Source of the DNA: Mytilus trossulus
Taxonomy: Eukaryota
DNA: 64,000 bases
Direction: 5' to 3'
Assembly (NCBI RefSeq): GCF_036588685.1
Contig: NC_086378.1
Coordinates: 84,878,001-84,942,000 of the forward strand
Part shown: piece by piece, positions 1 to 64,000 of the stretch
How positions within the stretch are numbered: position 1 is the first letter of the stretch
How the letters are laid out: every line of letters begins with the position of its first letter
Notes under the pieces: generated by a model
Told to the model about the DNA's origin: nothing
The model's input: only the letters and a program-made list of their open reading frames with translations
Database searches by the model: none
Made by a program: the position numbers and the translations under genes

Positions 1-2715
1 TTTACTGCTCACTGAACAATAGTCGTACTGTGAAAGACAAGGGGTAATTGTGAAGCCCTATTAATATTTGGATGTCGATACATAGAAACAACTTTGAATA
101 CTTATGTGCACCTTTTCAGTGTTACTCAGATTAACTGGGAGGTCATGATTTATACTTCTATACGAAAGAGATTAGAACAATGAATTTGTTGTTGATTCCA
201 TGAAATGTTAGATAACAACAATTACTTGGAAGATATCTAGTCTTCAATTATTGTTGATACTGTTGACTTTAAACAATCATAATAACTGGGGGTATAGTGT
301 TATATTTATATATATATAACGATTGATACCTTTAAATGCCAGAAATAAGCAACATTAGTTCATAGATTAAACTTTTAAATATTAGAAATTAACAAATTGT
401 AGGTCATCATTGATTCCTATGTATGATAGATGTAAGGCTTAGCATGCTCTTCAACTTTGTAATAGTTTAGTTTTATAACTATTTTAATGCGAGGCGTATT
501 AAATTATAGGAACGGACCCTTTGATTGTTATTAGAAGTTTTTAAATGGCAAAATTCGCACGGTGATTTGTGTTGTTATCATGGCAAGTTTGAAAGGATTT
601 TTCAAAACATGTAAAGTTAAATGTTAAGACTTTGAGGGTATTTTTTAAACAACAACACTACTTACAATCAACATTAGATGCTTCTATCAATAACTTGCTA
701 TTCAAAAATTGATTGAAATTGAACAATATTTTATAATACACATAAATCATCAATTTAATACGAACAAGCACAGCACATTACAGCAAAACAATTTATCAAA
801 AACAAATCATACATAGAGGGCACCATATGGTATTTTATAAAGGATAAGCTAATAAACATGGTCAAGACCACATCTATTTCGTAGTGCATGTCTTTTAGAA
901 CATAAATGAAAATTTTAAAAATCCGACCTGCAGTTTCTCAATAAAATGTTTCAGTGTGTTGTACTACATATTGGACAAATTACTGTAAACCAACTTATTT
1001 TCGTGAGCGATTTATTTTCGCGAGTTTCGCGAGTAGAAAAATAACGCAAATATGTAAACCTTGGATATTTCCTTATTTAACTTCATCAAGTTAATCAGAA
1101 AATCGCGAAATTAAATATCCGCGAAGTGGTCAAGAAAGGGTAAAACGCGAAATAAAGTAGCCGCAAAAATAAGTAACTATAGAAAACGTCATCGGCTCTA
1201 ACTCAAAATATGGACAAATTTATGTTTAGGGGGTCTTGAAATCATTTGACAGCTTCCAAAGTGCTTATTTTTCACCTTTTTTAGCTGGACCAAATAACTA
1301 CTTTCCTTTAAAATTCGGGACACAAATTTTTTTCAAAGTGTAATTTCATCCCCCTCCTTGCAATTTGAGGCATAAAACATGGAGAAATAAATTTAGAAAG
1401 GCTATACAAAAAATTAGTAAGTAACCCACTGTCAACACTAGGGACTATGTTCGTAGACAAAGAAAATCAATGGACGACAATTGTGGTCTAGGACCTAACA
1501 ACATAAGAAGTTTCTAATAAATTAACTCATAATAGATACCAGGACAAATATTTTGTACACCAGACGAGTGTTTCTTCTACAAAAAAAAATCATCAGTGGT
1601 GCGATTGTTTCTAGTGTAACAAGTTATCATATTTCCTTATGAATAATAAACACTTAAGTGCAACTTGATCAATGATGGGATCAAATTGTAAAGGTAGATG
1701 AAGAGAAATGGAAATTAATTTTTAAATTACTTTCAAAAGTCACAAAAAATACCAAACTGCAGTGGTTACAATATAGAATAAATCAGCATCTTTTAGGTAC
1801 AAATAATTTTTTGAATAAAATTAAGGTTACTGACAACCCAAATTGTACTTTTTGCCAAGAAGTAGAAATTATTGTACATTTATTTAGGAATTGTGAGATT
1901 GTTCAAACGTTCATTGATAAAATTGATTCATGTTTTTTTGTCAAATGGTTTAAGTGTTCCATTCACCATTAAAAATTTTCTATTTGGGGATATTACAAAA
2001 TCATTTAGGGGGAATGTTGCAAATTTAATTTATATGCAGATAAAACAATATATTTTCAACTGCAAATATTTTAAGAAAGCTTTAACACTGCAGGCTGTGC
2101 AAAGTAAAATAAAATCTTTATACAACACTGAAAAATTAATTGCTGTTTAAATAAAAGAGTTGATATTTATAACAAAAGTGGGAATGCTTTTGCCATCCTT
2201 CTCGATGAATGATCAGATATTTTGTTTTACATTATATATGTGTACATAAATTAGTAGAAATAGAATTGTCATATGATATATTGTCTCTTACATGAGAAAG
2301 AACTACATAATTCATCTCTGCAAATAAATAACCAACAACAAATAAAAAACTTTTAATTTCTTTGAAATTGAATATTTAGCTGTCAATTATATATATTCAA
2401 TTTTGTTTCTTTTTTGTTTCTTTTTTATTTATTTTTTAATTTGTTTTTTTTCCCTTTCTTTTCATAAATAATTTTGAATTCAAAATAATCTACGGACATA
2501 CTTAAAATATATATCTTATATATATTTATTTTTTATTACTTCAACTACTCACATTATATATTTTTCATAACCTGTGCAGTTGTTATATTAGATAATTTAG
2601 TTTGATTATCTTAATGGTAAACTTCTTTTTTTTATATTCCTGCTATGGTTTATAATATATTTTTTTCAAATATGGAAAATTGTATGTATACTATTAACAA
2701 AAACTAACAGCTGTA

Positions 2716-5205
2716 TATATGTTCCGGACCATATGAGTATTTGGACCATACGCGTATGGTCATGACCATATGGGTATATACTCATATGGTTTGACCGTAC
2801 GCGTATGGGCGGGGTAGTTACCACTCTGTTACATTTTACTTTTAATACCTCTAAACTCGTCATATAATATGACCGTTCATTAAAAAGAGGCTATCTTATA
2901 AGTAAATTTATTGATTTATAGTATGATGAACAGATTAGTTAATTTTATATATAACAATTAAAAGTTTCACATAGTTAATTTTACTTACTTGTCAAAACAA
3001 ATAATAAACACATTTTATACCGATGATATTACCGATTTGTTAAAGTTTACGAGTGAATGGCAACTTAAAAAAATAATTCAAAAAAAATCTTAATCAACTG
3101 TTACACAAGAAGTCGCTGGAAAGAAACATAGTTTACATAGTTGTCTTGTGAATATGGTGTTTTGCAATCATTTTATGATATTTGAGATCTAGAGCTCCTT
3201 AAAAACACCGTAGAAATATGAAAAGGATCATGCACAACCAAGACTTGAAAACGCCAAAAAAATATGAGACCATGTGAAAGTAAATATCACCCCAAGCCTA
3301 CATGCAAGAATGTAATTAGCGAGGAAAACTGTAGCATCAAAATTAATTTTTTACGAAGTATTTGAATTAAAAAAATAATACATTGTCATGTAACCATCAT
3401 TGTTTTTTTTAGATAAAGTTTATGAGTTATAGACAATTCACTTGGAAACCCAACATATACCATCACGACACTTACCAAAGAGGAAATCCTGGATAATCAT
3501 AGGTCTGTTCTTTGTTCCTTTGGTATTTCAACCAAAGATGAAGAACTGGATCTTCCATCACTGTATTGGATACCTAAACTACATAAGTGTCCTTACAAAC
3601 AACGGTATATTGCTGGGTCTTCCAAGTGCTCCACGAAACCCCTTTCTAAATTATTAACATCTATTTTATCAGCAATCAAAGACGGGCTTCAAAGTTATTG
3701 TGAAACTGCCTATTCTAGAGGTGGCGTGAATCAGATGTGGATACTTAAAAATTCCAAAGATCTTTTAGAGTACATACAATCTAACTCTCTTTCATCTTGT
3801 AACAGTATTAAAACATTTGACTTTTCTACTCTTTACACAAGTATTCCACATTCCAAACTAAAAGACAAATTAAAAGAGTTGGTATTACTTTGCTTCATAA
3901 AAAAGAATGGCCAAAGTAGATACAAGTATCTTGTCTTAGGGAGGGATAAATCCTACTTTGTAAAGAATCATTCTGATTCAAACAAAAAATTCTCTGAAAC
4001 CGATATTATCAAGATGCTTGATTTCTTGATTGACAACATATTTGTTACGTTCGGAGGACGTGTTTTTTCAACAGACTGTCGGCATCACAATGGGAACAAA
4101 CTGTGCCCCACTACTTGCTGACTTGTTTCTTTATTATTATGGGACTGACTTCATGCAGGAACTTCTTAGGAAGAAAGATAAGAAGTTAGCAATATCCTTT
4201 AACTCTACTTTCCGCTATATAGATGACGTTCTTTCACTAAACAATTCAAAATTTGGTGACTATGTGGATCGCATCTATCCCATCGAATTGGAGATAAAGG
4301 ATACTACAGATACAGTTAAGGCTGCTTCATATCTTGACTTACATCTAGAAATTGACAATGAGGGTCGGTTGAAGACAAAACTTTACGACAAAAGAGATGA
4401 TTTCAGTTTTCCAATTGTGAACTTTCCATTTCTAAGTAGCAACATTCCAGCAGCACCTGCATACGGGGTATATATCTCCCAATTGATACGATATTCCCGT
4501 GCTTGCATTTCCTATCATGATTTTCTCGATAGAGGGTTACTGCTTACAAGGAAGCTATTTAACCAAGAGTTCCAAATGGTGAAGTTGAAATCATCCCTTC
4601 GTAAATTTTACGGACGCCATCACGAGTTGGTTGACCGTTATGGAATAACCGTTTCACAAATGATATCGGATATGTTCCTTACGTCGTAACTACAATCCCC
4701 TTTCCTTTCATGAATTTGACCTACCGAATTTTACTTTTAACCGGATTTGTAATCACATAAGCAACACGACGGGTGCCGCATGTGGAGCAAGATCTGCTTA
4801 ACCTTCCGGAGCACCTGAGATCACCCCTAGTTTTTGGTGGGGTTCGTGTTGTGTATTCTTTAGTTTTCTATGTTGCGTCATGTGTACTATTGTTTTTCTG
4901 TTTGTCTTTTTTCATTTTTAGCCATGGCGTTGTCAGTTTGTTTTAGATTTACGAGTGTGACTGTCCTTTTGGTATCTTTCGTCCCTCTTTTATGTACTTT
5001 TTATCATGTAATTTAAAAAAATACTTATACGGTCCAAATACTCATATGGTCCGGCCCGTTAATAACCAAACGAGTATTATACTCATATGGTCCGACCATA
5101 CGCGTACGGTCGGACCATACGCGTATGGTCGGACCATATGAGTATTCGCATATGGTCATGACCATACGCGTATGGTCCAAATACTCATATGGTCCGGAAC
5201 ATATA
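2716..5205. mobile_element. Non-autonomous TIR element (MITE-like) with ~55-bp TIRs, interrupted by a Penelope-like RT fragment
   Basis: Left end TATGTTCCGGACCATATGAGTATTTGGACCATACGCGTATGGTCATGACCATATG is the reverse complement of ~5149-5203. TA-rich flanks; palindromic subterminal repeats CCATACGCGTATGG. Confidence 0.75.
3425..4990 (+). mobile_element. 5'-truncated Penelope-like (Naiad-type, family A) retroelement: RT plus 3' UTR, one frameshift
   Basis: Motifs LYWIPKLHK, TFDFSTLYT, MGTNCAP, YIDD, KLYDKRDDF, AYGVYISQLIRY. Frameshift in T-run at ~4062-4068; stop at 4689. No C-terminal GIY-YIG. Confidence 0.85.
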
Positions 5206-8062
5206 TATGTTATTTACTAATGTTAACGAGGCCGGGATAAGGTACCGGTACTTGATGTTTTCAAACTAACAAATGTACAGATTTCAATAAAATATGATAA
5301 ATTAAAAAAAAAGTGTAACTTGAGACCCAATTTAACGGTTAGGTACAAGACTTAAATCTACGACTGATAACATTGCAATGTTTTGTTTATATGACGCCTT
5401 TTCCTCATTTCTTATAAATCTGCACCAAAAATATAATTTTCAAATGTGCGACCTAGATATGACTAAGACAGATATTGAATATTATGGTAAATTCCAAATA
5501 GGGTTGAGATTAATTTAGATTAGCATGGATCAAGTGTTATACTGTTTACACTAATTTGCTCGACGTTGTAGTTTCTACGTACTTTAATAACTTTAAAATC
5601 ATTTTCTGCTTTTTGTATAAGCGATGAAATAGGTTAAGTTAAAGGTGCACATATCATACACTAACTTTGCATAGAGAGTGTGGTACTGGACAAGAACAAA
5701 CTTCTCTAAACATAGTCACATTTACAGGTAAAAACATTCAAACACATTCACTCATAAACCTGTATAAAAACAATTATCAGGTTTGATAAAGGACTAAGTT
5801 CACTTATGGCACAAAATGACCTGAAATATCAACTTTGCCATACAACACCAAAGAGGTCACAATAGGTTCGTAAATGGGTCTATTTTAAAAGCCTTAATGC
5901 TAAATAAATCAGTTCTTTACATAAAAGTACATGATATTCTCAAAAAAAGCCCATTTTGAACATTTGTCAAAACATGATGATTTTGTACAATTTGTATACC
6001 TCAAAAGTTAAAAACCCTTTGGCCGCCACCTACGATCCAAAATATTTTGTCACCAAAAGATTCCAATTTTGACATAGAATTTATCAATAAAACTTTTTGG
6101 ATTGTGGATGGCGGACAAATATAATTATTACAAAAAAGCAATAACAAAAATGGTAAAAATTTACTAAATTTACCCCAAAATACAAATCATGTTTATTTAA
6201 GGGGTCATAGCTTCAAAAAAAATTTCAGGAAGGTGCTAATTAAAGCATGTTTGTCTTAAATATAATCACAAGTATTTCTACGTGAAATTTGTAATTTTTG
6301 TGCCCGATTTAAAAAATATAAAAATATTAGGTCCAATTTCGTGAAACTTCTCCTTTATTCTCTTTATTTTTTATCTATCAACTACTCAATAAGGAAGTTG
6401 AAAAGGGAATTGAACCGACCTTGGCATTAGCAGAGATGGGTCTGATTACTTCCAATGTAATTGATTAAATTACAATTACTTTGTCATTTGTACGATTAAA
6501 TTAGATTAACGATTACATCATTCTGAAAGTATCTGATTAAATTAATGATGACATTGGCAAAGTACTCATGATTACATCTGATTACAATGAATTTAAAAAA
6601 AAACCAATGATGTGAATAAATCATAACGTTTAATATAATACCATAGTATTTTTGAAAAAGGATATTTTTTTATATATTATGAAATGATAACTTCAAGCTT
6701 CATCTATTTAATAAACCACAAAAGTTCACTACATATTAGATTATAATGACCCATTAAACTTGATTATCATTGATCTCTGAATTGTTTTGAATACAATTGA
6801 ATAATGGTTAATAAATAATTAAATATTTGTCTTCTGACCTCTTCCAGACTTTATATGTATTTCAAGGTTCAGTTTAAACAACATATTTGTCAAACTTTTA
6901 ATTTAATTTGTGCTACATGTAATTAGATAAATTTTAATTTCACATGTCTGATTTATTTGTTATCATATAATTGCCCTACAGCTATACTCAATTGAAAACT
7001 GCAATACTAGCAAACATTAATTAGTCTCCTACCTGTTAATTCAAAGGGAAAAATCAAAAAATTAACAAAAGAATATACATTGTAAATCAGGGTTTATAAA
7101 GAAAAGTATTAATTGATTGTAACAGTTATTATCATATACTTAGACTAAATAACATATGATTTTTACTGTATGATAATAGCATTAATCCACCATTTTCTAC
7201 ATTTGAAAATGCCTGTACCAAGTCAGGAATATGACAGTTCTTGTCCATTCGTTTTTGATGCGTTTTGTTTTTTGATTTTGCCATGTGATTATGGACTTTC
7301 CAAATTGATTTTCCTCTGAGTTCAGTATTTTTGTGATTTTACTTTTTAACGTAAATTCCATATTTTTCGAATTGGTGCTTATCGGGCTAATATGAAAAGT
7401 TTATCACATGCTTCAAGTGTTAGCACATGTCTTGCCGTAACGTTATCGCATGGCATTCCGGTGATACTCGGAAAATTCCGAAAAATACACCTCAATGCTA
7501 TGTTTTCACTGAAAAACCTGGGCTCACACCGAACAACAAGCTATAAAGGGCCCCAAAATTACTAGTGTAAAACCATTCAAACGGGAAAACCAACGGTCTA
7601 ATCTATATAAACAAAACGAGAAACGAGAAACACGTATATATTACATTAACAAACGACAACTACTGTAGATCAGATTCCTGACTTAGGACAGGTGCAAACA
7701 TTTGCAGCGGGATTAAACGTTTTAATGGATCCTGCATGCTTCTGTTTCAAGACAAAAATACGTGTTTACTTTTGTCATGACACTTTTTGTCAGTAAATTT
7801 AGAGGGTGTGTAATCATACACATTCACATGATATGTAATTTTGATTCTTTTTCATATTGCCAATGATTCCCATTTAATAATAAGTTTCGTGTCAGGATAT
7901 TTCTTTGATGAAAAGTGGTTAACATGTATCTAACATTATACATAAAAGGTGTAAAGCAAAATATTTAAGTGAAAGTATATGTTATTTTATTACAGAGGGA
8001 AACATTGAGTCATTAAAACAAAGTCCAAACTTGATAATGTAAACATTTTATTGTATTTATAG

Positions 8063-11000
8063 CACAAATCAACCATATACTTGAAGACTGGAAGGAAAAG
8101 GATCAAATGTATATAAACACCAATGGAGCTGACTATGCACTGAAATGTATGAAGGAGAAGAGTTGTGTAACTATAACTGCAAGTTCTGGTGTAGGGAAGA
8201 CAGCAACTCTCCGACATGTGGCATTACAGATGGCAGATGAGGGATACGATATTCTTTTGGTGAATGATCCAGGTGACATTGTCAAGTTTTACAATCCAAA
8301 GCAGAAAATATTGTTTGTGATAGATGATTTATGCGGTAACTATTCTTTCAACCAAATTGACATGAAAATTTGGGAACCTGTAATGGCACGTTTAAAGGAA
8401 ATTCTTCAAACACAAGTGGCAAAGATCATTGTCGCATGTCGATTGCAAGTGTTTTAGGATAAAAAGTTTGAAACTTTATCTTTATTTAAGTCATGTGTCT
8501 GTAACCTGTTATCAGAGACATTATGTTTGTAGAAGATTGAAAAAATATTAATTGCTGAGTTATATCTCAAAGCAAAAGCTCCTAAAGTTACTAAATATTA
8601 TGATGTATATGATTGTTTTCCACTGATTTGTAAACTGTACCATGACAAATCAGATATGGATATTACAAACTTTTTTCAAAATCCCTTTTCAGTTTACGAA
8701 GCAGATATTGAGAAGCTGTCAAAGAAAGGATGTAACGCAAAATATGGTGCTTTGGCTTTGTGTGTAATGTTTAACAACAACATAAAGGAAGAATTATTGA
8801 CAGACGATTTAGACAAAGAAACATTAGCTATCATTGAACACACATGTGAGGCATGTAGACTCGACAAAGGGACATCGAGACTTATCTTGAAAGATGAACT
8901 AGATGCATTAAAGCAAACATATATAAAGAAGGAACAAAATATTTATAAAAGTATACATGACAAAGTGTTTGACTTTCTAACTTTTTATTTCGGACAGAAA
9001 ATAATCCAGTGTTTAATTAAGTATGCACATAAGAGATTGATATGTGAAAGATTTCTTTTAGAACAACAAGAAGAATCTGACCAGTTCATAATAGTTGTGC
9101 CTCCTAAGTTCCATCAAATATACATGGAAAGGTTGGTTAACGACTGGTCAAAGGGGATAGTAAATGAAGTATTTTGTAATACGAATATGAACATTCCTAA
9201 ATTCAAGATAAGATTTTTACGGTTATTGAATAGATTGGACAAATGTAACCAAAGACGTTTAGCACATACCTGTGATTTCGAAAACCAAGATACTGCACTG
9301 TTGTTGTCTTGTTTTGATGGTGATATTCCTATGCTTAGATGGTGTTTTCAACACGAAGTTGATTGTAATGTATATAGAAATGATGAGACAACTCCTTTGG
9401 AGATAGCTGTTCAACAAGGACATACATAAATAGTAAGGATGTTGTTAGACAAAGGAGTAGATTACAATCAATGTAACAAAGATCGGTGGTCACCTATGAT
9501 GACTGCTTGTAGCAATGGTAATGCAGATATAGTCAATGTTTTGTTAAATAAGGGAGCCGATTACAATACATGTCACAATAATGGTTGGTCTCCTGTAATG
9601 ATGGCTTGTGAAAATGGGCATTCAGAAATATTAAAAATGTTTATAGACAAGAATGTTGATTATAATAAATGTAACAAAGATGGGTGGTCTCCTATGATGA
9701 CTGCTTGTAGCAATGGTAATGCAGATGTAGTAAATGTATTGTTAAACGCAGGAGCCGATTACAACAAATGTCACAATAACGGTTGGTCTTCTGTCATGAT
9801 GGCTTGTGTATATGGGCATTCAAAAATAGTAAAAATCTTTTTAGAAAACGGCGTTGATTTCGATAAACTTGACAGGAACAAGATTTCACCCTTAATGACT
9901 GCTTGTTACCATGGACACACAGATATTGTTAGGATGTTGTTAGTCGCAGAAGTGGAGTATGACGAGTTAAACAATTATAAGTGGTCACCTTTGTTGTCTG
10001 CTTGTACAAAAGGACATACAGAAATAGTTGGGATGTTGTTAGACAAAGGAGCAGTTTGCAAAAACTATTCACAGATTGGACAGTCAGCTATACAAATGGC
10101 AATAAGACATGGGCATACGGGTATATTGATAATGTTGTTAGACCAGGGAGCCATTTATGATAATTGGTCATCTTTGACGTATGCTTGTGCATATGGAAAT
10201 ATTAAGATAGTGATAAAGTTGTTAAACAAAGGAACAGAAATTGATGAATTTAATGATGATGGTCAATCACCTTTAACTGTAGCCTGTACATTTGGACGAA
10301 TAGATATAGTAAGGATATTGCTGGAAAGGGGAGCAAATTGTAATAGATGTAATAATGATGCATGTTCACCTTTAATGTATGCCTGTGCTAAAAGATACAA
10401 AGAAATTGTAAGGCTGTTGTTAGATAGTGGAGCAGATTGTAATATATGGAATAGAGATCTGTGGTCACCTTTAATGCTTGCATGTACAAATGGATTCACA
10501 GATATAGTAATGATGTTGTTAGATAAAGGGGCAGATTGTAATGATTGTTATAACTATTGGTGGTTACCTCTCATTACGTCCTGTTATCACCGATACAATG
10601 ATGTAGTAAGAAGGGTGTTGGATATTGGGGCAGATTATAATACATGTGATCAAGATGTAGTGTCACCTTTAATGCTTGCCTGTGATAACGGGTACACAGA
10701 TATAGTAAGGATGTTGTTAGATAGTGGAGCAGGTTGTAATAAATGTAACAACAAAGGGAGGTCACCTTTAATGTTTGCATGTGGTAGAGAAATCCCAGAA
10801 CTAATAAAGATGATGTTAGATTTTGGAGCAGATTATTATAAATGTAACAAAGATGAGAAGTCACCTTTAATGATTGCCTTTAATAATGAATGCACAGAGA
10901 TAGTAAGGATGTTATTAAAAGGGGGGCAGATTGTAATAAATGTGATAAAGATGGGTGGTCACCTTTAATGTTTGCATGTGGTAAAGGATGCACAGAAATA

Positions 11001-12623
11001 GTGCAAATATTGTTAGAAAGAGGAGCAGATTATAATAAATGGAATAGAGATGAGAAGTCACCTTTAATACTTACCTGTTTTAATGGATGCACAGAGATAG
11101 TAAAAATGTTATTAGATAAAGGGGCAGAATGTAATACATTGGATCAAGTTGGCTGGTCACCTCTTATATATGCCTCTTTTGAAGGATACACAGAGATAGT
11201 AAAGATGTTGTTATATAGTGGAGCAGATTGTGATAAATGTGATAAAGATGAGTGGTCACCTTTAATGTTTGCCTGCAGTAGAGAATTCACAGAAATAGTG
11301 ATGATGTTGTTAGAAAGAGGGGCAGATTGTAATAAATGTGATAAAGATGAGAAGTCAGCTTTAATATTTGCCTGTGGTAAAGGATACACGGAAATAGTTA
11401 GGATGCTGTTAGAAAGTGGAGCAGATTGTAATAAATGAGATCAAGTTGGATGGTCACCTCTAATCTTTGCAACTTTTAAAGGATACACAGAAATAGTAAC
11501 AATGCTTTTAGATAGAGGAGCAGATTGTAACAGATGTGATAAAGATGAGAAGCCACCTTTAATGTTTGCCTGTTCTAAAGAATACACAGAGATAGTAAAG
11601 ATTTTGTTAGACAGAGGAGCAGATCCTAATAAATGTGATAAAGATATGTGGTCACCTTTAATGCTTGCCTGTGGTAATAGATACATTGAAATAGTAAAGA
11701 TACTCCTAAACAGTGGGGCAGATTGTAATAAATGTGACAACAAAGGGTGGTCACCTTTAATTCTAGTCTGTGATAGAGGGTACACAGAAATAGTAGAGAT
11801 ATTATTAGATAAATTGGCAGATTATGATAAATGTGTTAAACAGATATGGTCACCTTTAATGCTTGCCTGTGGTAATGGATACAAAGAAATAGTCAGCATG
11901 TTGTTAGACAGTGGAGCAGGTTGTAATAAATGGGACATAGATATGTGGTCACCTTTAATGTTTGCCTGTAATAAAGGATACACAGAAATAGTAAGGATGT
12001 TGTTAGATAGAGGGACAGATTCTGATAAATGCGATAAAAAAGGGAAGTCACCTTTAATGATTGCCTGTTTTAACGGATGCACAGAGATTGTAAAGATATT
12101 ATTAGATAAGAGGGTAGATTGTAATACATTGGATCAAGTTGGATGGTCACCTCTAATCTTTGCCTCTTTAAAAGGATACACAGAGATTGTAAAGATGTTA
12201 TTAGATAGGGGCGCAGATTGTGATTCATGCGATGAGGATGAAAAGTCACCTTTAATGTTTGCCTGTTCTAAAGAATACACAGAGATAGTAAAAATTTTGT
12301 TAGAAAGAGGGGCTGATCCTGATAAATGTGATAAAGATATGTGGTCACCTTTAATGCCTGCTTGTGGTAATAGATACATTGAAATAGTGAGAATCCTGTT
12401 AGACAGTGGGGCAGATTGTAACAAATGCGACAAAGATGGGTGGTCATCTCTAATGTTTGCATGTGAAGAAGGAAGCACAGAAATTGTAAAAATGTTGTTG
12501 GATAGTGGAGCAGATTGTAATAAATGTGATCAAGATGGGTGGTCACCTTTAATGCGTGCATTTGGTAATAGATACACGGAAATAGTAAGGATGTTGATAG
12601 ATAAAGATTCAGATAATGGTTAA
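8063..12623 (+). pseudogene. Pseudogenised terminal exon of an nSTAND3-type NTPase + ankyrin-repeat gene (paralog of the gene at 22210-64000)
   Basis: Acceptor TTTATAG at 8061-8062, phase 1, equivalent to 62280. Walker A ASSGVGKT, Walker B LFVIDD, then ~33 ankyrin repeats. Lesions: TAG 8455, TAG 8530, TAA 9427, frameshift ~10920 (A/G run), TGA 11436. Confidence 0.85.
9280..12600 (+). repeat. 99-bp (33-aa) Cys-rich ankyrin repeat array, ~33 units
   Basis: Recurrent GADCNKCDKDxWSPLMxACxxGYTEIVxMLLD; 99-nt periodicity of TCACCTTTAATG. Confidence 0.9.
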
Positions 12624-13469
12624 ATGTGAAAGTACTTTTATTAGTGAGTATCATAATTCATGGTTTTATCAAAAGTTAAATGTTTGTTTTTAAAATTAGT
12701 AAATTTTTATTTTTTGAATGAAAATTAAGAAACCTTGCAAAACTTAGATTTTTGAAAATAATTATGCAATTTCTGTCGAGCATGCGATTTCTGTTGCAGA
12801 AAGCTCGAAATGGGGATAGTGACCTGGCGAAGGAGGCGTTAGTAAACTTCGGAAAAAACTTCAAATTTTAGGTTGAAGATTTGTGTATGGATGCCTTGTG
12901 CTGCGACGTTTTCATCTGCCTTATGTCCATTTTCATTGACTTCATTTTCATGGTTCAGTGACGTCTTTAAAAAGATTTGTTGTAAGGTTAATTACTTTCC
13001 AATTATGTTTAATAGGGTATTTTACTATATTTAGTAAGGCGTAATTTGCAAGGTCCTCGTGTACGTCAGAAAGTTATTAATTGACCTCATCTTCAGTTCA
13101 TGGATCAATTTTCAAGGTCGAGTTTTTATCCCCATTTATTCTTTTTAAAAGTTAATAAATCAATCTTTACTATATCATCTAATGGGTATTAAAATAAGGT
13201 ATTACCTAATTTTAAAACTTTATAGATTTGTTATTATAAGGTATACCCTCTCATATTTTCAACCATAAGGTTCCCCATTTACCTCAAGTTCTCCGAATGT
13301 ATCGTCAGCTTTGTAGTCAATATTTTGGTACTGACATTATTCATAGTGTAAAATCACAAAAAAATAAAATACAGAACTCCGAAGAAAATCTTTCTCAAAC
13401 GGTCTTTTTTATAGATTAAGAAATTTTATAGAAACGTTACAATTTTCACGTGTAAAAAGTTAGCTATAT

Positions 13470-13650
13470 TTAGATCTTTTGTTTTACTTAGGTTCTTTTA
13501 CTGATACAGGAACTAAGGTTCCTCTTCATCAGTCTCTATATCTAAATCCACTTCCGGTGATTGGTGATTTATAGTCTTCGTACATCATTGTTTGGTTCTT
13601 CCAGTATTTGTCTAGTCTATTCTTAAATGTATTTGTGTTTGGTGATGTTT
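13470..13650 (-). mobile_element. 3' fragment of a CR1/L2-group LINE
   Basis: Minus-strand translation SPNTNTFKNRLDKYWKNQ resembles the ORF2 C-terminus of CR1-group LINEs. Confidence 0.5.
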
Positions 13651-15744
13651 TGTCAGATACCAATCAATTGTTTCGGTAGTTAAGCAATCTCGACTTTCAA
13701 ATATTTAAGAAGATGTTATATGACAATCATGGAAAGGAAGCTACACTAGATAAAATGAAATTAATTATCATAATCTTTATAATCGAACAACTGAATTGCC
13801 AGTTCTTTTTTGTATCTAGGAAATAAAACTGACAAAACTGTTAAGAACTATCACATTAAAATGTAAAACTGGGGTGGTTTTTTTTTTTATTAATTCAGAC
13901 TGTTCATAATTATCTTGATTAAACTGATTATGATTGAGTACGTTCGTTTGAAAATATAAACAGTCATCCTATACAAAATAGCGTATTATTGATGTTCATA
14001 CTACAACTAGTTTTGTTTATTCTAAATATAGTAACACAGCTATATTTTGTGCAAATTGAATATTTTCTCTACAATCAGGGTACATTAAAGGATGAAAATA
14101 AATAGGAAATTCGTGTTACATTTTAAAAAGATATCAAAACATTAAGTCATAAAAACAATATTAGGTCAATGATTAAAAAATAAACTTTTTTTGTATTTTT
14201 CACAAATCCTGGAAAGGGCTCGGTAAAACCTTGCCTTTTCCACAGTTTCTTATCCTCATACAAAAAGGTCTATATTGGTCTGACGTTGACTTAATATTGT
14301 GTATCTATGAATTTACAATTTTAAATATTAATTGTTTATAAGCTTACAAATTCAGCATGAAAAAATTAACACTAATTTAAGCAAAAAGGTTATGGACTGT
14401 AATTGCTTGATACAATACAATTTGCATTGTCAGGCGAGCCAAGTATTGTTATTTTCTATATTTTTTAAGATATTAAAAGAGGGTATTTGTTTTTATATGT
14501 TTGTATTAATAATGGCTTGTATATACAACAAATGTCATATATTCAATGATTTATCAGTAGACACATATATAGTTATATAAATAAACATTTATCTTATTAA
14601 ACTGTGTAAAAATTTTCTTTTAATTTTGTTTTATTACCAAAAAAATGGTATAGTTCAAATGAATACATAATATATAAAAACAGAAATGAACCTTTTTACT
14701 GACTTTAATAGTTTGTTTTAATGTTGTGTTGTTACACTACTGTCTCAGGTTATGAGAGGGTTGAGCGCTCACAAATGTTTACCCCCGTTGCATTCTTTAT
14801 GTTCCTGTCCTAAGTGAGGGGACTGTAGATCAATAGTTGTTGTTAGTTCATGGCTGTCATTGGTTCATGTATGTCATATTTGTTTTCGTGGTATATATTT
14901 CGACGTTAGTTTTCCCAAATAAATTGCTTCATATTTTTTTTTATGTCGGAGGCCATTCAAATACACCTATACGGTATGGGATTTTCCCATTGATGAAGGT
15001 CATAAGGTTGTCATTAATTACTGTCATTCATTTCACTCTAACTCTGGTGTAGAGCTGTCTGATTGACACTCATATCACATGTCCTTATTTTTATAATAAG
15101 TGTTTGAACCTCAATTGGTATTGGTAAAAACTGTCATAAATAGACGGAAATAACTACAGTAAAACGACTAGCAAACAATTACAACATTCAATTATTCACA
15201 ATTTTAGTTCATCTGACCTTAAAATATATTTATACTTTCTCATTCTCTTGTCGCCCATTGTTTTAGTCCGTCCGTTATAACTTGTCCGTCGTCTATTGTT
15301 TTCAAATCTTCTCCACCGAGGAGGTAAAGTGTTACCAAATGTTAATAAAGTTTACTGGAATGCTTCTTACTGTATTGAGTTTCAAAGATATATCCTAGGA
15401 TATTATCGATCATCAAACATAGTTGCCGTAACTATTGGTAAAGGATTTTTTTAAAAAGAGGCGAAAGATACCAGAGAGACATTCAAACTTACAGATCAAA
15501 AATAAACTGGCAACTCCATTGCTAAAACGGAAATATATAGTACACAAAACACAACATAGAAAAAAAAAGGCTTAGCCACACGAACCCCATTATAAACTGG
15601 GGGTTATAAACAACATGTGTTGAGTATGATAAAGTATATCTCCTGTGAAGACTTCAGAAGAATTGGACAACCCATTTTTGTTTTGCTTGTGGAATATCGA
15701 ATTTTAGTAAAGTCAAAGTGTTAGGTTTGTATTTTTAAAACTAA

Positions 15745-17180
15745 CTCATCACTGTATTGGATACCTAAACTACATAAGTGTCCTTACAAACAACGGTATA
15801 TAGCTGGGTCTTCCAAGAGCTCCACGAAACCTCTTTCTAAATTATTAACATCTATTTTATCAGCAATCAGAGACGGGCTTCAAAGTTATTGTGAAACTGC
15901 CTATTCTAGAGGTGGCGTGAATAAGATATGGATACTTAAAAATTCCAAAGATCAATTAGAGTACATTCAATCTAACTCTCTTTCATCTTGTAATAGTATT
16001 TAAACATTTGACTTTTCTATTCTTTACACAAGTATTCCACATTCCAAACCAAAGGACAAATTGAAAGAGTTGGTATTGCTTTGCTTCATAAAAAAGAATG
16101 GCCAACGTATATACAAGTATCTTGTCTAAGGGAGGGATAAATCCTAGTTTGTAAAGGATCACTCTGATTCAAACAAAGAATTCTCTGAAACTGACATTAT
16201 CAAGATGATTGATTTCGTGATTGACAACATATTTGTTACGTTCGGAGGACTTATTTTTCAACAAACTGTCGGCATTTCAATGGGAACAAATTGTGCCCCT
16301 CTACTTACCGACTTGTTTCTTTATTATTATAAGGCTGACTTCAAGCAGAAACTTCTTAGAAAGAAAGATAAGAAGTTAGCGATATCCTTTAACTCTACTT
16401 TCCGCTATATAGATGATGTTCTTTCACTAAATAATTCAAAGTTTGGTGACTATGTGGAACTCATCTATCCCATCGAACTAGAGATGAGGATACTACAGAT
16501 ACAGTTAAGTCGGCCTCATATCTAAACTTACATCTAGAAATTGACAATGAGGGTCGGTTGAAAACAAAACTTTACGACAAAAGAGATGATTTCAGCTTTC
16601 AAATTGTGAACTTTCCATTTCTAAGTAGCAACATTCCAGCAGCGCCTGCATACGAGGTATATATCTCCCAATTGATACGATATTCCCGTGCTTGCATTTC
16701 CTATCATGATTTTCTTGATAGAGGGTTGCTGCTCACAAGGAAGCTATAAAACCAAGAGTTCCAAATGGTGAAGTTGAAATCATCCCTTCGTAAATTTTAG
16801 GGACGCCATCACGAGTTGGTTGACCGTTATGGAATAACCGTTTCACAAATGATATCGGATATGTTCCTTACTTCGTAACTACAATCCCCTTTCCTTTCAT
16901 GAATGTAACCTACCGAATTAGACAATTTACCGGATTTTTTATCACATAAGCAACACGACGAGTGCCACATGTGGAGTAGGATCTGCTTACCCTTCCAGAG
17001 CACCTGAGATCACCCCTAGTTTTTTTGTGGGGTTCATGTTGCTTATTATTTAGTTAACTATGTTGTGTCATGTGTACTATTGTTTGTCTGTTTGTCTTTT
17101 TTTTTATTTTTAGCCATTGCGTTGTCAGGTTATTTTCGATTTATGAGTTTGACTGTCCCTTTGGCATCTTTCGTCCCTCT
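15745..17180 (+). mobile_element. Second, more decayed copy of PLE family A (RT + 3' UTR)
   Basis: Co-linear with ~3555-4990; several stops and indels; MGTNCAP and YIDD retained. Confidence 0.85.
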
Positions 17181-17308
17181 AGTAAACATCCTTTTGGTTA
17201 ATGTATTGCACAGTTAGTTGTTTTCTTGAAAACTATTAACAGATAGAGTGATTTTTTTACATAACGGGAATACAGAACAAATAAATGCAAAAACACTCGG
17301 GACAGAGA

Positions 17309-18390
17309 AACTAGAGGCTCTAAAGAGCCTGTGTCGCTCACCTTGGTCTATGTGCATATTGAACAAAGGGCACTGATGGATTCATGACAAAATTGTGTTT
17401 TGGTGATGGTGATGTGTTTGTAGATCTTACTTTTACTGATCATTCTAGCTACTTAGAATTTTCTCTATCTATATAGACTCAGCCCTTTAGATACAGAGGA
17501 AAATATTTTGTAAACATTTACAAAAATTTACCAAGTTAATGAAAATTGTTAAAAATTGCCTATAAAGGGCAATAACTCCTAAAAGGGTCAACTGACCATT
17601 GTGGTCATGTTGACTTATTATTAGATCTTACTTTGCTGAACATTATTGCTGTTTACAGTTTATCTCCATCTATAATAGTATTTAAGATAATAACCAAAAA
17701 CCACAAAATTTCTTTAAAAATTACCAAGTGGGGGGCAGCAACCCAACAACCAGTTGTCCAATTCATTTTCAGGGCAGATAGATATTGACTTGATAAACAA
17801 ATTAATCCCTTGTCAGATTTCCTCTAAATGCTTTGGTTTCAGAGCTATAAGCCAAAATTTCAATTATGATTGTGGCTAAGTTTGGTTAAATTTGACTCAG
17901 TAGTTTTAGAGAAGAAGATTTTTGTAAAAGATTACAAAAATTTACGAAAAATTGGTAAAAAATGACTATATAGGGCAATAACTCCCCAAGGGGTCAAATG
18001 ACCATTTTGGTCTTACTTTGCTGAACATTATTGCTAATTACAGTTTATCTCTATCTACAAAAACAGCAAAATTTCCGGGCAGATAGATCTTGACCTGATA
18101 AACAATTTTACTCCACGTCAAATTTGTTCTAAATGCTTTGGTTTTAGAGTTATAAGCCAAAATCTACATTTTACCCCTATGTTCTATTTTAGCCATAACG
18201 GCCTTCATGGTTGGTTGGCCCGGTAACCGGACACACTTTTCAAACAAGGTACCCAAAGGATAATTGTGGCCAAGTTTGGTTAAATTTGTCCCAGTAGTTT
18301 CAGAGGAGAAGATTTTTATAAAAGTTAACGACGACGGACGCCAAGTGATGAGAAAAGCTCACTCGGCCCTGTGGGACAGGTGAGCTAAAA
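17309..18390 (-). mobile_element. HINE-like (Helentron-associated, non-autonomous) element
   Basis: Reverse-orientation relative of 60620-61417: AGCTCAC...GTGAGCT stem-loop, GTC microsatellite, terminal AGGCTCTTTAGAGCCT palindrome. Confidence 0.65.
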
Positions 18391-19329
18391 CATTAATAAA
18401 TAAATAAATAATACAACAGTTAATTTCGGCATATTAACCAAATAATAACAACGAATAACTAAAATCAATTTAGCGCAGTTAAAAAAAACCAGCATAATAG
18501 ATTGCAAACCGTGTCTGTCAAACGAATGTATCAACTCCATAAAAAGTTACGTCAAATGGTTAAGTTTTAAAAAAAATGAATATAAGTCAAGATTATATTT
18601 TTAATTATGTTATTTGATGTATTTTTATAATAATTACGAGACTATTAATATAGAATGATGCTATTAATTGTGCAACTAACTGCACTTTTTAACTATGTCG
18701 GCCTTTCTTTCAAATAAAACTGTCTATAACAAAAAAATAAAATCTTACAAATGAACGGGGTTATTAATTAACTTTTATCGATAACACACAAAAAATTATC
18801 CGATTAGAACTACAAAAACAGCTTTGTAAATGAATACATGAACGCTATATAAACAATTACCAAGCGAGATACGTCTAAAGCAATACGAATGCACACTAAA
18901 CAAAACAGTAATAATCGGGAATAGATCACGTTCGGTATTTAAAATATCAGACGACATAGAAGGTTAACAGTAAAGTACAATCTTAGAGTCTTATGTAGAC
19001 ACAACGCGCGTCTGGCGTATAAAATTATAATCCTGGTACTATTGATAACTATTTACACCACTGGGTCGTTGCCACTGCTGGTGGACGTTTCGTCCCCGAG
19101 GGTATCACCAGCCCAGTAGTCAGCACTTCGGTGTTGACATGAATATCAGTTATATGGTCATTTTTATAAATTTTCTGTTTACAAAACTTTGAATTTTTCG
19201 AAAAACTAAGGATTTTCTTACCCCAGGAGTAGATTACCTTAGCCGTATTTGGCACAACTTTTTGGAATTTTGGATCCTCAATGCTCTTCATCTTTGTATT
19301 TATTTGGCTTTTTAACTATTTTGGTTTGA

Positions 19330-19373
19330 GCGTCACTGATGAGTCTTATGTAGACGAAACGCGCGTCTGGCGT
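19330..19373 (+). ncRNA. Type I hammerhead ribozyme (copy 1 of 5)
   Basis: Stem I GCGTCA/TGGCGT; core CTGATGA...GAAA; stem II GTCT/AGAC; palindromic stem III ACGCGCGT; predicted cleavage at GUC, after 19367. Confidence 0.9.
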
Positions 19374-19684
19374 ATTAAATTATAATCCTTGTACTTTTGA
19401 TGACTATTTACACCACTGGGTCGATGCCACTGCTGGTGGACGTTTCGTCCCCGAGGGTATCACCAGCCCAGTAGTCAGTACTTTGGTGTTGACATGAATA
19501 TCAATTATATGGTCGTTTTTATAAATTTTCTGTTTACAAAACTTTGAATTTTTCGAAAAACTAAGGATTTTCTTACCCCAGGAGTAGATTACCTTAGCCG
19601 TATTTGGCACAACTTTTTGGAATTTTGGATCCTCAATGCTCTTCATCTTTGTATTTATTTGGCTTTTTAACTATTTTGGTTTGA

Positions 19685-19728
19685 GCGTCACTGATGAGTC
19701 TTATGTAGACGAAACGCGCGTCTGGCGT
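19685..19728 (+). ncRNA. Type I hammerhead ribozyme (copy 2)
   Basis: Same motif, +355 bp. Confidence 0.9.
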
Positions 19729-20039
19729 ATAAAATTATAATCCTGGTACTTTTGATGACTATTTACACTACTGGGTCGATGCCACTGCTGGTGGACGTTT
19801 CGTCCCCGAGGGTATCACCAGCCCAGTAGTCAGCACTTTGGTGTTGACATGAATATCAATTATATGGTCATTTTTATAAATTTTCTGTTTACAAAACTTT
19901 GAATTTTTCGAAAAACTAAGGATTTTCTTACCCCAGGAGTAGATTACCTTAGCCGTATTTGGCACAACTTTTTGGAATTTTGGATCCTCAATGCTCTTCA
20001 TCTTTGTATTTATTTGGCTTTTTAACTATTTTGGTTTGA

Positions 20040-20083
20040 GCGTCACTGATGAGTCTTATGTAGACGAAACGCGCGTCTGGCGT
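20040..20083 (+). ncRNA. Type I hammerhead ribozyme (copy 3)
   Basis: Same motif, +710 bp. Confidence 0.9.
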
Positions 20084-20394
20084 ATAAAATTATAATCCTG
20101 GTACTTTTGATAACTATTTACACCACTGGGTCGATGCCACTGCTGGTGGACGTTTCGTCCCCGAGGGTATCACCAGCCCAGTAGTCAGCACTTTGATGTT
20201 GACATGAATATCAATTATATGGTCATTTTTATAAATTTTCTGTTTACAAAACTTTGAATTTTTCGAAAAACTAAGGATTTTCTTACCCCAGGAGTAGATT
20301 ACCTTAGCCGTATTTGGCACAACTTTTTGGAATTTTGGATCCTCAATGCTCTTCATCTTTGTATTTATTTGGCTTTTTAACTATTTTGGTTTGA

Positions 20395-20438
20395 GCGTCA
20401 CTGATGAGTCTTATGTAGACGAAACGCGCGTCTGGCGT
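20395..20438 (+). ncRNA. Type I hammerhead ribozyme (copy 4)
   Basis: Same motif, +1065 bp. Confidence 0.9.
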
Positions 20439-20749
20439 ATAAAATTATAATCCTGGTACTTTTGATAACTATTTACACCACTGGGTCGATGCCACTGCTG
20501 GTGGACGTTTCGTCCCCGAGGGTATCACCAGCCCAGTAGTCAGCACTTTGATGTTGACATGAATATCAATTATATGGTCATTTTTATAAATTTTCTGTTT
20601 ACAAAACTTTGAATTTTTCGAAAAACTAAGGATTTTCTTACCCCAGGAGTAGATTACCTTAGCCGTATTTGGCACAACTTTTTGGAATTTTGGACCCTCA
20701 ATGCTCTTCATTTTTGTATTTATTTGGCTTTTTCACTATTTTGGTTTGA

Positions 20750-20793
20750 GCGTCACTGATGAGTCTTATGTAGACGAAACGCGCGTCTGGCGT
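20750..20793 (+). ncRNA. Type I hammerhead ribozyme (copy 5)
   Basis: Same motif, +1420 bp. Confidence 0.9.
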
Positions 20794-20882
20794 ATAAAAT
20801 TATAATCCTGGTACTTTTGATAACTAATTAGACGTGGAAAACTTGTTCTTAGTAAGTTCAGACACAGACACATTGTATGGAT

Positions 20883-21150
20883 CAAAAGAGGAACGAAAGA
20901 TACCAAATGTACAGTCAAACTCATAAACCGAAAATAAACTGACAATGCCATGGCTAAAATGAAAAAGACAAACAGACAAACAATAGTACATATGACACAA
21001 CATAGAAAACTAAAGAATAAACAACACGAACCCCACCAAAAACTAGGGGTGATCTCAGGTACTCCGGAAGGGTAAGAAGATCCTGCTCCACATGTGGCAC
21101 CCGTCGTGTTGCTTATGTGAAAACAAATCCGGTAAATAATCTAATTTGAT
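20883..21150 (-). mobile_element. Solo 3'-end fragment of PLE family A
   Basis: Reverse complement of the ~4725-4990 UTR (GCAACACGACGGGTGCCACATGTGGAGCAGGATC...GGTATCTTTCG). Confidence 0.75.
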
Positions 21151-22209
21151 AGGTCAACCTATTTGTGATGGTGTCAATATAATTTACGGTGTGTCAATTT
21201 CAAGGAATGACGAACAACAATAATGCAAAACTGTACAGAAAACGAAATTGAGCAACAACAACCGGAGTGAACTTGAATTCTCTCAAAACTAGAGTCAGCA
21301 GATTTTGCACCTCGAGTAGCACTCGTTATGTTTCTTGATATAAGCAAACAAGCGCTGATAATACAAATTTTGAAATGTATTATCCTTTGATAAATCAAGA
21401 AATTATCATAAAAAACAGGGTTCCAACTACCTCGGTCAAAGTTTACCTCAAATGAATTGTCTCTACGCATTTACAAATGCCTGGATTGGAATAAAGTGTC
21501 TATATAAGACTCGCAAGTGACGCACGAATTAAAAAAGTTAAAAGAGCCAACTAAAGTACGAAGTTGAAGAGTATTGAAGACCAAAAATTCCCAAACGTTT
21601 TGCCAAATACAGCTAACGTAATATATTACTGAGGTAGGAAACAGCTGGTAGGAAACCCTAAGTATTTCAAAAATTGAAAATGTTGTAAAGTTAATTTATA
21701 AATATGACCATATCAATGATAATCCATGTTATGTTAACACAGAAGTTCGGACTTCTGGGCTGGTGACGAAACGCATGCCTTGGAATATAAATCGTGTTTT
21801 TTTGTGATTTTACTTTTCACATTTAGTTTGCATCACGTACTCTTCTTAATTTTGTCATATTATCTATGTTTATCTATCGTGGTTGAGGACACATGATCCT
21901 GACCTCATACTTGTTTATATCACAGTTTTGTAATATCTTAAATAAACAAACATATTTCATTCAATCTTGTTATTGACTCACTATCAGTTAGCCAGACGAA
22001 ATATTTCCTTGTGATTATAATATAAAACAGAGACTTTAAATCTATTCTAATATTGTGTTTCTAGAATTATCCTTGCAATACCATACATAAAAACGAACAT
22101 GAGATGCATTCCTGACGATTTTGAACTCTTGATGAAATGCATGAAAAATTCACAGCTAGAAAAAATTAAGACAGCAGAAACTTGATTGACATCATCTAAG
22201 ACCAACAAG

Positions 22210-22426
22210 ATGACATCAATTTCACCAGAGGAAGAAAATTTTGTCAGAATGAACTTGTTGTTAACAGGAATTTCTCCTCGAGCAGTACGAACACTATTTG
22301 ATAATGAATTTGCTCCAATTTGTCTTGATTCTACACTAAAGAAAAAGTTCAACAAACTGAAAGATCTTCAAAAGAAGCGTGTAATTAACCAGTCGCAGTG
22401 GAATTTACTTACTCCGAGATTTCCTG
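22210..22426 (+). CDS. Exon 1 of HEPN-STAND-ankyrin gene (N-terminal half of DZIP3-like HEPN domain)
   Basis: MTSISPEEENFVRMNLLLTGISPRAVRTLFDNEF...INQSQWNLLTPRFP; phase-1 donor G|GTAAGT at 22427. Confidence 0.85.
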
Positions 22427-23470
22427 GTAAGTACAGAGAAACTTGAGAAAGCCAATAACAGTGGCAGCAACTTACCCATAAATTTCCTCCTGGTAAGTAC
22501 AGCCAAACCTTCCAGATGCCAGTCAAAGTGGAACTTATTGTTCCCTCTGATGTACATATAAACAAAACAGTGAAACTTACTAAGATTTCTATGTAAGTAT
22601 GTAGAAACATGTTACATAAAAGTCATAGTGGAACTTGATGTTCAATCAATATTCTGGTTATTATCATGATACATCCATGAAACATTTTGCCAGGTTTTCT
22701 TGTAAATACAGAGTTACCTACTACATACTAGTCACAGTGCACTTTACAATTAATTAGGTTTCCTGAGATACAGATTAACCTACTACAGCCCAAAGTTACG
22801 TTGAAATCGGCGATTCCCAAAATTTTCCGTTAAGTATAGGAACATTTGATACCAACCATGAATAGTGGATCTCTCTTGCCATAACATTCAACGGAACACA
22901 CTGTTCCCTAGATAGCCTGTTGAGTACATAGAAATAAGTTATATGTCAGTTTTCGTGCCATGTACTTATGTATTGATTTTCTTGTAAGTACCTAGAAACC
23001 TGCTATATGCCATTTACACTAGAACTGACTGCTTCCTAGATTTCTTATTGAGTAAAATAAAAACTGTCACAAATCAATTGCAGGGAAACTTATAAACCCC
23101 TAGATTTCCTGGTAGGTATAAGGAAGCCTTGTACATAACTGTGTGAGAGTGAAATTTGCTGTTTTATAGATTTCCCGTGAACAAAGTCTACTACATGTCA
23201 GTCACAGTGATAGTTACTGTTTACAGGCTTCCCTAATAAATACTGAGAAACTTTCTACACGTCCAAAAGCCTCATCATAGATACATGAATTGAAATTTCA
23301 CTGATGAGTCTTTTGTTGACGAAAAGTCATCTGCCGCAAATACAAAATTGCAATCCTGGTATCTATTAGGGAATTCTCTTGGTAGGTAAAGCCTGTTGTA
23401 GTGAAACTAACAGTTCCTAAATTTTCTGTAGAGTACAAATAAACCAGCTTCTTGTCAGTCACATTGAAGA
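22389..23470 (+). repeat. Degenerate ~63-bp minisatellite derived from the exon-1 3' end and splice donor
   Basis: About 15 diverged copies of CCAGTCNCAGTGGAACTTACT...AGATTTCCTGGTAAGTACAGAGAAAC. Confidence 0.7.
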
Positions 23471-23518
23471 CGCATCATATTCCTCTATCAGGTCAACATA
23501 TGCTGATCTGCTGGTCAG

Positions 23519-23832
23519 ACAGTTGGAAAGAACTACATAAGCTTTACCATGTGTTTTTTTCATCACGGTGGTGACGATGGTGGTCCCTCAATCGGCGACA
23601 TTCCGATCAGCTGTCCTACTTTTTTTATCTCGCTTTCTACGGAAAATGCATTGGGTTTTTTCATGAGTTTAGTTATATAATGCTACAAAAGATCCAGAAT
23701 CTGCTTCTAAGTCGGTCGATATCGCATCCACTCCTGAATGATCTTAGATGAAAAAAGCAACAAACAGTTTGATAAACGGCCTTTTATTGCAAGCTTACAC
23801 ATGGTTAAGCTTATGTAGTTCTTTCCAATTGT
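23519..23832. mobile_element. ~310-bp MITE
   Basis: TIRs CAGTTGGAAAGAACTACATAAGCTTTACCATGTG / CACATGGTTAAGCTTATGTAGTTCTTTCCAATTG. Confidence 0.7.
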
Positions 23833-24156
23833 GCTTTACTTAATAAGTATAGGCCAAAATCTTCGTTGTACCCCTATGTTCTATTTTTAGTCATGACGGC
23901 CAGCTTGGTTGATGGGCCAATTCGTCGTACTCATTTTCTATACTAGATACCCCAATGATGATTGTGACTAAGTTTGGTTAACTTTGCTCAGTAGTTTCAG
24001 AGGAGAAGATTTTTTTAAAGTTAACGGACGACGACATCGTTTTATTGTGCCATGATACATGTTTGTACATCTTTTTTCATATTTTTCCCTAGATTATGTC
24101 TGTTTGTGTTGTTCACACATCGTTGTCAATATAATGGAATTCAAAGCGACTGACAT

Positions 24157-26326
24157 CACTACAAAAGTCTAACAGTCTGAAAAGACCAATTTTTGTCTTG
24201 ATTTGCATGAATTTTACTCGATATTCTCCAAGAGTATGAATTGTGTCTTAATTTTTCTTCACAAATTCTCATTTATATTAAATTTGTATGAAATTTACTC
24301 GACATGTTCTGACATTCTGAGTATGGTCTTAAAATTTCTTGACAAATTCTTGACATTTGAATACTGTCTTGAAACTCGACATATTCTCATCATTCTAATT
24401 TTTTCTCAGTGTGGCTTGACATGTTCTGAACATTTTGAATTGTTTCTTAAATTTACTTGACAATTCTGAATTTTAAAAATCATGTCCAATATTCAAGATA
24501 TAACTTCAATCTGTATTTCTCCTTATATGATGTACTGTAGTTTCAAGTTACACTTGTTACAACAAAAATAGAAGGTGGGCATGTAAAATAATTGGGTATA
24601 TAAATATTTTTACAAATACAGATATGGCTATGAAATATAAAGTTTTAACAATACAAATGTGGGTATGTTGATATAAAACAATTTAAATGTAGTTTTTTAA
24701 ATAATTACAAATACATAAAATATTGATCCCTAAATCTTATAAATAATTACTAAATGATTAAAACCAATCATACTGTAGACATGATATTTCATTCTACATT
24801 CATAATATTCAATGTAAATAATTATTGAACCAAAATGTGGTTTTTATAAACAGCAAAGTTAATAATGGTGGTATCCTAATTCTTCCAAGGATTTGTATAG
24901 TCTTACTATACAAATCCTTGATTTAACAGAAGAAAATGTGTGTAATGTCATCTGTTGGAATATATATTGAGTATTACACGTGGACAGGATGTTTTCCATA
25001 AAATTAAGGTATTCCACACCAAGAATACACGCAAGTATCATATGGAAAATTACTGCTTGACCTGTAATCAGCCACACAACAATCAGTTGACCTACAATGC
25101 CAATACAATTTATAAAGTTAGTTGATAGATGAAAATAAAAATCATCATTTTAATTAAAAAAAAGATGAATTAAAATGGATTTTCTTCATAAAAATTATGA
25201 AGTTAATTATTTTAACATAAAAACAAATAATTTCCCAAAGATTAAAAGAAAACTATTATCTACTCCAGGAATAATATAAAAATGAAGTTTGTATAATGAG
25301 TCCTTTTTCTATAGAAATCATTGGTCTTATGAAATGGATCTCAAACAGACATGCATAATATAGATCTAAATAGTTTTAACTTTACAGGAGGGAGTGATCA
25401 CAAATATTTATTTTTCGATAAAAATTTATGAAATTCAACACACAATTTTGAAAACAAATTGTTTTTTGTTGTTTTAAATTTTTTTTTTTTTTTAATTAAC
25501 ATTGGAACAAATCTTTGACCTAAACGAAAGCCCCCTCCCCTTTTTTTGACATACAAACTCAAAAGATAAATTGTGGGGTCCAAAGGAGAAACATGGTCAC
25601 ATTTTAAAACTGCCTCAAGTCACCTGTTTTAGTAAAGCAAATTAAACTGGCAGTTTTGCGAACGGCAAAAATCTAAATGCTGTTTGTCAGTAACTTTTTT
25701 TACATATATATTCCAAGTGAAAACAATTAATTAAACGTTTAATAAAAATAAATCAAAATTAAAATACATTGGGGTTATTCAGGGTATTCCAACTCTGTTG
25801 CACCAAAAGGGTATCTTACTATACAAAATTAATCCTGGATTCTTCAAAGTTTAGTTTAGCCATAATAACAGCAATAGAAAGTCATAAACAGTGCAGAATG
25901 AGTCTGTACACATTTCAGGCGAAATTTATACTGTTCATATAGTGTCAAGGCATATTTAAGACTTCAAGAACGTGTCGAGATATATTCAGACAGCTTTAAG
26001 ACTGTCAAGTATGTGTCAAGACATATTCAGACATTATTAAGAATGCCAAGAATATGTCAAGACTTATCGAGACAAATTTAAGACAGTCATGAATTGTTCG
26101 AGACTAATCAAGACTCTTATCAGATGATACAGGAAGTGTCCAGAAATTTTAAGACAATGTTCATACTGTCAAGACACATGTTAAGAAAAATCAAGAACCT
26201 TATTAGACAAATTCATACTCTGTTAAGAATTTTTTTTTAAATTTCAGACAAATAAAGAATGTCGAGTAAAATTGATGCAAATTCAGACAAAAACTGGTCT
26301 TTTCAGACTTTTTGACTTTTGTAGTG
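24157..26326. mobile_element. Non-autonomous CACTA (EnSpm/CMC) DNA transposon
   Basis: Termini CACTACAAAAGTC...GACTTTTGTAGTG; ~70-bp imperfect TIRs; 3-bp TSD CAT (24154-24156, 26327-26329); short subterminal repeats; splits an older dispersed repeat. Confidence 0.85.
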
Positions 26327-27665
26327 CATATAAGTGAGAGGTTTAACAAGCTATACCCCAGGTTAAATCTACCATTTAGATTTTCTAATTATAAAAATGC
26401 CTGTACCAAGTCAGGAATATGATAAGTGTTTTCCATTCGTTAAAAGTGTTTGAGATTTTGGTTTTGTCATTTAGTTATAGAATTTCCGTTTAAAACTTTT
26501 CTCGGAGTACAGTTTTTATGTGATTTTACTTTTTCTTCAAAATTATTTTAGAAATAGATAATCTGTAAAAAGCAATTATGTACAACAAAGTAAGCTCTAC
26601 AAATAAATCAATATTACTAAAATGGTCAATTGGAGATTATATTCCTATATAGTCATTTTTTATAAATTCTTTTAATCTTCTCCCTTGAACATACTAGGCC
26701 AAATAGAATCAAACTTTGCCACAAATATCAATGAGCTATCTTATGTCAAAATTGTGTAGGGTGATACCGCCAACCGACCAAAATGACAGACTTGGATTAA
26801 AATAAAACGAAGGGTGAAATGCAGTTTAAGGTTTATATCTCTAAACTAAAGCATGTCGAGCAAATCTGACAATTAGTACAAAATTTCTTCAAGTGAAGTT
26901 TTATGTGCCCTGATATTTTTAGACAAATCAGACGATCTGTTGTTGGGTTGCTGTCCCTGAATTGGTAATTTTAAGTAAATTTTGATAACTTTACCAACAT
27001 TGTCAATTGACCTTCCAGTTATGTCCTTTATAGTCAATTTTTTACATTTTTTTTATAAAGTTTGGTAATCTTTATAAAAGTATTCTATAGGAGTTATTGG
27101 CCAATAACTGATAAATTTTACCACTTTTTTTTCGATTTTTTGCTTAATATCTTGAAACTTATAATCGATAGAGAGAAACTTTAAATTGCAAAAATGATTT
27201 GAAGGACAATTGCTACAAATATGTTTTATGAATGAAATCATCACTTGACCCCTTATTAAAGTTTTTCCCTTTGATGCCGATTTGTACCATTGGTTTGCTT
27301 TTTTGTCTTATATCTTCAAACTTATTATAGATAAATAGAAGCTTAAATTAACTAAAATGATTTTATCGCGTACTTGGCAATTGCTCGGTAAGTGCTATCC
27401 TATTGTTTGCTATAATCACATTTGCTTAATATGTCTCCGCACCTGTGTGTCATTGTTTGTATGCATTAGCTCCATATGCTTCCGCCTGAAAATATAATTA
27501 AAACTGGGTAATTGAGTGCAGTCGCTTGTTTAATACAGCGAGGCTTTTTTTTAATTCTAGTTCAATTACTTCCTTGAAGAATTCAACCCACTTCTGTCTC
27601 ATTGCATCTGTCATTGGATCATCCCAAACCTCGTTTCCTTGATTGATCTTGCAAATTGATCTTCA

Positions 27666-28279
27666 GAGCATACGATACAGTTAAAAGGAGGTAATGACGT
27701 TGCTAACGTAAATAGTTTTTTTTCGCGAAGTCAAACTATGACTTATCGGGAAAAGATTCAGTTTGCAACTGATTTTTATAATTCAAACTTATCTTACTTG
27801 AAAACGAGTGCATGGACCCCTCTTTTTTAAAATGCTATTTTGCTTGATTACGTAAGAAGATTATGTGTGCCAATTTTCATGAAAACGTAAAAAGTGCATT
27901 TTTTTTTAATTTGATAAATATACAGGAAAAAATGACGTTTTTTGTTTTCTACATTCGTGAAAATTTGATAAACATGAGTAATTTGAAAAACAAATTGTAC
28001 AAATTTTAAGGACATTTATATAAAACAGAATTTACAAATAATTTAACAAAAAACAGCTTGTGTTTATCTTTGAAAACAAAAAAGTAATGTATTTCTGTCG
28101 AAAGTAAAAATACGTCCAAAAATCTGAATTTTGAGCAAATATATAAAATTTGAACCTCATTTTACTCCAAAAGTAGCACATGAAGGTATTTTTTTTTTAT
28201 ATACTTGATTTATTCAGGCAAAAAATAGCATATATGCAAATTGTCAGCAAAATGTAAATCAAAACTGTATCGTATGCCC
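27666..28279. mobile_element. Non-autonomous TIR element with probable TTAA target (Kolobok/piggyBac-like)
   Basis: GAGCATACGATACAGTT ... AACTGTATCGTATGCCC|TTAA; the left TSD is degenerate (TTCA). Confidence 0.55.
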
Positions 28280-28599
28280 TTAAGGTGGATAGGATGTCTT
28301 CATTAATTAATATTTGATGTCACCGAACTTGGTTTTTTGCTACATATCAAAATAGGCAAATTCGCAACAACACTCGCACCACATCTTCCTATATCTATTT
28401 TTTTCTGAATTACCTGTCCTACTATCTGAGTTATCTCCCCTTATGTGGCAGAGTTTGGGGAAAAAAGAAATCAAACAAACATATTGCGTTTTTTTTTTTA
28501 AATACAACCGTAAATAAGATAAAACAAATAATTTAAGTAGGCATATGAAAAGTCTTACTCATGAATTACACAGTACTCTCGAAATTTGCGAATTTATCT

Positions 28600-29011
28600 A
28601 AAAGATCTTGACCAATTGATATCTGTTACTTCAAAATCCAAGAAGAAGGAAAACAACCGAACCATCTTAAATGTGGTTTTGCAATTAATACACATGGAGT
28701 TGCTAATCATTAAGTATAATAAATTCTCGCAATTTGACTTAGAGCAATTCTTGTGGTGAGCATTAACTTTATGTCATAACGAGTTTGTTGTAAAATTTGT
28801 CCGTATGCATACATTGACGCCTACCTGAAAATTGTATCTTTGATTGAAAGATAAATGTATTGCACCTCGGCTGCTACAACATTCCTCAAACCTTTTCCTT
28901 TGGTTCAATTAATTATTTAATTCCTTCCATTGATCACCGGGCCAAGCAACACTCCAATGTGTAATGGCAAATTCATTCTTTTCCAGTCATCTTTCAGTAT
29001 CTTCCAATACC
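28600..29011 (-). mobile_element. Decayed BEL/Pao LTR-retrotransposon RT relic, 3' part
   Basis: Minus strand reads VLEDTER*LEKNEFAITHW and LTTRIALSQIARIY..LATPCVLIAK (Pao TKRxxLSxIAxxYDPLG-like); continues the 41468-41830 fragment. Confidence 0.6.
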
Positions 29012-29180
29012 TTTTTTTTTTTTTTAACAACAAATAAATATTCTTTATTCATCAAATTGCTTGTTACAACTTTACTTCATTGTCCAAGCTTCAATAAAGT
29101 ATCCCTGTGAATTACTTTCTGGGTATCCAGGAAAATACACAGAATATAATAAAATATAAACATTATTTTGTTTCCATCAA

Positions 29181-32100
29181 TTATATCAATCTTTTTAACT
29201 TTATGAAAAATACATTTTGAGATATTGTTTTGTTCTCATTCATAAACCTTCGTAGTTCCTTTATAAACATAGCATACACAACTAAAAATTTCAGTTTTTG
29301 CTCTGACACATAGTACGACTTGTAAATACAAAAACCTAAAATTGTCAAGAAATAATTTAAACCGTTATATCTTTGATCTGATATTTTGTATCCAAATACT
29401 ATATGTTTTGCCAATATCTTGTTTTGAAAATTCATTTTTGCTAGAAGAAAATGAACTTTCTCACAAAAATCTTTCAAAAATAAACATGTAATAAAAAAAT
29501 GCAAATAATCTTCTTCTTTTGTTTTACAAAAGTTGCATTTATCGTTCTCAGATATTTTCCACTTTAATGGTAGCTGCTTTGTAGGAATAATATATTGAAG
29601 CAGTTTCCATCTGAAAATTTTTAACTTATTTTCCTTTAAAATTTTTAATATAAAATCATATACAAATGGCATCTGTGGTACGTATTCTAATTTTAAATAT
29701 CTTGTCCAAATGTTGATACCGATTGGCTTTGTATATTTTTTATCTACTAAAGTTTTATAGAGTAATTTATTATTGATATTTTTTGTTTCAATTTGTTTAT
29801 TTTGCCATCTTAATTTAACCTTACATATATTGATTTTACTCTTAACGGAGTTTTCTTTTTTTAAAACTTGCATCCATTCTTTTGGGATGCAGGATTTTAA
29901 CATCTTAAACTCTGCAATCCAGTTTGTTTTTTTAATTAACTTTTCTAAGATAAAACTTTCGGATAAATTTACTTTACTATCCAACATGTCGTTTATATAA
30001 ACCAATCCACTTTTAACCCAATTCGGGAAAAACAAGCATTTGTTGCGATATTTAATATATTTATTTCCCCAAATAATCTGTTTTCTAATATTAGAAAAGT
30101 GATTAGAAAATGTTGATAAACCTCCTCCTGTTTTAACCCAACTTGAAATTACTTGTAAATAAAAGTCGGGTATTTTTCCAAGTCCATCTATTGATTTAAT
30201 ATTATCTAAATTCATGTTAAAAACAAGAAAGTTTTTACCAAGATTGTTAAAATATTTAGTAGGAATAATCTCCCAATTCGACATATTGGTTGTTGTTAAT
30301 TTTGAGACCCATGAGGCTTTCAGTGCTGTAAAATAACTGTCAAAATCGATCATTCTTAACCCCCCTTTTTGGTATTCGCCAATAAGTGTGTTTCTTTTTA
30401 CTTTGTCATTTTTTCCTTCCCAAATGTATTTGAAACAGCATCTTTCAATTTCTTTCAAGTAAATCTCTGGAACTTTACACGAAGTAGCCAAAAATGTAAA
30501 TTTTGGTAATATTGAAGATTTTATGATCAATATTTTCCCAACCATTGTTAATTTTCTTTTTTCCCATGTTTTAATTAATGATTTCATGTTATCTATTTTA
30601 GGTTTCCAATTTAACTTTTCACAAGTTTATCGTGACCAAAATAAATACCTAAAGCTTTGACGGGTTTGTCGGTCCAGCGTATGCCTTCAATCTTATCTAC
30701 GCTGTTTTTAAGCGCCCCAATCCAAATTCCCTCTGTTTTATTACGATTTAGCTTTTACCCTGAGAAAGAGCCAAATGTTTCAATTATATTCATAGCTTTA
30801 GATATATCTGATTTTGAACTACAAAACAGAGTTGTATCATCAGCTAGTTGTGATATTTTAATGCTATGTGTTTTATTATCTATAGTAACACGAAAACCTT
30901 TAATGTCTGAGGTTTGCCTCAATCGCTCGGCCATAATTTCGACTGATAAAACAAAAAGTAAAGCCGATCAAGGACATCCTTGACGGATTCCTCTAGAGTT
31001 TTCAAAAATTTCGGATACCCATCCATTATTTATTACACACGTCTGTATTCCCTTATATAATGTTTCCACCCATGATATGAATGATTCATTAAAACCAAAA
31101 TGCTTTAGAACACTTAACATAAATTCCCATTCCAAAGAATCAAAAGCTTTTGTAAAATCAACAAATATTATAGCCCCATCTATTCCGTTTGATTCTGCAT
31201 AGTCCATTATATCTTGGATTTGCCGTAAATTAAATCCAATAAAACGATTTTTTACATATCCGGTTTGATCTTCATTAATTAATTTAGGAAGAAGTTTTTT
31301 TAGTCTCTGTGCTAAAACATGAGATAGTATTTTCAAATCTACATTTAATAATGATATTGGACGATAATTGTCTAAAGATAATGGATCATTTTTCTTGAAT
31401 AATAAAGAAAGAACACCTGTTCGTTGTGTATATGAAAGAAGTTTTTTCTCATGTCCCTTATTTAGAACTTTTACCAACATTGTTTTTAATTTTTCCCAGA
31501 ATGTCTTATAAAATTCTAATGTTAAACCATCTAGACCAGGTGATTTATTTAGCTTCATCGTGTTAATAGCTTTAGTACATTCATCTATAGTAACCTCCCT
31601 ATCACAAATTTTAAAGTCATTTACATTTATCTCCCTTTCCATAATAGTATCACCTACATATGTATGCAGTAGATCTTTATCTGGAGCCGTGGTTGTATAT
31701 AATATTTTATAATAGTTTTTAATCATTTCTAAAATTTGTTCTTGATTTGTTGTTACCTCGTTATTTTCATTTCTGAGTTTGTTAATAGATTTTTTGACTT
31801 GTCGCTGTTTTTCTAATCCCAGAAAATAAGAATTATTCTTTTCCCCTAGTTCTATCCATTTCTCCCTTGATCTAATTTGAGCCCCCTTTGCTTTATATTC
31901 ATAAATTGTGTCTAATTGTAATTCTAATTGTTTTATATTATTTGTTAGTGTTTCATCTTCTTTTAATTGTTTATCTCTGATTGTCATTAAGTGTTCTAAT
32001 TCGCTTTCTAATTTTCTTGTTGTCTCCCTTGATAACTTCGATTTTCTTTTACAGAATAGAATAGATTCGTCTCTAATTTCAATTTTTAGATTGTCCCATA

Positions 32101-32967
32101 AAAGACGGATATCGCTACTGTCATTATTGATTATACGATTTTCGAACTGATTTATTACTCTGTTGATTGTGTTTTTATATTCAATATCCTTTAAGATAGA
32201 ATTATTTAGTTTCCAGTATCCATTCCCTCTTTCTGAAGCCCCTGTCTTAAAGTTTAAAACTATCCCTTGATGGTCAGTCACTTTAATCAGTGCCGGTTTA
32301 ATTTTACAATATTCAACGAGAGACTGAAATTCTTTTGCAATTAAAATTAAATCTATCCTACTAGCTCGTGTTTTATCCTTTCTTCTCCATGTAAACTGTT
32401 GTGTGCTTTTATGTAAAATAAGCCAAATATCTATAAAATTATGATTTTTCAAAAGAACTTTTAAATTATTAACAGGCTCTGAAAATTTCGTATTTTTATT
32501 TAAGCTTTTCCTATCTAAAGTCTTCAATGCTTCATTGAAATCACCGGCAACTAGAGTAATGCCTATAGAATTTTCTTTTATAAAATTGTTTACTTTTTTA
32601 AAGAAAGAATTTCTATCGGTTCTATAATTTGGCGCGTAAAGACAAACTATAGACAATATTACATTGTCCATTTTCACATTTAATAAAATAAGTCTTCCGT
32701 CATTATCGCAGAATTTATTAATAACCTCAATGTCTGCATGCTTGTTTATACCTATTGCTACCCCCTACTTGCCGTAGTTCCATGACTGCAGTGAAAAATA
32801 AAATCAGTTTCTTTTTCTAGACTAGCCCTTGTTTCTTCATTTAGATGTGTTTCTTGTAAAAGTGCAATGGAACACTTATTACGTTTAACCCAATCTATGA
32901 CTCTTAATCCTTTTTCTTTATTTTGTATACCATTAACATTAAGTGTACATAAATTAATATTTGTCAT
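29181..32967 (-). pseudogene. L1/Tx1 ORF2 (APE endonuclease, RT, C-terminal Cys/His motif), frameshifted
   Basis: TLNVNG, LQETH, GDFN, SRID, TDH (APE); KSPGLDG, YRPISLLN, DFTKAFD, GIRQGCP, QLADDT (RT); CNFC...HFFITC. Frameshifts near 32760, 30965 and 30630. Confidence 0.9.
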
Positions 32968-34011
32968 TATAATGATTAGTTAAAAGGTAATTTAATTTCG
33001 TTGACTTATCTTTACGATCTATTCTAACATTAAAGTAGATAGTTTAGATAGTTTATTCTCATAAAACCATGCAAGTACAAAGGTTACAGAGAAGTTGAAA
33101 AATAATATACATAAAAAAAACAAAGTATGCATTTAAAATGCATAAAATTCAAAAATTTTCGGATGAGATAACATATTAAAGAATATATATATAGATTTTG
33201 ATAGTCAAGTGTAATAGTTAAAATTGTATAAAGAAATACTTCCTATAATTTAGGTATGGTATATAAATTATGGTTGTTAAGAAGGAGTGAGCTTACTATT
33301 AATACATCTTATAAAATTGCTGAGATTTCTAAGTGTCTTTGGTTTTTTTGAATTAAACAGTTTGTTGAATGCAATAGTGTTATGTCTTGGTATTAGTTCA
33401 TTTGGAATAAATCTTCTTCTTTCATCTTGTAAAGCCGGGCAAACAAAAATATAGTGGTATTCGTCTCCGATATCACTTTTCGTACATATTGAACATTTTC
33501 TATCGCTTCTATCGATGTTATACCATCTCCCCTTTTCTATTGGCAGTGAATGATTCGATGTTCGGAATTTACAAAGTGTATATATATCTCGGTCATTTAT
33601 GATGTTGAAATAGTTCTCAAATTCAAAATGTTCCTTAAAGAGCCTATAAGTAATGCATTTTGATGTGCTCTGGATAGCTGAATTCCAACTTTGTTTAAAC
33701 TGGTCAATTAATCTAAGTTTGATACTTTTTGGTAACCATTTGGTGAGGTCTGTATTTTGCACATAAAATAAATTTGAAAATCCGGCATTGTCCAATATAT
33801 TTTTTATGTTCTTTATCCATAAAATATCATCATTGTTTGTGTGATATCGGGAATATACAAATTTATATAAGATTGATGATAACTTATTTTCATCTATAAG
33901 CAGCCTGCACCAATATGTTATCATTCGACATTTAATGCTTATTTCCAATGGGTATAGTCCAGTTTCACCGTACACAATCATGCTTGGGGTAGATCTCTTG
34001 AGGTGTACATT

Positions 34012-37000
34012 CAGTACTTGCAACCTTAGGCGTTACTGTTTGACGTGAACTTGACTGATCGGTGAATGATCGGTGACGGATGTTTGACTGATCGATGACT
34101 GATCGGTGATCGGTGACCCATAGGATCCGTCAGATAAGTCAAATAACCTATGTGGGAGTTACCGTGACAACGGTCATCGATCAATCAGTAAATCAAATTT
34201 ATGCACGGATCGGACGGATACGTATATATTTCAAATTCTTATGTAAACCGAACTCAACAGTGTTTACTATCCATGAACGCGGACCTCGACGAAGACACCA
34301 TAATTTACACGTTAATTTGGTTGCAATAAAAAATTAAAAAATAGTATAACAGTTATATTAGATGCTTAATTAAAGCGTTAAATTGTTTCTGTTGATTAAT
34401 AGTTTTGTATTACATATTGTAAACATTAGAAACATATATAATACATAATATGTCTCAGTTAACATGAACTTCTACTTACGAAAATGCCGATGATCCGCCA
34501 TTGAAGTTTTGAACTTTTTATAGTTTAGAAAAGGTCGCTTTTCATAAAATTAAAAGAATGTCAGTTAAATCATATTTAAATATCATCCGCATTGTTTAAA
34601 ACTACCAAAACAAAACTATTTATTTAAAAATGACACTGTTTCATTTGAAATCAGTTATTTTCACTAACTCGAGATAAATACTCTCATTAGAATTGAGATA
34701 TAAAAAGAATTAAAATACTTAAACTATTATTTTGTGGAATAAGAATGCAGTTATTTAATATTTTGATAAAAATTATCAACCGCAATATGATTTCAGTACT
34801 TTTTGTTCATCAGGATTGGTTGTTCTTCATAAATTATGTTTACTTTAGGGAAAAAAATATTTGATTTATGTACGCGTTGCGTAAAATGCTAAATTTTCTT
34901 CTCATGTTTGAAAATATTGTAACTTCAATTTCAAACTGTTGCTATAAATTCCTTTTATTGACAAATTTTGTATAAAATTTGAATATTGGAAGAAGAAGTA
35001 TCTTTTTACTTTTAATTTTGTTGAACCAGAATGCGATCATTTCTTCATTTGAATGGAAATAATTGACCACAATTTGATTTTTTCACTGTATATAGTTTAA
35101 AATTAATGGTTTGTTTATAAAGTTTAAAGAATGTCAGTGAAATCATACAAAATTTATTCGCATTGTTTAGAATATCCAAAATTGTTTTTCTTTTTATTGA
35201 TTATGCCTAATTTAAGGAAAAAAATATTTAATTTTTGTACGCGTTGCCTAAAATGCAAATATTTCTTCATTTTACTAAAAATTATTGACCGTCATTGGAT
35301 TTTTGTACTTTTTATAGATTAGAATAGGTTTTTTTCATGAAATTAAAAGAGTGTCAAAGAAATCATACCAAAAATTTTATTCGCATTGTTTAAAATAACC
35401 AAAATTAGTCTTCTATTTATTAAAAATGATGCTATTTTAATTGAATTCAGTCATTTTTACCATTTTGAGACAAGTCATCTCATCAGAATTAAGATATACT
35501 GAGAATTTAAATACTTTAACTTTTATTTTTGTTGAATGAGAATGCAGTTATTGATTTATTTTGATACAATTTATTAACCATCACATGATTTCAGTTCTTT
35601 TTGTACATTTAGATTAGCTGTTCTTCATAAAATATGCTTACTTTCAGGAAAAAGATATTTAATTTTTGTATGCATTGCCTAAAATGCAAATATTTCTTCA
35701 TTTTACTAAAAATTATTGACCGCCATTGGATTTTTTGTACTTTTTATAGATTAGAATAGTTTTTTTCATGAAATTACAAGAGTGTTAGAGAAATCATACT
35801 AAAATTTTATTCGCATTGTTAAAAATAACCAAAATTAGTCTTCTTTTTATTAGAAATGATGCTATTATATTTGAAATCAGTTATTTCTACCATCTTGAGA
35901 CAAGTCTTCAAATCAGAATTTAGATATAATGAGAATTAAAATACTTAAACTTTTATTTTTGTGGAATAAGAATGCAGTTATTGATTTATTTTGATACACA
36001 TTATTAACCGTCATATCATTTCAGTACTATTTGTACATCTGAATTAGCTGTTTTTCATAAAATATGCATACGTTAAGGAAAAAAATATTTAATTTTTGTA
36101 TGCGTTGCCTAAAATGCAAATATTTCTTCATTTTACTAAAAAATATTGACCGCCTCTGGATTTTTGTACTTTTTATAGATTAGAATAGGTTTTATTTCAT
36201 GAATTTAAAAGAGTGTCAGAGAAATCATACTAAAATTTTATTCGCATTGTTAAAAATAACCAAAATTAGTCTTCTTTTTATTAGAAATGATGCTATTATA
36301 TTTGAAATCAGTTATTTCTACCATCTTGAGACAAGTCTTCAAATCAGAATTTAGATATAATGAGAATTAAAATACTTAAACTTTTATTTTTGGTGGAATA
36401 AGAATGCAGTTATTGATTTATTTTGATACAAATTATTAACCGTCATATGATTTGAGTACTTTTTGAACATCAAGATTGGCTGTTCTTTATAAAATATGCT
36501 TACTTTAAGGAAAAAGATAATTAATTTTTGTACGCGTTGCCTAAAATGCAAATATTTCTTCATTTTTATTGACCACCATTGGATTTTTGTACTATTTATA
36601 GATAAGAAAAGCTTTTTTTAATGAAATTAAGAGTGTCAGATAAATCTTACTTACATTTTATTTCGTGTTGTTTAAAATATCCAAAATTAGTCTTCTTTTT
36701 ATTAAAATTTTATAGGCTTCGATTGTGACAGGAATATTTATAGAAAGTCCTTGATTATGATAAGTTTTTTTTAATGAATTTTATGATGATAACAAGGATT
36801 TATATAGCTATGCAAATCCTTGTTCTTACTATACAAATCGTTGCTTTTCCCGAGTATGTTTGGAAAATAAAAAAATAAAAATCGCGATGTAGACAGCGTT
36901 TTAAAACCCGCCGTGTTTGAAAATAAATAACCTAAATAAAACAAAAATACCATTCTTTAATAATAATATTTATGTTAGGTTTTATCTGTACATTTCTTTT

Positions 37001-37329
37001 CAATAAAACTTTGCTAAATAATTATTATTAAAGCAAAATGTGTCATCATGATCATTGAACGTTCGATTTTCACTTGTCGCCATTTTGATTAAACTAAACG
37101 AAACTAAGATTCCGTAATTTGCATTATTTTATCATGTGACGTATTACAGGTCAATCCGTCATCAAGGTCGATCGGTTCTATCAGTCCGATCAGTCCGATC
37201 AGTCAATTACTTTTACTATAAGTCTGACGGATTGCTGACGTGAGTTTGACGCGAACTTGACTGATCGGTGACTGATCGATGACCGCTGACTGATCGCTGA
37301 AATAGTAACGCCTAAGGTTGCAAGTACTG
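34012..37329. mobile_element. Non-autonomous TIR element (Tc1/mariner-like CAGT...ACTG ends) containing a ~430-bp satellite
   Basis: Perfect 26-bp TIRs CAGTACTTGCAACCTTAGGCGTTACT (34012-34037 and 37304-37329); TA on the right flank; interrupts the LINE RT between KHLL and (NV)HLKRST. Confidence 0.85.
34490..36710. repeat. AT-rich tandem repeat, ~430-bp unit, ~5 copies
   Basis: AATATTTCTTCATTT recurs at ~35259, 35690, 36120 and 36551. Confidence 0.8.
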
Positions 37330-38967
37330 TAGTAAATGCTTTAAAAATTTGAGATGAACTTGTTCAATAATGTCATTTTTTCCAAATCCCCATACTTCAC
37401 ATCCGTATAGAAGAATTGGTTTCACCTGTTTGTCAAATAACTCTAATTGGCATTCAATTGATAAATTGATAAATTACACTGCCTTCCTTTTTTGATAACG
37501 TTGTACATAGCTTTTGTTGCTTTTTCTGATAGTATTTTCTTTGCTTTAATGAAGGATCCGGATCTTGTTAACAAAAGTCCAAGGTAGTTAAATTCTTTCA
37601 CTATTTCAATTTCATTTTCTTCATAAATGAAATTAATATTATTAGGCTGTCTTCCTTTAGAAAAAATTAAAACTTTAGTCTTAGATGTATTTACTTTAAG
37701 TTTCCAAGTATCACAATATTCACTGAAGCAATTTAATTGCATTTGAAGGTCTTCCTTTGTTTCTGACATTAGAACAGTATCATCGGCATATAATAAAATG
37801 AACAGCTTTAAATAGATATTGAGGCTAGTTTTAAGGGAGTTCGATATTGATGACAAACCTTTCACATTATGAGATAGCAAAAAAATCAGTGAGGTCATTG
37901 ATATATAGAGAGAATAATAGAGGGGAAAGATTTTCTCCTTGTCTAACTCCAGTGTTACATGGGAAAAAATCAGATTTTTGGTTATTGTAAATAACTCTTG
38001 ATTTTATATTGTTGTACATACTATGTATTACTGTATGCATTTTTCCATCAATGTGATTCAATGCCATCTTAAACCATAGGCCGTTTCTCCAAACAGTGTC
38101 GAACGCCTTAGCAAAATCAATAAAAACACAGAATAACTTTTTCTTTTGCGATCTAGCTAGGTCGAATAGACTGTAATATAAATATGTTATCTGTTGTTGA
38201 AGTACAAACTTCCAATTGACAACAGGTAAAAATTTGCGACCTTATTTAATCTCGTGTCAATTATTAACCCGTGAAGTACGGACGTACCCAGGTACATAAA
38301 ATTTGTTTCATCACCTGTTTCGTTGTGTATAAAGCATTCAACATGTTCGATTTGAACAAATAATTCTACCTCTATCGGTTTAAATGGATTACGTTGCAGT
38401 ACACTAAAAAATAAGTGAAATAAAAATAATGTGCGAGTAAGACCTTTTAAACATATGAACTGAGTATTTTGCAATTGAAAAGTGCTTTTGCATATGTGGC
38501 ATACTATAGATAAGCCTGAACTTTGAATGGATTTAAATCCTGTTTTAGAATTCATACGAAAATGATTTTTTGGATTACTTTTACAATTCTGAAACAGATG
38601 TTTTCTGAAGATGAGCACATCACTGATAAGGTAAGTAATTTTGGATATATACCCAAGATTGTTTTTATTTGTTTGTTTATAAATTACTTTGTTATCACTT
38701 GCAACAAAAGGTTTGTGTTTGTTATCAACTAATAGTAAGTCCCAAAAAGTGTCGCTTTTATGATGTACATGCATATTAAAATTATATTTACGCACATTAA
38801 CATTATACAAATACATTGTAAGAAATAACTGCTTCACAAACATACAGCTACAGGTTTTAAAAATGACTATATGTAATATTCCTTGTTCTTTTTTAAAGGT
38901 AGTTTTACGAATTTTTTGCTATAACATATTTCTAAAAATAGCTTTGGGAAAACCCACTATTGCAAGT

Positions 38968-39184
38968 AATAAAATTGAGAATGGAAATGGGGAATGTGTC
39001 AAAGAGACAACAACCCGACCAAAATAAAAAACAACAGCAGAAGGTCACCAACAGGTCTTCAATGTAGCGAGAAATTCCCGCACCCGGAGGCGTCCTTCAG
39101 CTGGCCCCTAAACAAATATATACTAGTTCAGTGATAATGAACGCCATACTAATTGTACACAAGAAACTAATATAAAAATAATAC
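38968..39184 (-). mobile_element. Solo 3'-terminal fragment of the selenoprotein-type Naiad family
   Basis: Near-identical to ~49505-49727. Confidence 0.8.
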
Positions 39185-40119
39185 GCACACAATTGCTTGA
39201 TATATAACATCCTCGACATTGTACATGTAATCTTCTGTTTATAATATAATTTAATTAACTCCTCATCTACTATCTTATAGTAATTGTATAAAATCTCAAC
39301 TTCACATGTTGATCTTCGTGCTATAAAACCATAAATGTTGTACATTTTCATTTCCATTTCAGATACGAACATTTCAAATTTGATCAATATACATTTGGCG
39401 AATAACAAAATGATAGTACTGCATACCCATGTCCATGATAATATTGGTGTAGTACTAACAGCTAAATATATTTGATTGAAATTTATAAAGCAACAAAAAA
39501 GTGTATAATATAAACTATATGTTTTGGTCAATGAATATAAACTTCTGTTATCCGATAGATTTTCACACTGATTTGATGTTTCTTAATATAGCATAGGGAA
39601 AACCCAGTTTTTTTTAAAAACAGCTGGTTGACTTTTTTTCCTATACAATGATAATACTTAAACAAATGATTATGCAAAATCTGGTTGATCATGATTCTGA
39701 AAATAGATATTATCTTTTGACCTATTAAATAATTTATGTTAACACTATAACTTTGATTCTAATATTTTCAATTGACATCTTAAAAATACAAACATTTCTA
39801 TAGTAATGCATAATTTTAGTATTATTAATAGCGTTTTCAACACCATATTAACTTTTTTATACCATATCTTGTTTAATAACATTCCAACATTTTTTTAAAT
39901 TTCATCTTTACTTCGATTAAACTCTGTATTTGAGCTTGATTTTTTTTCCATTTATATATTTTTTTATTTTTTGTTTTTTTAAATAATGTAAAAACATATG
40001 TTCAGTTCATTATAGTACTTTTTTTTTTAATAAAAGTACATTTCAGTGGTAAATCATTAAAATACAATATTTTGAAATATGTTACAACAGTTGTTTTGAC
40101 TATGAAGTGGTGAAATATT

Positions 40120-41387
40120 CTACCCTTTTGATTTTTTAGGTGCAATGTTATCAGTAGGTGTTGGTGGGGTATGATTTCTTGCTGCGGTTCTTCTTGCATT
40201 TTTTGGAGTTCTTACAAATTTATCAATTGATTGTTGTGATTTGTCATTGCCTGAGTTACTGACATTTGATATTTGCACATTTTTTGTTGAACCTGTTCTT
40301 GTACCACTGTGTTTGCTAGACCCAATACTATGTTGTAATGGTTTAAGTATCGATGTGTTAGATGTTTTGTCAGTTGTTTCAGACATTTGTTCTTTTGTCT
40401 GAGCCTCATTGGACTGTAGATTTACATCAGCACTTTCATTAACATCAACCTCTGAGTTTTCATCATTTTATGTTCACTTTGAAGGTCAGTTGGGCAGTCT
40501 ATCATTGTATGCCCACTTTCTTTGCAAGTTCTACAAACCCAGTCATTTGGACATTCATATATCAAGTGACCAGGCTTCAAGCATTTATGACAATTTTTTA
40601 CATTGTTTTCATAATTGATGCTTCTGTTGAATTCAGGTTGTCCAGCATGGAAAACCCTAGCCATGTATTTGTCTATCTGCAGATTTCTTGGTATGGTCTT
40701 GTCTAGTACCTTGCTGATAACCACTCTGTCACCAGTCTGGCAAGCAGTTAATTCACCATTGACTCTCCGATATTCTCGGAAAAGGTCTTGAATATCACAC
40801 CCTTGTAGGGTTAGAGCTCTGTGGATTTGTCCATCGTCAGCGGACAGAGAGACATTCTTCACCTTAATACGAATAGTATTTTCATGAAGCCTACCAGGAT
40901 TGCGAGGATTTTGCGAGTACAGGGGCACCTGCCTGCCACGCAGGTTAAGCCCTGTCACTAACAAAGACAGTCTGTCCTCTTCGTTGTCCATATAAAGGCG
41001 CCACATTTCTCTGATCCGTTGAATACCTTTAATACACTCTGCAGGGACTTTGGAACCTATGGCATTGTATATCTCTACATTTGTGAGCCAAAGAGTTCTT
41101 GGGGGTTTTACTGAGCCATGTACATCTTCGTCTTTCAGAAAGATGGGTTTTACAAAGTTTCCGGTATCATTTCTTTGAGGTGTCTCAGATTGATTGTTTT
41201 CAGTTTGTTTGTTTTGAGTTTTACCAGTGACTACTTCAGAAAAAGACGCCATTTTTTCTTTGTTTTGATTATGTTCATTCACTTCATTTCCGTCAGATTC
41301 ACTTTCTTCGTTTTGTAGAACACTCAGGGGGCGTTTCATGCGATCAGCAGTCATACGCGTACATATTGCTTCAAGTTGTGGATCCAT
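40120..41387 (-). pseudogene. L1/Tx1 ORF1 (gag-like, two CCHC zinc knuckles), one frameshift
   Basis: CHKCLKPGHLIYEC and CRTCKESGHTMIDC; frameshift at ~40465 into the low-complexity tail ending KKSKG*. Confidence 0.85.
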
Positions 41388-41467
41388 CTTACCTCTATTT
41401 CATTAATAATTAAACTTTTTTAACGGAGTGCTATCTCAACGAGCCTAAGCAACAAGGGAAATCACTC

Positions 41468-41830
41468 TTTTTGACAGGTACGTGTCGTCGACAGACCCAA
41501 CAATATCATCAACATAACTGTTATTAAGAATGATTTCGGCTGACTCTGGATATATATCTCAACTCATCTCCGCAGTCATTCCTAATGCAACTATCGCAAT
41601 TGTGAAACTTGGTCTGTCCCCAAAATGTACTGACTTCAACACATAACATGCCGATGTCTGCTTGCCAGAAGATCTCACCACACAGACCGATGTTTGTTGA
41701 TCAAAACCTGAGAGTTTTAAGACATTGTAAATATTTGAAATGTCCCCTGCTTTTCAAATTCTATTTTGTCGAAATATTAGCAGCACCACTTGTATGGCAT
41801 TCAATGCACATAATCTTTTATTAGATGTCC
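41468..41830 (-). mobile_element. Decayed BEL/Pao RT relic, 5' part (YVDD)
   Basis: VLLIFRQ...AGDISNIY; VHFGDRPSFTIAIVAL...AEIILNNSYVDDIVGSVDD. Confidence 0.7.
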
Positions 41831-43786
41831 CATGTCTGTGGCGAGGGAAATAAATCAATCCTGATTACCAGATCCGGCTTTGTATCGATCTGATGAGTTA
41901 AGCCTGTTTTGACTGATTTTTAAAGTTTGTTCTTCGTTAATTGTTTGTTATAAATTAGGTCGTTAGTTGTCTCAATTGAATTGTTTCGTATATTTGATGT
42001 CGGGGCCTCAAACAGTCGACTTTATGGTATGGATTTTTTCTCATCGTGAAGACTGTACTGCTGCCTACAAATGCTGACATCCACTTTATTTGAACTTTCG
42101 TGGAAAGTTGTCTTGTCTACCTGCAATCATACCTCATCTTCTTATTTGTATTTTAAAGACAGGTTTCAGTTCCTCATTTTATGGCAGATAATTGTAATGG
42201 TCACTCGTAATTCTTGACCTTGGTATCTGAGAGTTTTATAGCAAGGACACTGTTCTTGTGTGGACGTAGCGCGCGTCTGGCCTGTTGGATTTTTAACCAG
42301 GTATCTGTTGTTATCTATTAATCGTTTGTTTCTCTGTCCTTTATTTTCTCCCATTTATTTGTATTGTAGTCCTGTCATGTAATATTGTCATTTTAATTTT
42401 ATAATTAACATTGCCATTAAAGTAGGTGGTTTGGCATGCCACTAAACCAGGTTCAACCCACCATTTTTATCTTTCAATGGCCTGTACCAAGTCAGGGAAA
42501 TTGCCATTGTTATATTATAGTTCGTTTCTGTGTGTGTGTTACATTTTAATCTTGTGTTTCTGTTGTGTCGTAGTTCTGTTATATTTGATGCGTTTCCCTC
42601 AGTTTTAGTTTGTAACTCGGATTTGTTTTTTCTCTATAGATTTATGAATTTCGTACAGCGGTATACTACTGTTGCCTTTATTCAACCATATCTAAAATTT
42701 GATCGCGATTTGCATTAGCTGCTCGTCGTAAGCGTTTCGGGTTGAAAATTCTATTCCACTGTTATACTGGTGAGATATTGAACTAGCTAAAAAAAAACGG
42801 AAATGCCTGTACCAAATTCGGAATATCACAGTTATTTCTGTTGGTTTGATGAGTTTGGTTTGATGAGTTTGGTTTTGTTATTTTATAAAAGACTTTCCGT
42901 TATTTTACTTTTGACTCTAGACGATGTATTTCTACTCTGATATTGTTGGGCAACTCTGTTATCCTAGGATAAGATACAGTCTTGCATTGACAAAAAAGTA
43001 ATCCAAGCTTTCCTTAAGACCATTATAGATCTTAGATGCTTGCTACTATTGTTATTTGTCTCCATATAAATGATAAATACGTACGTAATGATGGGTCACA
43101 ATTGGCATTTGAAGAAGACAGTGACTACCTCGCAAACAGTAACCTTATTGGTTTTTCGTCAATTGAAGATGTCCTACTTGTTCAATCTTTGTACTCAGCA
43201 ATAACTACCTAAATAACAGCAAATAAAATGTGAACTATTTTTCAGGTCGAATAACATCCTTTGTCTTTCAAGCTGTTGAATAGTTTATCAATTCTATGAC
43301 TATCCACCCTAGAAACGTCTGATGTAACCTGTTTCATTCTATACGCCCTTATTGTCCATTCTTTTCTTATCAGTCTTGATATGTGAAAATCACATTGTCT
43401 GCGAATCAAATCTGCTATAGTCTGACCATTCAATCTACTGAAGGCCGTACATTTACCAATATCATTCTTCATACCAACATTTTTTTTGGTTAATTCTCCT
43501 ATTAGACTTCATTCCAACATCATCGTTTCGTCCAGATTTGATCATATTGTTACCGTGTGTTATCAGATAACTACTAGTTAGGACGTTTTGGCCATGCTGT
43601 TAAGTATGAAAATAAGTAATGACTTTATTTAAAGAGGGTGACTCAATTAGCTTTCGCTAATCTACCTTGAGGCCCTCACAAAGAAGAAACAGTACAAATA
43701 TTACAAAGCTTACAGTTTCTTACATAGTATGTAAATGCACTATTCATGCTAACTATAAATTGTTTGTAGAACAAGAAAAAAATAAA

Positions 43787-43789
<3 letters not shown>

Positions 43790-43822
<33 letters not shown>
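43790..43822. repeat. (TA)n microsatellite
   Basis: About 16 TA units seen directly. Confidence 0.95.
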
Positions 43823-43824
<2 letters not shown>

Positions 43825-44636
43825 ACTCGTCTAAACATCAACCCAACAATGTTAGATCTGTAAATTTGCGTTCGCAAATTTTTGGTTCTTTCCTCGCCGG
43901 GATTCGAACCCATGCTACTGTGATATCGTGACACCAAATCGCCTGCACTGCAGCCGTCCCGCTAGACCACACGACCACCTGGGCTCTCAAAAAAGAGCTT
44001 TCGCTGGCCATGTGTTACCTTTCCACGTCAGTTTTAATCTAGCGGCGTACTACAGTACATGATGTATAAGGCATGAAGATGTTATTGTTACAGATCAGCT
44101 AAATTATCTATAGTAAAGGATCCTACAAATTAATGTAAGATACAGTCACAGAAAAAAATTATATTCATAAGTACGTCTGAGTCAGTGACAACCCTACAAC
44201 AGATGTAACCATCGGATCGCCATCAATGATGGTGATACATGGCTGTGTACATAATGTATATACAACTCGTCTAAACATCAACCCAACAATGTTAGATCTG
44301 TAAATTTGCTTTCGCAAATTTTTGGTTCTTCCCTCGCCGGGATTCGAACCCATGCTACTGTGATATCGTGACACCAAATCGCCTGCACTGCAGCCGTCCC
44401 GCTAGACCACACGACCACCTGGGCTCTCAAAAAAGAGCTTTCGCTGGCCATGTGTTACCTTTCCACGTCAGTTTTAATCTAGCGGCGTACTACAGTACAT
44501 GATGTATAAGGCATGAAGATGTTATTGTTACAGATCAGCTAAATTATCTATAGTAAAGGATCCTACAAATTAATGTAAGATACAGTCACAGAAAATAATT
44601 ATATTCATAAGTACGTCTGAGTCAGTGACAACCCTA
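43822..44636 (-). repeat. Tandem 440-bp unit (~1.9 copies) with a tRNA-derived Pol III promoter
   Basis: Minus-strand A-box-like TGGTCGTGTGG (44407-44417) and B box GGTTCGAATCC (44340-44350; 43900-43910); exact 440-bp offset. Confidence 0.75.
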
Positions 44637-44639
44637 AAA

Positions 44640-47600
44640 TGTCTAAGAATATAACTTAAACACACTAATTAATACATTAAAAAGTTCTATTAGATGTTAA
44701 AAAGAAATACGCAATATTTCGCTAAACAAATTAGCTTCATCGGGCGTGTGCATCTCTCAAGGTGAAATCGGATGCATGAAAAAAATATTTTTGTAGCTTA
44801 ATCTATACAAGAGTTGAAAGAGAGTGTAACATATTGATTTATGTTGCATAAAATATGTTTGTAGCTACAACTACGTGAAGTTGGAATAAAAGTTTAACAC
44901 ATTTATAGATGTTCGATTAATTGTATGAATTTCTATAAATTAATTTGTATTATTTTAAGATAATTATGGTTTTGGTTTGCTTTTAAATCTTTTTTCGTCT
45001 CTCTCATTGAGTCCATCAAGTTCAAGAGTTCGTAACTGGTGCATCCAAAATCTCTCTCTTTTTTGTCTTCCTTGTGTATCCCAATTTTGATTTTTCTCAA
45101 TGATTTGAAATGTGACGTTTTCAAAATCATGTCCAGCTCTTAAAAGGTGTCTTGTAATTGGGCAGTTCCTTTCTTTTGTATAAAATGACCGATGGTTATT
45201 TAGTCGGATGTTAAATGGTGTTTCTGTTTCACCAACATATTGTAATCTGCAAGTTCCACACGTTAGAACATAAATGCAATTTTGCGTTTGCAATTTGATG
45301 TTATAAATATGTTGAAATTTTTCTTTGTGACTGTGCTGAAGAACTGGGTTTCGATGTTGGCGACTTTACAGCACTTTCAATTGTCCCTTCTGCATGACTT
45401 ATAACCTCCGATTGTTGATATTTCCTGTTTAGATACTTTGGATGTTACTAGAATATCTTTGAGGTTTTTGGGTCTGCGGTAAGCCATAACGGGAGGTGAT
45501 GGAAAAATCTCTCTCAAGGAAGGATCATTTTCAATAAGACGCCAGTGTTTGTGGACAATTGATGAAAGATTTGTCAGGTGAGGATGAAAGCTAACAACAA
45601 ACGGGATTTTATTTGTCTGGGCCGTCTTTTCTTTGTATTCAAGTAGGTTTGTTCGGTCTTTTTCTTTTGCTTTCCCGAAAGCTTCTGAAATACTTTTGTT
45701 CTTATAACCTCTTGATTTGAGTTGCTGTCTGAGTTGCCTTAAACAATGGTTTAATTTAGATTCCGATGAACAAATCCGTTTTAACCTGATGGCTTGGCTG
45801 TACGGAATGCTCCGGGAGCAGTGTTTCGGGTGACAACTCTTCGGAGAGAGAAATTGGTGTTTATCAGTTTTTTTGGTGTGAAGGTCAGTTGTCACGACTC
45901 CGTTTTCTAAAGTTATGGTGGTGTCGAGAAACGCAATTTTCTCATTTGAAACTTCAGATGTGAACTTTATCAATTGATGAAAGTTGTTACAGAAATCGAA
46001 AAATTCTTGCAGACGTTCTGCAGTTTCGTTCCATTTGATGTCGATGTCATCAATATAACGGAGACAAGACAAGGGTTTGTATGGTACATTCGTAAGGATG
46101 CGTTCTTCGAGACTCCCCATGAAAATGTTGGCAAAAGAAGGTGCCATTTTGGTTCCCATACTGGTACCGTCAACCTGCAAGTAGTGCTGGTCGTTGAATA
46201 CAAAATTGTTGTTTTCAAGCACTAGTCTCAGCAAATGAACCAGACAGTCTGTTGGGGGATGTTTATCCTTACGATTGTTCCATACTTGTTCACAAGCGAC
46301 TATTCCTTCATTTTTGGGAATATTTGTGTATAAAGAAGACACATCCATCGATACCAAAATTGTGTTGTTTGGTAATGGATTTAATGAATCCATTTTCTTC
46401 AAATAATCTGTAGTATCTTGAATGTAAGATGGCATTGTTCTAACATGTGGTCTGAGATGGTAATCCCCAAATTCAGATATTTTTTCGGTTGGATGTCCAT
46501 TTGCAGATACTATAGGTCTTCCCGGACTCCCTTCTTTATAAAGTTTTGGGAGCAAGTAAAATCGACCGGCTGTGCAGGTTTCATCAGGGCGTAGATAGTC
46601 GTACGTGTCGTCATCTATATGTTTTTTGCTGTTCATGTCTGAAAGGACCTCATTAATGTGTTCACTTATTTTCTTGGTAGGATCACTTTCTAAATGTTTG
46701 TAAAATTTTGTATTTGAAAGCTGACGATTCCCTTCTTCAATGTAGTCGGTTTTGTTGATCACTACAACTGCACTTCCTTTGTCTACTTGTTTAATAACAA
46801 TATCATCACGGCTTTTTAAATTATTTATGGCCTGGCTTTCTTGTTCAGAGAGATTCCGTAAACCTTTGCCGCTGACTGATGATTTTACTTCAGTTTTAAT
46901 TGATGATATAAAGGATTCTAAATTGTCATTCTTACTCCTTGGTGGATTCCATTCGCTTTTCTTTTTAAATCTTGGGATGCACTTGTCCTCTTTATCACTC
47001 TCATATTCCGAATCATTCATTCCGGCTCCTTGTAAAAAAAAATTGTGTTGCCTATTAAAATGTTCTTTTAGGCGAAGACGTCTTGCAAATTGATCCACGT
47101 CTGTCTCCAGTTGTAGGTTGTTAATGTTTGCTGGTATAGGACAGAAGTTTAGACCTCTACTTTATAATTTTTCTTCGGAGTTGGTTAATTATGTTGACGA
47201 TAGATTAACAACTAAATTATTCTCCGCGGGTCGTGTCCGTTTTTTGAAACGTCTTTCTCTTAGTTGTTTTGAATCACTCTCTTTTAAAATATTATTTATA
47301 TCAAAATTTGAAAATTGCTGTTTAAGACCATCTCTGGTGAATTTATTTTGTTGCTTGGTTTTGTAATTTTGACTTTCTATTCTTTCAATATCGGATAATC
47401 TTTTCTTGATTAAATCCATGTCTCCGTTAGTAATGGACATTGGTGGTTTAGAAAGTATTTCATTTATTCCAGAGTTGATTTGTTTATATGAATAGATAGA
47501 AAAGCAGAGTAAAAGTTGGAGAAGCCGTAAAGAACAATTGAATAAAGTTTCGTCCCAACGTTTCAGAAATCTGAAGGACTTTACACCCGGTGTTTGTGGG

Positions 47601-47723
47601 GTCAATTTAATATTTAACCCGTTTGGTATTTTGTTGTTATAAATATATGATTTAATGTTTGAAACATGATGTTCAACTTGTATTTTCTGTTTTGTTAAAC
47701 TTCGTAGTTTGTTAAAATAACTT
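44640..47723 (-). mobile_element. Penelope-like element with RT, Cys linker and C-terminal GIY-YIG (Neptune-like), 5'-truncated and disrupted
   Basis: GLNFCP, DKG, FYLLPK, GRPIVS, DVSSLYT, GTSMGTKMAP, RYIDD, CxxxxXxxC linker, IYVLTCGTCRLQYVGET...RLNNH...RERFW...GLN; stop at 44964. Confidence 0.9.
44707..44749 (-). ncRNA. Minimal PLE-type hammerhead (U4C core variant) in the 3' region of the Neptune-like PLE
   Basis: ACACGC-CCGATGA-A-GCTAA-TTTGT-TTAGC-GAAA-TA-TT-GCGTAT; very short palindromic stem III (AATATT). Confidence 0.55.
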
Positions 47724-47996
47724 AGACGTTTAAAAAACGGACACGACCCGCGGAGAATAATTTAGTTGTTAATCTATCGTCAACAGAATTAACCAACTCC
47801 GAAGAAAAATGATTAAGTAGAGGTCTAAACTTCTGTCCTATACCAGCAAACATTAACAACCTACAACTGGAGACAGACGTGGATCAATTTGCAAGACGTC
47901 TTCGCCTAAAAGAACATTTTAATAGGCAACACAAAAAATCTTACAAGAAGCCGGAATGAATGATTCGGAATATGAGAGTGATAAAGAAGACAAGTG
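47724..47996 (+). repeat. Inverted duplication of PLE segment 46980-47254 at the element's 5' junction
   Basis: Reverse complement of 46980-47254 with independent substitutions. Confidence 0.9.
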
Positions 47997-48193
47997 AGCT
48001 CATCTATACTTTGGAATAAACTACCAAATGTAATAAAATGTTGTGAAAACCTGGACACTTTTAAACAAAAATGTGTTGATTTCTTGACTATAAATGATTT
48101 ATAACAACTAACTCAAATATTCTAATGATTTGTATGTTATATATAATGTCTAAAAATAGCAACAATCATCATTCAATCTATCTGAGCGTGGAT

Positions 48194-49476
48194 CACTTTT
48201 TTGGTCTTTTGGAAAATGTTGTTTGTGCTGTATTTAGACCCTTCTACAACGAAATTTGTTTTACATGCACACGTATAAAAATTGCGGTTTTTATCCAACG
48301 CAATCATAGGTTTGAACGTAGTTTTCAATTTAGACTCGTTTATATTTTTTCATTTGTGGCTTGTATCATATTTTCCCTCCAGTTTATATGATCCGTTCAT
48401 CCTATATTGACTCTTAGAATTCAAGAGTCTATCTAAAAAAGAGGGTACTTTTTTCTAAAAATGAGGGTACTTTTTATATGGCCTTCCAAATACCGTTTCG
48501 ATCCCTAACATCACTGAAGAGACATTTATTGTCGAAATCCGGATCTGGTGTACAAAAAAAATATTGACACCTTATGTTTGTGGCATAGCATCGTGGCCAC
48601 ACGTTAATTGTTTTCTGTTTAGTATTAAATTGATATTAAGATCCTTTTTGTTACATCTTGTGATCAATTTTATTTTTGCAATCGCCAATGGCAGTCAGCA
48701 GGGTTAAAGAACATCAGTTGTTCGACCTGTTAGTCAAATGCGTTTTGTTTAAATATACTTTTTCACTTTTTTGGTCTTTTGGAAAATGTTGTTTGTGCTG
48801 TATTTAGACCCTTCTACAACGAAATTTGTTTTACATGCACACGTATAAAAATTGCGTTTTTTATCCAACGCAATCATAGGTTTGAACGTAGTTTTCAATT
48901 TAGACTTGATTATATTTTTTCATTTGGTCTTGTATCATATTTTCCCTCCGGTTTATATGATCCGTTCATCCTATATTGACTCTTAAAATTCAAGAGTCTA
49001 ACTAAAAATGAGGGTACTTTTTTTAAAAATTAGGGTACTTTTTATATGGCCTTCCAAATACCGTTTAGATCCCTAACATCACTGAAGAGACATTTATTGT
49101 TAAAATCCGGATATGGTGTACAAAAAAATATTGACACCTTATGTTTGTGGCATTACATCGTGGCCACACGTTAATTGTTTTCTGTTTAGTATTAAATTTA
49201 TATTAAGATCCATTTTGTTACATCTTGTGATCAATTTTATTTTGCAATCGCCAATGGCAATCAGCAGGGTTAAAGAACATCAGTTGTTCGACCTGTTAGT
49301 CAAATGCGTTTTGTTTAAATATACTTTTTCACTTTTTTGGTCTTTTGGAAAATGTTGTTTGTGCTGTATTTAGACCCTTCTACAACGAAATTTGTTTTAC
49401 ATGCACACGTATAAAAATTGTGGTTTTTATCCAACGCAATCATAGGTTTGAACGTAGTTTTCAATTTAGACTCGTT
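48194..49476 (+). repeat. Tandem ~570-bp units (~2.3 copies) with a hammerhead, ending in (TA)n; pLTR/retrozyme-like
   Basis: Units start at 48194, 48764 and 49330; (TA)n at ~49477-49492. Confidence 0.85.
48508..48551 (+). ncRNA. Type I hammerhead ribozyme (second family)
   Basis: ACATCA-CTGAAGA-GACA-TTTAT-TGTC-GAAA-TCCGGA-TC-TGGTGT; palindromic stem III ATCCGGAT; AUC cleavage after 48545. The copy at 49076-49119 has GAAA>AAAA and is probably dead. Confidence 0.85.
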
Positions 49477-50026
49477 TATATATATATATATAGTTAGACA
49501 GCAAATAAAACTGAGAATGGAAATGGGGAATGTGTCAAAGAGACAACAACCCGACCAAATAAAAAACAACAGCAGAAAGTCACCAACAGGTCTTCAATGT
49601 AGCGAGAAATTCCCGCACCCGGAGGCGTCCTTCAGCTGGCCCCTAAACAAATATATACTAGTTCAGTGATAATGAACGCCATACTAATTTCCAGATTGTA
49701 CACAAGAAACTAATATAAAAATAATACAAGACTAACAAAGGCCAGAGGCTCCTGACTTGGGACAGGCGCAAAAATGCAGCGGGGTTAAACATGTTTGTGA
49801 GATCTCAACCCTCCCCCTATACCTCTAACCAATGTAGAAAAATAAACGCATAACAATACGCACATTCAAATTCAGTTCAAGAGAAGTCCGAGTCTGATGT
49901 TAGAAGATGTAACTAAAGAAAATAAACAAAATGACAATAATACATAAATAACAACAGACTACTAGCAGTTAACTGACATGCCAGCTCCAGACTTCAATTA
50001 AACTGACTGAAAGATTATAATTTCAT

Positions 50027-50091
50027 CATATGAACATCAGGCACAATCCTTCCCGTTAGGGGTTTAGTATCATACCATCATAACATATATG
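50027..50091 (-). promoter_or_regulatory. Type II SECIS element
   Basis: 5'-CAUAUAUGUU AUGAU GGUAUGAUACU AAA C CCC UAAC GGG A AGGAUUGUGCC UGAU GUUC AUAUG-3'. AUGA, 12 nt, AA, 25 nt, GA; UGAU/UGAU quartet; 11-position helix II with 10 pairs; apical mini-stem; helix I CAUAU/AUAUG. Confidence 0.85.
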
Positions 50092-50142
50092 AGAAGAACA
50101 TAACCCGTGTCATGCCAACAACTGTTTTTAGAATAAATGTCT

Positions 50143-53019
50143 TTAGTTCCGACGCAAAGACCTTATCATTGACTCAATATTAACGCCAAAATATGCAATC
50201 TTTAATGACTTGACAACAGTATCGTAATTATATCCCTTCTTAATCAGTCTATTTAAAGGTTTTGTAAGTTTCTGAGGTGAATACTGACATCTTTGTGCTT
50301 TATAAAGAATATTTCCATAAAAAATTGGATGTGAAATACCCGAACGTATAAAAAGTCTGCATGTTGAGCTATATTTACGAATGATGTCTTTATACCGATG
50401 ATAAAATTTAGTAAACGTTTTGACTAGTTTGTGATATCGAAAACCCTGGTGTAATAATTTTTCAGTAATACATAAATTTCTCTCGTTAAAATCTAAAACA
50501 TTGTTACAAACACGAGCGAATCGTACAAGTTGAGATATATAAACACCGTAAGATGGTGACAAGGGAACGTCACCATCTAAAAACGGATAATTAACGATAG
50601 GAAATGAAAAATCATCCCTTTTATCATAAATTTTAGTATTCAGCTTTCCGTTAGTGATATAGATATCAAGATCGAGGAAAGGGCAGTGGTCATTATTAGT
50701 ATTAGCTTTATTTAAAGTAAGTTCAGCAGGATAAATTTCATTAATATACATACTGAAGTCGTCATTATTGAGAGCCAAAATATCATCCAAATATCTAAAA
50801 GTATTATTAAATTTGTTTATCAGATGTTGTTTTGATGGGTCTTTGCTTATTTTTGTCATAAATTGTAACTCATAACAATACAAAAAGAGGTCCGCAATAA
50901 GTGGTGCACAGTTAGTCCCCATTGGAATTCCGATAATCTGACGATATACGGAATCCCCAAAGCGAACAAAAATGTTATCTAGTAAAAATTCAAGGGCATA
51001 TATAGTATCAAAGCAGGTCCAATTAAGTTTTTTTGTTTATTGCAACTAAAAAATGAACTAAAAGAGTTTGAACATATATATTCACATTCTGATTTTTTTT
51101 GAATGCCCATTTAATTAGGTGTGTGAATTTTTTTCTTAATGAGAATGTGAGGCAATGTGGTATACAGGGTAGAAAAATCAAAACTTTGAACAGATTCAAA
51201 ATCACCAATATGAGCATGCAATCTATCAAGTACTTCCAACGAGTTCTTGACACTCCAAAAGTAATTTATTCCCCTATTTTCGAAGGCCATATTTGAACAA
51301 TTTATTATAAGGTTTTTAATTGTACCAAGTGTGCTGGTAAGAAGAAGAGACAATTTAGTAGTTGAACAATGGCTTGAAGACGAAATAAATCTATATTTGT
51401 AAGGGGTTTTGTGTAGCTTCGGAAGCCAATACATAGTTGGGACTTTCATTGTATTTGGCTCTGATTGTAAAGCGGTGGCTAAAAGTTTATGTTTGTTACA
51501 GATTTCGTTTTCTAAAAATGGAGTCAGTTGGAATGTTGGTGAATTGGTGATTTCCCTTTTCAGAACCTCAATGTAAAATTTTACGTCAAACAATAGTAAT
51601 ATTATTAGCAGCTTTATCGGCCGGGACAAAAACAAATTCCTTGGCTAGTTCTTTTAGTTTATGTTTGATACGAGAAATAGGTTTATTGTGGTTATTGTTA
51701 ATAGTAAAATGCTCTTTAAAATGTTGAATACGTATATCAACTATCTTCATTACTGAATTAAAAAAAGAGTCCAAAGATTTTTTGTCAGCTTTTTCCCGTT
51801 TTATCCATTTCATACAGTAAGTATGGAGTGAGTCGTGGATGATATTACGACACTCATTCCAATTAATAATTGACGGGGGACGATATTTAGGTCCTTTACT
51901 GGGGAATGATTTTAACTCTCGGTCTTGAACGTTGTTAAGATCTCCTGTTATAACATGGGAAATGGGTCCATAAATATATGCGGAATTACTGCAATTACAC
52001 GACGTAGGTGTATTTTCACTGATATTAACATCTTTACACAATTGACTATAATTAAACACAAATTTCCGGGTAGATTTCTTGTAAATATAACAAATAAGAG
52101 GTAGCTCAGTATTGTCAAAATAACCAGGAATTTGTTCTTTAACAGAATGGTCGTTAAATATACCGGCAATATTTACAAAATCAAAGCCTTTATTGACATA
52201 CTTAATTTTAATAAAATGTTTTTTATGATCTTCAGGGCGATCAATTTTGGGAAATAATTTAGAATAACAATATGCCATAATAATTTGAACAATTTCATAC
52301 TTAGGACTGCTATATGAAATTGTGTTGCAATCCTCCAAAATTTTATTTAACTTATTAACCGGTAACGAACAGAGTTTTGTTAACAGATAATGTCTGCCGT
52401 TGTTTTTTGAAATAGAAATTAGGTCCGAAATATTGGTATGATTGGCCCGAAATTTTCTTTGATTGCGATTTGTTCTACGAACAGTTTTAGAAACTATATC
52501 CAAAATGTTAACGGAATTGGTTCTAGATATATTACCAATTCCCATGATATTATCATTTAGACCGAGAGGGTAAACTGTCTGTAATTTTTTAATCCAATTT
52601 AATTCAATTATTTTCCGTGATCGTACAAACTTTGAATGCGATTCACCAGGCTGCTTATTTACTACTTCTAAAGGTTGAACTGCTAAATATTTAAACGGAT
52701 GGTTGTGCTTCTTAAGGTGTTGGTAAATGATATTTTTGAATTTATTTGGTCTTTTAAAACGATACAGATGTTCTTGAGTGCGTTTAGATAAATATCGCCC
52801 AGTTTCTCCTACGTACTGAATACCACACCCCGGTTTGTTTCATGTGAGTAAATAAATAATACTGTTTGTTTTTCAAGTTATATCAGTTTCGAAATTTAAA
52901 GAAAATGTGCGACCATTAAACGTGGACCTTACCGTATTGTTGGTGGAAAGACGGGGACATGTAAGTCATTTTTTGGCATGACACTTATCGATAGAAGGGT
53001 AACCACGATTTTTATTGTT
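50143..53019 (-). pseudogene. GIY-YIG-RT polyprotein with four in-frame UGA (putative Sec) codons; interrupted by short indels
   Basis: CHAKK-U-LTC, DIT-U-KTNSIIYLLT-U-NKPGCGIQYVGET...KRTQEH...ELNWIKKLQTVYPLGLND, in frame with ORF 51586-52545; DKAANNITIV-U-RK; YWLPKLHK, SFDFSTLYT, MGTNCAP, YLDD; TAA at 50143. Confidence 0.85.
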
Positions 53020-53272
53020 AAAAATGTTATATACACATTACTACCTAACTGAAAGACTACAAGTGTCCGGTGTCAAAGTAATATATCAAGCTCTATTTCA
53101 TGAAAAGACTATAATTGATATGAATAAATCGGATCATCACAATCAAAAATCGGCCATCAATACAAAATGTGTCGTTATAACAGAAACACACATTTATATA
53201 CTTGTAACACAAAACACAGCCACTGGTCATGTACTGGACAACCTCTTCACCTTATTCTCATTATTGTTCCAG

Positions 53273-53502
53273 ATGTTCCAGATTCTAAGAAGTTTGATGT
53301 TACTTTGATGATATTACTACTTAGACATCTGACGTCATTGACCCCTCCTAATGGTGGATATGACAGACTGCCTTTATCATCAGAAACTACACCTGCTGCT
53401 GACCTCGCCAGAATCAAGTTTTATAGAAACGTCATGGCTCATCTAGATGATGGTAAAATAGACAGTACAGAGTTCTCTGCAGCATGGGATGATGTTACTG
53501 GT
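53273..53502 (+). CDS. Exon 2 of HEPN-STAND-ankyrin gene (HEPN catalytic half)
   Basis: Acceptor TTGTTCCAG (53271-53272), phase 1; DVPDSKKFDVTLMILLLRHL...ADLARIKFYRNVMAH (RxxxxH)...WDDVTG; donor GTAAGC at 53503. Confidence 0.9.
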
Positions 53503-53799
53503 GTAAGCATTTAGAACATTTTTTAATTATTTATCATAAATACTTTGTAAGCCAACCTATTATACGTGTGAGCGACTGTCATCAATTCACGTACATAGTC
53601 GTTGTTCGTCGTTATAGACATTTTCCAAAATATTTTCTTTGGACCAATTATAAAAACGCGATCATACTTGTTGAATTATCCTTCAAGTATTGGGCAAAGA
53701 ATACTGAACTACGTCGAAAATTCAAATCGAATAGTCTCTAATCAAATGGTAAAATCAAAAGCTCAAACGCATCAAGCACATCAAACGAATGGATAACAA

Positions 53800-54300
53800 C
53801 TTTTTTCCAATTGTGAACTTTCCATTTCTAACTCCCAATTGATACGATATTCCCGTGCTTGCATTTCCTATCATGATTTTCTTGATAGAGGTTTGTTGCT
53901 CACAATCTCTTCGTAAATTTTACGGACGCCATCACGAGTTGGTTGACCGTTATGGAATAACCGTTTCACAAATGATATTGGATATGTTCCTTACGTCGTA
54001 ACTACAATCTCCTTCCCTTTTCTCGGAGTTCAGTATTTTTGTGTTTTTACTTTTTTCATAAATTTGACCTACCCAATTAGACTAGCTACCTGATTTGTAA
54101 TCTCATAAGCAACACGACGGGTGCAACATGATCACCCCTAATTTTTTGTGGGGTTCGTGTTGTTAATTCTTTAGTTTTCTATGGTGTGGCATGCGTACTA
54201 TTGTTTGTCTGTTTGTCCTTTTCATTTTTAACCATGGATTTGTCAGTTTATTTTCAATTTATGAGTTTGACTGTCCCTCTGGTATCTTTCGTCCCTCTTT
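53800..54300 (+). mobile_element. Internally deleted 3' fragment of PLE family A
   Basis: Matches ~4407-4990 with deletions. Confidence 0.8.
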
Positions 54301-57300
54301 CATATTCCTGACTTGGTACAGGCATTTTCTTATATAGGAAATGGTAAATTAAACCTGGTTTCATAGCTAGCTAAACCTTTCACTTGTTTGACAGTCGCGT
54401 CAAATTCCATTATATTGACAACGATGTGTGAACAAAACAAACAGACATAATAGGTAAAAATGTCAATAATAGGGGTACAGCAGTCAACATTGTGTTATAA
54501 TATTAATCACTATAAGAGCAAAACAATATGTAACAAAGAAACACACAAATGCATATGAACAAAGCACATTAGCAAAACTGAAAGGCAAGAATACAATAAT
54601 TTACAATTATAGCACAATAACACAATAATATAATGACGGGGTGTATAAGTACAGAGACACGTCATGGGTATCACAGAATAGGAAGTACATCACTATTTCA
54701 TGGTCCCATTGCTTTCTATGTTAAATATCTCCGTTTCAAGCAGGCACACCTCTTTTGTTTTAAGTTCAAAAAAAGTGTCTAAACCACACCGGCAAAAATT
54801 GTTCGGACTCGATGATATCTAACATCCGGCACAATGACGGAACATCAATTAACAGAAGAAAGATAGGTATCTCCTTATTTCTTATTTTGTTTAATGATAT
54901 CGAAGAACATATATACATATACAACTATTTTCTATTGTTAGGTGTAATATTTTCTACAACCGTTCTATATTAACGGAGAAATAAGTAAAATGCACGTCAA
55001 AATGACGAATTGAGTGAACCTTGCCTCGAAATTGTTTAATTTTTCGTTAAATTGTTCACATTGTACGGAAAGAAAGGTACGGGAAGATAGATACTGACAC
55101 GGAAGTAACAAAACTTGTCATTATGAACATCTCAATACTTGTATTTCTGTGTATGGAACGCAATGAATGGGTCATGACAAATTAAAATACACTGGTTTTG
55201 TCAATGTTGTTTACTACACAATCACCCGGTTTCGTCTATATATATCACCCGGGTTTTGTTTTTTTAAACCAACAATTTATGGAAAGCAACGTTAACATGG
55301 ATCTAAACATTGTCTTTTGAAAGACTTTGAATATATATTTATTGTAAAGTAAACTTGGCGTGTTTAATTTATTTTAAACGGGCACTTTTGGACATCGGTA
55401 CTTATAGTAATACACATTTTCCTAATGAAAGGCGTATCCCTTATTTCACTTATCTTCAAACTAATTTCAAATGGAATATAAATACTCAAAAGCAAACACT
55501 GATATCTAATTATTTTATAACATTATGATATTTTTTTATATAGGTTTTGAGATACATCGCAATATGTGATCCCCTTTTTTTTTACCAAAAAAATAATTAA
55601 CGCGTTAACAAAATTTAAAAAAATCACCAAAAAGTATGCAGAAGATAAGATTTATATAACTAAGAAGTATGTAAAGTTTGATGCAATAATGATAAATCGT
55701 TTTTGAGATATGGCGCGACATGTTAAAAACCCACACTCCTGTTTTACTTACAAAGTCCTGTAACTCAAAAAGATTTAATTTGATTTTCACTAAAAGGTTT
55801 ACAGATCGTTTGACCATTATAAGAAATAACTTTGTTAAGTTTCATGAAAATTATATAAGCTGTAACTGTTCTCAAGTTACGGAGCGACATGTTTACGCTG
55901 GACAGACGGATAGACAGATAGGTAGACGGACGGACGGACAGCATAACTGATAGATGGAGGAACGGACGGATGGAAGGAAGGACAGACGGGCGTGTAAAAA
56001 CGCAAAGAAATGAAATAAAACCTCTTAATTAAAGGTCAATAAGTTTTATAATGATATCGGCCAAGTTGACTTATTTGTATATCTTGTCTACCTATATCAT
56101 TTTTGCTATTTTACTTTTATATGTTTGAAAATAATAGATAGAAATTGATAAAAAGAACTTGAAATTCGTCATTTAAGGGCAATGCAATAACTCCTTTAAG
56201 AAGTAATGTGAGAATTTTGAAGTAAATGGACATATGGTAGATCTCAACATTTTGAAGATAATCATCTGCCCTTTTCGAATTTTCTTTGTCTTTGGCTGTT
56301 TTTAAATAATTGACATCATGCACTTGCATGTCCCCCTATGTTTATTTTTTAGCCATGACGGCCATCTTGGTTGACAAGCGGGGTTACAATAAACTTAGAT
56401 ACCCTTATTATAATTTAAAAAGACATATGATTTTAGATAAGGTTTGTTAAATGCAGCCTAGTAATTTTAGATGTAAAAATGTATGTAAAAAATTGTATTG
56501 AAAGATAATGAACGACAGTCGACCGGTATCAAGTGATGAAAAAATGAAATGACCTTTTCATTGTCAACCTTTTCATTGTCAAGCTGTCGACCTGTCGATT
56601 TTAACACTTGTCGACCTTTTCATTGTCAACCTGTCGACCTGTCGACCTGTTAATATGTCAAAATATATATATATACATGTAAACCGATTTACTTCTAATT
56701 TAAACCAATTTACTCCTATTTTCTTCCGATGGAACTACAGTACCGTATATCCTACTTGACCCAAAATTTTATGAACGAGATAACTTGATCGGACATAGCA
56801 AACAACTTCACTGGCGTTTTTTTTCAACAACAACAAAAAAAGAAATATTATTTATACTTAAGCGTATACGCACTGACATGTCACAAATGCTTATATGATC
56901 GCAGTTGCAGTCAAACCTTCTAACTTTTGACATATGCAGCTTGATACAAATAGTTCCAAACGCTATGAATTCGAATCACTTAGTCTCGCTTGTTTAAAAA
57001 TATCAATGAGAATGTTTATAATAAACATAATCAAACTCACATAATCCGTTTTCGCGGGTGTCCCTGTTTTCTTATTTCTTACAATATCTTAATTCAGTAT
57101 ACACATTATAAGATAAGTGGCGAATCTAGGAGACGTATAGGTTGCACGCCCCCGACCCAACCTTTGATTGTCAAAACTATATTGATTCATGTATTTAACG
57201 ATTTTTTAAAGCAAAAAATAGTGAACATATTGTTCAACTTGCTACGCTCGGAGTATGTCAAAGCTGTTCGAATTACGTCCACTTTGAAATAACATGAATC

Positions 57301-57859
57301 CGTCTGTCCGTATATATTGTCAAAATATATTGACCAACGTCAGTGTACGATCACCATAACACACAGTACAGACCCGTTTTTTTATAGTTAGGTTAACCAT
57401 AGAAGTAATATTTAAATATTACTTCCATGGGTTAACAAAATAATTATTATTGAATTTTGTCGATCTATATAGGAACAACACTATAATCCATATCCCTTTG
57501 TTTGTTATATTAAATACTGCAATTCCAAGCATTCATAACGATTTTGCCTTACGTTTAAATAAAGCAATAGTAATTTCAGGTCAAACCTATTTCTCAAACC
57601 TTTAAATGCATATAAGGGCACTAGTTTCGAAAAATTGGTAGTACAAAAACATGTACTTCTAGTCTCAGCTACGGGGCACATTTTCCTCCTGTGTTCATTT
57701 CACATATCTTTTTATTATTCAAAAGGAAATTTTAACAAGTGTTCTACAGAAATTCAAAAATTGTAAGCTTACATTTGATACCAAGAGTACCCAAATATTT
57801 TACATTTTGACAAAGTAACAGCTATGCGCAGGAATTTATTTGTTTAAACTAAGATCTAC

Positions 57860-58430
57860 TTTTTGATAGATGATCTTTTTGACCGAGCCATTTAGTGTTT
57901 ATATACCTGTAGCAACATTCAAGCAGCGCCTACATATGGAGTATTCCAGGACTTGTTCTTCACATTATGATTTCCTTGAAAGAGGCAAGGAAATTGTTAA
58001 AACAAGATCTAGAGTTTCAAGGGATTAATTTGAAAACTTCCCTTCATAATTTTATCGGAAGCCATCTCGAAATGGTTGACCGTTACGGAACAACTGTTTA
58101 AACAGATGCGGACATATATATATTCCAGCTGTCGTAACTACAACCACGTTCTCTATTTCCCGAATGTGACTTAAATAAGACATTTTACAGGGTTTGTACT
58201 TTCTTTAGCGCTGATTGTCACAAGAGAATCAGGATCTGCTTGCTTTTCCAGAGCACCCAAGATCACCCTCGGTTTTAAGCGGGGTTTGTGTTGCTCAGTC
58301 TTTTATTGTATTTTATTGTTTTATGAATATTGTTTGTCTTATGGTCTTTTTTTTTCTTTTTCGCAAACAGCGTTGTCTTGTTCGACTGACGAGTTTGAAT
58401 GTCCTTTTGGTATCTTTTGCCTCTCTATTG
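57860..58430 (+). mobile_element. Old, highly diverged 3' fragment of a family-A-related PLE
   Basis: Remnants of SNIQAAPTYG, GTTGACCGTTACGGAA and the UTR core GATCTGCTTGC...GAGCACC. Confidence 0.55.
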
Positions 58431-58543
58431 TTTTTATCTCTATCGATTTGTGAGTTTCTAACAGTGGTATACTATTGTTGCCTTAATAAATCGATTAAGC
58501 ATCTAGTAACCAATTATGTAACACTTTCTGTCTACATTTGTAG

Positions 58544-58733
58544 GCCATATATAGATTAGGTGGGCAGAATATGAAGCAGGAGTGTGATTATGCGAGAACA
58601 AAATCGTTAGACCGAAGTTACCAAGAGATACTGTTAGAGATCAAGCATTCAAATGAAGCGATACGGGAATTGAATAATTCAGTTGAGTGTTTGCAAAAGT
58701 CAAGTAAAGATACAGTTCCCTGGAATATTAGAG
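58544..58733 (+). CDS. Exon 3 of HEPN-STAND-ankyrin gene (end of HEPN and coiled-coil linker)
   Basis: Acceptor TTTGTAG, phase 0; AIYRLGGQNMKQECD...EAIRELNNSVECLQKSSKDTVPWNIR; phase-1 donor G|GTAAAT at 58734. Confidence 0.85.
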
Positions 58734-60619
58734 GTAAATCTTTGTTTTTAAGACGAAGGATGTGTTGTATTCTTCACTCTCTGAGAGAGCTATTTTATCT
58801 GTGAAATATATTACGAATTCAAATAAATACTGGAAAGTCTTTTGTGTCAGTATTACGTAATGTCAGATGTATTTCAACTCAAGCCACCTAGATGTGAATG
58901 TTTAAGTGAGTTTTGGGGGTTATTTGGATGCTTCGTAAGAGATTCAATCTATGTTTACAATCAAAACTGGAAGCCGTGGGTGATACCCTTGAAGTCAGGC
59001 GTGCTAATTATTTAATTCATCTGACATTTTATAGTACAAAAATCAAGAAAAGAATAAATAAGAAGTTTATTTATTTGACACTGTAAAGGGTCTTTTTTAT
59101 TAACTTTTATACTGAACCTTTTAAATGTGACAGTAGTTAGTTATGCTAGCAGATACAGTCATCTGCATGATCATTTTGAATAGTACGTCCAAACAAGTGA
59201 CAATAGAGAATATGTCAAAGGATACAACCCGACAAAATACAGTCCAAAGCCACCAATGAGTCTACTATATATTAGATTTATGAATAACATTTCTTTTAAT
59301 TACCAAACGTGACTTGTTCCCGATTGTGACTGTTTAGCTGAGTGTGAATTCGCATTGCTATAAGACGTGTTACGGTACTTTTCTATCCCAAATTCATGTA
59401 TTTAGTTTTGATGTTATATTTGTAATTCTCATCGGATTTTGTCAAATGTCTTGACGTCTTTTCGGTTATATTCATGTGTTATGTTAAAGAAAATTAATCA
59501 CCGCCTTCATTTATTAGATTCGATTTGGTTCAACATAATTTGTACGATGTATTACGGTTGCAGTTTGATTATAAATTGACCGGACATAGAATATAGGTAA
59601 TTGTCTAATTGCCACCTCAGTTTGATACTAATAAGTAATGCAAAATTATTTATTGTGTACATGTATCGTTACTCGAACCGATACAGCGTCCTCGTAAGAA
59701 AGATCATTGACCTATATCCAGATGTGTTATATATTTTTTTTTTTAAGGAATGTAGAAATATGATAATGTGACGGATGTTCATTCTCAAGATAAAGTGTGA
59801 AGTTGTAGTCATATCAACTTGAAACGTAGTTGTGAAGTGATTGGTTTCAACTATTGTGTACTGATTTCACAACTACAAGCACATGGGGAAATTTTAGTGT
59901 GAACAGGACATTGTGTTCTATGGACAACAATTTTTGTTTTGGAAATCAGTGAAATAGCGTGTAACTCAGTCTTTGTATACTTTCTCACCTCTCTCAGAAC
60001 TTCTTTGTCAAGTAGAGTTTTTCGCTATTTGACATGGCGTTTTCAGTTTATCTCGACCTATGTGTTTTGAAGTCTACTTACATTCAAATCATCGGCCTTA
60101 GTATAACATTCATGTGCTTTTTAGAAAGGTCCAAGGAAATACCATTTCCTATTAAAAAAATATATACTTGTGCCAAAAAGATATATCCTCATAATGTACA
60201 ATTTATTAATGTCAATGTACAAAGTGAACTCCACTAAGCATACACTGGGACATTGATTATTCAATGTGAAAGTCGGTTTACGGACACAGTTTCTGTATTA
60301 AACGAGCGGAGAAAGATAGCAGATGGACATTTAAACTCATTAGTCGAAAATAAACTGAAAACGCCATAGCTTACAAAGTAAGAAAAAAAAGCTACAGAAA
60401 AACAATAGTTAACAAAACACAACACAGAAAACTTAGGACGACTGAATGCACGAACCCCTATAAAAACGATGGTGATGGCAAATAATAAATTTCTATTCAC
60501 AATAATGAGTTTATTACATAGATATTCTTTTTATGAAGTCATACATTTCACGAGAAATCGCAGTCTTTCACATCAAAAACCTTTTGTATGGCTCCATATG
60601 CACATTACCCACCATCTTA

Positions 60620-61417
60620 TTAGCTCACCTGGCCCAAAGGGCCAAGTGAGCTTTTCTCATCACTTGGCGTCCGTCGTCCGTCGTCGTCCGTCGTCGACGT
60701 CCGTCGTCGTTAGCTTTTACAAAAATCTTCTCCTCTGAAACTACTGGGCCAAATTATACCAAACTTAGCCACAATCATTATTGGGGTATCTAGTTTAAAA
60801 AATTTGTGGGGTGACCTGGCCAACCAACCAAGATGGCTTACACAGCTAAAAATAGAACATAGGGGTAAAATGCAGTTTTTGGCTCATAACTCAAAAACTA
60901 AAGCATTTAGAGCAAATCTGACGTGGGATAAATTGTTTATCAGGTCAAGATCTATCTGCCCTTAAATTTTCAGATTGATCGGACAACCCGTTGTTAAGTT
61001 GCTGCCCCTGAATTGGTAATTTTAAGGAATTTTTGCCGTTTTTTGTTATTATTTTGAATATTATTATAGATAGAGATAAACTGTAAACAGCAATAATTTA
61101 CAGCAAAGTAAGACCTTGAAATAAGTCAACATGACCAAAATGGTCAATTGACCCCTAAGGAGTTATTGTCCTTAATAGTCAATTTTTAACAATTTTCATA
61201 AAATATGAAATTTTTACTAACATTTTCCACTGAAACTACTGGGCCAAGTTCATTATAGATAGGGATAATTGAAAGCAGCAAGAATGTTCAGTAAAGTAAG
61301 ATGTACAAACACATCACCATCATCAAAACACTATTTTGTCATGAATCCATCTGCGTCCTTTGTTTAATATTCACATAGACCAAGGTAAGCGACACAGGCT
61401 CTTTAGAGCCTCTAGTT
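60620..61417 (+). mobile_element. HINE-like (Helentron-associated) non-autonomous element
   Basis: 5' TTAGCTCACCTGGCCCAAAGGGCCAAGTGAGCT stem-loop, CGTC microsatellite, 3' GGTAAGCGACAC-AGGCTCTTTAGAGCCT-CTAGTT. Confidence 0.7.
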
Positions 61418-62279
61418 CATATTTAGTGGTATAAAATCATTAACGTGCATTTCATATACATTAAACTCACAGGTGGCGCTCGAATCAAAACAGTTAAGGT
61501 CAAAATGTATACGAAGTTAAAGAGCATTAAAAAAGGAAAATTACAGAAAGTTGTGCCAAACGTGGATTAAGGATGTATACCTCTGAGCTTGGGTTTAAAT
61601 ATCGGTAGGAAAATAACTTTCACTTAAAATTAAGTGGACCAATCTGATAGCATTTAACATAACAAATTGACCAATGAAATAAACAGGATTGGTTAAAAAA
61701 ATTGAAAATTTTGTTACTCAAAAATTACTTATTGCAAGTTCTTTATTTGTTCACAGAGATTCGTTTGATTATTATAGTAGTTTTTACTGTAATTTATATT
61801 TTCCACTTGTATCCCGGCCCATGTTTTGGAAATAATTTGATTACAAGATTTCATCAGAAACATCAGAGGAATACATCCTTTATTTATCTGATCTTGTATG
61901 CGGACAAACATAAGTGTTTGGCATAGTTATATATCATATAAACAGGAAATTACACAACATGAGTAATAATATTTTATGTCAATACAGAAATGTTGACTAC
62001 TAATTTGATAAGTCTCATGAGAGTTTCATCTACATGTCGTTTTTATATAGATTAGGCCGTTGGTGTCCTAATTGGATTGTTTTACACCAGTCATTTTATA
62101 GCTTGCTGTTCGGTGTGAGCCAGGGCTCCTTGTTGAACGCCGTACTTTGACCTCTAATTGTTTATTTTAACACATGGTGACTTGAATGGTGAGATGTCTC
62201 ATGCCACTTCTAATTTCTATTTAAAGCTCCACAGATGATGGAAATTAAATGTCTCAGGTGGGTTTTTTTTATATTTCAG

Positions 62280-64000
62280 CCCAAATAAAACAGATTATTG
62301 AAGACTGGAAGCAAAATGATCGGATGTTTATAAGCACCAGAGCTGCAAAGCATGTACTAAAATGTATAATGACGAACAGTTGTGTAACAATTACTGCTAG
62401 CTCTGGTGTAGGGAAAACAGCCACTCTTCGACATGTAGCTTTAAAGATGTCCAATGAGGGATATGATGTTTTGCTTATAACAGATCCCGGTGACATTGTC
62501 AAATTTTACAATCCAAACCAGAAAACATTATTTGTTATTGATGATTTGTGTGGAAACTATTCTTTAAACCATACTGACATAAAAATTTGGGAACCTTTCA
62601 TAGAACGGTTAAAAGTGATACTTCAAAAACAAGCTGCAAAAGTTATTGCTGCATGCCGTTTACAGCTGTACCAAGATTATAAGTTTGAATCGTTATCCAT
62701 TTTCAAGTCCTGTGTGTGTAACCTTTTATCAGAAAAAATGAGTTTGTCAAAAACTGAAAAACACATGATAGCTGAGTTATATCTTAAAAGTGAAGCTCCT
62801 AAAATTTCTGAATTTTATGATCTATATGATTGTTTTCCACTAATATGCAAACTATATCATGATAAACCTAATTTGAATATTACACATTTTTTCCAAAACC
62901 CATTTTCAGTTTATGAAGCAGAGATTGAGATACTACAAAAGAAAGGATGTTTTGCAAAGTACGGGGCTTTGGCCATATGCATTATGTTTAACAACAGATT
63001 GCAGGATAGATTTCTGACAGAAGACGTGGATATCAAAACAAGAATTATTTTTGAGAACACTTGTGAGGCATGTCGATTAGAAAGAGGAACATCAAGACTA
63101 CTTCTAAAAGATGAACTTGATTCACTCATAGACACATTCATAAAGAAAGAAGGAAATGAATACAAAATTATTCATGATAAAGTATTTGACTTTCTTACCT
63201 TTCATTTTGGACATAAAATAATGCAATGCTTAATTAAGAATGCTGACAGTGGTTTGATTATGGAAAGATTTTTATTAGAAAGACAGAATGATATGGATCA
63301 GTTTATTATAATTGTGCCTCCCAAATATCATCAAATGTACATAGAAAGAATGATAGAGGATTGGTCAAAGGGTATAGTGAATGATGTATTCTGTAATATT
63401 AATATGACAATTCCAGCCTTTCGACATTTTTTTCTTTCTCAATTGGATCAACTTAATACATCCTATCAGAGACAATTAGCACACATTAATGATTTACATA
63501 ACAATAATAATGCGCTATTGATGTCTTGTTTTTATGGTGATATTCCAATCATTAATTGGTGTTTAAAATATTGTGTTGATATTAATCAACATGGTAATAA
63601 TAATTCAACACCATTGCTTGAGGCTGCTGGTGAAGGACACACAGAAATAGTTACAATGTTATTAGAAAGAGAAACAGATGTTAATAAAAGAGACAAAGAC
63701 GGATGGTCACCACTAATGAGTGCTTGTGAAAAAGGACACACTGAAATATCAAATATTTTGTTAGAGAAAGGAGCAGATGTCAATAGATGTGACAATTATG
63801 ATTGGTCTTCTGTAATGTTTGCTTGTTACAATGGACATACAGAAATAGTTAAGATGTTGCTAGACAAAGGAGCATATTGTGATGAATGCAACAACGCTGG
63901 TTGGTCACCTCTAATGTGTGCATGTTACAACGGATATGCTAAAATAGTAAAAATGTTGTTGGACAAAGGGGTAGATTATAATACTTGTTCAATAGATGGT
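62280..64000 (+). CDS. Exon 4 (runs off the window): nSTAND3-type P-loop NTPase, helical region and first ankyrin repeats
   Basis: Acceptor TTTCAG (62278-62279), phase 1; AQIKQIIEDWK...ASSGVGKT...LFVIDD; no stop found through the window end, which is why it is absent from the ORF track; co-linear with 8063 onward. Confidence 0.9.

Follow-up and report, generated by a model that had tools for sequence, protein, structure and literature searches.

Pearl oyster and corals encode HEPN_DZIP3-NACHT(-LRR/TPR/WD40) proteins, for which the idea of an 'RNase-armed NLR' has been published, and with which the mussel family treated here has in common a HEPN head with an Rx4-6H motif, a tripartite design, lineage-specific expansion and a proposed antiviral RNase role (PMC9646362, PMC8260672 and PMC3710099). 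The HEPN domain of one family member, P0017, matches cnidarian HEPN-NACHT clusters with TM 0.83-0.86. The switch and sensor differ, being nSTAND3 and ankyrin in the mussel family, whereas the pearl oyster and coral proteins use NACHT; the word ankyrin is absent from the pearl-oyster paper (PMC9646362). Bacterial Avs5 and Mrr-nSTAND3 proteins belong to the same Pfam STAND family and share the layout of enzyme head, STAND and repeat tail, with a Sir2 or Mrr DNase effector in place of HEPN and, in Avs5, a TPR/Sel1/PPR sensor in place of ankyrins (bioRxiv 10.1101/2025.07.08.663546; Spirosoma WP_232563758.1). Walker motifs are required for immunity in Avs5, likewise an nSTAND3 protein (bioRxiv 2025.07.08.663546). 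When predicted structures of bacterial nSTAND3 proteins are compared with the mussel STAND part, the highest TM is 0.77, across 378 residues; one bacterial match reaches 25.5% identity (E 2e-10), identities overall being only 22-30%. The nearest non-mollusc look-alikes of the STAND part in the Atlas are bacterial, often nuclease-fused NTPases, although these taxa are no proof of transfer. Avs denotes a prokaryotic anti-phage protein that senses proteins of the phage, and the mussel gene is a spliced animal gene, so that the likeness concerns only how the protein would work. An animal NLR in the strict sense has NACHT and C-terminal LRRs, where the mussel protein has nSTAND3 and ankyrins; in the broad, NLR-like sense, effector, STAND and superstructure-forming repeats are all found in the single protein. 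Vertebrate RNase L combines an ankyrin sensor with an RNase of the HEPN superfamily that is activated by dimerisation. This likeness is an analogy only, since RNase L has a pseudokinase, the reverse domain order, a KEN-type HEPN (KEN/HEPN row in Table 1 of PMC3710099) and a nucleotide ligand.

The window analysed here, a stretch of 64,000 nucleotides from Mytilus trossulus, contains the four coding exons of one gene of the mussel family, the last of them in part (Table 1). The gene belongs to a large HEPN-nSTAND3-ankyrin family of bivalves, and we read its product, with a probability of roughly 0.55, as an NLR-like intracellular immune receptor, the ankyrins being the predicted sensor and HEPN the predicted RNase. 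The same domains, order and motifs occur in Mytilus and oyster gene models with PF18738, PF20720 and ankyrins (P0015, P0017; XP_034322543.1, XP_062575733.1, XP_062599458.1), all uncharacterised database entries; the present copy stands apart from them by the uncommon length of its array and by the transposon inserted there. Genomic paralogues share its intron positions, and identity with family gene models reaches about 70%. Among the best 120 homologues, 93 carry all three Pfam domains, in public Mytilus gene models; the oyster members surfaced only in a full HMM scan, word-index searches having returned Mytilus or unnamed proteins. With dozens of such models public, and with the functional idea in print for HEPN-NACHT proteins of bivalves and corals, the description of the receptor as 'hidden' in the sequence-only reading overstated its novelty. 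What appears new against the literature searched is the nSTAND3 switch: we found no report of its use by a bivalve HEPN-ankyrin family, and nothing on the HEPN-nSTAND3-ankyrin family in PMC7773633, PMC4346834 or an oyster single-nucleus preprint.

The value of the finding lies in the family; the single locus is one ordinary, partly damaged member of it. A 2012 transcriptome study reported NLRs and NACHT domains to be lacking in Mytilus and suggested other intracellular receptors instead (PMC3308963), and surveys that count NACHT domains would overlook this family. If the predicted function is true, the family offers a large and testable set of candidates for how farmed bivalves sense pathogens inside their cells, as well as an animal case of an Avs-like, nuclease-armed STAND. 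A more far-reaching proposal, which we put forward tentatively and with more doubt than belief, is that bivalves assembled, independently of NACHT, another NLR repertoire numbering hundreds of genes. Its switch would be an nSTAND3 acquired from bacterial Avs-type defence proteins and set with an animal HEPN RNase on one side and arrays of as many as 50 ankyrin repeats on the other; these genes might be the missing intracellular receptors of mussels and, as the RNA-cutting counterpart of nuclease-armed Avs, might kill infected cells.

Table 1. Features of the gene and its surroundings, in window positions or, where marked, in positions of locus L011
Feature	Position	Strand	Remarks
Coding exon 1	22210..22426	+	ATG start, phase-1 GT donor; N-terminal helices of DZIP3-type HEPN
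Intron 1	22427..53272	+	30,846 nt; swollen by antisense retrotransposon remnants
Exon 2	53273..53502	+	HEPN core with RxxxxH (RNVMAH at 53425-53442)
Exon 3	58544..58733	+	Final HEPN helices and linker helix (predicted coiled coil); splice sites
Exon 4, part 1	62280..63499	+	nSTAND3 STAND module: P-loop domain, helical and winged-helix parts
Exon 4, part 2	63500..64000	+	Start of ankyrin array (Pfam ankyrin matches); array goes on past window
Ankyrin array continuation	L011 2001-5657	+	Past window; about 42 repeats in total
Non-autonomous DNA transposon	L011 5658-8424		2,767 bp; CCCAG...CTGGG ends, TA on both sides
Severed repeats	L011 8425-9335		About 9 ankyrin repeats downstream of transposon
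Orphan broken exon 4 paralogue	8062..12623	+	nSTAND3 and ankyrins; same cluster, separate from gene

Every exon is preceded by AG and followed by GT, except that exon 1 begins with the ATG. The second and third introns measure 5,041 and 3,546 nt, and the phases (1, 0, 1) give a joined frame of 786 codons without a stop up to the window end, in agreement with the four-exon, single-frame model and coordinates of the sequence-only reading. Homologue P0015 aligns with this frame over 617 residues at 69.5% identity without a gap across any of the three junctions, and the joined frame is thus not due to chance. Paralogues, on which purifying selection acts, retain both the splice sites and RxxxxH: the exon 1 donor is kept in 5/5 paralogues (dN/dS 0.10-0.18), and exon 2 is flanked by AG and GT in matching phase in 9/9 (dN/dS 0.13-0.25 in the eight that are ungapped). 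Spliced RNA was observed from paralogues only, in which RNA contigs containing exon 2 are spliced at both ends; the joining of exons at this locus rests on homologues and on that paralogue RNA. No own-locus exon junction is among the 15 joints listed of a larger set (2,353 others) when one large run and three of RNA type are mapped to 52900-64000, a region where read mapping is swamped by intronic repeats. None of 14 exon 2 contigs in three RNA-type runs, and none of 37 in run X5, reaches 95% identity; for X5, presence/absence variation would be one reading, on which we do not rely because coverage holes carry no weight. Runs X1-X3 contain only 0.06-0.17 of the sampled words, too little for conclusions about habitat or tissue. 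The RNA contigs that do resemble this locus are pieces of exon 4 at a depth of about 3, for which library DNA is a possible source.

The switch module lies in exon 4, which matches nSTAND3 (PF20720) with E 1e-24 over positions 1-154 of the 155 in the model (87.4 bits, cut-off 27.2). The PF20720 profile passes its own cut-off in 7/14 control genomes too, with Atlas neighbours as a second support, and the 595 candidates that it counts in the genome (21 of them scored) for that reason give no copy number. For the portion of exon 4 inside the window, Pfam lists no NACHT or LRR family with E of 1 or less. The predicted Walker A (ASSGVGKT, from 62396) and Walker B (FVIDD, at 62531) are both present, as are the HEPN motif and the ankyrins; the Walker A was earlier called a variant and is no oddity of this copy, its sequence being the commonest form (69/120 homologues). 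Among 82 homologues, the Walker A lysine and Walker B aspartate are kept in all 82, the second acid in 76 and a sensor-1-like arginine in 81; the helical and winged-helix parts that follow the P-loop domain have the proline of a GxP-like CFPL (82) and the histidine (78) and aspartate (74) of an MHD-like motif. These motif names were assigned by position. The AlphaFold2 model of the module (pLDDT 90.5, pTM 0.83) has NLRP3, Dark, EfAvs5, Avs4 and Roq1 among its best Foldseek matches, though with low TM-scores against solved STANDs (0.2-0.44). In a VIA comparison, NLRP3 aligns over 323 residues (Z 13.1, rmsd 7.5), and the longest matches, of 260-330 residues, are STAND proteins (NLRP3, NLRP1, NLRP9, NOD2, Dark, SAMD9); with most AAA+ ATPases the match is limited to some 190 residues, yet they share Z 11-13 with the STAND proteins. 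By sequence, the PDB yields only weak P-loop matches and midasin, and the best PADLOC match is a candidate model, PDC-S73, to the P-loop part (E 3e-12). Pfam, conserved motifs and fold comparison together bear out the HEPN-STAND-repeat architecture that had been proposed.

The ankyrin repeats (Pfam E 2e-42 in exon 4) had been followed to the window end; exon 4 in fact runs 3.9 kb further, where the transposon (C6:84945658-84948424) interrupts it. The open frame (L011 249-5918) holds an array of 1,386 residues, or about 42 repeats of 33, and enters the transposon for some 86 codons before a stop. The copy as assembled here is cut off from its final nine or so repeats by a very young insertion: the transposon has a 99.9% identical twin on C7 and belongs to a family with 40 scored copies at 92-100%. 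With repeats anchored by pattern, and groove positions that we picked from DARPin design and take to apply here, predicted groove positions have a dN about twice that of other repeat positions; dN/dS in the groove is 0.65 (26 repeats, main array), 1.41 (7 repeats) and 0.93 (10 repeats of a neighbour), against 0.32-0.42 outside it. Positive selection on the groove is unsupported, as 0.65 in the main array is below 1.

Each HEPN exon has 150 or more matches in the genome. Within the cluster, the broken paralogue (Table 1) is 63% identical to exon 4, with stops at 8455, 8530, 9427 and 10966 as well as frame changes, and no homologue of exons 1-3 was found upstream of it; in a neighbouring copy, exon 1 is undetectable within 78 kb. 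The many matches, the tandem cluster with a broken copy, purifying selection on HEPN and the groove dN point, at the sequence level, to a birth-and-death pattern that is typical of immune families.

It is possible, if on balance doubtful, that the family works as described and that the allele seen here is decaying or disabled, its folding, sensing or expression perhaps abolished. The insertion would have cost it about nine repeats and added some 86 foreign residues; its first intron is rich in retroelements over 30.8 kb, its neighbours are damaged, and its exon 2 has no RNA contig from this locus. Against this, about 2,000 codons ahead of the insertion are without stop or frameshift, all motifs are intact, the repeats that are left exceed those of most homologues (712-2,011 residues long), and the insertion is young enough to be possibly confined to a single haplotype. 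The sensor of the truncated copy may be altered or dead, with head and switch intact. A disabled allele would be compatible with the best explanation at the family level.

At the head of the protein, exon 2 matches HEPN_DZIP3 (PF18738) with E 3e-22 (model 37-113; 79.3 bits, cut-off 27), so that both the DZIP3-like HEPN and the nSTAND3 suggested earlier exceed their Pfam cut-offs; exon 1 alone stays under the cut-off (E 1e-3, model 4-34), and the whole domain in homologues passes it at 128 bits. The Atlas comparison gives TM 0.90 with a PF18738 cluster. A PDB sequence search with exon 2 gave no match, and in both fold searches of a full-length homologue model against solved structures, ankyrins filled the results and masked HEPN. 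RxxxxH is kept in 69/70 full-length homologues, 9/9 genomic paralogues and 27/30 distant HEPN-bearing representatives. In those 69 homologues the R and H stay constant amid variable intervening residues, the pattern expected of catalytic residues. HEPN is a likely RNase. A dimer model of P0017 residues 1-215 scores 0.41 (best control 0.15), with at least 92% contact agreement between runs and pLDDT of at least 86. That mark is reached by 21/30 solved microbial pairs and 0/23 single chains, and in eukaryotes by 17/29 pairs (animals 7/16; 1/7 without an older solved relative) and 0/30 single chains. The interface is a parallel helix-helix pairing through the linker coiled coil (residues 174-198 in the P0017 model), in which the RxxxxH residues are not named.

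The same HEPN module occurs in mollusc Roc-COR proteins and in vertebrate DZIP3, an RNA-binding ubiquitin ligase. HEPN could bind RNA or scaffold partners without cutting, as it may do in vertebrate DZIP3, within a STAND hub for stress, self/non-self recognition or development, and the dimer interface just described would fit this as well; we found no RNase assay on a DZIP3-type HEPN in the literature, and PMC9646362 says 'putative'. We regard this as rather improbable, given the constancy of R and H amid variable residues, the Mrr nuclease head that the bacterial STAND look-alikes often bear in a parallel enzyme-effector design, and a massive copy turnover that suits conflict genes.

For the NLR-like receptor that we favour, the mechanism that we infer, with its putative RNase activity, ligand and immune role, would run as follows. 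At rest, the ankyrin solenoid would keep the STAND module shut. Once a pathogen protein (or a host protein that has been disturbed) is bound, nucleotide exchange and oligomerisation would become possible. Coiled-coil pairing of the linker helices would then unite two HEPN domains, whose composite RxxxxH site would cut RNA, with translation shutdown or death of the infected cell as the outcome.

That exon 1 is an orphan, unspliced to exon 2 over 30.8 kb, and exons 2-4 a 5'-broken gene, would fit the lack of an own-locus read joining exons 1 and 2 (reads placed on 52900-64000 and exon 2) and the upstream cluster paralogue without a detectable exon 1, but is very improbable, as the phases match, the homologue alignment is gapless, this is the sole exon 1 homologue in the 242 kb examined with exon 2 the next family exon downstream, and other nearest exon-1/exon-2 pairs genome-wide, judged by eye from match lists in which nearer unscored exons are possible, lie 27-31 kb apart (for example C3:4187532/4156256, C8:51565564/51535646). 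A search of intron 1 for a second HEPN exon found none. Its 14 stop-free frames of at least 120 residues are all on the minus strand, with none on the plus strand, which is the pattern expected of a transcribed intron, and 6/10 frames scanned contain RVT_1, zf-RVT, zf-CCHC or GIY-YIG.

The gene under study belongs to a large family, of which it is an ordinary, transposon-damaged copy. The window was placed on contig C6 of the 1.30-Gb host genome, and the anatomy that had been read from the sequence alone proved right overall: the four exons were confirmed at their coordinates, with GT-AG at all internal exon ends, phases 1, 0, 1, and one open frame of 786 stop-free codons, over the joined exons, up to the window end. 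Pfam places model positions 4-34 of HEPN_DZIP3 (PF18738) in exon 1 (E 1e-3) and positions 37-113 in exon 2 (E 3e-22); exon 4 matches both ankyrins and nSTAND3 (PF20720, E 1e-24). Genome-wide, the best 150 of 334 candidates for exon 2 and the best 150 of 263 for exon 1 were scored as matches. Among the best 120 homologous proteins, 118 are named Mytilus, which places the host mussel in or close to Mytilus, and 94 carry PF18738 together with PF20720, 93 of these with ankyrins as well (manual count). A wider profile, built from 13 STAND modules of the host genome and followed up to E 1e-10, matches 3,799 protein clusters (50% identity clustering); the 129 new proteins among its best 150 matches include 30 with a HEPN head, 106 with ankyrins and 24 with both. 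Ten matches picked for N-terminal extension comprised seven from Mytilus and three from oyster, and all three oyster proteins have all three domains.

The family shares its HEPN head with the known HEPN-armed NLR-like receptors, of which it is an nSTAND3-ankyrin variant. Earlier papers describe fusions of DZIP3-type HEPN with ankyrin, NACHT, LRR and other modules, with an oyster expansion and a proposed defence role for HEPN-NACHT proteins (PMC3710099); more than 50 HEPN-NACHT proteins in the pearl oyster, for which pathogen sensing and viral RNA degradation were proposed, with Rx4-6H in 194 of 202 HEPN proteins (PMC9646362); 17-83 HEPN-NACHT proteins per anthozoan species (PMC8260672); and oyster TRADD-N proteins that contain HEPN, STAND and ankyrin modules (PMC8195603). 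Others count nSTAND3 among the NLR ATPases (PMC13449251) and report neither NLR nor NACHT in a Mytilus transcriptome (PMC3308963). The mainly open-access literature searched yielded no account of a HEPN-nSTAND3-ankyrin family in bivalves (the architecture may be listed in the supplementary domain tables of PMC9646362 and PMC8195603), and among the listed matches to "nSTAND3" none concerned molluscs, judged by titles and opening lines of abstracts.

Beyond the anatomy, every step of the mechanism is drawn from NLR, Avs and HEPN biology. Ligand bound by the ankyrins would free the STAND switch, STAND oligomerisation would pair the linker helices, and the resulting HEPN dimers would cut RNA as an intracellular defence, an account to which we give a probability of roughly 0.55. 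The sequence-only reading, which had proposed an immune sensor coupled to RNA destruction, was a reasonable guess, unproven and largely anticipated in print.

Exon 4 extends 3.9 kb beyond the window, for about 2,090 residues in the whole protein, and its ankyrin array is interrupted by an inserted element (see table). The reading frame enters this element for about 86 codons and then meets a stop; about nine further repeats lie downstream. Possibly, if somewhat doubtfully, the gene under study is disabled and the family works as proposed, which is compatible with the RNA-cleavage mechanism. Because the element holds no frame above 120 codons, has 40 scored relatives at 92-100% identity and a full-length twin at 99.9%, it is a very young non-autonomous DNA transposon. 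We take its CCC...GGG ends and 2-bp duplications to be reminiscent of EnSpm/CACTA-like elements. The twin (L053:5075-7843, a further genomic stretch; G000:C7:6557075 onward) is flanked by TT, as against TA here, and lies upstream of another HEPN-family gene, about 1.1 kb from its exon 1, by either chance or target preference.

All but one of 70 full-length homologues retain the RxxxxH motif, as do 27 of 30 distant homologues. In the Atlas of predicted-structure clusters, the HEPN head of the homologue P0017 reaches TM 0.90 against PF18738 clusters, and this module is also carried by cnidarian NACHT-LRR proteins, Roc-COR proteins of molluscs and DZIP3 of vertebrates. Two copies of P0017 residues 1-215 were modelled with a score of 0.41 (best control 0.15), contact agreement of at least 92% and pLDDT of at least 86. 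The dimer mark is reached by 21/30 solved pairs and 0/23 single chains in a microbial benchmark, and by 17/29 and 0/30 in eukaryotes, where the animal pairs account for 7/16, with only 1/7 where there is no older relative. The modelled interface is formed chiefly by the linker helices (residues 183-208), which pair as a parallel coiled coil, and the catalytic motif is not named there; the model supports the "coiled linker" as a predicted dimeriser and stops short of a composite active site. Set beside the conserved motif, a non-catalytic HEPN that serves as a signalling hub is improbable.

Three lines argue that the exon joining is real: homologue alignments, paralogue splice sites and paralogue RNA. 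Single-piece alignments run from model residue 20 or below to 600 or above in 70 of 120 homologues, and the homologue P0015 aligns gap-free over 617 residues at 69.5% identity. Genomic paralogues keep place and phase of the exon-2 acceptor and donor (9/9) and of the exon-1 donor (5/5); dN/dS is 0.13-0.25 in exon 2 (eight ungapped paralogues) and 0.10-0.18 in exon 1. In RNA contigs of paralogues, exon 2 gives way to exon-1-like sequence at 53267-53273 and to exon-3-like sequence at 53503, whereas sequencing run X5, its kind not on record, continues from exon 2 into AT-rich intron-like sequence. The spliced RNA looked for is therefore seen at both exon-2 ends in paralogues but not at this locus's own junctions, 0 of 14 RNA-type contigs on exon 2 having at least 95% identity to it. 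On exon 4, RNA contigs of about 97% similarity are present at a depth of about 3, and could be DNA. Against the three lines, an orphan exon 1 is very unlikely indeed.

The window's own 406-residue STAND module has a confidently predicted fold (pLDDT 90.5, pTM 0.83). Among 82 homologues the Walker A K and Walker B D are invariant, and residues that we take to be the sensor-1-like R (81), GxP-like P (82) and MHD-like H (78) are conserved. The Walker A ASSGVGKT is present, but as the usual family form (69/120 homologues) rather than the variant it had been called. Foldseek places NLRP3 top, with Dark, EfAvs5, Avs4, Roq1 and also DnaA near the top (TM 0.2-0.44); in VIA fold comparison NLRP3 has Z 13.1 (rmsd 7.5, 323 aligned), and most AAA+ ATPases equal it in Z, yet cover only about 190 residues. 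The P0017 module lies nearest to mollusc nSTAND3 clusters in the Atlas, followed by bacterial ones; bacteria account for seven of ten structure matches (TM 0.53-0.77), several of them carrying an Mrr nuclease head, and none of the matches listed is a eukaryotic NACHT cluster. A plasmid search gave one bacterial match (25.5% identity, E 2e-10), an nSTAND3 protein of 778 residues that also matches Mrr weakly; a divergent paralogue gave 29 records, at 22-30% identity in the 15 listed. The switch is therefore a true STAND, of the nSTAND3 family used by Avs5, and resembles bacterial nSTAND3 more than it does animal NACHT. As its source we put forward bacterial transfer as a hypothesis. On Spirosoma plasmid NZ_CP089543.1 (L046:3452-8841) two genes come after the Mrr-nSTAND3 gene, one coding for Mrr plus an IrrE-like peptidase and one unknown; the three are possibly an undescribed defence cassette.

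The ankyrin repeats have a mean identity of 54%. Predicted groove positions vary about twice as fast as others (dN/dS 0.65 vs 0.32, 26 repeats), which would fit a binding surface, is common to many ankyrin arrays and falls short of positive selection.

Intron 1 is 30.8 kb long because it is filled with retroelement debris, nested remnants at 29181-52839 (-). Its 14 long frames are all antisense to the host gene, 6 of 10 scanned match RT, zinc-knuckle or GIY-YIG, and no further family exon was found within it. Fragments at 3426-4689 (+) and 16148-16525 look like Penelope-type RT by eye, resembling 50143-51644; the two tested gave no Pfam match at E 0.001.

Features in and around the window (window positions unless a locus is named)
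Feature	Location	Strand	Remarks
Upstream paralogue	G000:C6:84816702-84855500 (L019-L023; 22-61 kb before window)		exons 2, 3 and exon 4
Broken orphan exon 4 (nSTAND3 and ankyrins)	8062-12623	+	phase-1 acceptor intact; without HEPN exons of its own
RT/zf-RVT element, long	29181-32764	-	intron 1
Zinc-knuckle ORF	40422-41399	-	intron 1
Penelope-like RT and GIY-YIG	44964-47161	-	intron 1
Inserted element, 2,767 bp	L011 (exon 4 and downstream of window) 5658-8424		CCCAG...CTGGG ends, TA on each side; interrupts array after ~42 ankyrin repeats

The gene comes third in a tandem cluster. Exon 4 of the upstream paralogue is open for 1,864 codons, and no exon-1 homologue was found in the 78 kb before its exon 2. 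The orphan exon 4 may be a partial duplicate, or else a former alternative last exon that belonged to that upstream gene; the latter would offer a route to exchange switch and sensor on one RNase head. Elsewhere (L032-L045, on contigs C1, C5 and C8-C12), nSTAND3 paralogues with long open frames are 21-52% identical to this gene, which suggests several old subfamilies. Two Mytilus models, P0052 and P0069, join the STAND module to Roc/COR or Ig domains, either as genuine fusions or as joins made in annotation.

What the first reader, a model, noticed from the sequence alone, without database searches (positions are those of the whole stretch)
49505..53020. Retrotransposon that appears to encode a multi-selenocysteine protein: four Cys-position UGAs plus its own SECIS
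Seen: on the minus strand, the GIY-YIG region missed by the ORF track is in frame with ORF 51586-52545. After repairing short indels (~51579, ~51130, ~51095, ~51025; mostly A-runs), the ~950-codon frame has four internal stops, all TGA: 52966-68 (CHAKK-U-LTC, the CxxxxCxxC motif), 52873-75 (DIT-U-KTN), 52840-42 (IYLLT-U-NKPGC) and 51586-88 (DKAANNITIV-U-RK). The homologous positions 2 and 3 are Cys in the other PLE in this window (SNCK, IYVLTCGTC). There is no internal TAA or TAG. Established: Naiad PLEs have an N-terminal GIY-YIG and selenoprotein members have been reported, so the class is not new although this family may be. Inference: Sec sits in putative metal-binding positions of the endonuclease, which would tie expression of full-length EN-RT to selenium supply.
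Basis: partly seen in the sequence, partly recalled or inferred. Interest (0 to 1): 0.92.

Follow-up and report, generated by a model that had tools for sequence, protein, structure and literature searches.

The report
Dead copy of selenocysteine-coding Naiad retrotransposon
This stretch is a broken copy of a very young, abundant Naiad-type Penelope-like retrotransposon whose endonuclease-reverse transcriptase gene carries four UGA codons at invariant cysteine positions and its own SECIS, a kind of element first described in 2021.

Summary
Read in the register of an open genomic copy, the minus strand of 49505-53029 has exactly four stops in 955 comparable codons. All four are TGA, at the stated coordinates.

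The window copy itself is dead. It lacks the 5' UTR and the first ~37 codons, and it carries four frameshifting indels and a 21-nt deletion, all copy-specific.

The family is alive-looking:
- There are hundreds to thousands of copies, about 1.6% apart.
- The ORF has 1002 codons.
- The TGAs are fixed: U1 about 35/38, U2 and U3 39/39, U4 30/30.
- Each TGA aligns to an invariant Cys in 35-44 distant Naiad proteins.

Evidence that the UGAs are decoded:
- Coding sequence is under purifying selection across all the UGAs (dN/dS 0.05-0.11 against a sister family; shared variants enriched for synonymous changes, p=1e-5).
- A type-II SECIS lies 52 nt after the TAA.
- SECIS elements at the same place in related families show strong covariation. 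They occur in TGA-type families and not in the distant Cys-type clades.
- The host genome has tRNA-Sec.

Selenoprotein Naiads were published by Craig et al. 2021 (clams, spiders). This is a new member, from a different host. It has Sec at the second Cys of the CX2-5CxxC motif, which the paper reported only in a spider family.

The scan already noted the same kind of element elsewhere in this genome. Sec insertion itself remains untested.

The parts
49505..53029 (-). 5'-truncated, frameshifted copy of a Naiad-clade Penelope-like element (codons ~38-1002 of a 1002-codon ORF, plus the 3' UTR)
   Evidence: Homology to the other genomic copies starts at ~53029 and ends at ...CCATTCTCA(G/A)TTTTAT. 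The lesions are listed.
52966..52968 (-). U1: TGA at the second Cys of the CX2-5CxxC motif (C-HAKK-U-LT-C), codon 55
   Evidence: TGA in about 35 of 38 copies and TTA in 3. The aligned column is Cys in 35/35 distant Naiad proteins. It is TGA in related families L062, L064 and L079 and Cys in others.
52873..52875 (-). U2: TGA at the Cys preceding the GIY-YIG motif, codon 86
   Evidence: TGA in 39/39 copies. Cys in 40/40 distant Naiad proteins.
52840..52842 (-). U3: TGA at the first Cys of the CCHH motif (IIYLLT-U-NKPGC), codon 97
   Evidence: TGA in 39/39 copies. Cys in 40/40 distant Naiad proteins. TGA in all 11 Sec-clade loci examined.
51586..51588 (-). U4: TGA eight residues after the DKA motif, codon 522
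   Evidence: TGA in 30/30 copies. Cys in 44/44 distant Naiad proteins. TGA in 24 metagenome loci and TGT/TGC in 34.
52560..52986 (-). GIY-YIG endonuclease domain with CX2-5CxxC and CCHH motifs (approximate limits)
   Evidence: Alignment to full-length Naiad proteins. Pfam GIY-YIG matches the N-terminal part of Cys-type homologs P0129, P0131 and P0151.
51991..51999 (-). CxC linker motif (S-C-N-C-S), both Cys here
   Evidence: Read directly from the sequence. The first Cys is TGA in related families L064, L068, L079, L083 and L088.
51610..51618 (-). DKA motif (PADKAANN)
   Evidence: The motif is diagnostic of Naiads according to PMC8557442.
50782..50793 (-). RT active-site motif YLDD
   Evidence: The column is invariant in alignment A1.
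50143..50145 (-). TAA that ends the ORF
50027..50091 (-). SECIS (type II: AUGA core, AAA, mini-stem, GA), starting 52 nt after the stop
   Evidence: Rfam SECIS_1 at 32.3 bits. The core is invariant in 30 copies. Covariation across 12 related families. The clade model R1 scores it 74.4 bits.
49505..50142 (-). 3' UTR of the element (638 nt)
   Evidence: Shared by all copies, and joined head to tail to the 5' region in tandem copies.
51027..51582 (-). Span holding the four copy-specific frameshifts (+A ~51582, +A ~51134, +AA ~51100, -4 ~51027). A 21-nt deletion lies at ~52481.
   Evidence: The extra A at ~51582 is absent from 29 of 30 copies.

Best explanation
The window holds a dead copy (5'-truncated, four frameshifts) of a very young, high-copy family of Naiad-clade Penelope-like retroelements.

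Intact family members are about 4.02 kb long and are often arranged head to tail. They carry one 1002-codon ORF: an N-terminal GIY-YIG endonuclease, a CxC linker and a reverse transcriptase.

Four codons that are invariant Cys in other Naiads are UGA in this family:
- the second Cys of CX2-5CxxC,
- the Cys before GIY-YIG,
- the first Cys of CCHH,
- the Cys eight residues after DKA.

A type-II SECIS lies 52 nt after the UAA. It most likely recruits the host Sec machinery so that the four UGAs are read as selenocysteine, giving a four-Sec EN-RT protein.

Shown here: the fixation of the TGAs, their alignment to Cys, purifying selection on all segments between and after the UGAs, a conserved and covarying SECIS, and tRNA-Sec in the host.

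Inferred: actual Sec insertion, the role of Sec as a metal ligand or redox residue, and any dependence on selenium.
For: TGAs are the ancestral state of the family:
- U2 and U3 are TGA in 39/39 copies, U4 in 30/30 and U1 in about 35/38.
- About 93 of 100 further copies keep a 424-aa frame bounded exactly by U3 and U4.

Frame integrity: 3 of 12 ATG-bearing copies are open from ATG to TAA apart from TGAs.

Cys alignment: all four sites are invariant Cys in 35-44 divergent full-length Naiad proteins.

Selection:
- Shared variants are 33 synonymous to 25 non-synonymous; singletons are 101 to 271 (odds ratio 3.5, p=1.3e-5).
- This holds without CpG sites, and separately for codons 97-521 and 522-1002.
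- Against sister family L062, dN/dS is 0.05-0.11 in each inter-UGA segment that had enough sites, at pS about 0.25, and all four TGAs are kept. The 10-codon U2-U3 segment showed no differences.

SECIS:
- It is the only SECIS_1 hit in the 64-kb window, on the right strand, 52 nt after the stop.
- SECIS_1 hits occur in 12 of 19 TGA-type loci and 1 of 20 Cys-type loci.
- In the 12-sequence alignment, 15 of 18 pairs show compensatory changes and 90.7% of cells are paired, against about 43% when the partners are slid. AUGA/AAA/GA are conserved.
- The clade model finds it in further Sec-clade loci and in none of the distant Cys clades at E<=0.2 (one faint 17-bit match, E 0.75, in L128).

Host: two tRNA-Sec genes at 79.6 and 77 bits.

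Precedent: PMC8557442.
Against: - No direct evidence of Sec insertion or of translation.
- Rfam SECIS_1 scores stay below the gathering score in this family (32.3 against 35) and no copy passes it.
- The SECIS sequences used for the covariation test were picked by a structure-aware model, which inflates the share of paired cells.
- Three copies have TTA (Leu) at U1, one of them with an otherwise open frame, so this position may be dispensable.
- Only one SECIS is present for four UGAs up to 2.9 kb upstream of it.
Confidence: 0.88

Rival explanations
1. The TGAs are true stops. The family would then be a non-coding or non-autonomous lineage copied in trans by other Naiads, and the open frame downstream would be a leftover of recent decay.
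For: The window copy and most other copies are broken. Other Naiad families exist in the same genome and window.
Against: - dN/dS is 0.05-0.11 in every inter-UGA segment that had enough sites, against a sister family about 25% diverged at synonymous sites, and all four TGAs are retained.
- Propagated variants carry an excess of synonymous changes.
- All four stops fall on invariant Cys codons (about 2e-5 by chance for Cys codons alone).
- A SECIS co-occurs with the TGAs.
Confidence: 0.03
2. The UGAs are read through without selenocysteine, for example by near-cognate Cys, Trp or Arg tRNAs. The SECIS-like hairpin would then be irrelevant or serve another purpose.
For: - The Rfam score is under the gathering threshold.
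- Some predicted proteins of related families show Trp (TGG) at the DKA+8 site.
- There are no experimental data.
Against: - The hairpin keeps AUGA, AAA and GA invariant while both helices covary.
- It is present in TGA-type families and absent from the distant Cys-type clades.
- Cys/UGA interchange at the same columns is the usual signature of selenoproteins.
Confidence: 0.05
3. The stops are an artefact of sequencing or assembly, or private mutations of this copy.
For: The window copy has several private A-run indels.
Against: The same TGAs are present in more than 100 independent genomic copies and in unrelated metagenome contigs.
Confidence: 0.01

Closest known systems
Naiad_Mmer and Naiad_Scon, selenoprotein-coding Naiad PLEs of the clams Mercenaria mercenaria and Sinonovacula constricta (Craig et al. 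2021, PMC8557442)
   Same: - N-terminal GIY-YIG plus RT in one ORF.
- UGA at the Cys before GIY-YIG, at the first Cys of CCHH and at DKA+8.
- SECIS just after the UAA/UAG.
- High copy number with 5'-truncated copies.
   Different: - The host has about 14 chromosome-scale contigs. From my own knowledge, not checked with a tool here, both clams have 19 chromosome pairs.
- This family has a fourth UGA at the second Cys of CX2-5CxxC. It has none in RT6(D), where Naiad_Scon has its fourth.
- The SECIS here looks type II (mini-stem), whereas the paper reports type I.
- Sequence identity to the published consensuses could not be measured, because the paper's supplement is not held.
Naiad_Sdum, spider selenoprotein Naiad (same paper)
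   Same: Four UGAs, including the second Cys of CX2-5CxxC.
   Different: The spider family also recodes the first Cys of that motif and does not recode the CCHH Cys. The paper infers an independent origin in spiders.
Cys-type Naiads (e.g. extended Penelope-2_CGi; here P0129, P0131, P0151, L089, L094, L095)
   Same: Same domain order and the same motifs (CX2-5CxxC, CCHH, CxC, DKA, YxDD), at 29-40% identity.
   Different: TGT/TGC at all four sites and no SECIS after the ORF. The first two CCHH Cys are spaced C-xx-C, against U-xxxx-C in the Sec clade.
Selenoprotein P of bivalves (multi-Sec host protein; Baclaocos et al. 2019, as cited in PMC8557442)
   Same: Several UGAs decoded in one ORF in a host lineage with efficient Sec decoding.
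   Different: An unrelated protein. From my own knowledge, not checked with a tool here, it has two SECIS elements and its Sec residues lie mainly in a C-terminal tail rather than at conserved Cys of catalytic or Zn-finger-like motifs.

Membership tests
Naiad clade of Penelope-like elements | Single ORF with the GIY-YIG endonuclease N-terminal to the reverse transcriptase | tested here: met
   In the ORF, IIYLLT-U...IQYVGETG at codons ~91-110 lies upstream of YLDD at codon ~787. Pfam finds GIY-YIG N-terminal and RVT_1 C-terminal in full-length homologs. Pfam found nothing on the element's own pieces.
Naiad clade of Penelope-like elements | CX2-5CxxC and CCHH Zn-finger-like motifs in the endonuclease | tested here: met
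   C-x4-U-x2-C and U-x4-C...H...H align to the Cys columns of 35-40 Naiad proteins. Two of the Cys are UGA.
Naiad clade of Penelope-like elements | CxC linker motif, and a DKA motif in place of DKG | tested here: met
   S-C-N-C-S at 51991-51999 and PADKAANN at 51610-51618.
Naiad clade of Penelope-like elements | Insertion-in-fingers domain between RT3(A) and RT4(B) | tested here: inconclusive
   About 75 residues separate FDFSTLYTTLPH from IPMGTNCAPL, which fits a long insert. No comparison with canonical PLEs or TERT was made.
Naiad clade of Penelope-like elements | Pseudo-LTR or tandem arrangement and frequent 5' truncation | tested here: met
   Partial upstream copies are joined head to tail. 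Tandem spacing is 4016-4026 bp. First-look candidates numbered 4307 for the 3-kb query against 712 for its 5' 421 bp.
Naiad clade of Penelope-like elements | No canonical hammerhead ribozyme | tested here: met
   No hammerhead match in 49000-53600 at E<=10. The hammerheads at 19330-20793 belong to another repeat.
Naiad clade of Penelope-like elements | Insertion bias for (TA)n microsatellites | tested here: inconclusive
   28 3' junctions are AT-rich but only a few are TA repeats. In the window, (TA)n starts 10 nt beyond the element's end.
Eukaryotic selenoprotein gene | In-frame UGA at positions that are Cys in homologs | tested here: met
Eukaryotic selenoprotein gene | SECIS in the 3' UTR with an AUGA core, unpaired AA and GA | tested here: met
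   SECIS_1 scores 32.3 bits, below the gathering score of 35. A related family reaches 38.8 bits. Covariation is shown. SECISearch3 was not available.
Eukaryotic selenoprotein gene | Coding constraint continues downstream of the UGA | tested here: met
Eukaryotic selenoprotein gene | Host Sec-decoding machinery | tested here: met
   Two tRNA-Sec hits over the cut-off. SECISBP2 and eEFSec were not searched.
Eukaryotic selenoprotein gene | Selenocysteine demonstrated in the protein | not testable with these tools
   This needs 75Se labelling, mass spectrometry or ribosome profiling.

The most novel reading that the evidence does not exclude
Sec at metal-ligand positions of the endonuclease and at DKA+8 acts as a selenium-dependent gate on transposition. 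The thousands of dispersed 5'-truncated copies, each carrying a working SECIS, would be a reservoir from which host genes can acquire SECIS elements. The Sec-Naiad clade would also be far larger and more plastic than published, with 2-5 UGAs per ORF, including a site in the CxC motif, and with repeated Cys/Sec switching.
Probability: 0.2. Interest if true: 0.75.

Novelty: new member of a known kind. Interest (0 to 1): 0.45.

Why it matters
Selenoprotein-coding transposons are so far documented in a single paper, on four families. This family adds a different host and a different set of recoded Cys positions.

It also adds comparative evidence that the paper did not give for these elements:
- constraint on the coding sequence across every UGA,
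- covariation in the SECIS,
- co-occurrence of SECIS and UGA across families,
- apparent reversions from Sec to Cys.

Practical consequences:
- ORF-based annotation will split such elements at every TGA. Many database proteins start or end exactly at these sites.
- Thousands of SECIS-bearing fragments are scattered through the genome. These can confuse selenoprotein prediction, or seed new selenoprotein genes.

Tried and rejected
- Pfam on the element's own inter-UGA pieces gave no meaningful hit. Domain identity therefore rests on alignment to full-length homologs and on Pfam hits in those homologs.
- Rfam at gathering threshold on 19 genomic copies gave nothing.
Divergent families of this genome could therefore not be read, and metagenome contigs were used instead.
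- The 2021 paper's supplement is not held, so there was no direct comparison with Naiad_Mmer or Naiad_Scon.
- The careful tree did not finish. The quick IQ-TREE tree is reported. 32 of the 80 metagenome loci were left out because no DKA site was found or the frame closed before 380 codons.
- The two other truncated Naiad-like RTs in the window (+3444-4665, +15749-16854) start after the DKA site and have no SECIS, so they could not serve as Cys comparators.
- The three TTA copies at U1 share no other private variant. A distinct subfamily could not be shown.
Natural copies were used as register.
Full report
**What is in the window**

On the minus strand, 53029 to 49505 is one copy of a retroelement. 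Its frame runs through a GIY-YIG endonuclease region, a linker with an S-C-N-C-S motif, PADKAANN and an RT with YLDD. It ends at TAA 50143-50145 and is followed by a 638-nt 3' UTR.

Read in the register of an open genomic copy, 955 codons can be compared. They hold exactly four stops, all TGA: 52966-68, 52873-75, 52840-42 and 51586-88.

The copy is dead:
- Homology to the other copies begins at ~53029. Those copies extend ~470 bp further and supply the ATG (MKLRNGK...), so the 5' UTR and about 37 codons are missing here.
- It has private lesions: +A ~51582, +A ~51134, +AA ~51100, -TATG ~51027, and a 21-nt deletion at ~52481.

The 5' flank is host DNA: a plus-strand exon-like ORF with a HEPN_DZIP3 domain at 53167-53511.

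**The family**

- The host assembly is 1.3 Gb with about 14 chromosome-scale contigs. It gave 4307 first-look candidates for the 3-kb query and 712 for its 5' 421 bp.
- Fourteen copies that cover the whole 3-kb query differ by 1.6% on average, and most variants are singletons.
- Copies often lie head to tail at 4016-4026 bp spacing.
- The ORF has 1002 codons.
- Three of twelve ATG-bearing copies are open from ATG to TAA apart from TGAs.

TGA tallies across copies:

| Site | TGA | Other |
|---|---|---|
| U1 | about 35 | TTA in 3 |
| U2 | 39/39 | none |
| U3 | 39/39 | none |
| U4 | 30/30 | none |

In about 93 of 100 further copies, the frame between U3 and U4 is exactly 424 aa and closed at both ends. 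So the source elements carried all four TGAs.

**Are the TGAs at Cys positions?**

An exhaustive profile-free search with the U3-U4 piece found many full-length relatives of 850-1280 aa. In a MAFFT alignment of 44 of them, the four columns are Cys in every protein that covers them: 35/35, 40/40, 40/40 and 44/44.

The sites are:
- the second Cys of CX2-5CxxC,
- the Cys preceding GIY-YIG,
- the first Cys of CCHH,
- the Cys eight residues after DKA.

Only 30 of 459 single-step nonsense paths in the ORF fall on Cys codons.

**Is the sequence beyond the UGAs translated?**

- Within the family, variants shared by two or more copies arose in propagating lineages. They are 33 synonymous to 25 non-synonymous. 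Singletons, which reflect decay after insertion, are 101 to 271 (odds ratio 3.5, p=1.3e-5).
- This result survives removal of CpG transitions. It also holds separately for codons 97-521 and 522-1002.
- A sister family on a marine metagenome contig (L062) also has a 1002-codon ORF with four TGAs and no other stop. Against it, pS is about 0.25 and dN/dS is 0.05 before U1, 0 between U1 and U2, 0.10 between U3 and U4, and 0.11 after U4. The 10 codons between U2 and U3 showed no differences.

All segments with enough sites are therefore under protein-level constraint.

**SECIS**

- Rfam SECIS_1 matches 50091-50027(-) at 32.3 bits (gathering score 35). The match starts 52 nt after the TAA and is the only such hit in the 64-kb window. 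No genomic copy reaches the gathering score.
- The AUGA, AAA and GA elements are unchanged in 30 copies, apart from a few single-copy changes around the AAA.
- Eighty metagenome loci with related RTs were fetched. The DKA+8 codon is TGA in 24 of them and TGT/TGC in 34.
- SECIS_1 hits of 26.6-38.8 bits occur in 12 of 19 TGA-type loci. All are on the sense strand, just after the ORF. Among 20 Cys-type loci there is one hit: L063, the closest relative, whose endonuclease region is not on the contig.
- The twelve SECIS sequences align with UGA (of the AUGA core), AAA and GA invariant. 15 of 18 pairs show compensatory changes. 90.7% of cells are paired, against about 43% when partners are slid by 1-3 columns, and 0 of 500 shuffles reach the observed values.
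- Caveat: these sequences were chosen by a structure-aware model.
- A model built from them finds further sense-strand hits in Sec-clade loci that were not used to build it: L086, L097, L083, L068, L072, L069 (L078 and L070, also found, are near-duplicates of two training loci). It also finds hits in L067 and L075, which have Cys at DKA+8; L067 nests in the Sec clade, while L075 was not in the tree. It finds none in the distant Cys clades at E<=0.2, only one faint match in L128 at E 0.75.
- The apical mini-stem makes this a type II SECIS.
- The host has two tRNA-Sec genes, at 79.6 and 77 bits.

**Wider picture**

- In a quick RT tree, all TGA-type loci fall in one clade of 22 (SH-aLRT 99), with two nested Cys-type members. 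This fits one gain of Sec and two reversions to Cys at DKA+8.
- Within the clade the sites are a mosaic:

| Loci | Sites recoded as TGA |
|---|---|
| L061, L062, L064, L079 | all four |
| L068, L083, L088, L077, L078 | U2-U4 |
| L082, L072 | U3 and U4 only |

- Five families also have TGA at the first Cys of the CxC motif, which gives up to five UGAs. The text of the 2021 paper that I read does not list that site.
- Many database proteins begin two or three codons after U4, or end exactly at it. Gene callers are being split by these codons.

**Comparison with the literature**

Craig, Yushenova, Rodriguez and Arkhipova (2021, PMC8557442) defined Naiads. They reported four selenoprotein families with three or four UGAs each.
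- In the clam families the recoded sites are the Cys before GIY-YIG, the first Cys of CCHH, and DKA+8 (plus one site in RT6(D) in Naiad_Scon).
- The CX2-5CxxC Cys are recoded only in the spider families.
- "Grade A" SECIS elements lie just after the stop.

Two further literature searches found no later report.

The present family therefore belongs to a known kind. It differs in host and in having Sec at the second CX2-5CxxC Cys together with the three clam sites. I could not compare it with the published consensuses.

**Earlier notes of this scan**

Earlier notes of this scan on other DNA of the same genome reached the same reading. One follow-up reported relatives with up to five UGAs. I did not rely on those notes.

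**Limits**

- There is no evidence of transcription, translation or Sec insertion.
- The three TTA (Leu) copies at U1 are unexplained.
- A selenium-dependent control of transposition, and a metal-ligand role for Sec, are inferences.

Noticed in passing
window 53167-53511 (+): An ORF with a strong HEPN_DZIP3 (PF18738) match (E 2e-22) lies about 140 nt from the truncated 5' end of the element, on the opposite strand. It is probably an exon of a host gene into or beside which the element inserted.
   Followed up: partly
L064, L068, L079, L083, L088 (metagenome contigs), aligned to codon 385 of the family ORF (window 51997-51999): Related Sec-clade Naiads have a fifth in-frame TGA at the first Cys of the diagnostic CxC motif. 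L064 and L079 thus carry five UGAs. The text of the 2021 paper that I read does not list this site.
   Followed up: partly
L063, L067 (metagenome contigs): These two families are nested inside the Sec clade. They have TGT/TGC at DKA+8 but still keep a SECIS-like element after the ORF. This looks like Sec-to-Cys reversion at one site.
   Followed up: partly
window 52966-52968 and own-genome loci L002, L004, L009: Three copies have TTA (Leu) instead of TGA at U1 and share no other private variant. One of them is otherwise open to the TAA. A recurrent G-to-T change or a source variant are both possible; this is unexplained.
   Followed up: partly
window ~45275-46057 (-): A second Penelope-like element with the canonical order (RT with YIDD upstream, GIY-YIG IYVLTCGTC...YVGET downstream) and Cys at the positions homologous to U2 and U3.
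   Followed up: no
window 3444-4665 (+) and 15749-16854 (+): Two 5'-truncated Naiad-like RT fragments, 36-47% identical to this family's RT. Both start after the DKA site. Neither Rfam nor the clade model finds a SECIS after them.
   Followed up: partly
window 19330-20793 (+): Five hammerhead type I matches (33 bits, gathering score 34) spaced 355 bp apart. This is a tandem array unrelated to the Naiad copy.
   Followed up: no
G000 C10:63843916-64492367: Long tandem arrays (period about 891-900 bp) of an 81-nt tRNA-like gene that scores 45.9 bits on the tRNA-Sec model, just under its cut-off. It is probably another long-arm tRNA. The two convincing tRNA-Sec genes are on C9 and C1.
   Followed up: no
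proteins P0079, P0088, P0089, P0091, P0097, P0110: Database proteins of related families show Trp (presumably TGG) at the DKA+8 column. These are probably gene calls on copies in which the TGA mutated to a sense codon.
   Followed up: no
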